Shown here: piece after piece, positions 1 through 54,933 of the stretch
Position numbering within the stretch: the first letter of the stretch is position 1
How the letters are laid out: the number at the start of each line of letters is the position of its first letter
DNA from: Chiloscyllium plagiosum
Lineage: Eukaryota
Reading direction: 5' to 3'
Length of the DNA: 54,933 nt
Assembly: GCF_004010195.1 (NCBI RefSeq)
Contig: NC_057749.1
Coordinates: 6,106,637-6,161,569, forward strand
Position numbers and translations under genes: made by a program
Notes under the pieces: model-generated
The model's database searches: none
Told to the model about the DNA's origin: nothing
What the model saw: the letters and a program-made list of their open reading frames with translations, nothing else

Positions 1-978
1 GCAGCTTTTTACAATATATATTAATGATATAGAAGATGGTATTAATAGTAGCATTAGCAAATTTGCTGATGATACAAAGCAGGGTGAAATGTGAGGAGGA
101 TGTTAGGAGATTACAGAGTGACCTGGACAGATTAGGTAAGTGGACAGATGCATGGCAGATGCAGTTTAATGTGGATAAATGTATGGTTATCCACTTTGGT
201 GGCAAGAGCAGGAAGGCAGATTATTACCTAAATGGAGTCAACTTAGGTAAAGGGACAGTACAAAGACATCTGGGTGTTCTTGTACACCAGTCAATGAAGG
301 CAAGCATGCAGGTACAGCAGGTAGTGAAGAAAGATAATAGCATGCTGGCCTTCATAACAAGAAGGACTGAGTATAGAAGCAAAGAGGTTCTTCTGCAGCT
401 GTACAGGGCCCTGGTGAGACCGCACCTGGAATATTGTATACAGTTCTGGTCTCCAAATTTGAGGAAAGACATTCTGGCTATTGAGGGAGTGCAGCATAGG
501 TTCACGAGGTCAATTCCTGGAATGGTGGGACTATCTTATGTTGAAAGAGTGGAGCTACTGGGCTTGTATACCCTTGAGTTTAGAAGACCGAGAGGGGATC
601 TGATTGAGACGTATAAGATTATTAAAGGATTGGAGACTCTGAGGGCAGGAAACATGTTGAGTGAGTCCCAAACCAGAGGACACAGCTTAAAAATAAGGGG
701 TAGGCCATTTAGGACAGAGATGAGAAGAAACTTCTTCACCCAGAGAGTGGTGGGTGTGTGGAATGCTCTGCCCCAGAAGGCAGTGGAGGCCCAGTCTCTG
801 AATTCATTTAAGAAAGAGTTGGATAGAGCTCTCAAGGATAGTGGAATCAAGGGTTATGGAGATAAGGCAGGAACAGGATACTAATTGAGGATGATCAGCC
901 ATGATCATAGTGAATGGTGGTGCAGGCTTGAAGGGCAGAATGGCCTACTCCTGAACCTATTGTCTATTGTCTATTGTC
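1..978 (+). mobile_element. CR1-clade LINE, 3' part of ORF2 (RT C-terminus) and 3' UTR
   Basis: KFADDTK at ~60-80, then LQSDLDRL..WQMQFNVDKC..LVRPHLEYCIQFWSP..RRNFFTQRVV in ORF 36..884. Ends in a (CTATTGT)x3 microsatellite tail typical of CR1. Confidence 0.93.
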
Positions 979-999
979 AATTTCCTCCCTCCTGCGGAG

Positions 1000-1925
1000 C
1001 CATTGAAGTACTTTTTGAAGTGTAGTGACTGTTATGATGCAGGAAAGGCGATACAGAGTTTGTGCACAGCAAGCTCCCACAAACTGCAATGAGTGAATGA
1101 CCTGATGTCTTGCTGCAGCTGAACAAAATTCTGGTGGGGCTGCACTTGGAGTATTGTGTACAGTTCTGGTCTCTGCATTACAGGAAGGATGTGGAAGGTT
1201 TGGAAAGGGTTCAGAGGAGATTTACTAAGATGTTGCTTAGTATGGAAGGAAGGTTTTATGAGGAAAGGTTGAGGGACTTGAGGCTGTTTTTGTTAAAGAG
1301 AAGGTTGAGAGGTGACTTAATTGAGACATATAAGATGATCAGACGGTTAGATAGGGTGGACAGTAAGAGCCTTTTTCCTCGGATGGTGATGGTCAGCATG
1401 AGGGGACATAACTTTAAATTGAGGGGCGATAGATATAGGACAGATATCAGATTTAGTTTCTTTACTAAGAGTGGAATGCACTGCCTGTGACAGTAATAGA
1501 CTCACCAAGTTTAAGGGTATTTAGATGGTCATTAGATAAACAGATGGATGAAAATGGAATAGTGTAGGATAGATAGGCTTCAGATTGGTTCCACAGGTCG
1601 GCGCAACAGCGAGGGCCGAAGGGCCTGTACTGTGCTGTAATGTTCTACATTCTATGATGTTGATTGAGGCCAGGGCACAGTGGAAAACTGCCTTGCCTTC
1701 CCTTTGAAATATTTCAAGGGAATGTTTTCAGATCAAATGAGAGGGAAGTTGGGCATTCAGTTTGACAACTCATCTGAAAGACGGCACCTCGGACAATGCA
1801 GCACTCCCTCAGTACTGCACTGCAGAGTCAGCCTAGATATTTGAACTGACACCTGGGAGTCTTAACTTGAACGTGCACAACCTTCTGATTCAGTCACGAG
1901 TCCTACCAAAAGAGCCATAGCTGAC
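1000..1925 (-). mobile_element. SacSINE1/DeuSINE-like SINE split by a CR1 insertion (pieces ~1000-1106 and ~1657-1925)
   Basis: Reverse complement contains the tRNA-like head, the CAGTACTGAGGGAGTGCTGCA..GAGGTGCCGTCTTTCAGATGAG core and the ..GTGGGAGCTTGCTGTGC..CACTACACTTCAAAAAGTACTTCA tail. Family assignment from recall. Confidence 0.65.
1107..1656 (+). mobile_element. 5'-truncated CR1 LINE
   Basis: ORF 1110..1490 LHLEYCVQFWSLHYRKDVEGLERVQRRFTKML..LRGDLIETYKMI; 3' UTR ending GGGCCGAAGGGCCTGTACTGTGCTGTAATGTTCTA. Confidence 0.9.
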
Positions 1926-2129
1926 TCAAAGGAGAAAATTGTGATTAAGAAAAAGGGAGTTTGGAATGTTCAAACAATTATTAGAAAGAATGTCCAACAA
2001 AAGAGGTTATTGAGTTGTCCTTTAATTTTTTTGAAACTGGTAATTTCTTTTCTTGTACAATAAATTTTCATGCTACACAGGAAAATAGCACAACACCAGG
2101 TTATAGTCCAACAGGTTTAATTGGAAGCA

Positions 2130-2164
2130 CACTAGCTTTCGGAGCGCCGCTCCTTCATCAGGTG
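2130..2164 (-). ncRNA. Minimal type I hammerhead ribozyme motif (antisense arm)
   Basis: Reverse complement reads CAC-CTGATGA-A-GGAGC(GGC)GCTCC-GAAA-GCTA-GTG. Confidence 0.8.
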
Positions 2165-2178
2165 GTTGTGGACACTAT

Positions 2179-2213
2179 CACCTGATGAAGGAGCAGCGCT
2201 CCGAAAGCTAGTG
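2179..2213 (+). ncRNA. Minimal type I hammerhead ribozyme motif (PLE-type)
   Basis: CAC-CTGATGA-A-GGAGC(AGC)GCTCC-GAAA-GCTA-GTG: stem I CAC/GTG, intact core, 5-bp stem II, palindromic AGCT replacing stem III, CUA cleavage triplet. Activity not shown. Confidence 0.8.
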
Positions 2214-3039
2214 TGCTTCCAATTAAACCTGTTGGACTATAACCTGGTGTTGTGTGATTTTTAACTTTGTACACCCCAGTTCAACACTGGCACCTCCAAA
2301 TCAGGAAAATAGCATGTTCTACAGAAGTGCTTTAGTTGCCGGGCATGTTGTAGTGAGGCCACTGAGAGGGTGACTGTACACAATAATAATTTGGTTAGAG
2401 CTGTAGATTGGCTTCCCTGGAGTGAAAGCTCTAAAAGCACACAGATTATCCGAACATTTGTAGTTGCACAGCAATTACCCCAAGCAGCATGGTATCTGCA
2501 GAAGAGGTGTGTTTTGTTGCTGGTTTTCCCTTCACAAAGCTCCTATGAAGCTTTTTGTTAACAAGTTGTGATTTAACAAGGTAATAACTGCTTTGCAATT
2601 TACAGCTCACAACTGCTGCTAGGAAGGCAGTAGTGTAATGGTACTGTCATAGAAGAGTAATCCCAAGTCTTCCATTAATGCTTTTTGGGATATGGGTTCA
2701 AATCCCATCAAGGTAGCTTGTGGGATTCAATGAATAAATCTGACATGTAAAGCTTTAAGGGCAATTAAGGAGGGATAGCAAATGTTGTCAAATGCCTGTA
2801 TCCGATGACAGAATTTTTAAGCAAATCTTGGGTCCATCCATGGCACTAGTTTTTGTTCCCATGTTTATCTATGAACATTAAGAAAATAATAGGTAGGATG
2901 AGACAAATCAGGTCTGTTTTCTCTAGAATTTAAAAGAATAAGGAGTGATCAAAGTCTTCAAGATTTTAACAGGAAAAATATGGTAGATAAAGATAAACAA
3001 TTATCATTAGTTGGGTGTTATAGAATTAGGGGGCATAAT

Positions 3040-3135
3040 CTGAGGAAGGGTCACTCAAACGGAAACATGAACTCTGATTTCTCTCCACAGCTGCTGCCAG
3101 ACCTGCTGAGCTTTTCCAGCAATTTCTATTTTTGG
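3040..3135 (+). mobile_element. Old PLE-like 3' terminal fragment with decayed hammerhead core, inside an old CR1 fragment (~2890-3210)
   Basis: CTGAGGAAGGGTCACT..GAAACATG..CTCTCCACAGCTGCTGCCAGACCTGCTGAGCTTTTCCAGCA. Related copies on the - strand at ~29750-29870, 36040-36160, 39095-39222 and 52265-52360, and on + at ~30675-30748. Confidence 0.55.
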
Positions 3136-3417
3136 CAAATCTGCGAATTAGTGCCAGACCAATCAGGTGGTAGATGTTTGAAACTCTCATCCACACGCAA
3201 ATGGCAGTGGACTCTGTTCTATTAACCTGATATATGTGTGTAAGGTATGATTTGTCTGGTTAGTATGCAAAACAATAATTTTCACTGTATCTCAGTACAT
3301 GTGGCAATAATGTATCAAATTAAATCAAATTGTTTCAAAAAAGGTGTTTGCTTTGGAGAAATGAAGGTTGAGAGAAGTGTTCAAAATCCAGAGGAGTTGG
3401 ATGGGGACAGTTGTCAA

Positions 3418-3652
3418 TGTAGTGACTGCAATTAGGTCAGCCAGCTGGATCTTGTAGATTATGAGTTCACTGATTGGGCCTGGTAATCTTTTTCAACCAG
3501 GGAGCCCTGGCTGACAGATAAAAAGAGGAGTGTCAGAGATTTCGGCACTCTGGGTGCTGTCTCTGATGAAGCTATGCCAGTGTCAAAGATTCTCCATGTG
3601 TGAATAAAGGATGACTTGGTGACAGGATAGCAGCCTCTGTGGAGTTAATTCA
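3418..3652 (+). mobile_element. Probable solo LTR
   Basis: 235 bp bounded by TG...CA, with TATA-like GATAAAAA (~3517), AATAAA (3603-3608) and a near-perfect 5-bp TSD GTCAA/GTCAT (3413-3417; 3653-3657). Confidence 0.6.
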
Positions 3653-4397
3653 GTCATATATCTCATGGTCAGTACATCTGTACACCTTTAAGAATAAAGT
3701 AAATTTGCCTGGTGATGACTGGTGGTGGTTTAACCTGAGGGTGACCATGCCTTAGGTCAGGTTGAAGAGGTTCATGGTGATGTTGACTGCGCTTTTAAAA
3801 CAAACAGTTTGTCAGTATACCTTTATGAACCATGCTAATGGGCATCAGCACTGTATCATGGTATGGCAGCTAAGGCTATGAAGCTCGCATGCTCCATCTT
3901 ACTCCAGGGTCAGTTCTGAATGTATGCCAAATTGTGGAGGCAGGCATGAAATATGATTGATTCCCCCAATCTACAGATGCACAAACTTTGAGGCTGTGCA
4001 TTGATAATATACTTCCTTAATACCTTCAAATGTGGTGTTTCTGTCAGAAATGCTTTCAGTATGACATGCAGTTAGCAGCCCAGTAGATCTGGCAATGAGG
4101 TACTAGCACCAGTGTAAATAAAAAAAAAACACATTTTCTTATCACCGCGCTAACAGACTACTGAGTAACAATGAGTCAGTGGGCATTTTTACTTTGGCTT
4201 CTGACCTGATGATGGTTTCTGCATTTCCCAATAGAGTTTGAACAAAAGGCAAAGGATAAGTCGGCAATGGCAGAAAACCCAATTTTGTTTTGAATGCTTT
4301 GTTGTTTTTTATAGTCCAGTAGTCACTGTTTGCAATTATGCTCCCATTAATTTACAAATGCCTCCCATTTGCTGATGACTGTAACTTTTCTGAGTTA

Positions 4398-5817
4398 GGA
4401 TTAAGGTAAAAATAATATATAGCCACAATTGTACGGGCACCTCATGAGCACCACTGTGCCCACATGATAAAATCAGCGAATGATAGAGCACAGATAGACC
4501 CCATTCAGCTTATTCCTGTTTGGAAAACAAGCAGCCAATCGGGCGGCATGGTCCCTCAGTGGTTAGCACAGCGCCAGGGACATGGGTTCAAGCCCTAAGC
4601 TTGGGTGACTATCTGTGTGGAGTTTGTACTTTCTCCCGTGTCCATAAGACATAGGAGAGGAAGTAAGGCCAATCGGCCCATTGAGTCCACTCTACCATTT
4701 AATCATGGCTGATGGATCTGTGCAGGTTTCCTCCCACACACCAAAGATTGTCTGTGGTGTCTAGGGATGTGTAGGTTTAACCACAGGAAATGCAGGGTTA
4801 TATTTCTGAGCAAATGCAGCTTTTTCTTTCCTGAGCCCATTTTTTAACCCGAGATCAAGATTCATCAATGTATAATCATTGGTAAAACAGGCTCTGGTGG
4901 TGCAGTCATGGTGTCTCGCCCTCTGGCTAAGGAAGTCCAGTTTCTTTGAAGGTTAGTATGGGCTGAATGGCCTCCTTTCATACTGAGCAATACAGGAGGA
5001 GAAGGAATTTGCAAAATTTCCAAGCACAAAATGAAACTGAACCAGCGATCAGGTTGGTAACGGAAGTACAAAAAGGGCTAACAGTCAGAGATCTAAGAGC
5101 TTGGCTATGTGCAACCGAAATGCTGGATATTCCACATGCTGTTTGAAGGAGTAGAGTAGTCAGATTCAGGAAATCATAGAATCCCTTCAGTACGGAAGGA
5201 GGCCATTCAGCCCATACCAACCTTCAAAGAGCATCCTACCCTATCCCTATAACCCTGCATTTCGCATGGCTAAACCTGCACATCCCTAGACACCACAGAC
5301 CATCCACCAAACCTGCACATCTTCGGTTTGTGGGAGGAAACCTGCACAGACCCATCAGCCATGATTAAACGGCAGAGTGGAGTCAATGGGCCGAATGGCC
5401 TTACTTCCACTCCTATGTTTTATGGACACAGGAGAAAATGCAAACTCCTGGCACTGTGAGACAGCAGTGCTTACCACTGAGGAGCCATGCCACCCAATTG
5501 GCTGCTTATTTTCCAAACAGGAATGAGCTTAATGGGGTCTATCTGTGCTCTATCATTCGCTGACTTCTATCATGTGGGCACAGTGGTGCTCATGAGGTGC
5601 CCGTTCAGTTGTGGCTATATATTATTTTTACATTAACCCATTATATGACTGACCTCTGAGGCAGGTGAGACTTGAAACTGGACTTCCTTAGCCAGAGGGC
5701 GAGACACTATGACTGCACCACCAGAGCCTGTTTTACCAATGATTATACATTGATGAATCTTGATCTCAGGTTAAAAAATGGGCTCAGGAAAGAAAAAGCT
5801 GCATTTGCTCAGAAATA
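4398..5817. repeat. Complex local inverted duplication
   Basis: 4398-4802 matches the reverse complement of 5248-5639; 4801-4944 matches rc of 5674-5817; 4943-4986 matches rc of 5187-5230. Includes non-repeat flank plus an HE1 SINE carrying the same nested LINE tail in both arms. Confidence 0.92.
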
Positions 5818-7585
5818 GCTCAGTGCTTGAGGGGACTTGATAAGGTAAATATTCAAAGGTAGTTTCCCCTTGTAGGAGGTTCTAAAGCTAAAGGAGACAG
5901 TTTTACAGATTCACAGAATTGTTACAACACAGAACGAGGCTATTTGGTCTATTGTGTCTGTACTAGTTCTATTTCCTTGTGCCAATCTCCAACCTTTCCT
6001 GCCAGTTCTTGTCTTGGAAACACAGCCAATGTTTCATGTATTGTGCTCTAAACATTTTCTTCCAGTTCACAGCTGCACCTAACAGTCGGTCTCAACATTC
6101 ACAGGAAATTCACTAACACAGCCTCCTGAATCATTTGAGACAATTATGCTCCATTGACATCAACAGCGATAATAAGATGTGGTTAATAATTATAGATGAT
6201 CGATTTAAGCACAGCGGCTCTATCTATCGCCACGGATCCAACTCAGCATCACAGTGCCTTGTATCTGATCTCCGCCCTTTAACCCGACTCGTGTCAACTT
6301 GCTGTCTTGTGATGTAAGGACATAAGAACTAGGAATAGGAGTAGGCCATTCAGCTCTCTAGCCTGCCTCATCATTTAATACGATCATGGCTGATCCCATC
6401 TCGGCCTCAACTCTACTATCCTGCTTATTCTCCATAACCCTTCAACCCATTACTAATGAAAAGTGTCTATCACCTCCTCAAATTTACTCAATGTCTCAGC
6501 AACCAATGCATGCTGGGGTAGTGAATCCCTCAGATTCATGACCCTTTGAGGGAAGTAATTTCGTTCTCATCTCCATGACAAGATGCGGGTAAAAATAACG
6601 GTGGGGGGGGGGGGGGCTCCCATTTATGACTCTGATGACAATTTGTTGCTCTTAGATTGTTATGAATCTGTGGGACTCACTTCTCCAAAGAGCAGTGGAG
6701 GCAGGGCCAATGAATATTTCTAAGGCTGGGTTAGATTGATTCTTGACCAACATGGATGTCAAAGGGTGTCGGGGGATAAGCAAAGCAGTGGTCTTGTAGC
6801 TGCAATCAGAACAGCCATGATCTTATCAAATAGCAGAGCAGAGTCTGCTCCTAATTCATATGCTGGTATGCACTTTGCACGTTAGGGCCACTCAGAGTGT
6901 CACGAAAGTGTTTGTGCGGATAACTCCACACTGAATAGATCATTTGCCATCCAGCACTGCCACCACTACATTACCGGTAATGCTTTAAGATCTGGAGAAA
7001 GATTTTTTTTCTGGTTATGAATGGGCTTCATTCATCAACGTCAGATGCATGGAAGCCCCCCCCCCCCACCGCTGAGCTGAGATTTTTGCAACCCTCCAGC
7101 AGAAAGCCGAGCTGCAACTCTCTAACTTCAAGATATGTGCTTTTATGTGGGTGTGCGTGCATGTACAACTCAATCCAATTGTTGACAGATTCCGCACGAG
7201 TCAGTGAAGGGGCATTAGCACTTGTGTGTCTCTGTCATACAAAATTGAGGCTAAATCATTCTAGAGGTACAGTTTTCATCAATGATCAGGCTTGCCGGAC
7301 ATTAGGGAGACCACTGTAGCTTGTACACTGCAGAATTATAAGTTTATTGGGTTTTAGTGACTTCTCTTTGAAACCTCAGTGACAAGGGCAAGAGTTAGAT
7401 TTGCTAAGTTCTGACCTTAAGTCACTAGGTTGGCTCTAGTTCTTTGGTCTAGCCATTCCAAATATGACCAATATTGTTGGATGTAGAGTACAGGCCCTTT
7501 TAAAGTTTTGTTAGCCCTGCACCAGCCACTGATTGAAGGTGCTTAATGTCCAGTAACTTCACCTTTTCTTTCTCCCCCTCCACAG

Positions 7586-7732
7586 TACAAGCAAGTGGAA
7601 CAGTACATGTCCTTCCACAAGTTACCAGCTGACATGCGCCAGCGAATCCACGATTATTACGAGCATCGCTTTCAGGGCAAGATGTTTGATGAGGAGAATA
7701 TTCTCGGGGAGCTCAGCGATCCTCTACGTGAG
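7586..7732 (+). CDS. HCN channel internal exon (C-linker; equivalent to vertebrate HCN exon 5)
   Basis: Polypyrimidine tract plus cacag acceptor at 7581-7585 and GAG|gtgagg donor at 7733. 147 bp, phase 0/0, translating [49 protein letters not shown], the canonical HCN C-linker. Absent from the ORF track. Confidence 0.97.
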
Positions 7733-7929
7733 GTGAGGAACTGTTAAACAGCAAACTCTTGGTTTGTGACGTTTTAAATGTTTACATCAACTTGGCCCAG
7801 TCAACTGGGATCAGAAAGTTCTGCTTCATGCCTTCGAGGTGATTCAATTTCCATCATTAATAGATTCCTGTTGCATTCCTCCTGGTCATTTTCGGGGCTG
7901 CAATGTAAGTTTGGCTACTAGAATGGCCT

Positions 7930-8120
7930 GTAGCCCCAGTGGACCATAGGGCCACTCTCTCATTTCAGGGAGTTTAACCTGAGGGTCACTACTCTCAGGC
8001 AAAAGGTAAGGTTGAGAAAGCAGAACCTTCATATTAGTTTCAACCAGTGCAGGAATTGAACTTTATGCTGTTGGTATCACTCTGCATTGCAATCCAGCTC
8101 TGCAGCCAATCAAGCTCTCC
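7930..8120 (-). mobile_element. tRNA-derived SINE, second family (copies also at ~3715-3780, 14298-14498, 27235-27350 plus 28217-28252, 35178-35412, 35428-35692, 42733-42918)
   Basis: Shared body GACCATAGGG..GACTGGTGGT..TTAACCTGAGGGTCACCAC..CCTCAGG..GTTGAGAAGG..CCTTCATGGTAACCTC. On the - strand the head has A-box-like TAGCTCAGTTGG and B-box-like GTTCAATTCC. Confidence 0.65.
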
Positions 8121-8317
8121 AACACGCTATACATGGAAGAGAGATCAAAATTTGCAAAGTAGTTGGGCAGGAACTTTATTTTCAAGGTACTCAGTTTCAG
8201 TGGAGTTGGATCCCTCAAGATCCCTCAAGATCTAGTTATAAAATGTGACCAATTTTTCCCCGCTAGTTACAGGCTTCCATTGTGCCCATGGGTAAGGGGC
8301 TTGGCAGCAGCTATTTA

Positions 8318-8570
8318 TAGAATCATAGAGTCACACAGCATGGAAACAGACCTGTTGGTCCAACTCATTCATGCCAACCAGACATCCCAAATTAATCTCG
8401 TCCTGTTTGCCAGCATCTGGCCCACATCCTGTAAACGCCTGCTATTCCTGTACCCATCCAGATGCTTTTTAAATGTTGCAATTGTATCAGCTTCCACCAC
8501 TTCCTCTGACAGCTCATTCCATACTCGCAACACCTTCTGTGTGAAAAGGTTTTCCTTTAAGTCCCTTATA
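8318..8570 (-). mobile_element. CR1 3' end fragment
   Basis: Tail ATAGAATCATAGAGTCA and rc of GAATGAGCTGTCAGAGGAAGTGGTGGAAGC, shared with other CR1 copies. Confidence 0.8.
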
Positions 8571-9607
8571 TATCTTTGCTGTTGGTGTTAACTTTGCTCA
8601 AGTGAAGATACTGGTGGTATTTGTGACTCTAATATCTAATGGCCCTAAAGCCTGTGTATAGCCTTGCAAACCGTGACAAAGTATGTTCCATCACATGCTA
8701 CCACACTCATTAGTCAGACATCAGTCATTAGTTGGCCAACACATCTATCCCTGTATTGCACCATTTTGCTATGCCATTTGGAAAGCAAGAGGACTTATTA
8801 TTGACTGCCAGCCAAGCAGCTTTCTCTGTTTGTTTTATCAATTTTCAAAAGTTTTATTTCTGCTGAAAACCCTTGATGTTTACACTGACGAGGCACGGCA
8901 CTGTAAAATACCATTACCGCAGGGAAGGACTGTTCAATGGAATATCTAACTGCAGTGAAGTGCCCTTATCTTAGAAATGAAAAAGAGACTCTATAGACTT
9001 TCCTCCTGCCGTGTGTGTTTCTCCGATCGGCTGGAAGCATTAGCATCAGAATGATGAGGGGCATGGTTCACGTCACTACCCCTCTGATCTGATCGAGGTG
9101 AAACCTCTTTTCAGGTTAGAAAGGGGCTGACATTATCAAGCCTCCTTCCCCCCACTTTATATATATCAGACTCTTCTACATTTGAAAATAAATCTTACTA
9201 TCATGTCCAGATTTGTTATTGTTTTGCTGCTATTTTTGTATATTTATGACGAAAACATCCAAGGATCAGACAGCCTGAAGGTATATCTGAGCTCCACAGT
9301 TTTATTAGAAGCTGAAATAACACTGTGGATAGTTCCTCTTTGTTACCTGGAGGGTGAGTCAGTGTGGGCCCTGCTCTCTCAGACTGCACTGATTCCCTGC
9401 AGGTAAGCTGCCCCCATTATGCCATCACTGTTTGAATGTACATAATCAGTTGAGCGCAAACAAAAGGTGGTTAATGTTAATGATAATTCTTTGGAACTGG
9501 GTTTTAACAAAATGCTGAGGGAGAATGGAAGGAGCCATAATAAGCAATGGCACAGATTTTGGGATGTGGGTGATTGTCCCATGTCTTGCCAACAGGCCAG
9601 TGGGTTG

Positions 9608-9925
9608 GGCAACATGGTGGCTCAGTGGTTAGCATTGCTGCCTCATAGAACCAGGGAGCTAGGTTCGATTGCACCCTCAGAAGACTGTTTGCACACTCTC
9701 CCTGTGTCTGTGTGGATTTCCTCTGGGGGTTCTGGTTTCCGTCCAACGATGTGCAGGTTAGCTGCATTGGCCGTGCTAAATTGTCCAGGGATGTGTAGGT
9801 CAGATGGATTAGCTGAGGAAAATGTAGGGTTATGGGGAATAGGGTCTGGGTGGGGTGCTCTTTGAAGGGTCAGTGTGGACTCGATGGGCCCAATGGCCTG
9901 CTTCCACGCTGTATTAATTCTATTC
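9608..9925 (+). mobile_element. HE1-type tRNA-derived SINE
   Basis: GGCAACATGGTGGCTCAGTGGTTAGCATTGCTGCCTCA head, B-box GGTTCGATT, CR1-like tail GATGGGCCCAATGGCCTGCTTCCACGCTGT. Confidence 0.85.
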
Positions 9926-10140
9926 TATCTCAATTGCATACTATCAGGTGGCATTGTCGATAGAGGAAGGAAAAAATGCATCTACCAGTCACACTTCCCA
10001 AACAGCAACAGCTGCCAAGACAACAGGGTGGGCTGAGAGTAGATTTCCAGCCTGCCACCTCAGAATGTTATTAAAAAGGGCAGACTTAAGAAATCACTTT
10101 AAAATTGTTCAAAGATCTCATCCAAGTTCCCAGAGGAATC

Positions 10141-10463
10141 TAGTTCGATTAGATTAGATTCCCTACAGTGTGGAAACAGGCCCTTCAGCCCAACAAGTCC
10201 ACACCGGCCCTCTGAAGAGTAACCCACCCAGATCCATTTCCCTCTGACTAATACACCTAAATCTACAGGCAATCCACAATGGCCAATTCACCTGACCTGC
10301 ACATCTTTGGACTATGGGAAGAAACTGGAACACCCGGAGGAAACCCACACAGTCACGGGGAGAATGTACAAACTCCACACAGACATTCGCCCAAGGCTGG
10401 AATCAAACCTGGGTCCCTGGCATTGTGAGGCAGCAGTGCTAACCACTGAGCTACCATGCTGCC
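10141..10463 (-). mobile_element. HE1-type SINE
   Basis: Full head-to-tail reverse complement of the HE1 pattern, with (TAGAT)n tail. Confidence 0.88.
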
Positions 10464-10599
10464 TTAGTTGGTAGAGTAGTCATCAATCTGGGCAGACCAG
10501 GTTTGATCTCAACTCTGACACCAATTCTGGCAGTTTCAACTGGCCTCATCTGGAAACGGGATAAAATCAACTTGTTATCACTGCCCAATAATGAGTTCA

Positions 10600-11042
10600 G
10601 ATTTACAAGGTTGTTGTCAGGGGTGGAGGGAGAGGCTGAATAGGCTGGGGCTGTTTTCTCTGGAGTGTCGGAGGCTGAGGGATGACTTTATAGAGGTTTA
10701 TAAAATCCTGAGGGGCATGGATAAGGTAAATAGATTAGGTCGTTACCCTGGCTTGGGAGAATCCAGAACTAGAGGGCATAGGTTTAGGGTGAGAGGGGAA
10801 AAATGTAAAAGAGACTTAAGAGGCAATTTTTTCACAGAGGGTAGTGCGTGTATGGAATGAGCTGCCAGAGGAAGTGGTGGAGGCTGGTACAATTATGATA
10901 TTTAAAAGGCATCTGGATGGGAAGGGTTTAGAGGGATATGGGCCAAGGGCTGGCAAATAGGACTAGACTGACTTAGGACCTGGTCGGCATGGACAAGTTG
11001 GACCGAAGGGTCTATTTCCACGCTGTACATCTCTATGACTCT
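10600..11042 (+). mobile_element. 5'-truncated CR1 LINE
   Basis: ERLNRLGLFSLECRRLRDDFIEVYKILRG..DLRGNFF; tail ACATCTCTATGACTCTA. Confidence 0.88.
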
Positions 11043-11074
11043 AAAATGTATCCACTTAGATATTTCATGATAAC

Positions 11075-12505
11075 ATTAGAACAGGAGTCAGCCAGTCAGT
11101 CCCTTGAGCCTATTGCCTCATTCAGTGAGTTCATGGCTGATCTGTGACCACACACGCCCATATTCCTCAAGACCAATGCTTAACAAAAATTTTTCTATCG
11201 CAGATTTAAAATTAACAATTGCTTCTTCATCCATTCATGTTCAAACATCTACCACCGTCTGCATGTAGAAGCCTGAATATCCCCCCTGAATAGTCTGGCC
11301 TTAATTCTCAGACTATGTCCCCTGGTTCTAGAGTTCTCAAGTAATAGAAATAACTTATCTTTTCTATCCTGTCTTTTCCTGTTAATATCTTGAAGACATC
11401 AATCAGATCACCCCTTAACATTCCAAGTTCTGCAGGAAGCAGACCTGATTTATACAATATCTCCTCATAATTTAAGATCAGATATTATTCTTTTAAACAT
11501 ATGCAATACCCCCTTCAAAACCAATCTATCCTTCCTCAGTTGTGGTGCCCACATCTGCTCACAGTACTCCAAGTGGGGTCTAACCAGGGTTTTGTACATC
11601 TGCAGCATAACTTCTTCATCTTTGTACTCTCAATATAAAGTCCAGCATTCCATATGCTTTCTTTATTATTTTCTGCATCTGCTTGTGACATTCTAAAGAT
11701 CTGTACTTCTGCATCTCAGTATGAGTCGATTTGGGTATCCATTGTATTGAATTTGCATGCTATACAGAAAGCACCCTTTGTTGGTCCAAAATGGATAACC
11801 TCACACTTACTTACATTGAACTCCATCTGTCACGGTTTTTCCCATTTTCTTAGTCTATTGATATCCCTTTGTAATTTCATGTTATCATCCATACTGTCGA
11901 CAACAGCAACTAACTTTATGTCATCAAACGATTTGAATATATGACTTTCTATGTCATCATCCAAGTTGTCAATAAATAAGGTGACTATTTGAGGCCTTAA
12001 CCCAGATTCTTTTTGGGCACCACTGGTCACATCCTGCCAATTTGAGGACCTACCCTTCCTGTCACCTACAGGTCAACTAATTTCCCATGCACGTCAGTAA
12101 TTTGCCATCAGTTCTACGGGTTCCCACCTTAGCTAACAATCTGGTACGTAGGACTTTATCAAATGCCTCAGGAAGTCCATATAAACAACACCACAGGCAT
12201 TCCCCAGTTCACTAACTTAGCGACCTCTTCAAAAACTTCAGTGAGGTCAGTCAGGCATGACCAAGCTGTCACGAATCCATGCTGGTTCTCCCTGATTAAG
12301 TGAAAATTTTCAATGTGTACAGTTGTCCTGTCCTTGATTATAGACTCCAACAATATCCCCACCACAGAGGATAGGCTGACTGGTCCATATTGGTTTTCCT
12401 CTTTCAACCTTCTTAAAAAGCAGATGGACATGTGCAGTTTTCCAATCCAGAAGGATGACTCCTGCATCTGGGAATGCTGAAGGATTATAGTCAGACCACC
12501 TACAA
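11075..12505 (-). mobile_element. Old degraded CR1 LINE (RT region to 3' UTR)
   Basis: Minus-strand ORFs give PVSLSSVVGILLESII..NQHGF..SCLTDL and IDNLDDDIESHIFKSFDDIKL..LQRDINRL; CR1 3' UTR near 11075-11150. Confidence 0.82.
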
Positions 12506-12536
12506 TGTGCTCCCCTACTTCCTTTCACACCCTCAG

Positions 12537-12875
12537 ATGGCGTGTTCAGTGGCTAACACTGCTACTTCAAAGTGCCAGGGACCTGGGTTCACTTCCAGCG
12601 TTAGGTGATCGTCTGTGTGGAGTTTGCATGTTCTCCCTGTGTCTGTTTGAATTTCCTCTGGGTGCTCTGGTTTCCTCCCACAGTCCAAAGGTTCGCAGTT
12701 TAGGTGGATTGGCCATGCTAAATCGCCCATAGTGACCAGGAATGTGTAGGCTAGATGGACTAGCCATGGTAAAACGTGGTGATAGGATTGGGGGCTCGTC
12801 TATGTGGGATGGTCTTTGGAGGGTCGGTGTAGACTTCAATGGGCTAATGGCCTCTTTGTGCATTGTAGGAATTCT
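12537..12875 (+). mobile_element. HE1-type SINE
   Basis: CAGTGGCTAACACTGCT..CCAGGGACCTGGGTTC..GTCTGTGTGGAGTTTGCATGTTCTCCC core. Confidence 0.85.
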
Positions 12876-13935
12876 TTGTTCATCCTTGCAACTCGTGTAC
12901 AAAGACTTTAGAGATTTATTAGAGAAGTGCCGAGATCCTTGGAATTCTATGGCCGTGCATAGTCAGAGTCTTTTGGGTAAAAGATGCGATATTTTTAAAA
13001 AGTGAATTACATATTTTACATTACGTTATCTCCAAAAGATCAAAGATGGGGTTGGGTTCTGTGTTGGAGCAGATATTCAATATGTCAACAGCAGTGTTAG
13101 CTAGTAGTCATCATTCTCAAGTTCTGCTGGTTTTCCTTCTGGGAACTCCCTGCTTAACAATGTCAAACCCTCAGCATGTTAATCGCCATCAAATCCAACA
13201 GTCAGACTTTGCCGTATACCTTTGAGAAAGGGACCTATTTAACTTGAAATAATAAGGCACATTTCTCAATCAGGTGGCTCCCCAGCAGAGGATGACACAT
13301 GTAAGCTGTGTCGTGAATGGGCAGTCAAGGTCAACAATCTCTGCACTTATTTTCCTGTGTGGGTTGTCCCCTTCACTCAGATGCAGCAGATGACAGGACC
13401 AGCCCTCATAACTGTTCGAACCACTGTTGGCAAGTCCTCAATCCATTTATAAGATCTTGTCCAGGGGACTCTATAAATTATGAGCCAAATGTCAGGAATT
13501 CTATGAAGGGAGCACCACACCCATAGGATGTGAGGCTTCATAATCCCCCATTCTCTGACCTGCATCCAGGCCTCCTCTGCAATATGGAATTGTCTAGTTG
13601 GAAAGGTCTCCCTGTCCTCTGTTGGAATTGAGTGCCAAAATAGCTCAGTCAACCATTGCAAAATAAATTAGGCCTATTATATTGCCCCCCCTCTGCCAGC
13701 TCAGTTTATTTTAAATGCCAGAATGCTCACTCCCTTAGAATCTCTGCCTGTCCCACTGTCCCCTTGAATGTTGCCTCTCCAACTGTTTCCTCCAGTTTAC
13801 ACTCAGACCTGGATTAGAAAGAAATCTGTTTTTTTTTGGCTAAGTAACAAACAGATAGCAGAACCAAGTGTCAGTAACTTCAGATCTCTGTCACTTAAAT
13901 ATTCATATTTTATTATGGTGCATAATAGGAAGGAA

Positions 13936-14165
13936 GTCGAGAGTGTGGTGCTGGAAAAGCACAGCAGGTCAGGCAGCATCCAAGGAGCAGGAGAATCGAC
14001 GTCTCAGGCAAAAGCCCTTCAGGAATAAGGCCTCATTCCTGATGAAGGGATTGTGTCTGAAACATTGATTTTCCTGCTCCTTGGATGCTGCCTGACATGC
14101 TGTGCTTTTCCAGCACCACACTCTTGAATCTGATCTCCAGCATCCACAGTCCTCACTTTTTCTTC
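13936..14165 (+). mobile_element. Fold-back PLE-derived insertion, family A
   Basis: Inverted arms GAGTGTGGTGCTGGAAAAGCACAGCAGGTCAGGCAGCATC..AAAAGCCCTTC and TTCCTGATGAAGGG..GATGCTGCCTGAC..GCTTTTCCAGCACCACACTC, plus terminus CTCCAGCATCCACAGTCCTCACTTT. Hammerhead cores decayed. Confidence 0.85.
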
Positions 14166-14555
14166 CATAAGAAGAAGAAAACCAGGGCCAAATGAGAGAA
14201 AAAGAAATTATAGCAATTTTTTAAATACAATCCAATAGCTTACTGTTTAAAAAAAACACTTCTTCAATCATTGTCTCTTCCTGAAGTATTGCATCACCAT
14301 AGTCTTACCAGATCATAGGGGCTGCTCTTTCTTAGAGAGAAGCGACTGGTGGTGAATTAACCTGAGGGCCACCAGACCTCAGGTGAGGGAAACGTTTGAG
14401 AAGGAGAGTCCTTCATGGTAACCTCAAACCAGTGATGGGAATTTACAGAGCATCACACTGCTCTGTAAACCACCAACCCAGCCAACTGAACTAAACCAAT
14501 TTCCCTTCCTAAAATGTGATTCCGTTTATCGTTTCTCCCCTTCATTTCTTTTTGA

Positions 14556-14816
<261 letters not shown>

Positions 14817-15084
14817 TGACACAAGAGTTTAAGTAGATTTTGGAAATAGGATAGGCCATGAATCCCTAAACAGATACAGCAGCGTTGTTGAAAAGAGAGA
14901 CCCGTTGCTGACAGGGCAAATGCAAAAATGCCAAATATTCAATAGTCACAGCAAATTCCAGGTACAAAGGAAGAGTTGATGCCTGGGACAGGTCAACCAT
15001 GATCTTATGGAATGGGCTGGATTGAATGGGGCTGAATGGCCTACTCCTCCTGTTTCTTCTGCCCTTACAGGGGTGAAGAGCAGT

Positions 15085-15285
15085 GATTGATTGACAAGTC
15101 AATTTTGGTTTGCCAAAGCATTCCCATGGGGAAAGAAGTAACAACTCAATCAGCACCTTTTTGCTTCTGTAAGTGTAACTTGTGTCGGTCATTTCAAATA
15201 TGGCATTCTTGCATCTGTCCTGATGAGTGGAAAATGAAAACCTTTGGCAATAAATTGCTCTTTTCGGCAAAATTCAATTTCTGCA
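15085..15285 (+). mobile_element. Old hammerhead-bearing repeat, family D (second copy ~28695-29132, split by an HE1 SINE)
   Basis: GGCATTC(T/C)TGCAT(C/T)TGTCCTGAT(G/A)AGT..ATGAAAA..TTTG(G/A)CAA..CTTTTC(G/A)GCAAAA(T/C)TCAATTTCTG is shared between 15202-15284 and 29050-29132. Confidence 0.6.
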
Positions 15286-15660
15286 TGATTGTTGTAATGT
15301 TCTGCACTGTTGTAATACAGCAATCCTGGCTTAAGGAACGGACTGGAGTCAATCTTGACTTTGGGCAACGGCACTGATGAATTTGCAGACAATTTCACAC
15401 TCTGTGATTTTTGCATGCATTGAAGTCAGTTGGGGAGAAATTGAATGCATGTTGCCTCAAATTATTTTGCACTATCACACAAAATCGAGATTGACACCGG
15501 TGTGTTTGCAAAGGTAGACAACGTTGTGGTGGTTTCACTCAGGACATCCAAAGTGTACTTGAGGACTGCAGCTAGGATGGGGTCTCCAACATTCTTTCCA
15601 CCACGTGGCTAACCAGGAATTACTCCCACTCTTATGCCTGCCATTAGTATGTGAGAAAAG

Positions 15661-15993
15661 GGGCGGCATGGTGGCTCAGTGGTTAGCCCTGCCTCACAGT
15701 GCCAGGGACTCAGGTTCAATTCCGGCCTCAGGCGACCATCTGCATGGAGTTTGCACATTCTCCCTGTGTCTGTGTGTGTTTTCTCCGGGTGCTCCGGTTT
15801 CCTCTCACAATCCAAAGATGCGCAGGTCAGGTGAATTGGCCAAGCTAAATTGCCCCATAGGGTTCAGGGATGTGTTAGTTAGGGGTAAATGTAGAGTTAT
15901 AGGGGAGGGGAATGGTTTAGATGGGATACTCTTCGGAGGTTTGGTGTGGACTTGTTGGGCTAAAGGGCCAATTTTCATGCTGTAGGGATTCTA
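15661..15993 (+). mobile_element. HE1-type SINE, near full length
   Basis: GGGCGGCATGGTGGCTCAGTGGTTAGC..GGTTCAATTCC..GCTGTAGGGATTCTA. Confidence 0.9.
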
Positions 15994-16690
15994 TGAAAAG
16001 GATTTACAAGTTGATAACTTTGCCATTGAATCCTGGGGTGACCGCAAACCCAGAGCTACCGCCTCAGAGGTAGGGACATGACTCACTGCATTGAAGACCT
16101 CCAGCACAGTCCTATAACCAAAGGTTGATCTGCATTGACTGACTTCAAATTCTCAAAGGGCGATTTCCATTGAGCAGGAAACTTGAAGGTCCAGAGATGA
16201 TATGATTGACAGTTCCTTCCCAAATCCAGCAGGACCCTGTCACGGACTGGATAATTAAATAGTTCAAACAGCCAAGCTAGAAAATAAAAGGGGAACAGGG
16301 AGAGAAAAAATGTGGGAGAGGAAAAAATATGCTGGTGCCCAGCTCCTGAGAAAGATTCTATCATTGGCACTGGTCCGTGTCCACTTTGTTTGAGATGAGC
16401 AGCATAAGTAATTCCCTGACACAATGATGCTTTGAATTTAAAATTAATTAACATTAAGTCCATCTACTGTTTTGTATTGCTACTCTATTCCATCACAGCC
16501 TAACAGCTCACTGATTGAACTGATGTGTTATCAGCCTCTATTCAATGTGTTGACCTAATTCTTACCCCTCTTCTTAACATTTTAAGTTGCTTTTCCCTTC
16601 CCCAAAACTAACACTGCGATGTCTCCCCCACCTCCCTGCTTTGATCCTCCATTGGTATCCCTTCTTCTCAATGGACTTGAAACAAAATTA

Positions 16691-17029
16691 TACAATCCTT
16701 ACAGAGTGGGAGTAGGCCTATTGGCCCATTGGGTCCACACTGACTCTCTGAAGAACATCCCACTCAGACAATCCCCCCACCCTATCCTTGTCACCCTGAA
16801 TTTCCCATGACTACTCCTGCATGTCTCTGGACACTGTGGGCAATTTAACATGGCTAATCCACCTAACCTGCACATCTTTCAACTATGGGAGGAAACTGGA
16901 GCACCCAGAGGAAACCCACACATACACAATGAAAACGTGCAAACTCCACACAGTCATCTGAGGGTGGAATTGAACCCAAATCCCTCACACTATTAGACAG
17001 CAGTGCTATCCATTGAGTCACCATGCCAC
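16691..17029 (-). mobile_element. HE1-type SINE
   Basis: Reverse complement of HE1 head and core (GCAAACTCCACACAG, CAGCAGTGCTA). Confidence 0.85.
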
Positions 17030-17186
17030 TGAATCATGTTGTGACCATCCCTTTTCTTTGAGGTTTTATTCCTACCTTTCCCTTCTCCATGGTTTAGTTT
17101 CCTTTCTGTGCATCCCTTTGCTACATTTTTTAAAAGAATTCATTCATGGGATGAGGAGGTTGCTGGCTAGATAGGGGATTGTTAAG

Positions 17187-18188
17187 ATCAGAGTGGTGCT
17201 GGAAAAGTCAGGCAGTATCCAAGGAGCAGGAAAATCAATGTTTTGGGCAAAAGCCCTTCATCAGGAATAGAGGCAGGAAGCCAATAAAGATAAATGGGGG
17301 GCGTGGGGCTGGGGGGAAGGTAGCAAAGAGTACAATAGGTGAATGGGGGTGGGGATGGAGGTGATAGGTCAGAGAGGAGGGTGAAGCGGATAGGTGGGAA
17401 GGGAGATTGACAGGCCATGAGGAAAGTGCTGAGTTGGGAGGTTGGTTGAAGATGCCCTCCAACGCATCTCATCCACATCCCGCACCTCCACCCTCAAACC
17501 CTACCCCTCCAACCTTCGCATTAACCACATCATCAGCCGACATTTCTACCTCCTCCAAATGGACCCCACCGCCAGGGATATATTTCCCTCCCCCTCCCCT
17601 TTCCGCTTTCCACAAAGACTGTTCCCCCCGTGACTACCTGGTCAGGTCTATTACCCCCNNNNNNNNNNNNNNNNNNNNNNNNNNNNNNNNNNNNNNNNNN
17701 NNNNNNNNNNNNNNNNNNNNNNNNNNNNNNNNNNNNNNNNNNNNNNNNNNNNNNNNNNNNNNNNNNNNNNNNNNNNNNNNNNNNNNNNNNNNNNNNNNNN
17801 NNNNNNNNNNNNNNNNNNNNNNNNNNNNNNNNNNNNNNNNNNNNNNNNNNNNNNNNNNNNNNNNNNNNNNNNNNNNNNNNNNNNNNNNNNNNNNNNCAGC
17901 ACCATCCTCATGACCTGTCCTACCTGCCAATCTCCCTTCCCACCTATCCGCTCCACCCTCCTCTTTGACCTATCAGCTCCATCACCACCCCCATTCATCT
18001 ATTGTACTCTTTTGTACCTTCCCCCGCCCCCCGCCTCCCCATTTATCTCTCCACCATGGAGACTCCCTACCTCTATTCCTGATGAAGGGCTTTTCCTGCT
18101 CCTCGGATGCTGCCTGATCTGCTGTGTTTTTCCAGCACCACTCTGATCTAAACTCTGGTTTCCAGCATCTGCAGTCCTCTCTTTTGCC
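17187..18188 (+). mobile_element. Penelope-like element 3' fragment with inverted 5' arm, family A (contains assembly gap)
   Basis: 17187-~17440 is the reverse complement of 17897-~18150. The ORF-derived part 17449-17658 begins with sequence matching the PLE at 27420. Perfect 15-bp TSD TAGGGGATTGTTAAG (17172-17186; 18189-18203). Confidence 0.88.
17659..17896. other. Assembly gap (238 N)
   Basis: Run of n characters. Confidence 1.
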
Positions 18189-18203
18189 TAGGGGATTGTT
18201 AAG

Positions 18204-18470
18204 GGCTAACCACATTGCTGTGGGTCTGGAGTCCTAGACCTGATTCGGTAAAGATGGCTGATTTCCTTCCCTAAAGAGCATTAGTGAACAGATGGGTTTT
18301 CCCAACAATTGGCAATGGATTCATGGTCATTGTTAAACTTTTAATTTCATGTTTTCTATTGAATTAAAATTCCACCATCTGCCACAAAGGGATTCAAATC
18401 CAGGTCCCCAGAATATTATCTGGGTCTCTGGATTACTAGTCCAGTGATAATACCACTCAGCCATCGCTTT
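18204..18470 (-). mobile_element. tRNA-derived SINE, third family (host of the PLE insertion; relatives at ~2626-2745 on +, ~22395-22745 and ~44530-44790)
   Basis: rc head GCGATGGCTGAGTGGTATTATCACTGGACTAGTAATCCAGAGACCCAG..GGACCTGGATTTGAATCCC; continues left of the PLE at ~17130-17186. Confidence 0.55.
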
Positions 18471-20051
18471 GCTACATGTTTATGTCCTTCTCCTGAAGTA
18501 CTCAAATAGTCTTCATCCAACTACATTGCTATTCACACCCCACTTGCTTTCCCAGTCCTCCCTGTGTCTGAAGATGGGCTCATTTGTTTCTATAAGCAGT
18601 TTGTGCCAGTCCAATTAACAGACAGTCGCAAAGGAGTCAGCTTTTATTACCATGTGTGAATTGTAATCATTTCTACAGCTGCAGCTTTGTCCGAACATGC
18701 TCTCAGACTGAGTGATATGCTGAGAAAAGGAGTTAAGAGTACAGCAGCAGGGTATTGCATGTTATTAGGTTTACATCTGTCAGCAAAGGGGTTGGAACGA
18801 AACTCTGCCCATTGAAGGACTTCTCCCTGTGCTGTTACAGTGGGGTGCAAGATGCTGGAGAAACAATGGCCTATGAACGTATCCATTTGCTAACGGATAA
18901 TATTATCATGAAGTCCAGCCATTAAATTTGACACAACCACACCAAACCTGTTTTCTATAGCACATTCAATGTCATAAAATATCCTAATGTGTCGCAACAG
19001 TGTTATGGAACAGAATTTGACATTGAACCACATTTTTTTCAATTTATTAAAGGGATGTTGGCAACAGTAACTAGGCCAACATTTATTGCCCATTGTTAAT
19101 GGCCCTGGAGAAGGTGTTGGTGAGCTGCCTTCTTGGGGAGCAGGAACACCCATTGTGCTGTCACCTCCTTGAAAAACTCAGTCAATCCTGTCAAACATAA
19201 TCTCATCCAGTCAAAGCCATGTTGACTATCTTGGATTAGTCCTTGCTTTTCAAGAGGAGGCTAATTCTGTCTTTCAGATTTTATTTCTACCACTGATGTT
19301 CGACACACTGGCCCATAGTTCCCAGATTCATCCTGACTACCCTTTTGAATAAGCTGTTCTTCTCTCTGTTGACCAGAATGTTTGGAAATTAATGTAAGGA
19401 CCAATGCAAGCTTCTCCTTTGCTTCCCACAGCAGCCTGGGACACACCTCATCTAGGCCTGGGATTTGTCCAAACTTAAACCCACTAAAGCCAATAATATT
19501 ACCTCCCTCTCAATTATAATTTGTCCCCCCCTTTCTGATCTCTGTGTCTACACAATCCTTCTCTGTCAGCAAGAAAACTAGGAGTGAGATGAGGAGATAC
19601 TTCTTTGCTCGGGGTGGGGGTGGGGGGGTTGCTAGGAATTGGAATGCAACGCCTGAGACTATGGTGGAGGTGGATTCCACAGGAAGTTTCAAGTGAGAGC
19701 TGGATATATATTTGTAAGTGACGAATTCGAAGGGCTGTGGAGACAGGGCTGGAGAATGGGACGAGCTGGGTAGCTCCTTCAGGGGCTAGTACCGACGCAA
19801 TGGGTCCTCTGTACTCTAAGATTCTATAATTCTATGATTCTTTATAGTAAACACAGATGCGTAGTACTCATTTGAAACTCAGCCTATTTATTCTGACACA
19901 GTTTGCCACTTTGATCCCTAATGAACTCTACTGTTTCCCTGATTCACCTCTTTTCCCAATATACTGAAAAAATGCCTTTAGATTTTCCTTTATTTTACTC
20001 ACCAGTGTCTTTTCGTGTCCCTCTTCAATCTCTTAATTTCTTTTTTTAAGC

Positions 20052-20648
20052 ATAGAATCATAGAGTCATATAGCACAGAAACAGACACTTCAGTCCAACT
20101 TGTCAGTGCTAACCAAATATCCTAAACTGATCTAATCCCATTTGCCAGCAGTTGACCCATTACTTTCTGAAGTCCTCCAGCCACAGCTGGTCTGGTCACC
20201 TCACCACAGGCTGTACATATCTATGACTCTTAGACTCTATGACTTCCTCTAGCAGCTCATTCCAAACATGCACCACCCTCTGTGTGAAAAAGCTGACCCT
20301 TAGGTCCTTTTTAAATCTTTCCCCTCTCACTTTAAACCTATGCCCTATAGCTTTGGTCTCCCCTACCCTCGGGAAAAGACCTTGGCTATTCACCCTCTCC
20401 ATGCCCCTCATGATTTTATAAACCTCTGTAAGGTCACCCCTCAGCTCCAGAGTAAATAGCTCCAGCCTATTCAACCTCTTCCTGGAGTCCAAACCGTCCA
20501 ACCCTAGCAATGTCCTGATACATCTTTTCTGAACCCTTTCAAGTATTGCAACATCTTTCCCATAGTAGGGAGACCAGAATTGAGAGTAATATTCCAGAAG
20601 TGGCCTCATCAATGTCTTTTACAGTCGCAACATGACCTCCCAACTCCT
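20052..20648 (-). mobile_element. 5'-truncated CR1 LINE(s)
   Basis: ORF 20196..20612 RPLLEYYSQFWSPYYGKDVAILERVQKR..FFTQRVVHVWNEL; two 3' tails, at ~20052 (- strand) and ~20210-20243 (+ strand). Confidence 0.87.
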
Positions 20649-20916
20649 TTAGTTAACAGAAGCATGTTCTAGATGCCTCTCAGATTTCTGGTATTTTGAG
20701 CTCTTGATATTTACCGTAACTTTCCCTTTTGTTCTTTATCAAAATTCAAGTTTCCCTGGACTTTTGTTGGTCCTAGCCTTCACCTTTATGGAAACATGTT
20801 GGCCCTGCATTCTCATTATTTCCTGTTTGAAAGACTCTCACTGCTCCAATATAGATTTTCTTGCAACTAACTGCTCCTAGTCCACTTTGGCTAGATCCTA
20901 TCTAATCATATTGAAA

Positions 20917-21417
20917 TCATGGAGTCATGGAGTCACAGAGTCATACAGCATGGAAACAGATCCTTCAGTCCAACTTGTCTACGCCAACCATGTTTCCCAT
21001 TTGCCTATTTGACCCATATCCCTCTAAACCTTTCCTATTTATGCACCTGTCCAAATGTTGGAATTCTACTCACCTCCACCACTTCCTTTGGCAGCTCATT
21101 CCATACATGTACCACACTCTGTGTGAAAAAGTTGGCCCCCAGGTCCCTTTTAGATCTTACCCCTCTCACCTCAATCCCACACCCTCTAGTTTTGAACTCT
21201 CCCTGCACCAAGGAAAAGATCTTCCCTATTTATTTTATCCCTGCCCCTAGTGATTTTACAAACCGCTATAAGATCACCCCTCAACCAAATAGCCCCAACC
21301 TCCCGAAACTGAAACCCTCCATTTCTGGCAACTTCCTGATAAATCCTTTCTGCACTCTCTCCAGTTTAATAATATCGTTCCTATAACAGGGCGACAAGAA
21401 ATGTACACGGTACTCCA
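20917..21417 (-). mobile_element. CR1 3' fragment
   Basis: (CATGGAGT)n-like tail and rc of the CR1 ORF2 end. Confidence 0.82.
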
Positions 21418-21727
21418 TTTGTTTGTTCATTCATTTCAATGTCAGTTGGGCATACTGGAACCTTTTCCCAACTCAAAATACTACTTTACTGACTCTTCTA
21501 TCCCCACACCCGATGTTGTTCTCCAGAATTAGGTCCAACTGTATCCCCTGTCTAGTAGGACTCTCCACACATTCGCTTAATGCTCTCCTGCATACAATTT
21601 AAGAATTCTACCCCCCTAAGCCTTTCACACTTTGGTTATCCCAGTTAATATTGGTGGACAGGCACTGAGGAAAGAGATTAGTTACTTGCCTCAGAATTCC
21701 TAACCCAAACTCTGACCTATTCTTTAG

Positions 21728-22045
21728 GTTAGATTAGATTACTTATAGTGCTGAAACAGGCCCTTCGGCCCAACAAGTCCACACCGACCCTCCGAAGAGC
21801 AACCCACCCAGACCCATTCCCCTAAATTTACTCCTTCACCTAAAACTACAGACAATTTAGCATGGCCAATTCACCTAACCTGCACATCTTTGGATTGTGG
21901 GAGGAAACTGGAGCACCTGGAGGAAACCCACGCAGACACAGGGAGAATGTGCAAACTCCACACAGACAGTTGCCCGAGGCGGGAATTGAACACAGGTCTC
22001 TGGCGCTGTGAGGCAGCAGTGCTGACCACTGAGCCACCGTGCTGC
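21728..22045 (-). mobile_element. HE1-type SINE, well preserved
   Basis: rc reads GCAGCACGGTGGCTCAGTGGTCAGCACTGCTGCCTCACAGCGCCAGAGACCTGTGTTCAATTCC; (TAGAT)n tail. Confidence 0.9.
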
Positions 22046-22375
22046 ATAGTATTTATATAGTTGATCTAGTTCAGTTTCTGGTCAGTGGTAACCCTTGATA
22101 ATGGGTGCTTTGGTGATGGCAATGATCATGAACATCAAGGGCTGATGATTAGATTCTCTCATGTTGGAGACTGCCATTGCCGGCAGTGTGTGGTGTGAAT
22201 GTTACTTGCCACTTATCAGCCCAAGACTGGCTGTTGTCCAAGTTATTGTTGAATATTGACACGACTGCTTCAGTATCTGAGGAAGCGAGAATGGTGCTGA
22301 ATATTATATCATCATCAACAAATATCCCCATTTTTGATCTTATGTTGGAGGGAATGTGATTGACGAAGCACATGA
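22046..22375 (-). mobile_element. Old CR1-clade RT fragment, distinct subfamily
   Basis: IRSKMGIFVDDDIIFSTI..NNLDNSQSWADKWQVTF resembles the FADD / LQxDL / WADKWQ motifs. Confidence 0.7.
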
Positions 22376-23588
22376 GGAGATCGAAAGGCAAATGACTGAA
22401 ACATTTTCTTTCATGGGATGTGGCTATTGCTTGAAATGCCAATATTTGTGGCCATTCTATAATTGCTCTTAAAGAGAAAGGCTTAACAGGGCATTGCAGG
22501 TGCCAGTTAAGAGTGAATCACATTATGACCAGTCTGGAGACACACGTAGGCTAGAACTGTGGAAGATTTCCTTCCTGAAAGGACATTCATAAACCAGATA
22601 TGACTTTAGCTGATCCCATTGTGGTCCCTGCTGTGACAAGCTTTATAGTCCAGATATACCAGTGGCTGTGATGGGTTTTGAACCCATTTCACCAGAGCAT
22701 TAGCCTGGGCCTTCAGATTGCTAGTCAAGTGACATTACCAAAATGCCAGCTTGACCAAGAAGGTAAGCTTTAAGGCACATCTTAAATGAGGGGAGGGACA
22801 GAGGGAGGCAGAGAGGTTTCAAGATCCTAAGGACCAGGCAGCTGGAGACACAGACACGAAGAGTGGAACAATTAAAATGAGGATGGACAAATTGGAGAAC
22901 TTGAGGTATACTGGATCAATGTAGGGCTCATGGAGGTTAAGAGATGGGGGCAAGGGCAAGTGATTGAGGGATTTGAAAATAAGGATAAACATTTTACAAT
23001 TGTGAAACTCCATATCCCTGGTTTTGCCAAATGCCTATTCTCTCACCTTCCCCTTGCACACCCTTAAATATTGAAGCCATTCGCGGTGAAGTGTCTTGAG
23101 ACATCTTAAAGACACAAAACAGACTTAAATAAATACAAGGACCTTCTTCCTAAATCACTGGGATACCAAGACTGAATCACAAATGTGTTCATTACCAGTA
23201 AATAGCCATCAATAGTTCGATAAATCCCAGTTTCTCTCTGTCTGGCTGGTGCGGTACACAAGAATGGTTTTATTTTGGCTAGTGAAATGTCAAAGATTTA
23301 TTTCAGCCTTTTGCTACTTTTGTCATGAGATAATCAATTTGTCCCGTCTTTCACTTTTATGGTTCCTACCTCTTAATACTAACATGTGGGGGAAGAGCCA
23401 TGTAGAGCATGTAATGAGCTCAGCATTAAGAAATGATTCACTGCATTTAAATTGATTAGAACTGTCCAACCCAGTTATAGTACTCATCTGTAAAGCAATG
23501 TCTTCTAAATGTATCTTGGGTTCCATTTGTTATCTGCACTAACTTTACAGTTTTTGCGCGGGGTGCTGTTTGGAATGACTAGACAGAG

Positions 23589-24075
23589 AGGAGAAAGTGA
23601 GAACTGCAGATGCTGGAGACCAGAGTTGAAAAATGTGGTGCTGGAAAAGCGCAGCAGGCCAGGCAGCATCTGAGGAGCAGGAGAATCGACATTTCGGGCA
23701 TAAGCCCTTCTTCAGGAATGACAGGTCTGGGAGAGTGTTGACCTGAGCTGGGGCAGAGCTGACTGCAGGGAGTGTAGGTAGCGGCGCATGGCCGCGAGCG
23801 TGGAGTGGAGAATCCGGAGGGAGGTCTGTTGTTGGAGGCTTCGGATTTGTTGCAGATACTGGTTGTCCTGGTTGGGTCCAAATTGTGTTGGTCTGAATGT
23901 AGTCTGGAGTCCATGCGGGGTCAGTCGGTTCCATAGGCAGGTGCTGAGGAAGGAGATGTGGCTGTGGTAGCGAGTCTGTTTCAGGACGTGGCTGAAGAGC
24001 TTCAGGGCAGAGGAGATGACTTGGGGGAAGGGCTTATGCCTGAAACGTCGATTCTCCTGCTCCGCGGATGCCACC
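23589..24075 (-). mobile_element. Fold-back PLE insertion, family A, enclosing a ~300-bp open ORF fragment
   Basis: Full terminus arm 23589-23720, short inverted arm ~24027-24072, and stop-free minus-strand frame VISSALKLFSHVLKQTRYHSHISFLSTCL..TLAAMRRYLHSL between them. Perfect 14-bp TSD ATGACTAGACAGAG (23575-23588; 24076-24089). Confidence 0.85.
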
Positions 24076-24093
24076 ATGACTAGACAGAGCTAA

Positions 24094-24290
24094 GTTAAAA
24101 ATCACACAACACCGGGTTATAATCCACCAGATTTATTTGGAAGCACCAGTACTAGCCAAGTCATGTAGACAGAGCTAAATATGTTAAGTATATAAGGTTA
24201 AAAATCACACAACCTCAGGTTATAGTCCAACAGGTTTATTTGGAAGCGCTAGCTTTTAGAACGCTGCTCCTTCATCAGGTGGTTGTCCAT
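24094..24290 (-). mobile_element. Two family B PLE terminal fragments (24094-24165 and ~24197-24290)
   Basis: GTTAAAAATCACACAAC..GGTTATA..TTGGAAGC motif twice. The first is flanked by TAGACAGAGCTAA (24081-24093; 24166-24178); the second carries a decayed antisense hammerhead. Confidence 0.78.
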
Positions 24291-24691
24291 AAGAAGGGTG
24301 TCATAATAGCTTTGTTCAAAAACTGAATCCCAAAAAAACATTTAGAAGAGTCAAAGAGGATAATTTTATTAAATTACTAATTTTCCTCATATCAGTAGAA
24401 ATGAACAAACAAAATGGCTGCAGATACAATTACAACATTTAAAAGACATTTGAACAGGAAAGGTTTGGAAGGACATGGGCCAGGAGAAGGCAGGTGGGAC
24501 TAGTTTAGTTTGGGATTATGTTCAACATGTTCTGGTTGGACCGAAGGGTGTGTTTCTGTGCTGTATATCTCTATGAAAGGGTAATATTGGGATAAAAGAA
24601 ATTAACAGACTAAATGTGCTTCACAAAGTGAGATCTAGCATTAACGTGTAACTGTCCTAACTACAGATAATTGGAGTACTTTAAATTTGAA

Positions 24692-24936
24692 AGTTAAAAA
24701 TCACACAACACCAGGTTATAGGATCAGTGGTGCTGGAAGAGCACAGCAATTCAGGCAGCATCCGAGGACAGGCAAAATCGACGTTTCGGGCAAAAGCCTT
24801 TCCAGCATCTGCAGTCATTGTTTTTACCAGGTTATAGTCTGGCACTGGTACCTCTAAATCATGGTTGGACTATAACCTGGTGTTGTATGATTTTTAACTT
24901 TGTACACCCCAGTCCGACACTGGCACCTCCAAATCA
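24692..24936 (+). mobile_element. Family B fold-back with a family A-like element nested inside (24722-24825)
   Basis: Inner element bounded by 12-bp TSD ACCAGGTTATAG (24710-24721; 24826-24837). Outer element ends CACCTCCAAATCA. Confidence 0.82.
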
Positions 24937-25650
24937 TTTAAATTGCATGTGGTGGGGATGAAGAAGAAATGAGCGATTTCCACATCTGAGGAGAATGAGA
25001 TTCAATCCACGGTTTGGGTCCATCGGTAGTTATTACAATAGCAATGAATAAGGAAATGGCTTTGGTCTCTTAAGATTCCCTTCATTATGAATAAATATAA
25101 AGTAGCTTATTCAGTGAGATCCTCCATGAATGAATAGATAATAGGCTGGTGGACTGGGATCCCTTTATCTGAATCAGAATCAACAAAAGGACCATTCTTG
25201 AGCAATCTATTGTGCTATAAGCACTGGTTTGAATTAGCCAGAGGGCATGTTGGTTGCAAAACACTTGAGTTTGAACTAAGATAAAGTGGGGTAGTACTGC
25301 TAGATACTGCCTGTTATTCTGTCTAATTTTTTTTGGTCTAATTTTCTGTTACTTCACTATAAACCACCTGATAATTGCTTTACTAGTCAATGGGAACAAT
25401 TTTTGAAAAGACAAGTGTCCTTAGTGACTTCCTTTTGTCTGGTTTTTTTGCAGTGTTTTTGCAAGCTATAATTAGTTGAATCTCTCTGTTTCCTTTCTGG
25501 CCTTTGATTTTAAAATTAAACTAAACTTCGAAAATATTTAAACTTCGCGTGTTCAGCACTCCTGTACCAATCCGGAAATCAGGCGTGAAGCTATAAGACA
25601 GCCAAAATCAGACGCCCAAATTCTAGAGATTCCCATCCTGCTTCATGTGT

Positions 25651-25838
25651 CTAGATTAGAGTGGTGCTGGAAAAGCACAGCAGGTCAGGCAGCTTCCTAG
25701 GAGCTGGAAAATCGACGTTTCAGGCAAAAGCCCTTCAGCAGGAATCTGCTCCTGGGATGCTGCCTGACCTGCTGTGCTTTCCCAACAGCACTCTAACCTT
25801 GACTCTAGTTTCCAGCATCTGCAGTCCTCACTTTTGCC
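25651..25838 (+). mobile_element. Fold-back PLE-derived insertion, family A
   Basis: Arms TTAGAGTGGTGCTGGAAAAGCACAGCAGGTCAGGCAGC and GCTGCCTGACCTGCTGTGCTTTCCCAACAGCACTCTAA; terminus TTTCCAGCATCTGCAGTCCTCACTTTTGCC. Confidence 0.82.
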
Positions 25839-25935
25839 ATTCTCCTTCATTCCAATGGGGTCTGACCCAACGTTGGGGGGATTTATACCAAGAGAGCAGC
25901 GTTTGGAGAGTGAAGGTACTCTGCATTAAGTGTGA

Positions 25936-26274
<339 letters not shown>

Positions 26275-26751
26275 TGAGAGGCAGATTCACCTCTTCCTCC
26301 ACAGCTTTTATTTCTAGCTTTTTCTCACCCTCACTGCCGTAAGAAATAAAGTATCAGGAAATACTTTCATGTCACACAGCTCAGAAATAAATGCTACTTA
26401 TGTTCAGGAAATCAAGGACGTTACACTGTTACCTGTGAATTTGCAAACATTTGTGCTTCCTTCAGCTGGTGTGACACTGAGGTATATCACGAGAAGAATC
26501 GTGCCTGAAAACAGCAATTTCTGGAACACCTTTCATGTGCCACATTGCTTTACTATTGAATATTTTCACCCCTCACTGTTGCAATATAGTGTAGCTGCCA
26601 ATCCATGTACAGCACGTTCCTATAACAGCTGTTTGGTAGTGACCAGATAATTTGCTTTCGTGATGTTGATTGTAGGTTAAGTATTATTGAGAATATAGGG
26701 AAGAGTAACTCACCTCCTTTTCTCCAAAATAATGCTGTGCTTTCTTTTAAG

Positions 26752-27131
26752 GTGGACAAGCAGGAGGCTGGAAGAACACAGCAAGCCAAGCAGCATCGGG
26801 AGGTGGAGAAGTTGATATTTTGAATGTAACCCTTCTTCAGCATTGGGGGTTGTTGTAAGGGGAGCTGCAGATAAAGGGGGTGAAGGGTGGGAGGGACAGA
26901 GTGGTGAGGTGAGGATAGGTCACTGCCACAGCACTGTGACCTCTTCAGCCTTCCAGCTTTTTGACCATACTTTATGTGCAGCTCCCCTTATACCCACCCC
27001 AGTTCTAAAGACGGGTTACCCCCAGACACTTCGACTTCTCCACCTCCTGATGCTGCCTGGCTTGCTGTGTTCTTCCAGCCTCCTGCTTGTCTACCTCGGA
27101 TTCCAGCATCTGCAGGTTTTTTTGTCTCTAA
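26752..27131 (+). mobile_element. Fold-back PLE-derived insertion, family C
   Basis: Arms GACAAGCAGGAGGCTGGAAGAACACAGCAAGCCA.. and ..TGGCTTGCTGTGTTCTTCCAGCCTCCTGCTTGTC; terminus TTCCAGCATCTGCAGGTTTTTTTGTCTCTA; TCTTTTAAG on both flanks. Confidence 0.8.
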
Positions 27132-27350
27132 CCAATGTCATCTTTTAAGCCCAGTTGAGAGAGTTGACGGGACCCAGGAAAACAGTTTAATAAAAGTAAA
27201 TCATAGTATTAGAGAACCTTGGAACTGCTCTGTCATCAGAGGGAGACAATTGGTGGTGAGTTTAACCCAAGGGTTACCACCCCTCAGATAACATTGAGAA
27301 GACAGAACTTTCATGGAGAGCTTGTCTGTATGTGACTTGAGCCCATACTA

Positions 27351-28216
27351 TTGGCATCCACAGAACACACCAGACGGTCTCCTTCTTTAAAGACCGTAAT
27401 TTCCCTTCCCACATGGCTGAAGGTGCCCTCCAACACATCTCATCCACGTCCCACACCTCTGCCCTCAAACCCCACCCTTCCAACCACAACAAGGATAGAG
27501 CCCACCCCCCCTCCCCTGCCACTGCAGGAATTGCAAAACCTGCACCCACACCTTCTCCTTCACCTCCATCTAAGGCCCCAAAGGAGCCTTCCACATCCAT
27601 CAAAGTTTCACTTTCACTCGCACATCCACCAATGTCATCTATTGTATCCATTGCTCCCGAGGCGGTCTCCTCTACATTGAGGTGACTAGACACCTTCTCG
27701 CAGAGTGCCTTAGGGAACATCTCCAGGACACCTGCACCAATCAACCCCACTGCCCCGTAACCGAACATTGCAACTCCCCCTTCCACTCTGCTGAGGGCAT
27801 GCAGGTCCTGAGCCGCCTCCACCGCCACTCCCTCACCACCCGACGCCTGGAGGAAGAACGCCTCATCTTCCGCCTCAGAACTCTTCAACCCCAGGGCATC
27901 AATGTGGACTTCACCAGTTTCCTTATTTCCCCTCCTCTGACCTTACCCCAGTTCCAACTTCCAGCTTAGCACCATCCTCAATACCTATCCTACCTGCCAA
28001 TCTTCCTTCCCACTTATCCGCTCCACCCTCCTCTCTGACCTATCACCTTCATCCACACCTCAATCCACCTATTGCACTCTCAGTTACCTTCTCCACCATC
28101 CCACCCCCATCCCATTTATCTCTCCACCCCGGAGGCTCTCTGCCTCATTCCTGATGAAGGGCTTTTGCCTGAAACGTCGCTTTTCCTGCTCGTCGAATGC
28201 TGCCTGACCTGCTCTG
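27351..28216 (+). mobile_element. Penelope-like retroelement 3' region with frameshifted GIY-YIG endonuclease
   Basis: Frames give TSTNVIYCIHCSRGGLLYI, LAECLREHLQDT..HCNSPFHS and RRLEEERLIFRLRTLQPQGINVDF, the PLE GIY-YIG signature. Followed by a C-rich 3' UTR and a hammerhead. Confidence 0.88.
28148..28180 (+). ncRNA. Minimal hammerhead ribozyme motif in PLE 3' end
   Basis: TTC-CTGATGA-A-GGGC(TTTT)GCCT-GAAA-CGTC-GC: intact core, stem II with a G-U pair, palindromic ACGT, GUC triplet; stem I weak. Confidence 0.72.
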
Positions 28217-28734
28217 ATCACTAACCAGTTGCCCAGCCAACTGAGCTAACCAAGTAACACAGTGACCACTGCTGTCATCTGACAGGGTCAGTTCTGATGT
28301 CTTACATGCTGTGGTCAGCAGTCAATGGCTACTGCCTCATGAGGTATTTGGCATCAAGGCTACCATACCAAAAATAATTGGAACTGTGGAAAGTATATGA
28401 ATTTATCTGTAGATGGCGATTTTAAATGTTGATGCTTTCAAGTTCATTATAATGTATTGGAATTGTGCACTCCATCCCACAATGACTTGTACCATTCCGA
28501 CACTGAGCAGAGGCAACAAATTAATCATATTGTAATGACAAGAACTGATGAAAATCCAAATTATTAAAACACATAAATACACATTTATTTAAATTCATTG
28601 GCTGGACTAGTCCATTATGGATAAAAGGAACTTATCCAGACATTGTGCCTCTTTTTTTTTTGAATTAAGGAAAATGTGAGTGACAATTGCATTCTCCATG
28701 TCAATCAATCAGCTCCCCTTCCTCATGCAGCATT

Positions 28735-29026
28735 AGTTAGAATCCCTAGTGTAGAAACAGGCCCTTCAGCCTAACAAGTCCACACCAACCCCCCGCCAAG
28801 ACCCATTCCCCTACATTTATCCCTGACTAATGCACCTAACCGACACATCGCTCGACGCTATGGGCTATTTAGCATGGCCAATTCACCCAACCTGCACATC
28901 TTTGAACTATGGGAGGAAGCCCACATAGACATGGGAAGAACATGCAAACTCCACACAGGCTGAAATTGAATCTGCGTCCCTTGCACTGTGAGGCAGCAGT
29001 GCTAACTACTGAGCCAATGTATCACC
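28735..29026 (-). mobile_element. HE1-type SINE inserted in the family D repeat
   Basis: rc HE1 head and core (GAGGCAGCAGTGCTAACTACTGAGCC). Confidence 0.85.
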
Positions 29027-29975
29027 CCATTATTGCTTCCTTGGAATTTGGCATTCCTGCATTTGTCCTGATAAGTACAAGATGAAAAACTTTGACAACA
29101 CGTCTCCTTTTCAGCAAAACTCAATTTCTGTATTGCAATCCATAAATTGTCATATTGATTAAAGCAGTCAATTTGCAAGAACCTGTTAAAGCCGGTGAAC
29201 TATAATTTTGAAAGCGTTAAATCCCTAAGCTACCATCTTTTCAATTCAGGCAGTGCTCAGAGGTTTGCAATCTTGAATCTAGACCTTTCATTTTTTAATT
29301 GCCAAAATTATGTTGCTCTTTACTTTTTTGTCGGCTGAATGAAGTAATGAGTTGAACAGATAATGGAAGGAGAATGACTGAAAGTCAGCCTGTGACCTAA
29401 TCAGTGGAACAGTCCTCTGAGAGTAGGAGAAAGCAATGTAAATTTGACAATATAATTGAAATCACAGAACATTATAATTTTAATAAGTAATCTGTTACTT
29501 GTCAGATTTTTAGATTATTCTGATAGTGATTTAACAGAGCTATTGTTAAAAGAAATCTTGGTGCATTTTAGTACTTTTTAAAGCGATGCAGAGATTATTG
29601 AGATTGCAACTGCAATAATTGAGTTGGAATTCATACTAAATAATTGCTGTTAGAAAATGTTCTTTTTAATCACGTAAAGAGGCACAGGGAACCTTACCAA
29701 GAGAGAGTTTACTAAGTTGATGTTATATTTTACATTTCTTGAAAAACAAAGTACTGCAGATGTTGGAAATCTGAAATTCTGAAATCAGAAAATGCTGAAA
29801 ATAGTCAACAGGTCAGTCAGCATCCGTGGTGAGAAGCAGGGTTAATGTTTCAGGTTGTCAAGCTTTCACTGGGGATATCGCTCCTACATTTCTTTGAAAT
29901 AGAAACAAGGGATTTTTATATCCACCCAAGCAGATAGGTTTCACATCTTATTGAAAGACAGTGCCTCCATCAGTA

Positions 29976-30410
29976 ATAGAAACATAGAAAATAGATGCAG
30001 GAGTAGGCCATCCGGCCCTTCAAGCCTGCACCACCATTCAATGTGATCATGGCTGATCATGCAGTCTCAGTATCCCACTCCCGCCCTCTCCCCATACCCC
30101 TTGATCCCTTTAGCAGCGAGGGCCACAACCAGGTCCCTATTGGATATACCTGGCCCCCACAACTTCAGGAAGAGAATTCCACAGATTCCCAACTCTCCGA
30201 GTGGTGAAATCCTTCCTCATCTCAGCCCTGAATGGCTTACCCTTTATTCTTATACTGTGACCCCTAGTTCTGGACTTCCCCCAACACTCAGAACATTCTT
30301 TCCACATTGCACCTGTCCAGTCCCAGCAGGATTTTATATGCTTCTGTGAGATCCCATCTCAATCTTCTAACGTTTATCAAGTACAAGCCCAGTCGATCCA
30401 GTCTTTCTTT
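29976..30410 (-). mobile_element. CR1 3' fragment
   Basis: ATAGAAACATAGAAA tail and rc of the same 3' UTR type as 1-978. Confidence 0.82.
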
Positions 30411-31211
30411 ATTTACTGGATTGTCAGCCTTGACGATTGCTCTGGACTATCAGATTGAGACTTGAATCCAGGACCTTGTGACTCCATGGCGAGAGTGAGG
30501 ACAACAATTATTAGTCCAAATAACAACGGGGCTAAATTTGCCTCCTCTTTTTTTGTTGTTTGTGAATATTGAAGCTAGATGGGCTGTTCGCAAATGAGCA
30601 AGAAATTCTTCTGATGATCTGACCATCATTTTCTCCTTTCACTTGCAATACGTTCTCCCTGTGGTGAGAGATCATTCACCTGAAACGTTGACAGTTTTAC
30701 CCTGCCCTGATGCTGCCTGACCTGCTGCATATTTCCAGCATTTTCAGCACCCACAGTTGTCTGCTTTCTGTGAGGTTGCCATTAGTTCATCTTACAGGGA
30801 TCTTGCATACAGTGGGCATAAAGGTCTGCTTGCAATGTGCTTCTGAGTGGTGTGATGTGGGAATAGGTAAAGACAGATCTTGTGTCTCAGTCAGCAATGT
30901 TCCCGCCTTTGAGCTAGCTGCTCTGGGTTGAAATTCTAATCTAAAATTTGTTGGCCAAGGAATGTGCATGAATAAGATGATCAAGCGGGTTAATATTCAA
31001 CCAGTGCACACAACCAACAGGCTGATGATCAGAGCAGGAGAGAAGCCCATCCTTCGGGTACAGTGATGTCTCTCAGAGTAAAGCCCCTTGTTTCTGTCTA
31101 GCAGAGAGTGATGCTTATAGTAGGGACTTTGGTAGGGAGTGGGCTGTGTAAATGACAATTCATTGCAGCCCCTTCACAGTTCTCGTCAAACTCAGGGCCA
31201 TATTATAAATC

Positions 31212-31400
31212 TAGGAGAGAGTGAGGACTGCAGATGCTGGAGATCAGAGTCAAAAAGTGTGGTGCTGGAAAAGCACAGTAAGGCAGGCAACATCCGAGGA
31301 GCAGGAGAGTCAACGTTTCATGATGCCCGAGATGTCGACTTTCCTGTTTCCCGGATGCTGCCTGACCGGCTGTGCTTTTCCAGCACCACACTTTTTGACT
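31212..31400 (-). mobile_element. Fold-back PLE-derived insertion, family A
   Basis: Arms AGTCAAAAAGTGTGGTGCTGGAAAAGCACAG and CTGTGCTTTTCCAGCACCACACTTTTTGACT; degenerate TSD TATTATAAATC/TACTATAAGTC. Confidence 0.83.
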
Positions 31401-31575
31401 TACTATAAGTCACCAACCTCAATCAGAAAAGGACACCACCAACCTTGTGAGGTTGCAGTTGACTCCCTGGGTGAGGAACAGACGTAGACACAAGAGGGGA
31501 AGTAAATCATTCTAAGTGTAAATTAATGGGAGTTCGCCACTGACGAGTCCATTTTCCAAGATGTTATGTTGCAGT

Positions 31576-32172
31576 CTCTGACACTCCAGGGAAAATAGCC
31601 CCTGTCTATTTAGCGCCTCCCGACAGCTCAAACCCTCCATCCCTGGCAACATCCTTGTGAATTATTCCTGAACCCTTTCAAGTTTCACAGCATCTTCCCT
31701 CAAGCAGGGACACCAGAATTCAATGCAGTATTCTAAAAGTGGCCTAACCAATGGCCTGTACAGCTGCAACATGACTTCCCAACTCCTGTACTCAGTAACT
31801 GGCCAATAAAGGCAAGCATACCAAATTTGTAAAATCATGAGAGGCATGGATAGGGTGAATAGTCAAGTTCTTTTTCCCAGGAGAAGTGTGTCCAAAATTA
31901 GAGGGTGTAGGTCAGATAGGAAAGATTTAAAAGTGACTTAAGTGGCAACTTTTTAACGCAGAGAATGACGTGTGTATGGAATGAGTCACCAGAGGAAGTG
32001 GTGGAGGCTGGTACAATTACAATATTTAAAAGGCATCTGGATGGGTAAATTAATAGGAAGGATTTGGAGGGATAAGAGCCAAGTGCTGGCTAGATTGACT
32101 TAGGATCTGGTCGGCATGGACAAGTTGGACCAAAGGTTCTGTTTCCACACTGTACATCTCTGTGACTGTATG
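31576..32172 (+). mobile_element. CR1 LINE with inverted 5' segment
   Basis: 31576-31825 is antisense CR1 (..VMLQLYRPLVRPLLEYCIEFW..ERVQ), joined directly to the sense CR1 3' part 31826-32172. Confidence 0.85.
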
Positions 32173-32917
32173 ACAATATAAAATGAGTATTGGAACATGC
32201 TGGAGATTGCAGATGATAGAAAAGGAGTTTTCTAGTAAGCTTTGCAACAGCATTTTGCTGCTGAATCTTTTCTCTTCCATTTCCTCCTCTACTTCTTTCA
32301 TAATTCCATTTAGTTGCTCGGAATGCTTTAAGCCAAGTGTTCCGGGCACCTCTTCAGGCCATTTGGAAGAATGGGCGAACCCAGTGGAATTGCACTGACA
32401 GGACAATTCTGTTGAAACAATGGAAGTGACACAAGCAGGTCAGACCACAAGGAGGGGACAGATGGCATCCACTTGCTCCAATTCCGGTCTCAAGTGTTGC
32501 CCGTGTGGAACTGGCTGAACAAGTTGCAGGTCAACTAGATGCAGAACATCTGCCAGGCAACCTCTGGCAAGCAATTTAATTCACAGCTTGATATTGGCTC
32601 CAGACAAGCTGCAAGTTCCATGTGAGGCTGAAAGGGAAAGGCACCCTCCTCTCTATTGATTCACTCTGCGTTCGCCACCCTTTCTTTATCAGTCAGAGTA
32701 ATGGATGCTCTTCAGAGGGTGGGTGCAGACTCGATGGGCTGAACGGCATCTTTCCACACTGTAGGGCTTCTATGAGAACTGTTAGACCAAAAGACACTGG
32801 AGCCATGGAAGGCCATTCAGCCCATCGAGTCTCCTCCACCATTTATTGAGATCATGGCTGATTTGATCATTGTCAACCCCACATTCCTGCTTTTTCCCTT
32901 CCTGATTAAACATCTGT

Positions 32918-33117
32918 GGTGCTGGTCAGACAGCATCCGAGGAGCAGGAGAGTCGATGTTTTGAGCATAAAATCTTCATCAGGAATGTGATGAAGGGCTT
33001 ATTCCTGAAACCTCGACTCTCCTGCTCCTCAGATGCTGCCTGACCTGCTGTGCTTTTTCAGCACCACACTTTTTTAACTCTGATCTCCAGCATCTGCAGT
33101 ACTCACTCTCTCCCAGT
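32918..33117 (+). mobile_element. Fold-back PLE-derived insertion, family A, inside a CR1 3' UTR
   Basis: Arms meet at ..CTTCATCAGGAATGTGATGAAGGG..; TSD TGATTAAA(C)ATCTGT at 32903-32917 and 33118-33131. Confidence 0.83.
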
Positions 33118-34751
33118 TGATTAAAATCTGTCTATCCTAGCCTTGAATATATCAAATGACTTAGTGCTGTGCCCAATCCATTAGCTCCTTCGCTTCCATG
33201 TATACAATGCCATCCAATCTGATTGATCAGGCAATCTTATTACCCCAACTTTTGCAGAGGCCGAAATATGCATTCATTCAAAATGCTAGTGGCCGCTGTA
33301 AATATTAACAATGCTTTTTTGTTTAGCCCTAATTTTCAGCTTCTCATATGTTTAAACCTCCTCATCATAGTTTGTTTGCAATTTCCCCCACCGTGCAAAG
33401 CGAGCTCACAATGCCAAGTCCAATCAGAGCTGGGAATTTGTCCATGTTGTGAAAACCATGCAGTTCCCACAGGATTAGTGTGGGGAGGTGCTGTGGAGGC
33501 AGAAGGGTCACCCCCTAACATTTGGAAGGGTTGATTAGCAGACATACTAAACCTGTGTATCCAAAATGGAGACCTGCACTCTTCAAGCTCAGACCTGTCG
33601 CTTAGATCAAAAGCAAAACTCACAGAGGTTAAGAGCAACAGATGCCCCTTACAGTGTGCACCAAGACACCAATGCAGTCGAACTGAAGCACTGACTGCTG
33701 TACTGTAGAATCCTGCAGCGAAGGAAACAGTACTGTAACTGGACCCAGATTGGATCAGAAACATAGCCTGTTTTGTATCTCATTCACATTAGTCAACGTA
33801 TATATTGTTGCACATTCGTGTTCCTTATTTTGCTAATAGATGTATCTGACTCGATAGAACAAACAGTAGCTGAGAAACTATTGGTAAAGATACAAGTGAG
33901 CAAACACTTGATGTGTTCCTGTTGTCCATTATTTAAACAGAGGAGCCAGTGCATTTAAAATAAGGTGATTAAATACTGCCTCTCAAAGCAGACAAATGAA
34001 TGTCAGGTGTTTGCGTTGAATTGTACAATGGCCTTTATCATCAATAACAATTTCCAGGCCATCGTCCCCTATAGATTTTCCGTGAAATAAATGTTTTCGT
34101 ACACTGACAATATACTGCCAGAGGTTTAGATCTCACTTCCTGAAGGAACGATGACAGAAACACAGGAAGACAAATGTTGCTTCCCTCAGGATAATTACAA
34201 CCCTTCAGAATGTTAAGCCTTATTAAAGCACTATGAATAGCATTCAGTTGCAAAGTTGTTTTTGACTTAATATATTCTCATTCTGCTGACGATCAAGGAA
34301 TAGAAAAATTATTGCAGCAACATAGCAGCTTAGAATCGGTACGAGAGTGGATGCTGTGTCAAACGAATCACCTGTATGTCTGATCTCCAACATGACACTT
34401 TCCATCTCCACATCTCTCTATTGCAATCCTGGTCATTCATTTCTTGTGTCTCCTCAGCTCTGAATATAGTTTTTCTGCATGTTTCAGGCTTCTCTTAATA
34501 TCCTCACTGTCAAATTGGGGACTTCTTGCAACATCCCCCTCTCCTAGATGCACAGTAGCAAACCAGGGCTTTTACCAGAAGCAAGTCATAGACCGCAGTT
34601 TGTGAAGTTCAGTCTGATACCACTCAGTCAAAGTTTCTTCATTCCAGTTCACTGATAATTCAAAAATGTTTGGATTCCGTTTTTCATATTGCATATTTCA
34701 AATAATTTGACTTCTTTTTGTCTAAGCCATGCATGCAATACCTGATCTTGT

Positions 34752-35145
34752 CATAGAATCATATCTCATGGACACAGACCCTTCGGTCTAATCAGTCCAT
34801 GCTGAACATAATCCCAAACTAAACTAGTCCCACCTGACACATATCCCTCTAAGTATTTCCTATTCATGTACTTATCCAAATATCTTTTAAACATTGTAAT
34901 CCACTAATTCCTTAGGATGTTCATTCCACACGCAAGCCACCCTCTGTGTAAAAGATTTGCCTCTTGTCTTTTTATTTTAAATTTCCCTCCTGTCACCTTA
35001 AAAATGTCCCCCCATGTCTTGAAACCCCCATCCTCGAGAAAAGACACCTAGCATTAATCCTATCAATACCTCTCATTATTTTGTCAACTTTTATCAGGTC
35101 GTCTCTCAGCTTTTTACACTCCGGTGAAAAAAGTCTCAGCCTTGT
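34752..35145 (-). mobile_element. CR1 3' fragment
   Basis: CATAGAATCATA tail; rc of the subfamily seen at 37035-37627. Confidence 0.8.
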
Positions 35146-36238
35146 CAAGAGCTTTTAAAACTAAAATAAAGGGAAAGTCACAATAGTCCTACCAGACCAA
35201 ACAGGTGCTCTTTTGTGGGGAGGGGGAACAGAGAGAGAGAGAGAAACAGAGAGAAACAGTTGTGGGTGGTTTAACCTAAGGGTCACCACGCCTCAGGCAA
35301 GGGAGTGTTTGAGATAGAGAATCCTTCATGATAACCTCATCTGGAACTGGACCCATACTGTTGGATCATTCTGCATCACAAACAAGTTGCCTAGCCAACT
35401 GAACTAACTGACCCATCCCAAGATAATGGTGTGGCAGTCCTACTGGACCATGGGGCTGATCTTTCATTAGAAAGAGATGACTGGGGTGGTTTAATGTGAC
35501 CGTTATTATACCTCAGGCGAGGCCGAGAGTTTGAGAAGGAGAGTCCTTCATGGTAACCTCAGATGGTGCAGAAGTTAGAATCATAGAGTCATAGAAATGT
35601 ACAGCATGGAAACAGACCCTTCAGTCCACACACAGTATGGACATCAGTCTGCATTGCAAACCACGCAGACAACACAGCAGAACTAACCAAAACCATCTTA
35701 ACTCCAGACTCTTATTTTACAGTCTAATTCATGCAACATTTAGATTTTTATATGCACGTTCTTCCTACCACCATGTCAGAACGATACCAGAACTTATTAA
35801 CTTTATTGCTGGTGTTGTTATTTGTACTGTGCTCTGATTTTTAAATCATCTTCAAATCTAAAATTCCTTACATTAATAATATGGTTAATGCAATTATTTT
35901 GTATTTTCAAAACACACCCACCCTGAACTACCTCCTCAATGTCCTCAACTAAATTTGGAAGTTGGAATACAGTAGATTTGGATGCTTTGGTCAGTATTTC
36001 TCCCTCAATCAACAAAAAAAACATGGATAAAAGGCAAATATCGCAGTTGGTGGAAATTTGAAACAAACAGAGAATGCTGGAGAAACTCAGCAGGTCTGGT
36101 GTTATTAGTGGACAGAGAAACAGAGTGGAAGTTTTGAGGTCCACTATTACTCTTCTTCTGAGCACTCTGTTTTTGTCACAAAATCAGATTATCTGGCCAT
36201 TATCACATTGCAAGTGGGAGCTTGCTGTGCACAGATTA

Positions 36239-36315
36239 ACAAGAGACAAAAAAAACTACAGATGCTGGAATCCAAAGTTGACAAGCAAGAGGCTTGCTGT
36301 GTTCTTCCAGCCTTT
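36239..36315 (-). mobile_element. Miniature (77 bp) family C PLE-end insertion inside a SacSINE1-like SINE
   Basis: rc terminus AGAGACAAAAAAAACTACAGATGCTGGAATCC plus a short opposite-strand piece GGCTTGCTGTGTTCTTCCAGCC; perfect 11-bp TSD TGCACAGATTA (36228-36238; 36316-36326). Confidence 0.78.
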
Positions 36316-37034
36316 TGCACAGATTAGCTGACAAGTTTCCAATAATAAAACAAAAACTCCATTTTAAATGGACTGCATTGGCAGTTCAAGGCATGAGAAG
36401 CTGTTCTAAGATGCAAGTCTTCCTTTTCCTTAACATGGAAACTACAGTGACTATAAACAAGGGTGTTTCATTCCCCATTGTAAACATCCTTCAACTTCAT
36501 AATGCCCATATTAAAAATCAAACCAGTCGAAAATGGCTTGTGAAGTTTGTCCGTACAAAAAGCTCTATTTTCTTTTGGACTTGTTCAACTTGCCTTGTGA
36601 AGATACAAATTAATAATAATACCCTACTTTCTTGACAGCAATACTGTCTAGGGACTGAGGCAGTCTGTGTTGGATACAGGTCATTAGTTAAGTAAATACC
36701 TGCAGTCATTACAGCAATACTCCAGTCATTATAACACTGCTGAATTTCAAAACTGTCCGTATTAAAAACAACGAAAAGCCAGTTTTACCTTGGGATTTTC
36801 AGATATAGTCCACCTAATGACATACAATGCAGATAAGGCACATACCTCTATTTCCATGGCTCGTTTTCCCTGGAACACGTTACTCACCCGTTACTGATCA
36901 GAAGTCTCTCTCATTGCGCATCAGAAGAATTTGCAGGTTAATTTTCAGCTGTTTTGTCCTGCTACAAATGCCTTTTTCCTGACCATCAAGTCCTGGAGTA
37001 GTATTTGAACCCACAGCTCCTTGCCTAAATTGCT

Positions 37035-37627
37035 CAGTCTTTTGAGTGTAGGAGTTGGGACGTCATGTTGAGGTTGTGAGGCCTCGTCTGGAATACTGTG
37101 TCCAATTCTGGTCTCCCAGTTAAAGGAAGAATATTATTAAGCTGGAGAGGGTTCAGAAGAGATTTACCAGGATGTTGCCGGGTATTGAAGGTTTGGGTTA
37201 TAAAGGAAGGCTGGATAGGTTGGGCCATTTTTCATTGAAGCACAGGAGGTTGAGAGATGACCTGATAGAAGTTTATTAAATAATGAGAGATAGGGTTGAT
37301 GGCAGATGACTTTTCTCTGGGATGGGGCATTTCAAGACTAGAGTCACATTTTTAAGGCGACGGAAGGAAGATTTAGAAAGGGCATGAAGGACAAATGTTT
37401 TACACAGAGGGTGGTTCGCATGTGAAATGAACTTCCAGAGGAAGTGGTGGATGTGGGTACAATTACAACGTTTAAAAGACATTCGGATAAGTACATGAAT
37501 AGGAAAGGTTTGGAGGATATGGGCCAGGAGCAGGCAGGCGGGACTAGTTTAGTTTGGGATTACGTTCTGCATGGACTGGTTGGACCGAAGAGCCTGTTTC
37601 TGTTCTGCATAACTTTACGACTCTGAC
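37035..37627 (+). mobile_element. 5'-truncated CR1 LINE
   Basis: GAATACTGTGTCCAATTCTGGTCTCC..GAGAGGGTTCAGAAGAGATTTACCAGGATG and 3' UTR. Confidence 0.87.
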
Positions 37628-38431
37628 TCAGAGGCAGGTAATTTTTCCATTGTGCCAAAACAACTCCATATAGCAGAAAAATAAAGAAAGAAAGAGCAAA
37701 ATAAGTTTGAAGAAGTGTTACTGTTGTAGCGGACATAGAACAAATTATGAGCAAGCTCCCCTCACACAGCAGGATAATAAATAAGTCAATTGTGAGTAGC
37801 AAGAAACCAGACTAACTTTGAAATGATTACAAAATATTTGAGTGGATTATATATTTCTCCTTTAACATAACTCAGCTGGTTGTGGTCACAATATCGTAGG
37901 TAGCACAATGCATTCTGTGTTGCACATCTAACGAGAAAAGGTACAGAGACTTGGAGCTGAATTCTACCTGCTGCCCTGGGGCGGGGTGGAGTGGAATTGT
38001 GGGAGGATAACAGAGTGGCTCCCCACCACTGTGTCGCCGCCAGCATCAGATGGGATGTGTGCCTTAAAGCAGGTTGGCGATCCTCTTCACGGCCATTTTA
38101 CAGAGTTGCCGCCATTTTACTGATGGCTGAGAAAGCCTCCCTCTCCCCCCACCCACCTCCCACTGCTGGCATAGCCACTGGGTTTGTAGAGGTGGCTACC
38201 CTGTGGCAGTGCGCGAGGCCTGAGCCTTCCTGGCTCAAAGCTGAGGCTGATGGCCCAAAAAGTTGAACCTAGGTAGGTTCCCTTTCTCTCACACAGAGCC
38301 CTCTGTCTCCTAAGTATTGATTTTTGTTCCTCTGTCTGAGGATGCTGAAGGGGCCCTGAGGTCTCCCATCTGCCTGATCTCTCTCTCTCTCTGTCTGTGA
38401 TGCGGCTGAGTCTTCAGATTTAGTACACTGC

Positions 38432-38990
38432 TCCTTGCAGCTGTGTAGAACTTCTATTAGGCCACGTTTGGAATATTGTGTACTACTGGTCACCACACAA
38501 CCAGAAACATGTGGAGGTTTTGGAGATGGTACAGAAACAGTTTACCACGATGTTGCCTGGCTTGGTGGGTACTAGCAATGGGGAGAGATTGGAACAATTT
38601 GGCTTGTTTTCACTTGAACTTCAAAGAATGAGGGGTGACTCGACAGCAGCTTACAAAATTATGAAAAGCATGGATAGAATGGATAGTTAGAACCATTTTC
38701 CCAGGGTAGAAATCTCAATTCCGAGACGATATAGTTTTAAGGTGAGAGGGAGAAGATTTAAAGGAGATGTGAGAGATCAGCTTTTTGCCCAGAGGGTGGT
38801 AAATGCTTGGAATGTGTTGCCAGAAGAGGTGGTTGAGTTGGATACAATAGCAACATTTAAAAGGGATCATGACAGATATATGAATAGGAAGGCATAGAGG
38901 GCTACACACTGTGTAGAGACAAAAGGTTTTTAATTTAGAAAGGAATCATGTGTCGGATCAGTCTATTCTTGTGCTGAATGTTCTTTGTTC
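38432..38990 (+). mobile_element. 5'-truncated CR1 LINE
   Basis: ORF 38478..38690 WSPHNQKHVEVLEMVQKQFTTMLPGL..GLFSLELQRMRGD. Confidence 0.83.
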
Positions 38991-39311
38991 TTGGCTGGGT
39001 AATACCAGGCCATCCTGGTAAAGTTGTTGAGCTGCCAACAAATGCAGGCTTGGGAACCCAATTTATACTGTGACCTTGGGATCCCCAAATAAACCAAACT
39101 ACTGCAGATACTGGAAAATCTGAAATGAAAGCAGAAGTTGTTGGAGAAACCCAGCAGGTCTGACAGCATCCGTGGCTCGAGAAAGCAGACTTAACATTTC
39201 AGGACCAGTGTCCCTTCTTTAGAAGTGAAGCAGAACTACCATTCCCAGACAGATCGATTGGAGAATCATACTTGACTGCAGATACTCCCTGGAATGGCAT
39301 TGACAGAGGAA

Positions 39312-39529
39312 AGTTAGAAGTCACACAACACCAGGTTATAGTCCAACAGGTTTATCTGGAAGCCCTAGCTTTCAGAGCGCTGCGCCTTGTGGTTGTCACC
39401 TGACAACCACCTGATGAAGGAGCAGTGCTCCAAAAGCTAGTGCTTCCAAATAAACCTGTTGGACTCTAACCCGGTGTTGTGTGATTTTTAACTTTGTACA
39501 CCCCAGTCCAACACCGGCATCTCCAAATC
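39312..39529 (+). mobile_element. Fold-back PLE-derived insertion, family B
   Basis: Same arms and terminus as 2091-2301; TTGACAGAG duplicated at 39300-39308 and 39530-39538. Sense hammerhead has GAAA mutated to AAAA. Confidence 0.85.
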
Positions 39530-40569
39530 TTGACAGAGCAAGCTCTTGAATAGGAATAACACTCAAACATTTGTTAGAAAAATACCATTGGTATTAGTGC
39601 GAAGACAATGGGGCAACTCGTAGCGATGAAGAGATATTGACTTGGGTTTTGAGTTGTCACTAATTTGTTAGCCTAGCATTAACTTGTCGTCTTGGTGAAT
39701 GTCAAAACTTCTGCCTTTGCACAACAATTTAAATTCCCAGCAGTAAGCTTTTTTACAATCTAGAGACCCTGTTCTTGTGTGAGACAGTGCACCTGATAAA
39801 GATCTCACATCACAGCACAAAAGAAAGCAAACATTAATTCTTCAACTAACACCACCAAAGTGGGTTAGCTAGGTGTTTACCTGACTTCTTTTGTGGCACC
39901 TTGCTGTGTGTAATTTGTCTGCAACATTTCCAAGCAACCAGCAGGATACAAAAGAAAATTTTTCAACAATCATTTCTGAAGCATCTTGTCACATTCTGAT
40001 GGTGGGAAAGGAGCCAAATGTAAAGTATATTGTCTCCTTTATGTCAAGTGCCACATTTATCATTTTAAAAAAACACTTATTTAACATTTAAATAAGAGAA
40101 AACAAAAACTAGATGTTTCCTGTTGTTTCCACTGATCTTAATTTAATTGCTCTTCAAAACGAAAGAGTGAGAGATTTATAACCAGCTGTCAAGCTGTGTC
40201 ATTGAGACCAAAGAAGCTATTCTGTTCTGTTGGCTTACAGAAAGCGTATACAGAATGTTTGTTCAGACTGGCACAGAAGGAGGTCATTCAGCCCAACATA
40301 TCTATGCTAGCTCCCTGCAAGAGCTATTGAACCAGTCCCACTCCCCTGTCTTTTACCTGAAGGTCAGGAATGATTGTTTCCTTGGAAAGTTACGCAATTC
40401 CCTTTTGAAAGCCATTATAGAATCCTCTTCATCCATACCCTCAGCTAGAGCATTTCAGATCCTAACCACTCTTGGCAAATCTTTTTTTTGCCATTCACTT
40501 TAAGTCAATGCATTCGACTTCTCAATCCTTACAAAATAACAACTAAGCATCTTGTCACATTCATGTGAT

Positions 40570-41355
40570 TAGACAGTCATACAACATGAAAACAGACCCT
40601 ATGGTCTAACCAATCCATGCCGAACATCATCCCAAACAAAACTAGTCCTCCCTGCCTGCTCCTGGTCCGTATCCCTCTAAAGCTCTCCTATTCATGTATT
40701 TATCCAAATATCTTTTAAATCTTGTAATATTACCCACATCCACCACTCCCTCAAGAAGTTCATTCTACACACAAACTACCTTCTGTGTAAAAAAAAATGC
40801 CTCTCATGTCTATTTTAAATCTGTCTCCTCTCACCTTAAAAATGTGCCCCTTCATTTGTGGCTGGCACGGTGGCACAGCGGTTAGCACTGTTGCCTCACA
40901 GCACCAGAGACCCGGGTTCAGTTCCTGCCTCAGGCAACTGTCTGTGTGGAGTTTGCACATTCTCCCCATGTCTGTGTGGGTTTGCTCCAGTTCCCTCCCA
41001 CTATCCAAAAATGTGTAGGTTAGGTGAATTGGCCATGCTAAATTGCCCGTAGTATTAAGTGTAGGGGAATGGGTCTGGGTGGGTTGGTGTGGACTTGTTG
41101 GGCTAATCTAATCTTGAAATCCCACATCCTAGGGAAAAGACACCTTCCCTTAACCCTATCTATACACAATTTTATAAATCTCTATAAGGTCATCTCTCAA
41201 CTTCCAATGTTCCAGTCAAAAAAGTTGCAGCATATCCAGCCTTTCTTTACAAGTCAAACCTTCCTTACCTGGCAATATCCTGGTAAATCCCTTCTGATCC
41301 CGCTCCAGATAAATAATATCCTTCCTATAACTGAGTGATCAGAATGGGACACAGT
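40570..41355 (-). mobile_element. CR1 3' fragment interrupted by a + strand HE1 SINE (~40861-41112)
   Basis: CR1 rc sequence breaks at ..AAAATGTGCCCC and resumes at ATCTTGAAATCCC after the SINE. Confidence 0.83.
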
Positions 41356-41544
41356 TTGTTCAGAGCGTTAGATGAAGTATGGGTGAAGTTTTAGAAGATC
41401 AGTGAGCTATATTTAGAGACAGAAAGGAGTACGCCTACTACAATATTGAAGTGATAGTTATGGCCCTTCAGGTAGATCCTAATGGTTGTTAGGAAAAGAC
41501 CATTGAAAAGCTTCCCTCAATTTCATAACTGGTCAAGGTTTCAC

Positions 41545-42052
41545 ATAGAGTCATTGAGATGTACAGCACGGAAACAGACCCTTCAGTCCAACTCTTCCAT
41601 GCCGACTAGACATCCCAACCCAATCTAGTCCCACCTGCCAGCACCTGGCCCATATCCCTCCAAACCCTTTCTATTCATATACCCATCGAGATGCCTTTTA
41701 AATGTTGCAATTGTACCAGCCTCCACCACTTCCTCTGGCAGCTCATTCCATACACGTACCACCCTCTGCATGAAAAAGTTGCCCAGTAGGTCTCTTTTAT
41801 ATCTTTCCCCTCTCACCCTAAACCTACACCCTCTAGTTCTGGACTCTCCGACCCCAGGGAAAAGACTTTGCCTATTTACCCAATCGATGCCCCTCATAAT
41901 TTTGTAAACCTCTATAAGGTCTCCCCTCAGCCTCCGACGCTCCAGGGAAAACAGCCCCAGCCTGTTCAGCCTCTCCCTGTAGCTCAAATCCTCCAACCCT
42001 GGCAACATCCTTGTAAGTCTTTTCTGAACCCTTTCAAGTTTCACAACGTCTT
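41545..42052 (-). mobile_element. Young 5'-truncated CR1 LINE
   Basis: Stop-free DVVKLERVQKRLTRMLPGLEDLSYRERLNRLGLFSLERRRLRGDLIEVYK..GYGPGAGRWD and intact 3' UTR. Confidence 0.92.
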
Positions 42053-42391
42053 TCAGGACTGTCTTAGGAAAGGAAAGGATTGATGAGGCAGGGATTTGAC
42101 TTGTGAGATGAAAAGAGTGGGAAGGGAGGAGGAAAGTCAGATGAAAGATGGTGCAGGAGAGGAAGAGAAGAAGAAATTTGGTGAGGGAGAAGAGAAGGGG
42201 AACAGTAACAAAGATCAGTGTTATGGTCCCAGCTGATGTTATCACTGGACAAGTAGTGAAATCTAGCATGGTGGATTTTGTTTTGATGAGACTTAAGCAT
42301 CCAAGGCTGCATATTTGCTTTAAAAAAACCTGAAGCCTATTACAAAAGAGAAAAATAATGATAAAATGAAACAAACCTGGCTGTCGAAATC

Positions 42392-42596
42392 AGAGATAAA
42401 AAAACTGCTGATGTTGGAATCCACAATAGACAAACAGGAGGCTGGAAGAATGCAGCAAGCCAGGCAGCAACAGGAGGTGGAGCAGCCATGTTTCGGGTAT
42501 AACCCTTCATCAGGCCGGGTCTCGATCCAAAACGTTGACTCCTCCACCTCCTGTTGCTGCCTGGCTTGCTGTGTTCTTCCAGCCTCCTGTTTGTCA
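42392..42596 (-). mobile_element. Fold-back PLE-derived insertion, family C
   Basis: Arms GACAAACAGGAGGCTGGAAGAA and TTCTTCCAGCCTCCTGTTTGTC; minus-strand core CTGATGA-A-GGGT(TAT)ACCC-GAAA at ~42490-42513. Confidence 0.82.
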
Positions 42597-44137
42597 GGCT
42601 ATCTAAATGCAGGACACAGTTAGAAAAGTCATGCAGCGCCTCATCATTTCCCAATTTCTTCCAGAAGTCGTACGCCTCTATGTTAAATCATTAAGTTCAA
42701 CTCAACTGGTTCATTACTATCAACCACATGGTGTCATAGTCCGACCAGACCATTTAGAGAAAGAGAGAGAGAGACAACCAGCAGTTGTTTAACCTGAATG
42801 GCACCACACCTCAAAGAAAGGTTGAGAGGGTGGGATTTTCATAGTGACCTCAGCTGCTGTGGGAATTGAACTTAGACTGCTAACATCACTCTGTATTGTG
42901 AACCAACTCTGTATTGTAAACCAACTATGCGACCCTACTGTAAAGTCTTCTTACTGAATACTCAGAAAACTGATGGCTCAAACTTCATCAGCTTTCAATC
43001 AGCTGATTGAACCCCTTTTTCGGTTAAGTGACTCATTACCTGAATTGTCTCCTTTTTTGGAGAAAAATTATATTGTGCTTCTGAACCAATAGCATGCAAA
43101 AATTCTTCCGATTTCTGGATTTCATGAGCTAAAATTGAATGGCCTGCTTCCACACTGTACGGATCTTATGATTCTAAAAAGTCCAGGACAAGGACGAGAA
43201 ATGCAATGCGATTACAAAAGAAATACAAAGGAAACATAATCAGTGTGAAGAGGAGGAGGCATGCAGAGCTTTGTGAGAGCTCTCAAGCAGCTATTGCATG
43301 CCATGATGAGCTTCTAGCTGTCTCCAGGATGGACAACAGGGCAACCAGTGGGGTGACAGATGATCATAGTATTCAGCACATGTAGAGAAAGCAAGGGAAT
43401 GGAAGCACGGAACAGAACATAAGTTGCACAGCAATCCCTTTTCCACCAACACAACAGTCAGTCAGCATCCCTTCGGATTGTCTATGGAGGAGGCATTAAT
43501 TCTGTTCAAGAGAAAAACCAGAGAATGCAGTCATCAGCGATAGATTTGATCATGACTGTTAAAAGGAGGGGAAACAAAGGAGGTGATGCTTTATATTAGC
43601 GATAACATACTGATGCACCTGGCAACTGGGGTAAAGCAATCACTTGTTCTTTGTTGCAAAAGAAAGTTTTTTAAAAAAAAACCAGGACATATCAGCTACC
43701 AGGGAATAAATCTAAGCCTGTGTAAGCAAGTGATTCACAAAGAGTTACAGTCTGGAATCAAAACTATAACCAGAAGGAAAAGCTGGATTCTGATCAGAAC
43801 GGTTCTATAGCACAAAGCTAAAGCTACAAAAGGTAGTGTGTAATAAATTCAGAAGTTCAAACACTGCCGTAGAAGAAACACTAAAGGTATCTCTCAGGAA
43901 CCACTCAATATCATACCGCAGATAATGTAATCTAATGAGCACAGTTATTGGAATTTTAATGGAAAGCTGACAGGTTTTACATGAGCGTGGAAGTTCCAAG
44001 GAGAATGCAAATCATTCTGACATTTATTTAGGTCAAACTAGAAGCTGCAATAACACTCATAACAGCAGAACGATTGTGAGAACTGGTGAAGAAAAATTCA
44101 TTATTTTAAGTTCGTTTGCAAGGGTTAAATAAGATGT

Positions 44138-44435
44138 GGGTAGCACAGTGTCTCAGTGGTCAGCACTGCTGCCTCACGGCACCAGGGACCTGAATTCGAT
44201 CCCAACCTCAGGTGACGGTGTGGAGTTTGTACATTCTCCCTGTGTCTGTGTGGGTTTCCTCACACAATCCAAAACAAAATGTGCAAATTAGGTGAATTAG
44301 TCATGCTAAATTGCCCGTAGTGTGGAGGCTAGGTGCATTAGTCGGGGATAAATGTGGAGGAATGGGTTACTCTGCAAAGGGTCGGTGTTGACTTGTTGGG
44401 CCTAATGGCCTGTTTCCACACTGTAGGGATCTTAT
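44138..44435 (+). mobile_element. HE1-type SINE (another, head-truncated, on the - strand at ~44810-45003)
   Basis: CTCAGTGGTCAGCACTGCTGCCTCACGGCACCAGGGACC head; GGCCTGTTTCCACACTGTAGGGAT tail. Confidence 0.87.
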
Positions 44436-45002
44436 GTTGTGGCTTGCTGTAAGGAGCTGATTTACCAGACATTGAAACAAATTGATGGCTTAAGCTGACC
44501 AAAGAGTTAATCAAACTGCAAGTTAGAAAAACAATTATTTTATGGGTAGGATCAGCATTTGTTGTCCATCCTTAGCAGCTGCCTTTGAACTGGAAGCTAG
44601 ACCATTGAAGAGGGCAGGTCTCAGAGTCAACCCCATGACTCAAGAGTGCACATAGATGAGAATGAACCAAATGGATTGTATGATAATCAAATCTAGCTAC
44701 TTGATCACCAAAGATAATGCAGCAGATTGTAATTCTCACTGCAATAGCATTTGAACCATGCCCCCATTCATATTTCTAGACCACTACAGCACTCTGCACT
44801 AGTTTATCAATTCCCTGCAACGTGGAAGCAGGCCATTCAGCCCATACCAACTTCCAAAGAACCTCCCGCTTTAGACCCATCCTATCCTTGAATTTCCCCT
44901 GGCCAATCTACCTAACTTGCACATCTTTGGAGTGTGGGAGGAAAGCGGAATACCTGGAGGAAACCCACACAGACACAGAGAGAATGTGCAAACTCCACAC
45001 AG

Positions 45003-46290
45003 TCATAGAGACTTACAGTCATAGAGTCATAGAGATGTATAGCATGGAAACAGACCCTTCGGTCCAACCTGTCCATGCCGATCAGATATCCCAACCCAAT
45101 CTAGTCCCATTTGCCAGCACTTGGCTCATATCACTCTAAGCCCTTTGTATTCATAGACCAACCTAGATGCCTTTCAAATGTTGCAATTGTACCAGCCTCC
45201 ACCACTTCCTCTGGCAGCCCATTCCAATAATACTCCACCCTCTGCGTGAAAAGTTTGACCTTTAGGTTCCTTTTTTATTTTCTCCTCTCACCCTAAACCT
45301 ATGCCCTCTATGATCCACACTTGGGATCCCCCACCCCATGGAAAAGACCTTGTCTATTTATCCTATCCATGCCCCTCATGATTTTATAAATCTCTATAAG
45401 GTCACCCATCAGCTTCTGATGCTCCAGGAGGAAACAACCCCAGCCTATTCAGCTCAAATCCTCCAACCCTGGCAACATCCTTATAAGTCTTTTCTGAACC
45501 CTTTCAGGTTTCACAACATCTTTCCGATAGGAAGGAGACGAGAATTGCATGTAATATTCCAAAAGTGGCATAACCAATGTCCTGTACAGCCACAACATGA
45601 CCTCCCAACTTGTATACTCAATGCTCTGACCAATAAAAGAAAGTATACCAAACACCTTCTTCACTATCCTATCTACCTGCGACTCCACTTTAAAGGAGCT
45701 ATGAATGTGCACTCCAAGGTCTCTTTGTTCAACAACACTCCCTAGGACCTTACCATTAAGTGTATAAGTCCTGCTAAGATTTGCTTTCTCAAATGCAGCA
45801 CCTTGCATTTATCTAAATTAAACTCCATCTGCCATTCCTCAGCCCATTGGCCCATCTGATCAAGATCCTGTTGTAATCTGAGGTAACCTTCTTTGCTGTC
45901 CACTACACCTTCAATTTTGAAATCATCTGCAAACTTAATAACTGTACCTCTTATGCTCGCATCCAAATCATTTATGTAAATGACAAAAAGTAGTGGACCC
46001 AGCACCGATCCTTGTGGCACTCCACTGGTCACAGGCCTCCAGTATGAAAAGCAACCCTCCATCACCACCCTCTGTCTTCTAAATTCAAGCCAGTTCTGTA
46101 TCCAAATGGCTAGTTCTCCCTGTATTCCGTGAGATCTAACCTTGCTAATCAGTCTCATGTGGGGAACCTTGTCGAATGCCTCACTGAACTCCATATAGAT
46201 CACGTTCACCACTTTGCCCTCATCAATCCCCTTTGTTACTTTTTCAAAAATCTTAATCAAGTCCGTGGGACACGATTTCCCATGCACAAA
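45003..46290 (-). mobile_element. CR1 LINE, ~1.3 kb RT domain to 3' end
   Basis: ORF 45742..46287 AFDKVPH..VTSGVPQGSVLGPLLFVIYINDL..KFADD..LQQDLD; frameshifted continuation in 45449..45808; (CATAGAGT)n tail. Confidence 0.95.
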
Positions 46291-47207
46291 GACTATCCTT
46301 AATTCTGGAGTGTCAGCAGCATGGTTGAAGTAGAAGATGGTTGCACTGCTGTACTAAAGGGCCATGGTCTTTATACCCCAAGTGTGGATCAAGAGCTAAA
46401 GCAACAAAGCTGTTGGACAAAGAACACAAACTACTTATTGGTGATAACCCCTATGAGGCCCAAAGAGAATTATTGATTCATCTCATTGTGGACGTCATAG
46501 AGAAGAGTTCTCTTGGTAACTGGCAACAGCCTGCCGCGCTGAAACTCATCAGTTGAGCCATCTTATAACCCCCTCTTCCACAGTTACATTTGTGCCCAGA
46601 TTTCCTTTGAGAAGGAGCACAGTGTATCCATAAATGCTGTCAATGCCTCAGAGAGAGAGGTGGGCACTGCGTCGGATACTGTGCTTTATACCCCCCCCCT
46701 CCCCAACTCCAGTTCCTCCTTCCAACTCTAACTTTGGTTTCGTCCCTTCCTGCTCTCCCTACCCCACCTCACCTTTGAAAGTTGCATTACCTTGAATAAG
46801 CTTTGCTTGTAAATATTCAGTTGGATACATGGGTGTTTTTACTGATGGTGCTGTGCTAGCTATAAACAAAAAGAAAAAAAATCGCAGTGATTTTGGTGGT
46901 GGGAAGGTGCTCAGTTGTGTGTGATAACACTTCTGGGCAGAGAAAGAAAGGGATAAAAAGCAGATGCAGATTAGGTCTGCAGAACTGTCTGTCCCAGTCC
47001 GGGAACGAGTGTATCTATTCCATGAGTCGTGGCTCTGTTTTGGTATTCAGCATAAATGAGGCTCCTTTCCAGTCAGGCTTCCTAAGTTATTGCATTATTA
47101 GTTGTGCCAGATTAGTGCATGAGAATGAGGCAGCATTTACAAGTTATTTGTCTGCAATCAATTTTGCTTGAGCTGGAGATATTGGAGGGAAGGATGTAGG
47201 GGGTAAG

Positions 47208-48100
47208 ATGAAACTGAGCAAGGAGGAACAGTTCCCTCTGGGACACTCTGATTCACTCCTCCTTCACTCCCAACACCTCTCCACTCCACAATGGCAGCTT
47301 CTGCATGCAATCGCAGAAGGTGCAGCATCCACCTGTTTATCTCCTCACTCCTCTCTATCCAAGGTAAAGCAGCAAGTTAGCTGCACTTCACTCAATCTAG
47401 TCTACTGTTTTTGCTGCTCACAATGTGGCCTCCTCTACACTGGGGAGGTGAAGTGCTGACTGGGTGACAGTTTTGTAGATTATTGTCTGTGAAAATGACC
47501 CTGAGCTTCCAGTTGCCTGCCACTTTAACCCACCACTGTGTTCCCTGGTCACCATCTCTGTCACAGGCCCACTGCAGTGTTCTAGTGAGCCTCAGTGCAA
47601 TCTGAAAAACAATGTCTCATTTTCCACTCGGGAACCCTGCAGCCTCTAGAACTCACCATTGAATTCAATAACTTTACAGCCTGATTCCATCTTTCCAGAC
47701 TTTTTAAAAACTCAGCCCATACCCAGTCCTGTTAAGACATGGGTTGCTTTCAGCACAGTCACCCATTCCCAAATATTCCTAAGTCCATCATCGCATGTTA
47801 TGGGCTGCATTCAACATAGCTCATCCATTTTCTCCTACTCTGAGTTGTTATTATCACCGACTGTATTTAGTTTATCTTCTATCCTGGCCTGCTACCCATA
47901 ATGCCCTTATTTCCCTACCCCTTTTGTATGTCTCTCCTTCTCTGGGCTCCATCTCCACCTATCTGCAACTCAGCCAACGCTGTCTATCTCATACGCTGCA
48001 GGAGAGTTGATGTTCCAGGCTTAAGCCTTTCATAAGCCAGTCCTTACTTCCTCCTAGTTGCTGAAAACTCTCCAGCATCTGCAGTCCTCACTTTCTTCTT
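47208..48100 (+). mobile_element. Old Penelope-like element 3' region (decayed GIY-YIG)
   Basis: CTSLNLVYCFCCSQCGLLYTGEVK*LGDSF and ..GTLQPLEL motifs; ends with terminus CTCCAGCATCTGCAGTCCTCACTTTC. Confidence 0.75.
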
Positions 48101-48339
48101 AATGTCTATCTTATCAAGGTAACCTGTAACTAGTTATTAACATCCAATTATCCAAACCTTTTTAACTACCAGAAGTGGTTTTCCTCTACCACACCAAACC
48201 AATGAGACCCTGTAGTCCCTACACTTAAAGAATATGTTGGCACAAGCCTTCACTATGAACTGCACCTTATACAGTAGAGATATAGCATGCCCATACAAAA
48301 TATGTTAATATTTTTGACTCTTCATCATTGATAGTCCCT

Positions 48340-48770
48340 TACTGACAGGGGTGACTCTATCCCACTCTCAGGGTGAGTCTGTAGGTGGCTGTACAGACCG
48401 ATGCAGCAACCCAGGGTTTGTTACACTGGGGGCAGGTGATGGTCACGGGAAGGGGGTGGGTGGGACGTTGGTGTGGCCAAGCGCTCTGTTTCCTCCCGGC
48501 TTCCGCTTTTTCCCGACGGCAGGTCTTGAGGAGCTCGATGCCTTCCCGGATGCTCCTCCCCTACATTGGGACCGTCAGGAGCCAGTGATTCCCAGGTGTC
48601 TGTAGGAATGCTGCACCTCCCCAGTGAGGCCTTGAGGGTATCCCTGAGGCACTCCCTCTGTCCCACCTGGAGCTGGCCTGCTGTTTCGGAACTGGGAGTA
48701 GAGCACCTGCTGGCAGAGTCACGTGTCGGTCATGGGGATGAGGTGCCCAGCCCATCACAGCTGATCAAGA
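48340..48770 (-). mobile_element. RTE-clade LINE 3' fragment
   Basis: Minus-strand GQRECLRDTLKASLGRCSIPTDTWESLA resembles the RTE C-terminal GGQRKRFKDTLKASL..WESLA motif; upstream CAGCTGTGATGGGCTGGGCAC corresponds to QLRWAGH. Confidence 0.78.
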
Positions 48771-48800
48771 GGGAGTCAGTGCCTCGATTCTGGGTTTATA

Positions 48801-49298
48801 CAATTCTGGGCCAGAGGCTTGTGATGGATGTGAGGTCCATGGGATGGTAACAGATTAATCCATCCTCAAATTGTGCAAATTTGAGCGCTGACTCTTATCT
48901 CCCCTCTGAAATGCAAATACAAACTATTCAGTTCAAACACTGGCTTTGCCAACTATGCCCAGATCCTGTAAAAGATGGAAAAAACATAACAACTGAAAGA
49001 TTGACACCTAACTCTCGGTTGGATAGAAAGGGATGTGGAATCAGGGAAATTATAGGTGTGAGCTGGGCAGTGAAACAGGACAAGGATGTCATAATTAGAA
49101 GGCATAAGAGTTTGGAGAGGTAAATTGAGGTCAATTCTCTGGGGAGCACTGGGAGCTAATAGATCCTTTTGAGGACAGGCGTGAGAGGGCATTAAGCAAG
49201 AGAAGGCTCGAGCTATAGAGTTCTAGGTCAGAAGCTTGTGATGGATGTGAGGTCCCCAGGTTAACTGATTAATCCATCCTTAAACTGAACAAATTTGA
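48801..49298 (+). repeat. Local direct repeat of ~80 bp (48801-48885 and 49220-49298)
   Basis: Both copies contain GCTTGTGATGGATGTGAGGTCC..GATTAATCCATCCT.AAA.TG..CAAATTTGAG. Confidence 0.8.
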
Positions 49299-49734
49299 GT
49301 TTCGGGGCTTGAGCATGAAACATAATTGACATGTTCCAGAAGCAGAATTTGGGAGTCCTGGAAACAGGTTAGATGTGAGATGGAAAGCTGTCTAGTTGTG
49401 ATGATACAGAGATAAGGATTTGATCTCACAAATCAAGTAGCTGCCATTGGAAATGTCAATAGATTTGAATCAAGATACAGGTGACAAATGCTAATTAACT
49501 AATCATGTATCCATGCTTATCAGCGGGCAATGGTGATATCACTTATCCTTGCCATTCCTTTGACTGAGAGACAAAATGATGAGGTCCCTGGACAGTGTGG
49601 ATCGAGAAAAAAGTGTTCCCATTGTTAGAACAAGATGGCACAGGTATTTGACTAAAGTAGTAATGGAGACATGAGGAAAGATTTGTTCTCCCTGCAAATG
49701 GTTAGGTCTAGAATGCATTGCCCAAGACTGTGAT

Positions 49735-49950
49735 GTAGACAAACGGGAGGCTGGAAGAACACAGCATGCCAGGTAGCATCAGGAAGTGGAGAAGTTAACG
49801 TTTCAGGTATAACCCTTCTTCAGGACTGAAGAAGGGTTATTCCAGAAACGTTGACTTCTCCAGCTCCTGATGCTGCCTGGCTCATTGTGTTCTTCCAGCC
49901 TCCTGCCTGTCTACTTTGGATTCCAGCATCTGCAGTCTTTTTTGTCTCTA
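49735..49950 (+). mobile_element. Fold-back PLE-derived insertion, family C
   Basis: ~90-bp arms meeting at ..CCCTTCTTCAG-GA-CTGAAGAAGGG..; both arms have CTGAAGA..GAAACGTT; TSD CAAGA(C/T)TGTG at 49723-49732 and 49952-49961. Confidence 0.85.
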
Positions 49951-50964
49951 ACAAGATTGTGCGGGAGGGAGGATCGATTGAGGTGTTCGACATGGGGTTG
50001 GATTTTTATTCAAAAGAGAAGGTGGTGCAGGGGAATAGCACTGGGTGCATTGCTAATTTGGAGATGTAGAGCAGTTATGACAGGCTGAATGGCCCCCATT
50101 CTATAATTCTATGACAGATCTTAGGGGGACATTATTTTAAGAAACCTTTTTAGAAATTTGTTTCTAAATTATCAGCAAGAATTACTGACTACTGATTCCT
50201 GTGTGTGTGCACAAAAGCAAGCTCTGTAGCATTACAGAAAGCATACCTATCTGCTAAAAACTATCAAAAAAGATGAATGATACTAAAACTGTTCAGAGAT
50301 CATATTCTCTATGTAATTCGATGCGACTTAAATTTAACATTAAGTCTGATTAACTGGGAAACTATTTCATTCATGCTATTTCTAATGGTCCTCACCATTC
50401 CCACTAAGAATTCTTAGTTTGCAAGTCTGACATTCCTGTCAGCTTTGTCCGAAACAAAAATGAATTATGAATTCTTCAGAATACAGCAAGGAGTCTGATT
50501 AAATGTGTTGCAGGTGATCGAATGGTTGGGAGTTATTGTGTTGTTTGATATCAGATGGATTTCAATGCATTTCAATAAGGGCTCATTGAGTTGGAGATGC
50601 TGAGATTAGCTGGTCTAACAATAGGAGCAGTCAATATCTTTGCTACTTAATTCAGTTGCAGCTGAGGAAGTATTCTTTGGACTTGAATTGCATGTCGTGG
50701 TCTTGCATCAATTAATTCACAATTCCAGTGATGGAAGCTTAAAAGAATTTCTGCAGTGACATGGAAGCATTGGTGTCAGCATTGCGATCCCAGCAGTTGT
50801 GAGAAGCTGCATCAAAGAGACTGCAGCTTTTTAATGAACTGTTCACTTTAAGTTCTCTTTGTTTGACACTGTGCACGACGAAAGTAAAAAACAATCAATT
50901 CTGTCAATGTTGTTTAGCTAAAACAAACAGAAACATCTCCCCAACAAGCTACTTACATAGGCAT

Positions 50965-51408
50965 TGGAAGAGTACAGTGGATCAGGCAGCATCCAAAGAG
51001 CAGGAGAATCGACGTTTCGGGCATAAGCTCTTCATCAGGAGTTTTTAATCGGAAAGAGAAGGTGGTGGAGGGCAACAGCGCGAGGTGCATTGCTAATTTG
51101 GAGATGCAGCGCACTTACGACAGGCTGAAGGCCTCCTTTCTGTAATTCTGTGACATCTTAGGGGGACAATATTTTAAGAAACCTTTTTTAGACACTTGTT
51201 TCTGAATTATCAGCAAGAATTACTAACTGCAGATTCCTTTATGTGTGCACATAAGCAAACACAGTAGCATCACAGACACATTCCTGATGAAGTGCTTATT
51301 CCCGAAATTTCGATTCTCCTGCTCCTCAGATGTTGCCTGACTGGCTGTGTCTTCCAGCACCACATTTTTCAACACTGATTTCCAACATCTGCAGTCCACA
51401 TTTTCTCC
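50965..51408 (+). mobile_element. Family A fold-back PLE insertion carrying a copy of neighbouring intron DNA
   Basis: Left arm to 51040, spacer 51041-51276 homologous to 50003-50238, right arm 51277-51408; flanks CAAGCT...TACATAG on both sides. Confidence 0.85.
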
Positions 51409-51472
51409 CAAGCTTTATACATAGTCCACTCTGATTTAGACTTTTGGAATCCTGTTGTTTTAAGGTCAGCTA

Positions 51473-52040
51473 CATAGAACATAGAACAGTACAGCTCAGG
51501 AACAGGCCCTTCAGCCCATGATATTGTGCTGAACATGACGCCAAATTAAACTAATCCCTTCTGCCTGCACCTTGGTCCACGTCCCTTTGTTCCTTGCATA
51601 TTCATGTGCTCATCTAAAAGTTCCTTAACCACTACCTCCCCCCCACCCCCATTGTACCTGCCTCCAGCACCACACCAGGCAGAGCGTTCCAGACTCCTAC
51701 CACTCTCTGTGTAGAAGACTTGACCCTCACATCTCCTTTGAACTTTCCCCCTCTCACCCTAAAGGCCTGCCCCCTAGTTTTAGACATTTTGACCCTGGGA
51801 AAAAGTTTCTGACCATCAACCGTCTAATTTTATAGACTTACCCTCAGCCACCGCTGCTCCAGAGAAAACAACCTGAGTTTTTCTAGCTTCTCCTTATAGC
51901 TCACATCCTCTAATCCAGGCAACACCCTGGTAAACCTCTTCACCTTCTCCAAAGCCTCCACATCCTTCCTGTAATGTGGCAACCAGAATTGAACACAATA
52001 TTCTAAGTGCGGCCAAAACAAAATCTTATAAAGCTGCAAG
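51473..52040 (-). mobile_element. 5'-truncated CR1 LINE
   Basis: ORF 51830..52039 PHLEYCVQFWLPHYRKDVEALEKV; (CATAGAA)n tail. Confidence 0.87.
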
Positions 52041-53329
52041 CTCTCAGCTGTAACCCTTTAGTGTCTGACAATTGAAGCCAATTGGAAGACCTGGATTAAT
52101 GTAGAATTACAGAATGGTGACAAGATGATCAAGAGATCAAGGCAATGGATTGATAATCCACTGTTCTCTGTGTGCGAGAGTTTGGAAACCATCCTTGTCA
52201 CACAGGGGTAGTTTCCCTACCTTTGGCCTGATGGTTTGAATGCACATCCGATCTTAGAGCATAAAACAAACACAGAGAATGCTGACAATACACAACAGGT
52301 CTGGCAGCACCCATGGAGAGAGAACCAGAGCTAACATTTGGTGTCTGGCTTGACTCTTCTTTAGGAAGTCTGAACAGGTTTGTTCAAGGTATCTAGAATC
52401 ACAGAATGGTCACATGACAGAGGGAAGTCATTTATCCTTTGATTCCTGGTAATTTAGCTATTCCCAATCTATGTTTTCCCTGCAACCCTGCAAATTTTAA
52501 CCTGAGAAGTACCAATACTTTCTGAAAGTTATATTTAATGTGGCTAACACATTTGCAAGCAATGCATTTCACGTCTCAATGAGTAAAAGGCTCTTCCTCC
52601 TATTGCCTTGGTTCCTTGACTATTCACTTTACATCTGTAGGCACTGTTGCTTGAACTGTCCTTCACTGGGAACAGGTTTGCCTTACCTTCTTTGTTAAGC
52701 CCTCTCATGATTTGGACTACCTCAAATAAATTTCCTCTCCACCTTCCCTTCTCAAGGGAGACCACCCTCGGCTTTTTTCAAGTTATTTGCATAACTGAAA
52801 TCCCCTCATTGCTCGGAATGTTAAGACCATAAGAATATAAGACATTGGAGCAGAAAGTACGCCATTCAGCCCATGAGTCTACTCCACTATTCAGTCATGG
52901 CTGACAGGCTTCTCAATCCTATTCTCCCATAACCTTTGATCCCCTTGACAATCAAGAACCTCTCTATCTCAGTCTTAAATGTCAACCTCTTCCACATCCT
53001 TCCCAAAACCATCAAAATCAGATATCAGAATTGCATTCCCCATGCCCCTAGTCCATTAGCAATTTGCTGTCGGAGCTTAAGCTGCTGATAATTGGTGGTG
53101 AGTGGATTTTCCATTACCCTGTGCCACCCCTTCTGCCCCCACCCCTTCTGCCCCCATCCCCATTGATACGTTTGAAAATTGAAAATTCTCCCATAGGTAC
53201 TGCGGTCCCAAATTAATCTCCAATGCCACAGTTTTCAAATTGTGCCCTTAATAGGTCTGACCCTGCTGCACATAGAAAACTGGGGCCGAGTTTTTACTTA
53301 TTAACATTTGACATGCAATAGAAAGAAAA

Positions 53330-53756
53330 ATCTTTTAATCATATAACTCTTTCATGACAACAAAATTCCCCAAGCACTTTACAGGAAATCTGGTACTTTC
53401 TGCAGTGTGTCTACTGTTGGAATCTAAGATTCATAGCAGGCAGTTAGCAATCAGAAAGCTTCCAAAATCACAATGGGATAACAACTAAATAATGAGTTTT
53501 ATAAAATTGATCAAGGAATAAACATTGGTCAGGACACCAGCATTGCTTAACTGCCTTCCGACATCAACATCAAAGAGAGACCAGAAGGAGCCTCATTTAT
53601 AAGTTTCATCTGAAAGTTGGTACCTCCAGTAATGCAGCATTCTCTCAATACTGCACTGCAGTGTTAGGTCACGTGCTTTGCTTTAGGCCTCTGGAGTGAG
53701 ACTTGAGTCTGCAATCTCTTGTCCCAGTGAATACCACCAGCTAAGGCACAGCTGAC
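53330..53756 (-). mobile_element. SacSINE1/DeuSINE-like SINE (other pieces ~26560-26750, 29900-29975 plus 30415-30500, 35985-36420, 39890-40030)
   Basis: TCATCTGAAAGTTGGTACCTCCAGTAATGCAGCATTCTCTCAATACTGCACTGCAG matches 1771-1826. Confidence 0.6.
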
Positions 53757-53771
53757 ACAAAATAAATGCTG

Positions 53772-53928
53772 AGGAGCAGGAGAATCAATGTTTCACACAT
53801 TCCTGATGAAGGACTAATGCCCGATATGTCGATTCCCCTGCTCCTCCTATGCTGCCTAGCCTGCTGTGCTTTTTCAGCACCCCACTCTCGACTCTGACCA
53901 CTAGAATCTGCAGTCCTCACTTTCTCCT
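53772..53928 (+). mobile_element. Fold-back PLE-derived insertion, family A, with very short inverted arm
   Basis: Perfect 15-bp TSD ACAAAATAAATGCTG (53757-53771; 53929-53943); inverted stub AGGAGCAGGAGAATCAATGTTTC, then CACATTCCTGATGAAGG to the terminus. Confidence 0.85.
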
Positions 53929-54361
53929 ACAAAATAAATGCTGTTTTATTCTGAGACTAGCGAGTGATAATTTCTCTATCAGGGACGATGGATCACTTTT
54001 TAGTGCAATCTCTGGATTGATGCATTTCAAATCAACTAGGAATTTATTTTGCTCTTATAAAGTCCTTTGTAACATCATTTAACATTTCATTTCTCACCAT
54101 TCGTAATCTGTGCAACCAAATGGTTTAGAAATAATTAATTAGAGTGAGCAATCCATTTTCCTCACTAATTAATGTGGGCAACTCTTACTGTGGCATGATT
54201 GATGAAGGGGCAACGTTGTTGGATTAACCCCTTTGCTCCAATAAGTACATCATGTTATATCTTCCAACTTTCTTCGTCATGTCTAGTTTCTGTCTCAAGG
54301 TTTGAAGTTTTGAATGGTTGTATCACCAACTGGCATTTTAGTAAGAAGAGTTTGCAAATGT

Positions 54362-54933
54362 TGAGTCATAGAGCCATAGAAATGTAGAGCATGGAAACAG
54401 ACCCTTCGGTCCAACCCATCCATGCCGACCAGATATCCCAACCCAATCTAGTTCCACCTGCCTGCACCTGGCCCATATCACTCCAAACCCTTCCTATTCA
54501 TATACCCATCCAAATGCCTCTTAAATGTTGCAATTGTATCAGCCTCCACCACACCCTCTGGCAGCTTATTCCATACACATACCACCCTCTGCATGAAAAA
54601 GTTGCCCCTTAGGTCTCTTTTATATCTTTCCCCTCTCACCCTAAACCTATGCCCTCTATCCACGACCCCACGGAAAAGACTTTGTCTATTTATCCTATCC
54701 ATGTCCCTCATAATTTTGTAAACCTCTATAATGTCACCCCTCAGCCTCCGCCGCTCCAGGGGAAGCAGCCCCAGCCTGTTCAGTCTCTTCCGTAGCTCAG
54801 ATCCTCCAACCCAAGCAACATCCTTGTAAGTCTTTTCTGAACCCTTTCAAGTTTCACAACATCTTTCCGATAGGAAGGAGACCAGAATTGCACGCAATAT
54901 TCCAACAGTGGCCCAACCAATGTCCTGTACAGC
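54362..54933 (-). mobile_element. CR1 LINE 3' part (runs off the window)
   Basis: Closely similar to 41545-42052; RYKRDLRGNFFMQRVVCVWNKLPE..FKRHLDGYMNRKGLE. Confidence 0.92.

Follow-up and report, generated by a model that had tools for sequence, protein, structure and literature searches.

A 54,933-nt stretch of the shark Chiloscyllium plagiosum genome (GCF_004010195.1, NC_057749.1, 6,106,637-6,161,569, forward strand; hereafter the window) contains short inserts that fold back into hairpins. Are these a family of non-autonomous elements that propagates itself, or products of autonomous Penelope-like elements (PLEs)? We find that each insert carries PLE 3'-terminal sequence in both orientations inside one target-site duplication (TSD). 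The fold-backs are probably dead-on-arrival insertion products of shark endonuclease-bearing PLEs, from three pseudo-LTR (pLTR) families with minimal hammerhead blocks.

Fold-back insertions and their target sites

The initial annotation proposed about 15 insertions (16 positions were listed) in three sequence families with one layout. All 16 sites are present with that layout, which amounts to one fold-back per 3.4 kb (16 per 54.9 kb). Named by their listed positions, nine belong to F1, the family A of that annotation (13936, 17187, 23589, 24722, 25651, 31212, 32918, 50965, and 53772), three to F2 (2091, 24692, and 39312), and four to F3 (26752, 36239, 42392, and 49735). In all of them, a TSD is followed by an inverted copy from which the last 18-83 nt are missing, a spacer, a sense copy that extends to a near-fixed terminus, and the TSD again.

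2091..2301 (+): F2 fold-back; two 80-nt arms, 96% alike, separated by 2 nt; right arm with a 49-nt tail; strictly intact minimal hammerhead in each arm; exact 13-bp TSD (2078-2090 / 2302-2314)
13936..14165 (+): F1 fold-back; arms ~95 nt, 87% alike; spacer 0; tail 38 nt; decayed TSD (12/15)
17187..18188 (+): long F1 fold-back; inverted tail-less arm 245 nt; sense arm running from PLE coding sequence through an assembly gap (17659-17896) to the terminus; tail 41 nt; arms only 76% alike; exact 15-bp TSD (17172/18189)
23589..24075 (-): F1 fold-back; spacer 316 nt, coding for part (residues 24-126) of a shark family of N-terminal ORFs and meeting the hammerhead block at its 5' edge; 77 nt missing from the short arm; exact 14-bp TSD (23575/24076)
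24688..24936 (+), listed as 24692: F2 fold-back; inverted tail-less arm 36 nt, sense arm 73 nt; additional ~20-nt sense copy of the tail end; 8-bp TSD; host of the nested F1 insert below
24722..24825 (+): F1 insertion lying within the F2 arm; inverted tail-less arm 77 nt; sense piece ~27 nt, tail only; exact 12-bp TSD (24710/24826)
25647..25838 (+), listed as 25651: F1 fold-back; inverted arm extends 39 nt further inward than the sense arm; tail 35 nt; TSD 12/14
26752..27140 (+): F3 fold-back; arms ~160 nt, 76% alike; spacer 16 nt; tail 35-46 nt; exact TSD core of 9 bp
31212..31400 (-): F1 fold-back; arms 72 nt, 83% alike; spacer 9 nt; tail 36 nt; weak TSD (9/11, p = 0.16)
32917..33116 (+), listed as 32918: F1 fold-back; arms 61 nt, 82% alike; spacer 6 nt; exact TSD core of 8 bp
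36239..36315 (-): smallest F3 fold-back, 77 nt; end-bearing arm ~52 nt and inverted piece ~25 nt, hardly overlapping; exact 11-bp TSD (36228/36316)
39309..39529 (+), listed as 39312: F2 fold-back; arms ~90 nt, 83% alike; spacer 2 nt; tail 34 nt; TSD 11/12
42392..42596 (-): F3 fold-back; arms ~79 nt, 86% alike; spacer 11 nt; tail 37 nt; TSD 10/12
49733..49951 (+), listed as 49735: F3 fold-back; arms 88 nt, 85% alike; spacer 4 nt; tail 37 nt; TSD 9/10
50961..51408 (+), listed as 50965: F1 fold-back; arms ~76 nt, 82% alike; spacer 241 nt, no origin assigned; short arm lacks 52 nt; TSD 13/16
53772..53928 (+): F1 fold-back; inverted arm only 30 nt, lacking 83 nt; exact 15-bp TSD (53757/53929)

With all fold-backs placed in one orientation, the left overhang measures 0-9 nt, while the overhang of the end-bearing arm (the tail) measures 18-83 nt, and 34-49 nt in 10 of the 16. 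Spacers are 16 nt or shorter in nine fold-backs and 34-316 nt in the remaining seven, one of which includes the assembly gap and another the nested insertion.

TSD length varies from 8 to 16 bp. The six TSDs reported initially as perfect, at 11-15 bp, are indeed all exact. When ungapped flank matches were scored against those of 3958 position pairs drawn at random from the window, 15/16 fold-backs exceeded the random 95% point (p < 0.05), the exception being 31212; boundaries had been placed by eye beforehand, which biases this score toward matches. The nested insertion also has a paralogous empty site. The 12-mer flanking 24722-24825 occurs once per intact F2 arm, and removing the insert and one repeat leaves a gapless alignment to the other F2 arms (32/34, 31/34, and 20/20).

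Because the TSDs enclose the whole hairpin and not one arm, it is extremely unlikely that the hairpins are fold-back rearrangements of plain truncated copies after insertion, or assembly artefacts. PLE inverted structures are known to trouble assemblies, according to PMC8557442, and the longest copy does contain a gap. However, one oriented layout is seen 16 times across three families, and the arms within fold-backs have diverged to 73-97% identity, which argues against an artefact at the level of reads.

A modal form exists in all three families, comprising 7-9 of the 16 elements: the arm with the tail measures ~125-135 nt and the arm without it ~80-97 nt, and at most 16 nt lie between them. 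The earlier statement that arm lengths and spacers differ in every copy was thus too strong. Such a form is what might be expected of hairpins that propagate themselves, either as MITEs moved by a DNA transposase or as hairpin SINEs copied whole from masters. MITEs are short hairpin-forming inserts with TSDs; their terminal inverted repeats are symmetric and their TSDs constant in length. The shark fold-backs resemble them in being short hairpin inserts with TSDs, but their TSD length is not fixed and their ends are never symmetric. Furthermore, the short arms have outer ends spread over ~15 nt, arm lengths range from 30 to 245 nt, and alignments show no substitutions specific to one arm type. 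The long copy 17187 continues into PLE coding sequence, and no transposase accompanies the families among the 15 ORFs scanned. Self-propagation by either route is very unlikely, and the variable TSDs, scattered outer ends, and asymmetry uphold the initial view that these are not copies of a DNA-transposon MITE master.

PLE ends and hammerhead blocks

The window also holds related pieces that lack the fold-back layout.

27390..28216 (+): solo F1-type PLE fragment; no inverted arm; lacks about the last 61 nt
24092-24146 and 24188-24292 (-): two F2 pieces lacking the tail, neither with a clear partner arm; an exact 13-bp repeat (24081-24093 / 24166-24178) brackets the first
29743..29880 (-): solo older PLE-type 3' end; no inverted arm
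39101-39220 (-), 30662-30760 (+), and 3040-3130 (+): similar solo pieces
48071-48099 (+): tail-only piece

The first of these comprises a decayed GIY-YIG endonuclease frame (ORF 27574-27969), a 3' UTR, and a hammerhead block. It matches the F1 arms at 76-89% identity, so the family A arm is, as had been noted, the sequence at the end of the GIY-YIG element, although this copy stops short of the terminus. F1 arms extend upstream into coding sequence at 27390-28216 and 17431-17658. The ORF is 74% identical, over 82% of its length (E 5.7e-39), to a shark protein (P0001) with reverse transcriptase (RT) and GIY-YIG matches, the latter just under the Pfam cut-off. Searching the decayed frame of the window itself with Pfam gave no GIY-YIG match, and neither a full-length PLE nor an RT joined to F1-F3 ends occurs in the window. 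The continuity of F1 with the GIY-YIG frame, together with the similarity to P0001, indicates that the arms are the ends of endonuclease-bearing PLEs. For F2, it is the shared architecture that suggests a PLE origin, since the window holds no F2 coding partner.

The F1, F2, and F3 blocks all have a CUGANGA core, an extra nucleotide before helix II, a G10.1-C11.1 pair, GAAA, and a palindromic 15.2-16.2 pair, with the helix III loop absent. These are the core features of metazoan PLE minimal hammerheads, as given by Cervera and de la Pena 2014 (PMC4209133). In contrast to those, only two arm copies here pass a strict minimal-hammerhead descriptor, the others being decayed and helix I weak. The two matches, both predicted ribozymes, are the two arms of 2091; the same descriptor found none in any of 200 Markov-simulated windows. 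Rfam hammerhead models gave no match, even at E up to 10. The block is nonetheless recognizable in 29 arm segments, counting three references, and its decay is quicker at CpG (25-33% off the majority base versus 6-12% elsewhere). F1 continuity, P0001, and the descriptor match together sustain the identification of the arms as 3'-terminal pLTR sequence of GIY-YIG PLEs with a minimal hammerhead block. Judging from sequence, the hammerheads are likely to be passengers in the fold-back copies: in a fold-back transcript, each would be locked inside a long hairpin.

F2 and 23589 could instead come from hammerhead RNAs of a retrozyme-like kind, tandem or circular, that PLEs mobilise, and not from PLE mRNAs. 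The sense side of 23589 is permuted: ORF residues 24-126 abut the hammerhead block at its 5' edge with nothing in between. A single round of a circular or tandem unit would produce this arrangement, which therefore counts for such an origin, as does the missing F2 coding partner. Vertebrate non-LTR retrozymes, one chondrichthyan genome included, are proposed to be PLE derivatives in a preprint (10.64898/2026.07.22.740005). As described there, metazoan retrozymes are, like the shark copies, short non-coding hammerhead sequences related to PLE pLTRs; they form tandem arrays, whereas the shark copies are inverted pairs. No hammerhead tandem array occurs in the window, where Tandem Repeats Finder reported five short rows, none of this kind. 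Moreover, the join in 23589 lies at the hammerhead 5' edge and not at the predicted cleavage site, and no link to PLEs was found for the ORF family in its spacer. We regard this origin as improbable.

Inner ends, tails, and the origin of the hairpin

The inner ends of the arms are not placed at random. In 10/16 fold-backs, no more than 10 nt separates the inner ends of the two arms; within-family permutation gives a mean of 5.2, and 0.34% of 20000 permutations reach 10. Positions -14 to +1 of the CUGAUGA box contain the inner ends of nine of 16 tail-bearing and eight of 16 tail-less arms, with all three families represented. Exactly one arm has the terminal tail, of ~35-45 nt, in all 16 fold-backs. 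An inverted copy of the last 30 nt was found beside the short arm in none of them (scores 10-19 of a possible 60; null 95% point, 16). Arms of the same element are not each other's nearest relatives (3/28 arms). These relationships fit a star-like family and lend no positive support to the PLE fold-back model.

The anole PLE protein, studied in purified form and predicted to dimerize, cuts both target strands and extends them; synthesis begins at two neighbouring positions inside the RNA, and the distance between these corresponds to the tail (PMC11167929). The initial proposal that the hairpin is built at integration fits this activity. A shark PLE protein would nick both target strands with a stagger. 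One target 3' end would then prime cDNA at the distal RT start site, giving the tail-bearing arm, while the other would prime at a proximal site ~35-45 nt upstream, giving the inverted arm without a tail. Both cDNAs would extend toward the 5' end of a short template, stopping in the modal case ~10 nt upstream of the CUGAUGA box. Their tips may be joined by template jump or repair, leaving 0-16 nt of filler at the hairpin centre. The one-tail rule is not predicted by PMC11167929, since both start sites were used alike on both strands in vitro. The 76% similarity of the 17187 arms next to an exact TSD likewise counts against this reading. Two primers alone also leave the coincidence of inner ends unexplained, unless the cDNAs share one template or one 5' end.

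This coincidence would be accommodated if, with the same PLE origin, the hairpin were one cDNA that primed on itself. Synthesis would start at the distal site, reach the template 5' end, fold, and copy itself up to the tail before ligation into the staggered break. Self-priming has been proposed for PLEs on the basis of palindromes at inverted junctions (PMC3846280). The tail on a single arm and the short spacers agree with such a course, and the inner ends coincide beyond chance, with three of the nine elements that do not have both ends at the hot spot among them. However, the tail-less arm reaches further inward at 25651 (39 nt), 24722 (where the sense piece is tail only), and 36239 (22 nt); these would need later deletions, because a copied arm cannot exceed its template arm. 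The dissimilar arms of 17187 beside a perfect TSD also speak against snap-back, as does the cutting and extension of both target strands in vitro. We consider it possible, though rather unlikely.

Comparison with known PLE insertions

LINE-1 twin priming, reportedly described by Ostertag and Kazazian in 2001, is said to involve a second priming on the other strand that leaves an inverted 5' segment inside one TSD. There the inverted piece is the upstream neighbour on one RNA, whereas here both arms copy the same region and a hairpin results.

PLE insertions themselves offer closer parallels. According to PMC8557442, they are strongly 5'-truncated, often with an adjacent inverted 5'-truncated copy, and have a tail of 30-40 bp, often on a single end. 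One insertion described in PMC3846280 has an inverted pLTR shorter by 37 bp, a tail of 31 bp, and TSDs of 8-10 bp. An inverted truncated copy, a one-end tail, and short TSDs are thus described PLE features (PMC8557442, PMC3846280, and PMC8969392), and the initial suggestion of an under-described non-autonomous retroposition mode does not hold, as the layout is already published as PLE hallmarks. What had been called distal truncation of the antisense arm is the known PLE tail.

The shark inserts share with the complex insertions of Arkhipova et al. 2013 (PMC3846280) and Craig et al. 2021 (PMC8557442) heavy 5' truncation and, immediately upstream, an inverted copy that is itself 5'-truncated. 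In both, a single end has an extension of ~30-40 bp, TSDs are short and variable, the repeat contains a hammerhead, and the inverted junction is palindromic. The shark inserts differ in that most copies are just the last 77-230 bp, without an ORF or a direct pLTR pair, and in that the inner junction clusters at the hammerhead 5' edge; the host is a shark, and three families are involved. With PAc, the Poseidon PLE of the anole (Frangieh et al. 2024, PMC11167929), they would share nicking and extension of both target strands and two internal RT start sites spaced as the genomic tail; the AC-rich start region also has a counterpart, the F1 proximal site lying in an AC-rich stretch of the alignment. 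PAc start sites are alike between strands in vitro, whereas shark fold-backs always have the tail on one arm; nor do shark TSDs look obviously AT-rich.

Since the inverted copy with a tail was already described for PLEs, the shark pattern is real but mostly ordinary. New are the details: the tail on one arm in 16/16, inner ends that coincide beyond chance, and their clustering at the hammerhead 5' edge. The copies look like by-products of autonomous PLEs, not a self-propagating non-autonomous family.

Architecture and target sites of the fold-back insertions

All 16 sites proposed in the initial annotation are fold-back insertions, and each could be placed by reference-arm searches. They fall into three arm families. 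Self-comparison of the window (54,933 bases, including 238 N in a single stretch at 17659-17896) against its opposite strand returned 22 local inverted pairs. Each fold-back consists of a tail-less inverted arm, a spacer and a tail-bearing arm, enclosed by one target-site duplication (TSD). Elements are named by their start coordinates.

Fold-back insertions by arm family
F1 (family A of the initial annotation), nine elements: 13936, 17187, 23589, 24722, 25651, 31212, 32918, 50965, 53772
F2, three elements: 2091, 24692, 39312
F3, four elements: 26752, 36239, 42392, 49735

A 15-nt word near the end shared by F1 and F3 occurs 18 times in the window with up to 3 mismatches, compared with a mean of 2.27 and a maximum of 6 among 100 shuffles. 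The modal product pairs an arm of ~125-135 nt with one of ~80-97 nt, and the spacer is no longer than 16 nt in 9 of the 16 fold-backs.

The overhangs are one-sided, and the layout was described correctly at the outset. We oriented each element with the arm that reaches the family end on the right. The left overhang is then 0-9 nt. The right overhang, or tail, is 34-49 nt in 10 of 16 elements (18, 25, 52, 68, 77 and 83 nt in the other six), in agreement with the 30-40 bp one-end tail of canonical endonuclease-bearing (EN+) Penelope-like elements (PLEs). In all 16 cases the tail is restricted to exactly one arm. In none of the 16 are the last 30 nt repeated in inverted form beside the short arm (scores 10-19 of a possible 60, with a null 95% point of 16). 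The truncation reported for the antisense arm is therefore a real pattern, but it is the known tail on one end of a PLE.

TSDs are short and variable (8-16 bp), as in canonical EN+ PLEs. Six had been called perfect, and these are exact at 13, 15, 14, 12, 11 and 15 bp. Flank matches were compared with those at 3958 pairs of positions drawn at random from the window, with element boundaries set by eye in a way that favours matches; under this scoring, 15 of 16 elements exceed the 95% point (p < 0.05), the sole exception being 31212 (p = 0.16).

One site can be compared with its empty state. The F1 copy at 24722-24825 was inserted within an F2 arm, and its flanking 12-bp repeat is present as a single copy in each intact F2 arm, which provides a paralogous empty site. 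When the insert and one repeat are removed, the sequence aligns without gaps to other F2 arms (32/34, 31/34 and 20/20). The sense arm of this nested copy is tail only. In the F2 fold-back at 24688-24936, ~20 nt of the tail end are present as a sense copy at 24838-24861, ahead of the longer sense arm, as if a first start had been aborted before a second one. At 23575-24181, one target word occurs three times (~23580, 24081 and 24166), and a 13-bp exact repeat (24081-24093 / 24166-24178) brackets a tail-less F2 piece. Here, an F1 fold-back and the tail-less F2 piece seem to have entered a single site successively.

These features make it unlikely that the population was copied from a hairpin master, either a MITE or a SINE. 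A MITE has a fixed-length TSD and symmetric terminal inverted repeats that run to both ends, whereas the fold-backs have TSDs of variable length, outer ends spread over ~15 nt, and ends that are never symmetric, one of them always carrying the extra 18-83 nt. Non-LTR retrozymes, in turn, are head-to-tail tandem repeats of hammerhead units; the window has no such repeats, and no hammerhead-unit array is among its five Tandem Repeats Finder rows.

PLE-type pieces lacking an inverted arm number at least six in the window; their self-inverted scores (17-24) stay below the 95% point of shuffled sequence (26). A clear partner arm is also missing for two tail-less F2 pieces at 24092-24292.

Solo PLE-type pieces
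27390-28216
29743, reverse strand
39101, reverse strand
30662
3040
48071, tail only

The window also contains other inverted repeats. One is a large nested inverted duplication of ~1.4 kb at 4398-5817, with arm segments that are 79%, 93% and 99% alike; it is not PLE sequence and contains a tRNA-derived SINE-like stretch. Further local inverted repeats lie at 9608-10463, 15665-17027 and 44213-45005, two with ~330-nt arms at ~70% identity and one with 49-nt arms at 94%. A sub-threshold tRNA match at 22663-22739 on the reverse strand (25.1 bits; gathering score 29) possibly marks the head of a SINE derived from tRNA.

Penelope-like origin and the hammerhead motif

F1 sequence runs upstream into coding sequence in two copies, 27390-28216 and 17187. 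The former holds a decayed frame with a GIY-YIG pattern, and its open reading frame (ORF) at 27574-27969 is 74% identical (E 5.7e-39) to a 486-aa predicted shark protein, P0001. P0001 has two domain matches, both slightly below the Pfam cut-off: one to a reverse transcriptase (RT; RVT_1, E 0.0077) and, after it, one to GIY-YIG (E 2.5e-4; 21.7 bits, cut-off 22.6). Their order fits that of canonical EN+ PLEs, in which the RT precedes a C-terminal GIY-YIG endonuclease. Pfam finds no GIY-YIG match in the window's own frames, including ORF 27574-27969. The apparent spacer of 17187 translates into the P0001 stretch that precedes the endonuclease, so its sense arm is merely a longer 5′-truncated copy. 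This extension of one long copy into coding sequence also argues against a hairpin master.

We place F1 with the canonical endonuclease-bearing PLEs on its predicted domain order and terminal architecture. F3 has the end motif and block order of F1, and F2 is assigned to PLEs through its architecture only. No full-length or tandem copy with an ORF between pseudo-LTR terminal repeats (pLTRs) is present in the window, a statement that applies to the window and not to the family. Among 15 window ORFs, the sole Pfam match is RVT_1 at 45742-46353 on the reverse strand (E 2.1e-23), and 5 further ORFs gave nothing relevant. The only PDB matches of this RT fragment are weak, to RTs of group II introns and to Cas-linked RTs.

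The 316-nt spacer of 23589 contains a different ORF fragment. Its reverse strand at 23722-24026 codes for residues 24-126 of an ORF family of hemiscylliid sharks, helical and N-terminal, and the spacer directly abuts the 5′ edge of the hammerhead. There are 47 related proteins at E ≤0.001, all of 93-478 aa, the best being 87% identical. No Pfam domain was found in three of these relatives (P0002-P0004) or in 19 others, and protein atlas look-alikes are generic helical only. When translations of the F1 end were compared with the N-termini of P0002-P0004 for a PLE ORF start, alignment scores were weak (21-36). The fragment may represent the N-terminal part of a shark PLE ORF.

A hammerhead motif is present by descriptor in the terminal repeat and is a predicted ribozyme. 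The descriptor comprised a CUGANGA core, an optional extra base, a helix II of at least 3 bp closed by G-C, GAAA, a complementary 15.2/16.2 pair, U, and then not-G. It matches strictly at two places, both arms of the 2091 element, and never in 200 simulated windows. The block is decayed yet recognisable in 29 arm segments (three references counted), with decay concentrated at CpG positions (25-33% off the majority base versus 6-12% elsewhere). Rfam hammerhead families gave no matches at gathering thresholds and none among 19 matches at E up to 10. These misses are expected because PLE hammerheads are minimal forms without helix III, according to the pertinent passages of PMC4209133. In a fold-back transcript, the predicted hammerhead motif would pair with its own complement.

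Proposed priming and joining of the two arms

The architecture of the fold-backs is already known. The initial annotation had proposed an under-described mode of retroposition, and while its account of origin holds and its mechanism broadly does, the novelty of the architecture does not. In the relevant passages of Craig et al. 2021 (PMC8557442), PLE insertions are heavily 5′-truncated, often with a directly adjoining inverted 5′-truncated copy, and have a tail of 30-40 bp, often at one end only. The inverted 5′-truncated copy, a hallmark of PLEs, adjoins the insertion in the 16 fold-backs. Passages of Arkhipova et al. 2013 (PMC3846280) similarly describe inverted pLTRs 37 bp shorter than direct ones, a 31-bp tail and TSDs of 8-10 bp, and infer self-priming from palindromes at inverted junctions.

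The two priming events that had been suggested match published biochemistry. Purified PLE protein cleaves and extends both target strands, and RT starts at two neighbouring internal sites, separated by a distance that corresponds to the tail (Frangieh et al. 2024; PMC11167929). Steps past first-strand synthesis have had no experimental validation so far (PMC11167929). Start-site use is alike on both strands in vitro, whereas every fold-back in the window has its tail on one arm. We favour a mechanism with two target-primed cDNAs per insertion, one primed by each nicked target strand. The distal RT start site would serve one cDNA and the proximal site its counterpart; both cDNAs would reach the shared 5′ end of the template and then be joined.

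Alternatively, each hairpin could derive from a single cDNA that snaps back on itself. This would account for the short spacers and the single tail equally well as two cDNAs do; however, at 25651, 24722 and 36239 the tail-less arm holds sequence that is absent from the other arm, so that later deletions would be needed, and we regard snap-back as doubtful. Comparison of partner arms is uninformative here because the families are star-like: only 3 of 28 arms have their partner as closest relative. TSDs of 12-15 bp are perfect in four F1 elements, yet F1 arms are off the family majority at 12% of non-CpG positions, and the arms of 17187 are just 76% alike. The arms of a fold-back may be non-identical at birth.

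The inner ends of the two arms tend to coincide. In 10 of 16 elements the distance between them is at most 10 nt, compared with a mean of 5.2 under within-family permutation (10 was reached in 0.34% of 20000 permutations). Three of these ten are among the nine elements with at least one arm end outside the hot spot, an interval from −14 to +1 of the CUGAUGA box that was picked after inspection of the data. Within it end 9 of 16 tail-bearing and 8 of 16 tail-less arms, from all three families. Three regularities go beyond the literature consulted: the one-tail rule, the coupling of inner ends, and the clustering of arm ends at the hammerhead edge.

A further reading, which we offer tentatively and consider rather improbable, is that the fold-backs record a reaction in which two primers act in a coupled way on one short RNA. 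In this scheme, both RT start sites of one leader RNA would be engaged simultaneously by a dimeric PLE particle, with one nicked target strand receiving the distal site and the second strand the proximal site. The two cDNAs would then terminate by run-off at one discrete RNA 5′ end, located at the hammerhead's 5′ edge, and would be linked by a template jump from end to end. If true, this would jointly explain the single tail (16/16), the coincident inner ends (10/16) and the hot spot ~10 nt upstream of the CUGAUGA box (9/16). It would also mean that the main template of the mini-insertions is short pLTR leader RNAs, not 5′-truncated full-length RNAs.

Implications for shark genomes and PLE integration

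For the most part, the PLE insertion signature has been correctly rediscovered here: the observation is confirmed, its architecture is already known, and a few regularities are measurable. F1-F3 may be uncurated in the shark host. Our literature search found no description of shark PLE fold-back mini-insertions, which is weak evidence of absence.

Such fold-back hairpins make up ~4.5 kb of the 54.9-kb window (~8%) and are open to mislabelling as MITEs or microRNA precursors. Six fold-back segments have sub-threshold Rfam matches to microRNA precursors (22-37 bits against gathering scores of 62-137). These matches reflect hairpin shape only, but annotation might mistake the loci for microRNA genes, and the loci might also produce small RNAs.

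Sub-threshold microRNA-precursor matches in fold-backs
13949-14114
25674-25778
26846-27000
32936-33034
42459-42565
49794-49857

PLE hairpins can also break assemblies. The longest fold-back contains the window's sole gap (17659-17896), which is consistent with published remarks on assemblies broken by PLE inverted structures.

Tail restriction to one arm, coupling of inner ends and the hammerhead-edge hot spot can each be tested genome-wide. Large populations of tiny, complete, TSD-bounded products such as these provide a natural record of the final stage of PLE integration.

What the first reader, a model, noticed from the sequence alone, without database searches (positions are those of the whole stretch)
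2130..2213. Two intact, oppositely oriented minimal hammerheads in a 76-bp hairpin within the HCN pre-mRNA
Seen: both arms retain CTGATGA, a 5-bp stem II, GAAA, palindromic AGCT and a CAC/GTG stem I. The arms differ by one base, which lies in the stem II loop. Established: PLE-type minimal hammerheads lack a true stem III and are proposed to cleave as dimers through the palindrome. Inference: a transcript from either strand contains one ribozyme, but it would be sequestered in a long duplex by the opposite arm. That self-masking could explain tolerance in an intron, and the duplex could be a Dicer/Drosha/ADAR substrate.
Basis: partly seen in the sequence, partly recalled or inferred. Interest (0 to 1): 0.7.

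Follow-up and report, generated by a model that had tools for sequence, protein, structure and literature searches.

The report
Fold-back Penelope retroelement fragment with hammerheads
The hairpin is a short, head-to-head double copy of the tail end of a Penelope-like jumping gene, each arm carrying that element's small hammerhead ribozyme motif, lodged in an intron of an HCN channel gene; it is a real but ordinary kind of genomic debris.

Summary
Complete minimal-hammerhead motifs lie at 2182-2216 (+) and 2161-2127 (-). The predicted cut after A2210 is correct. The hairpin is larger than stated, with arms of about 82 and 93 nt.

It is not a host device. It is one insertion (2091-2302, 12-bp target duplication) of a dispersed repeat with at least 1,323 candidate copies. 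The two arms are severely 5'-truncated 3' ends of a longer retroelement, joined head-to-head, and one arm carries a 37-nt "tail". A longer copy on another contig carries a reverse-transcriptase ORF and an endonuclease-like ORF, then a 3' UTR and the same hammerhead and tail. This matches the published Penelope-like element (PLE) insertion signature. The motif also meets every independent hallmark of PLE minimal hammerheads.

Masking is not needed to explain tolerance, because published single minimal hammerheads are inactive.

Dicer/ADAR use is untested. Follow-ups on other windows of this genome reached the same reading.

One open point: several fold-backs at independent sites share identical junctions, so the units may be re-mobilised whole.

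The parts
2079..2090 (.). Left copy of the 12-bp target-site duplication AGGAAAATAGCA
   Evidence: The same 12-mer flanks the element on both sides.
2091..2172 (-). Left arm: PLE 3' end in antisense orientation. Its inner end is 11 nt upstream of C3 ('A-type', CCACAACCACC). Its outer end is about 12 nt short of the usual no-tail terminus.
   Evidence: BLAST to the 3' end of a long copy and the alignment of 20 copies.
2127..2164 (-). Minimal hammerhead motif on the - strand: stem I 5' strand 2164-2162, C3 at 2161, stem II 2153-2141, GAAA 2140-2137, A17 at 2133, GUG 2132-2130
   Evidence: Exact pattern match; box and stem check.
2173..2265 (+). Right arm: PLE 3' end in sense orientation. Its inner end is 9 nt upstream of C3 ('B-type', CACTATCACC). 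Its outer end is the internal (no-tail) terminus ...TTTTTAAC.
   Evidence: Contig loose ends pile up at 2265-2268.
2179..2216 (+). Minimal hammerhead motif on the + (pre-mRNA) strand: CAC 2179-2181, C3 at 2182, extra A at 2189, stem II 2190-2202, GAAA 2203-2206, AGCU 2206-2209, A17 at 2210, predicted cut 2210|2211, GUG 2211-2213
2266..2302 (+). 37-nt PLE 'tail', present at one end only and unpaired in the hairpin
   Evidence: The tail is present on one side in the aligned copies. There is a second pile of loose ends at 2303, and depth in the tail bin is 7-15x lower than in the adjacent arm bin. This matches the published 30-40 bp tail (PMC8557442, PMC11167929).
2303..2314 (.). Right copy of the target-site duplication. 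A2303 could equally be the last tail base.
14661..14813 (+). cNMP-binding exon of the host HCN gene. This is context only; it shows the + strand is the transcribed strand.
   Evidence: PF00027 match at G000:C40:6121297-6121449 (+), with the Ion_trans_N exon upstream on the same strand.

Best explanation
The hairpin is a single retrotransposition product of an endonuclease-type Penelope-like element (PLE). It consists of two extremely 5'-truncated copies of the element's 3' end joined head-to-head. Both arms break off 9-11 nt upstream of the element's minimal hammerhead. One arm carries the optional 37-nt tail, and the whole unit is flanked by a 12-bp target duplication.

The hammerhead motifs are there because the parent element carries one about 84 nt from its 3' terminus (about 122 nt when the tail is counted). 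They are not there for any function in the HCN gene.

Inferred steps. The PLE enzyme primes reverse transcription on cleaved target DNA at one of two adjacent sites on the RNA, giving a copy with or without the tail. Synthesis stops in or just past the hammerhead region. A second, inverted copy completes the insertion. This second copy could arise by priming from the other DNA strand or by self-priming; which of these applies is not shown here.

In the HCN pre-mRNA the unit would fold into a hairpin of about 80 bp. That fold excludes the hammerhead fold, so cleavage at this locus is not expected.
For: Repeat family. The family has at least 541, 1,323 and 2,464 first-look candidates for three different query segments. 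In each search, 40 candidates were scored and all 40 matched.

Single-event insertion. 38 of 45 fold-backs have an exact flanking word of 7 nt or more (mode 12), against 1 of 45 in a displaced control. The window copy has a 12-bp target duplication.

Tail. The tail sits on one side only. There are two discrete 3' ends, at 2265-2268 and at 2303.

Variable 5' truncation. In 29 loci chosen only by their 3' 93 nt, the tail-arm inner ends range from +15 to beyond -241 relative to C3. 19 of 29 fall between -12 and +15. About 25 of 29 have an inverted partner arm.

Parent element. The copy on contig C11 has, in order:
- an inverted 5'-truncated copy;
- an RT ORF (RVT_1, E = 6.6e-10);
- a second ORF with a Cys motif and a GIY-YIG-like segment;
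- a 3' UTR of about 590 nt;
- the same hammerhead;
- the tail.
The second ORF is 71% identical to a shark protein carrying RVT_1. That protein's nearest ESM Atlas clusters carry PF01541 GIY-YIG in 52-77% of members.

Hammerhead hallmarks. All are met. Two further families in the window have covarying stem II: GGGC/GCCC and GGGU/ACCY, against GGAGC/GCUCC here.

Published signature. PMC8557442, PMC3846280 and PMC11167929 (passages read) describe the same signature: 5' truncation, an adjacent inverted 5'-truncated copy, a 30-40 bp tail at one end, enzyme extension of both DNA strands, and two RT start sites.
Against: - The GIY-YIG assignment is not confirmed by a profile. The local Pfam copy gives no hit, the PDB sequence search gives none, and the best PHROG match is an endonuclease family at E = 0.05.
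- No Rfam hammerhead model matches, even at E <= 10. Those models include a helix III that this class lacks.
- Stem I is only 3 bp.
- Several independent insertions share an identical inner junction. Pure 'dead-on-arrival' independent truncation does not predict this.
- The two arms of the window copy carry different sequence variants near the tip. There are 3 differences in the inner 23 nt and none in the next 59 nt, so one arm was not simply copied from the other at this site.
Confidence: 0.85

Rival explanations
1. The fold-back unit is itself a replicating non-autonomous retroposon. Because both termini are PLE 3' ends, a transcript of either strand ends in a valid reverse-transcription start site. 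The whole hairpin is then copied again by PLE enzymes supplied in trans. On this reading the window copy is a daughter of such a master, not a by-product of a full-length element.
For: Same inner junction at independent loci with different target duplications:
- L011, L012, L019, with the exact mirror image in L013, L017, L020;
- L003 and L006 (mirror images);
- L038, L039, L040, L044;
- L005 and L014;
- L009 and L010.

The window copy's junction is shared at 99% over 68 nt only by the copy at C40:5979258; the next best of the 40 scored is 93%. That copy carries the tail on the opposite arm.

Inner ends cluster strongly at the hammerhead: 19 of 29.

PMC3846280 (passage read) reports that pLTR cis sequences sufficed to move a host gene.
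Against: - The first sample was selected by similarity to the window palindrome, which enriches for like junctions.
- Junctions could recur through microhomology or self-priming at the same short palindromes.
- No transcript or promoter evidence was obtained.
- The precise no-tail boundary at the far end is not explained by simple read-through transcription.
- The tail of the window copy cannot have been templated from its sibling, whose matching arm lacks a full tail.
Confidence: 0.35
2. This is a host-exapted element. The hairpin, or its ribozyme, regulates HCN pre-mRNA by conditional self-cleavage, or serves as a small-RNA precursor or editing substrate.
For: - Both motifs are intact at this locus, whereas 26 of 86 arms that span the motif are broken.
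- The hairpin is very stable.
- Contigs of a related organism run into the element from both unique flanks, so the insertion is probably shared. These overlaps are below the tool's 31-nt bridging rule.
Against: - About 70% of arms in both samples also keep intact boxes: 28 of 40 and 30 of 42. Intactness here is therefore unremarkable.
- The locus is one of more than 1,000 near-identical copies.
- Single minimal hammerheads are inactive in vitro (PMC4209133).
- The Rfam miRNA hits are far below gathering scores: 82.7 against 200, and 28.3 against 62.
- There are no RNA data for the locus.
Confidence: 0.04
3. This is a MITE, or other DNA-transposon-derived palindrome, that happens to contain a hammerhead-like string.
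For: The element is a near-perfect inverted repeat, short and high in copy number.
Against: - Target duplications vary from 8 to 18 bp.
- One end carries an asymmetric tail.
- The inner junction varies between copies.
- The arm is continuous with the 3' UTR of an RT-encoding element.
- The motif meets four hammerhead hallmarks that are independent of the core boxes.
Confidence: 0.02
4. This is a non-LTR retrozyme monomer: tandem hammerhead repeats that spread through circular RNA.
For: Retrozymes are reported to derive from PLE pLTRs (bioRxiv 10.64898/2026.07.22.740005; abstract and Results part 1 read). Rod-like folding is typical of such RNAs (recalled).
Against: - There are no direct repeats in window 1500-3000.
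- The copies examined are inverted pairs with target duplications, not head-to-tail arrays.
- Only one sense hammerhead occurs per strand, so no unit can be excised.
Confidence: 0.04

Closest known systems
Minimal hammerhead ribozymes (min-HHR) of metazoan Penelope-like elements (Cervera & De la Pena 2014, PMC4209133; main text parts 1-2 read)
   Same: - Core boxes CUGAUGA and GAAA.
- An unpaired base between A9 and G10.1.
- A G10.1-C11.1 pair.
- No helix III loop, with a palindromic tetranucleotide (AGCU) that could pair only between two copies.
- Location in the terminal repeat region of an RT-encoding element.
- Massive genomic dispersal, mostly as single motifs on truncated copies. That paper also noted pairs of motifs close together on opposite strands.
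   Different: - Helix I is 3 bp here; the S. mansoni families have 4-5 bp and D. virilis has 2 bp.
- Helix II is 5 bp with a 3-nt loop.
- This particular family, in a cartilaginous-fish-type genome, was not found in print. Search one search returned only a review that uses 'shark' for the motif's shape. The supplementary figures of PMC4209133 were not examined.
Insertion architecture of endonuclease-positive PLEs: inverted 5'-truncated copy plus one-sided 30-40 bp tail (PMC3846280, PMC8557442, PMC11167929; passages read)
   Same: - Head-to-head inverted copy.
- Tail on one arm only.
- Variable target duplication.
- Heavy 5' truncation.
- Two discrete 3' ends, consistent with two reverse-transcription start sites.
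   Different: Here nothing is left between the inverted copies. The unit is only about 212 nt, and its junction lies right at the hammerhead. Sets of such minimal units share junctions.
Non-LTR retrozymes of animals (PMC7229834, search listing only; bioRxiv 10.64898/2026.07.22.740005, abstract and Results part 1 read)
   Same: Short non-coding PLE-derived sequences that carry type I hammerheads needing dimers.
   Different: Retrozymes are head-to-tail tandem repeats processed to circular RNA. This element is an inverted pair with one sense ribozyme per strand.
Intronic inverted-repeat retroposon pairs that form long dsRNA, for example inverted Alu pairs edited by ADAR (recalled from general knowledge; not checked in a paper here)
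   Same: A near-perfect intramolecular duplex of about 80 bp within a pre-mRNA intron.
   Different: Here the duplex is made in one insertion event, and no editing or small-RNA data exist for it.

Membership tests
PLE-type minimal hammerhead (min-HHR) | Conserved core: C3-U4-G5-A6-N7-G8-A9, G12-A13-A14, A15.1-U16.1, and H17 that is not G | tested here: met
   Both arms read CUGAUGA...GAAA-GCU-A.
PLE-type minimal hammerhead (min-HHR) | Helix II hairpin closed by the G10.1-C11.1 pair | tested here: met
   GGAGC/GCUCC gives 5 of 5 pairs in both arms. Other families in the window show compensatory changes (GGGC/GCCC, GGGU/ACCY).
PLE-type minimal hammerhead (min-HHR) | Unpaired nucleotide between A9 and G10.1 | tested here: met
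   The extra A is at 2189 (+) and 2154 (-). All 6 descriptor hits in the window have it. The feature is listed in PMC4209133.
PLE-type minimal hammerhead (min-HHR) | No helix III loop; palindromic positions 15.1-16.1 that allow a dimeric helix III | tested here: met
   AGCU at 2206-2209.
PLE-type minimal hammerhead (min-HHR) | Short helix I (4-5 bp in the described consensus families) | tested here: inconclusive
   Only CAC/GUG (3 bp) can pair, with a predicted pairing probability of 3e-4 in the isolated arm. PMC4209133 describes a 2-bp helix I in the D. virilis variant.
PLE-type minimal hammerhead (min-HHR) | Mg2+-dependent self-cleavage, as a dimer | not testable with these tools
   No raw RNA reads fell on the stretch: X22 gave 0 reads laid.
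Rfam hammerhead families | Score at or above the gathering threshold of a hammerhead covariance model | tested here: not met
   There was no hammerhead hit at gathering score on the window, nor at E <= 10 on 2000-2350. These models include a helix III that this class lacks.
Endonuclease-positive Penelope-like element (insertion unit) | Reverse-transcriptase ORF in longer copies of the same element | tested here: met
   L054:3230-4387 matches RVT_1 at E = 6.6e-10. On the same copy the hammerhead and tail lie 3' of the ORFs.
Endonuclease-positive Penelope-like element (insertion unit) | C-terminal GIY-YIG endonuclease | tested here: inconclusive
   For:
- The ORF at 3940-4764 of the C11 copy has a Cys motif and an ...IVYLMRC...WYIGE... 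segment. Reading this as GIY-YIG is recalled, not tested.
- Atlas neighbours of its 71%-identical homologue carry PF01541 in 52-77% of members.
- A PHROG endonuclease family matches at E = 0.05.

Against:
- There is no Pfam hit and no PDB hit.
- The own-genome PF01541 search was unproductive.
Endonuclease-positive Penelope-like element (insertion unit) | 5' truncation with an adjacent inverted 5'-truncated copy | tested here: met
   46 fold-backs were found in the loci examined, with arms from about 30 nt to more than 900 nt.
Endonuclease-positive Penelope-like element (insertion unit) | 30-40 bp tail at one end | tested here: met
   The 37-nt tail is at 2266-2302 on the right arm only.
Endonuclease-positive Penelope-like element (insertion unit) | Direct partial tandem (pLTR) | tested here: not met
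   No direct repeat was found in window 1500-3000. This copy is too truncated to show one. The feature was not examined systematically in long copies.
Non-LTR retrozyme | Head-to-tail tandem repeats, each with a hammerhead | tested here: not met
   There are no direct repeats at the locus, and the copies examined are inverted pairs.
MITE / DNA transposon | Terminal inverted repeats with a fixed-length target duplication | tested here: not met
   Flank words range from 8 to 18 nt. The element also has an asymmetric tail and is continuous with a retroelement 3' UTR.
microRNA precursor families (Rfam MIR841, mir-39 and others) | Score at or above the family's gathering threshold | tested here: not met
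   Scores were 82.7 against 200, 28.3 against 62, and 18.7 against 53. These are generic long-hairpin matches.

The most novel reading that the evidence does not exclude
Minimal fold-back units, made of two PLE 3' ends joined head-to-head at the hammerhead, may not be mere dead-on-arrival debris. They may form a self-propagating class of hairpin-shaped non-autonomous retroposons. Both termini are reverse-transcription start and endonuclease-recognition sites, so either strand's transcript can be copied. That would explain identical junctions at independent loci with the tail on either arm. The hammerhead region, with a strong stem II hairpin and short palindromes, would act as the preferred stop and joining point that creates them.
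Probability: 0.3. Interest if true: 0.5.

Novelty: new member of a known kind. Interest (0 to 1): 0.25.

Why it matters
For the HCN gene it probably does not matter. This is one of more than a thousand similar insertions, and the ribozyme fold is both masked by the hairpin and expected to be inactive as a monomer.

The value is for annotation. Such hairpins can be mistaken for miRNA precursors: Rfam gave sub-threshold miRNA hits. They can also be mistaken for MITEs, or for functional intronic ribozymes.

The family also gives a clean natural data set for the unresolved Penelope-like integration mechanism. It shows two discrete 3' ends, head-to-head joining, a hot spot of junctions at the hammerhead, and junctions that recur at independent sites. 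If fold-back units are re-mobilised whole, that would be a simple new route to non-autonomous retroposons.

Tried and rejected
- Rfam at gathering score on the window and at E <= 10 on 2000-2350 gave no hammerhead. Only sub-threshold miRNA-hairpin matches appeared, and these were rejected as generic hairpin hits.
- The own-genome search with Pfam GIY-YIG gave one marginal hit on a small contig. It did not help to find the parent element.
- Long window ORFs (25 of the 172 ORFs of 70 aa or more) gave only a LINE-type RT. The ORF at 33-884 is also a LINE-type RT C-terminus by my reading of its sequence (recalled motif). A recalled-motif scan for HCN exons found nothing. The HCN context came instead.
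- A global MAFFT alignment of the long copies was uninformative and was replaced by BLAST.
- Walking upstream in L052 and L053 found no coding ORF. L054 did.
- RNA evidence: no RNA holder was listed for the stretch. The one raw RNA run laid (X22) gave 0 reads, so it was no test. Runs X15 and X16 are only guessed to be RNA. Their contigs come from many copies, so nothing can be said about expression, cleavage ends or editing at this locus.
- The PDB sequence search, Pfam at E <= 10 on the C-terminal 141 aa and PHROGs did not confirm GIY-YIG.
- The cross-family alignment for a formal pair count put the GAAA boxes out of register. The count of structure pairs was therefore not run, and covariation is reported only by inspection.
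- Considered and rejected: MITE, retrozyme and miRNA gene (see the membership tests).

Full report
WHAT IS THERE

The motif CUGAUGA-A-GGAGC-NGC-GCUCC-GAAA-GCUA|GUGUGC occurs at 2182-2216 on the + strand and at 2161-2127 on the - strand. It occurs nowhere else in the window at up to 3 mismatches, and shuffles gave 0 matches. A17 is A2210 on the + strand, so the predicted cut at 2210|2211 is right. The mirror site on the - strand follows position 2133.

The inverted repeat is larger than reported. The repeat finder gives arms 2082-2170 and 2173-2261 at 94% complementarity. As RNA, either strand folds into one long hairpin of -165 kcal/mol, z = -24. Within 2130-2213 the arms differ at three positions, and only the stem II loop difference lies inside the hammerhead.

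No Rfam family reaches its gathering score on the window. At E <= 10 on 2000-2350 there is no hammerhead hit, only sub-threshold miRNA-hairpin matches.

IT IS A REPEAT

A search of the window's own 3.56-Gb assembly with the 180-nt palindrome gave at least 541 candidates. All 40 scored candidates matched at 87-97% identity.

Aligning 20 of these loci showed an asymmetric element:
- two arms;
- a variable centre;
- a usual outer boundary of (G)TTAAAAATCAC...;
- a unique extension of about 37 nt (TTTGTACACCCC...CTCCAAATC) on one side only;
- direct repeats of the flanking DNA, of variable length.

In the window the unit runs from 2091 to 2302, flanked by AGGAAAATAGCA at 2079-2090 and 2303-2314. 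The left arm is about 12 nt short at its outer end. Over all fold-backs in the fetched loci, 38 of 45 have an exact flank word of 7 nt or more (mode 12, range 8-18), against 1 of 45 in a displaced control. Each hairpin therefore entered as a single event, by a mechanism that makes variable target duplications. That is retroposition, not cut-and-paste transposition.

THE ARMS ARE THE 3' END OF A LONGER ELEMENT

A search with only the 93 nt downstream of the cut site gave at least 1,323 candidates, and the 40 scored matched at 97-100% identity. This sample is not biased towards palindromes. In the 29 loci other than the window, the sequence upstream of the tail-bearing arm differs from copy to copy.

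Relative to C3, the inner ends lie as follows:
- between -12 and +15 in 19 of 29;
- further upstream in 10 of 29, four of which reach beyond -236.

About 25 of 29 have an inverted partner arm, and one (L031) is a solo truncated copy with its own target duplication. Long copies share hundreds of bases upstream. L036 is an inverted pair with arms of 582 and about 905 nt.

A 313-nt piece of that upstream region has at least 2,464 candidates. One hit, on contig C11, was read through. It contains, in order:
- an inverted 5'-truncated copy (2488-3237);
- an ORF with a reverse-transcriptase domain (RVT_1, E = 6.6e-10);
- a second ORF (3940-4764) with a Cys-rich motif and an ...IVYLMRC...WYIGE... segment;
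- a 3' UTR of about 590 nt;
- the same hammerhead (C3 at 5357);
- the tail (ending at 5478).

The second ORF is 71% identical to a 643-aa protein from a shark genome that carries RVT_1. That protein's nearest ESM Atlas clusters carry PF01541 GIY-YIG in 52-77% of members. The local Pfam copy, the PDB and PHROGs did not confirm GIY-YIG, so that single feature stays a lead.

COMPARISON WITH WHAT IS KNOWN

PMC4209133 (main text parts 1-2 read) defines PLE minimal hammerheads and lists features that were not in its search descriptor:
- a conserved G10.1-C11.1 pair;
- palindromic 15.2-16.2.

All three are present here. That paper also reports that single motifs are inactive and dimers only weakly active in vitro, that most motifs are dispersed on truncated elements, and that some motifs occur as nearby pairs on opposite strands.

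PMC8557442 and PMC3846280 (passages read) describe PLE insertions as 5'-truncated, often with an inverted 5'-truncated copy adjacent, and with a 30-40 bp tail at one end. PMC11167929 (passages read) shows that a purified PLE protein cleaves and extends both DNA strands and starts reverse transcription at two adjacent sites, with the tail being the sequence between them. It found no RNA-seq reads beginning at the hammerhead site.

The public contigs laid on the window fit this. Loose ends pile up at 2265-2268 and at 2303, which are the two 3' termini. Depth in the tail bin is 7-15 times lower than in the adjacent arm bin.

The window also holds further minimal hammerheads of two other sequence families, at + 28151, - 23715, - 49823 and - 42513. 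All have the extra A, and their stem II covaries: GGGC/GCCC and GGGU/ACCY against GGAGC/GCUCC. That makes 6 descriptor hits against 0.085 expected, and 0 of 200 simulations reached 6.

Motif boxes are intact in 28 of 40 and 30 of 42 arms in the two samples, and in 2 of 4 arms in the window. The commonest lesion is G12->A at the C11.1-G12 CpG, seen in 14 of 26 broken arms by my count.

HOST CONTEXT

An HCN-specific Ion_trans_N exon lies at C40:5830444 (+), 276 kb upstream of the window. A cNMP-binding exon lies at window 14661-14813 (+). Two other contigs show the same exon pair on one strand. The hairpin is therefore most likely intronic, and the + strand is transcribed. The pre-mRNA would carry the antisense arm first, then the sense hammerhead and the tail.

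Masking holds in silico. Stem II has a pairing probability of about 1e-15 in context and 0.99 in the isolated arm, and enforcing stems I and II costs about 58 kcal/mol.

Masking is not needed to explain tolerance, for three reasons. The isolated arm does not form stem I either (3e-4). Published single motifs do not cleave. The nearest + strand copy (C3 near 39411) has G12->A.

Use as a Dicer, Drosha or ADAR substrate could not be tested. No RNA holder was listed, and the one raw RNA run gave no reads.

Contigs of a related organism run 25 and 21 nt into the element from the two unique flanks. This suggests the insertion is shared, although the overlaps are below the tool's 31-nt bridging rule.

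WHAT REMAINS OPEN

Independent insertions share identical inner junctions:
- L011, L012 and L019, with the exact mirror image in L013, L017 and L020;
- L003 and L006;
- L038, L039, L040 and L044;
- L005 and L014;
- L009 and L010.
Each has its own flanks.

The window's own junction is shared at 99% over 68 nt only by a copy 130 kb upstream in the same gene. The next best of the 40 scored is 93%. That copy carries the tail on the other arm.

The window's arms also carry different variants near the tip, with 3 differences in the inner 23 nt and none in the next 59 nt.

These facts fit one of two pictures: re-mobilisation of whole fold-back units from either strand, or recurrent joining at the same short palindromes. 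PMC3846280 proposes self-priming.

EARLIER NOTES FROM THIS SCAN

Follow-ups on eight other findings in this genome reached the same PLE fold-back and minimal-hammerhead reading. I reached it before looking them up (my reading is filed) and tested it independently here.

VERDICT

The catch is real and the motif class was correctly named. The object is an ordinary member of a known kind.

Noticed in passing
window 39310-39529: A second fold-back copy of the same family, with the tail and a target duplication TTGACAGAG. Its sense arm has G12->A (CTCCAAAAGCTA), and the inner part of its antisense arm is damaged.
   Followed up: partly
window 24026-24936: A nested cluster: fragments of this family (24092-24146, 24188-24286, 24690-24721, 24864-24936 with tail) interleaved with an inverted pair of a second hammerhead family (24026-24071 / 24758-24803, ...GAAACGUC|GAUUCUCC...).
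   Followed up: partly
window + 28151, - 23715, - 49823, - 42513 (C3 positions): Four more minimal-hammerhead descriptor hits from two other sequence families. All have the extra A after A9, a 4-bp stem II and an ACGU-type palindrome. Fold-back forms of the second family also occur in L029, L049 and L054.
   Followed up: partly
G000:C40:5979202-5979381 (locus L002): A sibling fold-back 130 kb upstream in the same HCN gene. It has the same inner junction (99% over 68 nt), its own target duplication (TCAGTCC), and the tail on the opposite arm.
   Followed up: partly
window 1768-1835: Another very high-copy short repeat. Summed contig depth is about 4e5 in a DNA run, against about 20 in the flanks. 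It was not identified.
   Followed up: no
window 33-884 (+) and 45742-46353 (-): Fragments of LINE reverse transcriptase. 45742-46353 matches RVT_1 at E = 2e-23. 33-884 is the C-terminal region typical of CR1/L2-type elements, by my reading of the sequence (recalled).
   Followed up: partly
window 2211-2212 and family-wide: A frequent family variant lacks the GU directly after the cut site (GCUA|GUGCUUCC). It appears in 53, 24 and 21 contigs in three runs and in many loci. Stem I stays at 3 bp in both forms.
   Followed up: no
window 17659-17896: An assembly gap: a run of 238 N.
   Followed up: no
L054/L055 (G000:C11:63533000-63538700), positions about 4700-5080: The 3' UTR of the RT/EN-bearing copy contains a CA-rich, microsatellite-like stretch between the ORF stop and the hammerhead region.
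   Followed up: no

Follow-up and report, generated by a model that had tools for sequence, protein, structure and literature searches.

The window (the whole stretch of DNA that was analysed, 54,933 bases from Chiloscyllium plagiosum) contains two + strand exons that match the Pfam family cNMP_binding, at 14556-14816 (E 4e-8) and 25936-26274 (E 5e-5, below the gathering score). Their translations were recognised by eye as what we take to be a cyclic-nucleotide-binding domain of the HCN type. Besides these exons, Pfam searches of 341 stop-to-stop frames of at least 55 aa yielded one RVT_1 match and a sub-threshold SMP_LBD match, the latter on the strand opposite the second cNMP_binding exon. 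A GIY-YIG domain was not detected in any of these frames of the window. Because a search with short motifs found no later HCN exon (a weak negative), the region at 50-51 kb is placed in the following intron, probably of an HCN-type gene.

A composite insertion within one target-site duplication

This region carries an insertion, 50961-51406, in which two inverted arms enclose a spacer. Its parts are as follows.

50940-50960, no strand: left target-site duplication, degenerate (CCCAACAAGCTACTTACATAG), read from the sequence
50961-51040, minus strand: left arm, assigned by blastn to the family and by arm alignment as an inverted, tail-less, 5'-truncated end of a Penelope-like element (PLE)
51011-51038, minus strand: predicted minimal hammerhead core of the left arm, nearly intact (motif check)
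51041-51276, plus strand: spacer, the captured copy of 50003-50238 (MAFFT, blastn, global alignment, contig depth)
51277-51406, plus strand: right arm with a tail of ~43 nt, assigned by blastn to the family as a direct 5'-truncated PLE end
51284-51311: predicted hammerhead core of the right arm, decayed (motif check: helix II with 2/4 pairs, UU at 15.2/16.2)
51407-51424, no strand: right target-site duplication (CCCAAGCTTTATACATAG), read from the sequence

The segments 50982-51040 and 51282-51340, which flank the spacer, are 86.4% complementary over 59 nt, and 64 of 80 positions pair when the full arms are aligned. Folded as single-stranded DNA, 50961-51406 pairs its arms around the spacer (MFE -82.8 kcal/mol, z -7.8), and none of 100 shuffles folded equally well. 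The first-pass annotation of this locus had placed the element inside a degenerate target-site duplication, and the two copies (50940-50960 and 51407-51424; CCCAACAAGCTACTTACATAG versus CCCAAGCTTTATACATAG) do agree at 15 of 18 aligned positions. The insertion has the architecture of a single event with a target-site duplication, since both arms, the spacer and the tail all lie inside one such duplication.

Two independent PLE insertions that happened to flank a pre-existing local duplicate, or an assembly error at an inverted repeat, might imitate this arrangement. The family to which the arms are assigned is extremely abundant, and its inverted repeats do break assemblies, as at the N gap 17659-17896 in the centre of another, long-armed fold-back. 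However, the target-site duplication surrounds the whole composite, the left arm has no tail of its own, and independent contigs from four runs and three organisms show arm, spacer and arm in colinear order. We regard coincidence or artefact as hardly credible.

Family assignment of the arms

By their sequence relationships, the arms are shown to be the hammerhead-bearing end of a very abundant PLE. With the right arm and its tail as query, blastn (E<=0.01) returned 22 matches in the window, with up to 86% identity to other family copies over 131 nt. These matches were grouped by eye into 13 loci (c1-c13), and both arms are present in 11 of them. When public contigs of four runs were mapped to a 1.8-kb stretch around the composite, ~35,000-55,000 contigs per run were placed there. 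In run X1 the summed depth over the arms reached 8.4 million, compared with 18.3 for the single-copy contig; in the four runs, relative to single-contig depth, the arms pile up ~10^5-fold.

In the longer copy c7, the arm sequence is immediately preceded by an ORF remnant (27574-27966). This remnant has no Pfam match at E<=0.01 and is 74% identical over 108 aa to the shark protein P0007, in which Pfam finds RVT_1 (E 0.0077) followed by GIY-YIG (E 2.5e-4; 21.7 bits, cut-off 22.6), both below their gathering scores. Their order is that of endonuclease-containing PLEs, in which one ORF upstream of the repeat encodes the reverse transcriptase and, C-terminal to it, the GIY-YIG endonuclease.

The minimal PLE hammerhead, as described in PMC4209133 (Cervera and De la Pena), comprises CUGAUGA, an extra nucleotide before helix II, a G10.1-C11.1 pair, GAAA, a palindromic CG at 15.2/16.2 and GUC. 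These features are present in the family arms, where a regular-expression search with pair counting was used, and the whole window gave nine matches. Seven fall in five copies: c1 (14039), c3 (23688-23715, minus strand), c7 (28151), c11 (both strands) and c12, the composite itself (both arms); the remaining two belong to a second fold-back family at 2133-2210. The arms of the fold-back type at 2082-2261, taken as a younger family, are 93% identical. In the left arm of the composite (51011-51038, minus strand) all listed features are kept, namely CUGAUGA, an extra A, helix II with 3/4 pairs, GAAA, CG and UC. Rfam covariance models detected no hammerhead at the gathering score in the whole window or at E<=10 within 49600-51500, which is expected because the motifs have no helix III, and no Rfam family of any kind reached its gathering score anywhere in the window. 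The ribozyme label for the arms is accordingly a putative one, read from motifs.

Family copies consist of a 5'-truncated end and an adjacent inverted 5'-truncated end, and of these two only one bears a tail (~43 nt). Around c3, c6, c9, c10, c11, c12 and c13, target-site duplications could be read by eye. This matches the anatomy of PLE insertions given in PMC8557442 and PMC3846280: a target-site duplication that encloses a 5'-truncated copy plus an inverted 5'-truncated copy, with an optional tail of 30-40 bp at one end. In vitro, both target strands are cut and elongated by purified PLE protein, which begins reverse transcription at two neighbouring internal positions close to where the ORF starts; the tail corresponds to the interval between these positions (PMC11167929, Frangieh et al. 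2024). Such priming on both strands from two sites accounts for head-to-head arms of which only one carries a tail.

The spacer is a copy of DNA upstream in the same region

The spacer, 51041-51276, is a same-orientation copy of 50003-50238, as found by end-to-end MAFFT alignment and by blastn within the window. The pairing of 50003-50238 with 51042-51276 has 85.3% identity over 238 columns (E 1.2e-71), and a global alignment that includes the flanks has 218 matches, 34 mismatches (17 of them transitions) and 17 gap columns, i.e. 86.5% identity without gaps. The duplication had been proposed in the first-pass annotation, which the blastn result upholds; the identity of roughly 80% given there is slightly low, the measured value being ~85% (85.3-86.5%). 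With donor or spacer as query, blastn (E<=1e-3) found no third copy in the 54,933-base window. Upstream of the composite, the following features were delimited.

49572-49735, plus strand: upstream part of the donor's LINE 3' end, separated from the donor by el1 (nhmmer)
49735-49950, plus strand: el1, a fold-back that interrupts the LINE; head-to-head PLE end from a related subfamily, loop of 3 nt
50003-50238, plus strand: donor in its original context, ~115 nt of an old LINE 3' end followed by ~120 nt of single-copy, probably intronic DNA

The LINE portion was delimited with a profile built from 10 LINE 3' ends of the window. One nhmmer match covers 49572-49735 (profile positions 16-196, E 5.3e-9) and stops exactly at the left edge of el1; a second, at 50024-50115 (positions 275-370, E 0.037), is weak alone and collinear with the first. 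The depth of public contigs is ~4-6 times that of a single copy over 50005-50126 and falls to single copy from 50127. The profile and the depth step at ~50127 together bear out an earlier reading of the copied segment as spanning a junction between an old LINE tail and unique DNA. The LINE part of the spacer itself gave no nhmmer match at E<=10; tblastn gave no match in the donor among the best 40 listed, and blastn gave short collinear seeds only.

Fold-back el1 pairs with itself over 180 nt (84.4% complementarity), resembles the composite's arms at 73-77% (blastn) and has putative hammerhead-like cores on both strands (49826-49852 and 49797-49823). Its end lies 52 nt from the start of the donor, in line with the ~50 bp given in the first-pass annotation. 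Sub-threshold matches resembling miRNA precursors, obtained with Rfam at E<=10 in 49600-51500, are confined to the el1 hairpin.

Comparison of the two copies shows, on their sequence context, the donor to be the original and the spacer to be derived. The LINE 3' end continues upstream of 50003 across el1, which marks the donor as the ancestral copy, and the spacer starts in the middle of the LINE and ends in unique DNA, as a segmental copy of the upstream locus would, and not the reverse. An independent LINE insertion as the origin of the spacer was ruled out, since the spacer runs from mid-LINE into unique DNA.

The spacer core is single copy

Contig depth over the spacer was determined with public contigs that were at least 80% alike, taken from four runs and three organisms (A, B and C). 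In each run, the summed depth in the spacer bins 51103-51163 and 51164-51224 equals that of one bridging contig (18.3/18.3, 12.6/12.9, 35.3/39.9 and 11.8/9.94). The spacer core is single copy, without the character of a dispersed repeat, and the single-contig depth in all four runs indicates that there are no other arm-spacer-arm copies at 80% likeness or more. The spacer is also distinct from the PLE consensus. Contig ends that extend inward past 51040 or before 51279 have a consensus that starts ATGAGGC... and ends ...CCACAAGCCT, and the same PLE sequence occurs in c1, c2 and c7. The PLE-internal sequence of three window copies (17269-17431, 17897-18090 and 27968-28162) showed no similarity to the spacer. 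The first-pass annotation had named a high-copy repeat and PLE consensus sequence as findings that would speak against it; the spacer is neither.

These results bear on the possibility that a source element, for example a PLE copy beside the donor with a transcript that ran into flanking DNA, contained the spacer in its RNA, and that the whole unit was then retrotransposed, as in LINE transduction or amplification of the Pack-MULE type. Unrelated sequence can be moved by PLEs when their own repeats frame it (PMC3846280), and el1 ends only 52 nt upstream of the donor. However, the spacer core is single copy in the contigs of all four runs, and no PLE arm adjoins the right end of the donor at 50239. 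Fold-back el1 is of another subfamily (73-77% identical to the arms), and from its side of the donor its flank could not have come to precede the right arm; moreover, the spacer is located at the truncation junction between inverted arms and not downstream of the tail. We consider a mobilised chimera or a transduction very improbable.

Microhomology at both junctions

At the left junction the arm ends ...CATCAGGA and the donor reads ...TTGGA/TTTTTA (the slash marks the junction), so that GGA is common to both, the same microhomology at the arm end that the first-pass annotation had pointed out. At the right junction the donor reads ..GCATACCT and the element ..ACATTCCT, and the homology continues into the arm: the blastn match between donor and element reaches 50248/51285, i.e. 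past the spacer. The donor runs on as ...ACAGAAAGCATACCT and the element as ...ACAGACACATTCCTGATGA, with CCT matching exactly and CAT[A/T]CCT at 7/8. The sequence CATTCCTGATGA at this junction is the family's own (the same in c1, c3, c7 and c13). Exact microhomologies of 3 nt are thus present at both junctions, GGA on the left and CCT on the right, and the target site is 0.7-0.95 kb downstream of the template, which putatively belongs to the same intron.

Age of the event

Both the donor and the arm-spacer-arm structure are present in public contigs of organisms A, B and C. By a rule of 31 letters at a junction, two contigs of organism C bridge both junctions; contigs of organisms A and B bridge the right junction and reach 26 and 28 letters on the side of the left arm. 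The full structure in three related organisms, none of which has an empty site or a fold-back that lacks the spacer, indicates an old event that predates their split. Organisms A and C differ by ~3% over the locus (33/1066; 10/343), compared with ~14% between donor and spacer, roughly a fivefold value. The event is therefore several times older than the split of these organisms.

The identity between spacer and donor (85-86.5%) is close to that between the two arms of the composite (80-86%) and falls inside the 70-91% that the two arms of a fold-back share in 10 copies of the family in the window, a comparison with a wide error (16/80 versus 34/252 mismatches) and with arms that were perhaps not identical at birth. 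These values are consistent with a capture at or near integration.

The inner junction varies among sister copies

Most family copies are head-to-head pairs of 5'-truncated PLE ends whose inner junction is variable. The arms are joined directly or within ~12 nt in seven of the 11 two-armed copies (c1, c5, c8, c9, c10, c11 and c13), at positions that differ among the seven. Two further copies have longer arms: those of c2 consist of at least 230 nt of PLE-internal sequence around an assembly gap, and those of c6 are ~30 nt longer around a centre of ~95 nt.

In c3 the arms enclose a spacer of 306 nt, an open frame that matches the N-terminal parts of repeat-like ORFs from sharks at 87% identity. 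This spacer has no other copy within the window. Its ORF relatives are unnamed or mis-named shark gene models, none with RT domains, and a protein atlas gave only generic helical look-alikes. The composite, c12, holds local host DNA, so that locally derived filler occurs in one of the 11 two-armed window copies, a count that does not support generality of local filler. Among contigs from the whole genome we found many arm-arm joints, from 51024-51040 to 51277-51315, some of them with short unrelated filler.

Origin of the filler

We lean, by a modest degree, towards the view that the filler was copied from a local template by microhomology-guided switching while cDNA ends were being joined at integration. 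Both nicked target strands would prime reverse transcription near the start of the PLE RNA, giving two short 5'-truncated cDNAs of ~80 nt and ~130 nt, one of them with the tail, in head-to-head arrangement. In most copies the two free 3' ends would be joined directly, at a variable point. Here, one growing end would have left the PLE template at a microhomology (CAT[T/A]CCT on the right, GGA on the left), copied 236 nt from a template 0.7-0.95 kb upstream and then joined the other arm. The product would be a dead, non-mobile chimera and a fossil of the joining step; no function can be inferred for 50961-51406.

Microhomology together with a nearby template in cis is what templated insertions classically leave behind when breaks are repaired. 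Perfect palindromes are unstable, and central rearrangements stabilise them. The element may have integrated first as a usual, nearly perfect palindrome of the el1 kind; a stalled fork, or a break in the middle of its hairpin or cruciform, may later have been repaired by synthesis-dependent microhomology-mediated end joining (SD-MMEJ) or replicative template switching that copied 236 nt from ~1 kb upstream. The exact 3-nt microhomologies at both junctions and the cis template within 1 kb fit such a repair, as does the position of the insertion at the exact symmetry centre of a strongly folding palindrome with arms of 80 nt. The microhomology signature is equally expected from template jumping by a reverse transcriptase and from host break repair. 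However, seven sister copies of similar age in the window have their arms within ~12 nt of each other and none has a central insertion. The divergence between spacer and donor is as high as that between the arms, so that repair would have followed integration closely, and 236 nt is long for typical insertions of the polymerase-theta type. The variability of the inner junction and the repeat-ORF filler in c3 also point to integration as the time when junctions are made. Later repair is possible but, on balance, doubtful.

For the favoured copying at integration, the template may have been nascent sense pre-mRNA or DNA, as the sequence fits both. A switch by the tail-primed (bottom-strand) cDNA would imply a template of + sense, which could be the + DNA strand or nascent sense pre-mRNA, and a switch by the other cDNA would imply one of - sense. 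Host exons, spacer and the arm with the tail share the + strand. The tail-primed cDNA could thus have switched from PLE RNA to sense pre-mRNA; the orientation of the exons is compatible with such a template and no proof of it. That this cDNA jumped onto nascent sense pre-mRNA of the same intron in an actively transcribed HCN-type gene, held in place by the transcribing polymerase, is an unlikely variant. The timing at integration and the choice between the PLE reverse transcriptase and a host polymerase are our inferences and cannot be read from the sequence. Of the earlier proposal that the PLE machinery had switched to a local template during integration, local copying guided by microhomology is the best-supported part, whereas the timing, the PLE enzyme and the pre-mRNA template go beyond the sequence record.

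Discussion

In this study we describe a PLE fold-back whose inner junction holds a copy of nearby host DNA. Capture of host sequence between PLE repeats is already known; what is new here is the cis-local donor and the readable microhomologies at the junctions. According to the accessible text of Arkhipova, Yushenova and Rodriguez 2013 (PMC3846280), unrelated host sequence in Adineta vaga was captured between Penelope terminal repeats within target-site duplications; the authors propose template jumps and note palindromes at inverted junctions. Host DNA framed by PLE repeats and a target-site duplication are shared with the locus described here. However, the captures in A. vaga lie between direct or solo pLTRs and comprise whole intron-containing genes as well as spacers of 0.9-1.5 kb, and that part of PMC3846280 reports no local donor. 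The shark spacer, in contrast, is 236 nt long and located at the junction of two inverted 5'-truncated ends in a vertebrate, and its donor was identified 0.7-0.95 kb upstream, with microhomology at both ends.

With canonical PLEs the locus shares the inverted 5'-truncated pair, the tail at one end and a putative hammerhead close to where the ORF begins; in those elements both target strands are cut and elongated, as proposed for the locus too (PMC8557442, Craig et al. 2021; PMC11167929). The tail is ~43 nt here compared with 30-40 bp in canonical PLEs (PMC8557442, accessible text), and heterologous filler at the inverted junction is undescribed in the available portions of both accounts. A literature search on PLE template switching, pLTRs and inverted junctions, which lay mostly outside subscription journals, found no description of locally templated filler in the text it covered. 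A term search of the available text of a 2026 retrozyme preprint found nothing on inverted junctions, capture or sharks.

Comparable template changes are seen in other systems. In L1 chimeric retrocopies, the reverse transcriptase leaves its own RNA at the target site and continues on another template, and in L1 twin priming the second target strand serves as second primer, the inverted part coming from a more 5' region of the RNA. The composite shares with these a template left at the target and a second strand used as primer, if the favoured copying at integration is correct. In contrast to L1 chimeras, which draw on abundant RNAs from anywhere in the genome, the extra template here is local. 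A LINE-type 5' inversion by twin priming was ruled out: the inverted and direct segments of such an inversion do not overlap, and here the same ~80 nt of the element is represented in both arms.

Pack-MULEs belong to the DNA transposons, and the chimeras that they form go on to move and multiply. The shark locus resembles them in having a piece of host DNA enclosed by terminal inverted repeats within a target-site duplication, with the donor still in place; unlike them, the chimera is a single-copy dead retroelement end without coding capacity. The first-pass annotation had seen in it a Pack-MULE-like capture route. This was not borne out, because the chimera, a single-copy 5'-truncated dead end, was never amplified or mobilised further, and since it never moved again it is no new route of gene capture.

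Templated inserts made by MMEJ or MMBIR are usually shorter than 236 nt. Such inserts (PMC2943611, PMC8421209) share with the spacer the microhomology at both junctions and the nearby cis template, but they arise from host repair unrelated to retrotransposition.

How PLE integration is completed, including the joining of the two cDNAs and the reason for inverted and tandem structures, is described as an open question in PMC8557442 and PMC11167929. A junction filler whose donor lies close by in cis, with microhomology on either side, is a concrete trace of cDNA joining. It is a single old event that alone changes little. The sharks examined hold enormous numbers of such fold-backs, with ~45,000 contigs of one run on the 1.8-kb stretch, most of them on the PLE arms, and the fillers at inner junctions genome-wide, with their donors, distances and strands relative to host transcription, could tell whether the PLE reverse transcriptase uses local RNA or DNA. 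If the pre-mRNA reading were true, this fossil would record PLE integration coupled to host transcription and would show how PLEs come to carry intron-containing host sequence.

Donor and spacer in a related organism

Organism C, one of three related organisms carrying both the donor (50003-50238) and the arm-spacer-arm structure of the composite Penelope-like element (PLE) fold-back, was compared via public contigs. In this organism, 16 nt are deleted from the donor at 50217 and 7 nt from the spacer at 51122. Donor positions 50010 and 50012 are C and G in organism C vs T and A in the window, and at 50012 the donor of organism C is nearer to the spacer than the window donor is. This difference is as expected if a CpG was lost there in the donor of the window.

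Host gene and repeat background

Two exons each encode half of one cyclic-nucleotide-binding domain, which by eye we take to be HCN-like:

14556-14816, plus strand: exon, one half of the domain
25936-26274, plus strand: exon, the other half

They are separated by 11 kb, and the intervening intron is dense with PLE fold-backs and LINE ends. A single LINE family dominates the window (e.g. 33-1003, 41522-42053, 44997-45942 and 51466-51839), its 3'-end profile giving 34 matches there at E<=0.001 (nhmmer); one copy retains an RVT_1 domain (45745-46353, minus strand).

Other PLE copies and fold-backs

Three further elements were recorded:

27300-28216: longer PLE copy that is 5'-truncated and has no inverted partner
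2082-2261: fold-back of a separate family, younger than that of the composite element, arms 93% complementary over 180 nt
17190-18177: long-armed fold-back centred on an N run (17659-17896)

The truncated copy has a decayed ORF remnant, putatively of a GIY-YIG-type endonuclease, followed by the hammerhead-bearing end (hammerhead at 28151-28178; helix II 4/4 pairs, CG, GUC), and its 3' end terminates before the tail. The fold-back of the younger family has hammerhead-like cores at 2133-2161 and 2182-2210, representing both strands, with 4/4 helix II pairs and GC at 15.2/16.2. In the long-armed fold-back, the arms are at least 230 nt long and ~76% complementary, and the N run is the sole assembly gap in the window. 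Assemblies tend to break at PLE inverted repeats, and the position of this gap fits that tendency.

Several Rfam miRNA-precursor models matched the hairpin 49746-49904 of el1, the related-subfamily fold-back upstream of the donor, below threshold (best 44 bits vs a gathering score of 85). We attribute these matches to hairpin resemblance and do not count them as evidence for a miRNA.

A possible second filled fold-back

A further member of the composite element's own family encloses a piece of open reading frame:

23590-24071, minus strand: fold-back c3, spacer 23721-24026

It is flanked by a perfect 14-nt target-site duplication, and its spacer is a 306-nt piece of open reading frame, of which no second copy was found elsewhere within the window. 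This piece shares 63-87% identity with the N-terminal ends of gene models from sharks (P0002-P0006) that look repeat-derived. The c3 spacer may be a second heterologous filler, templated by the RNA of another repeat.
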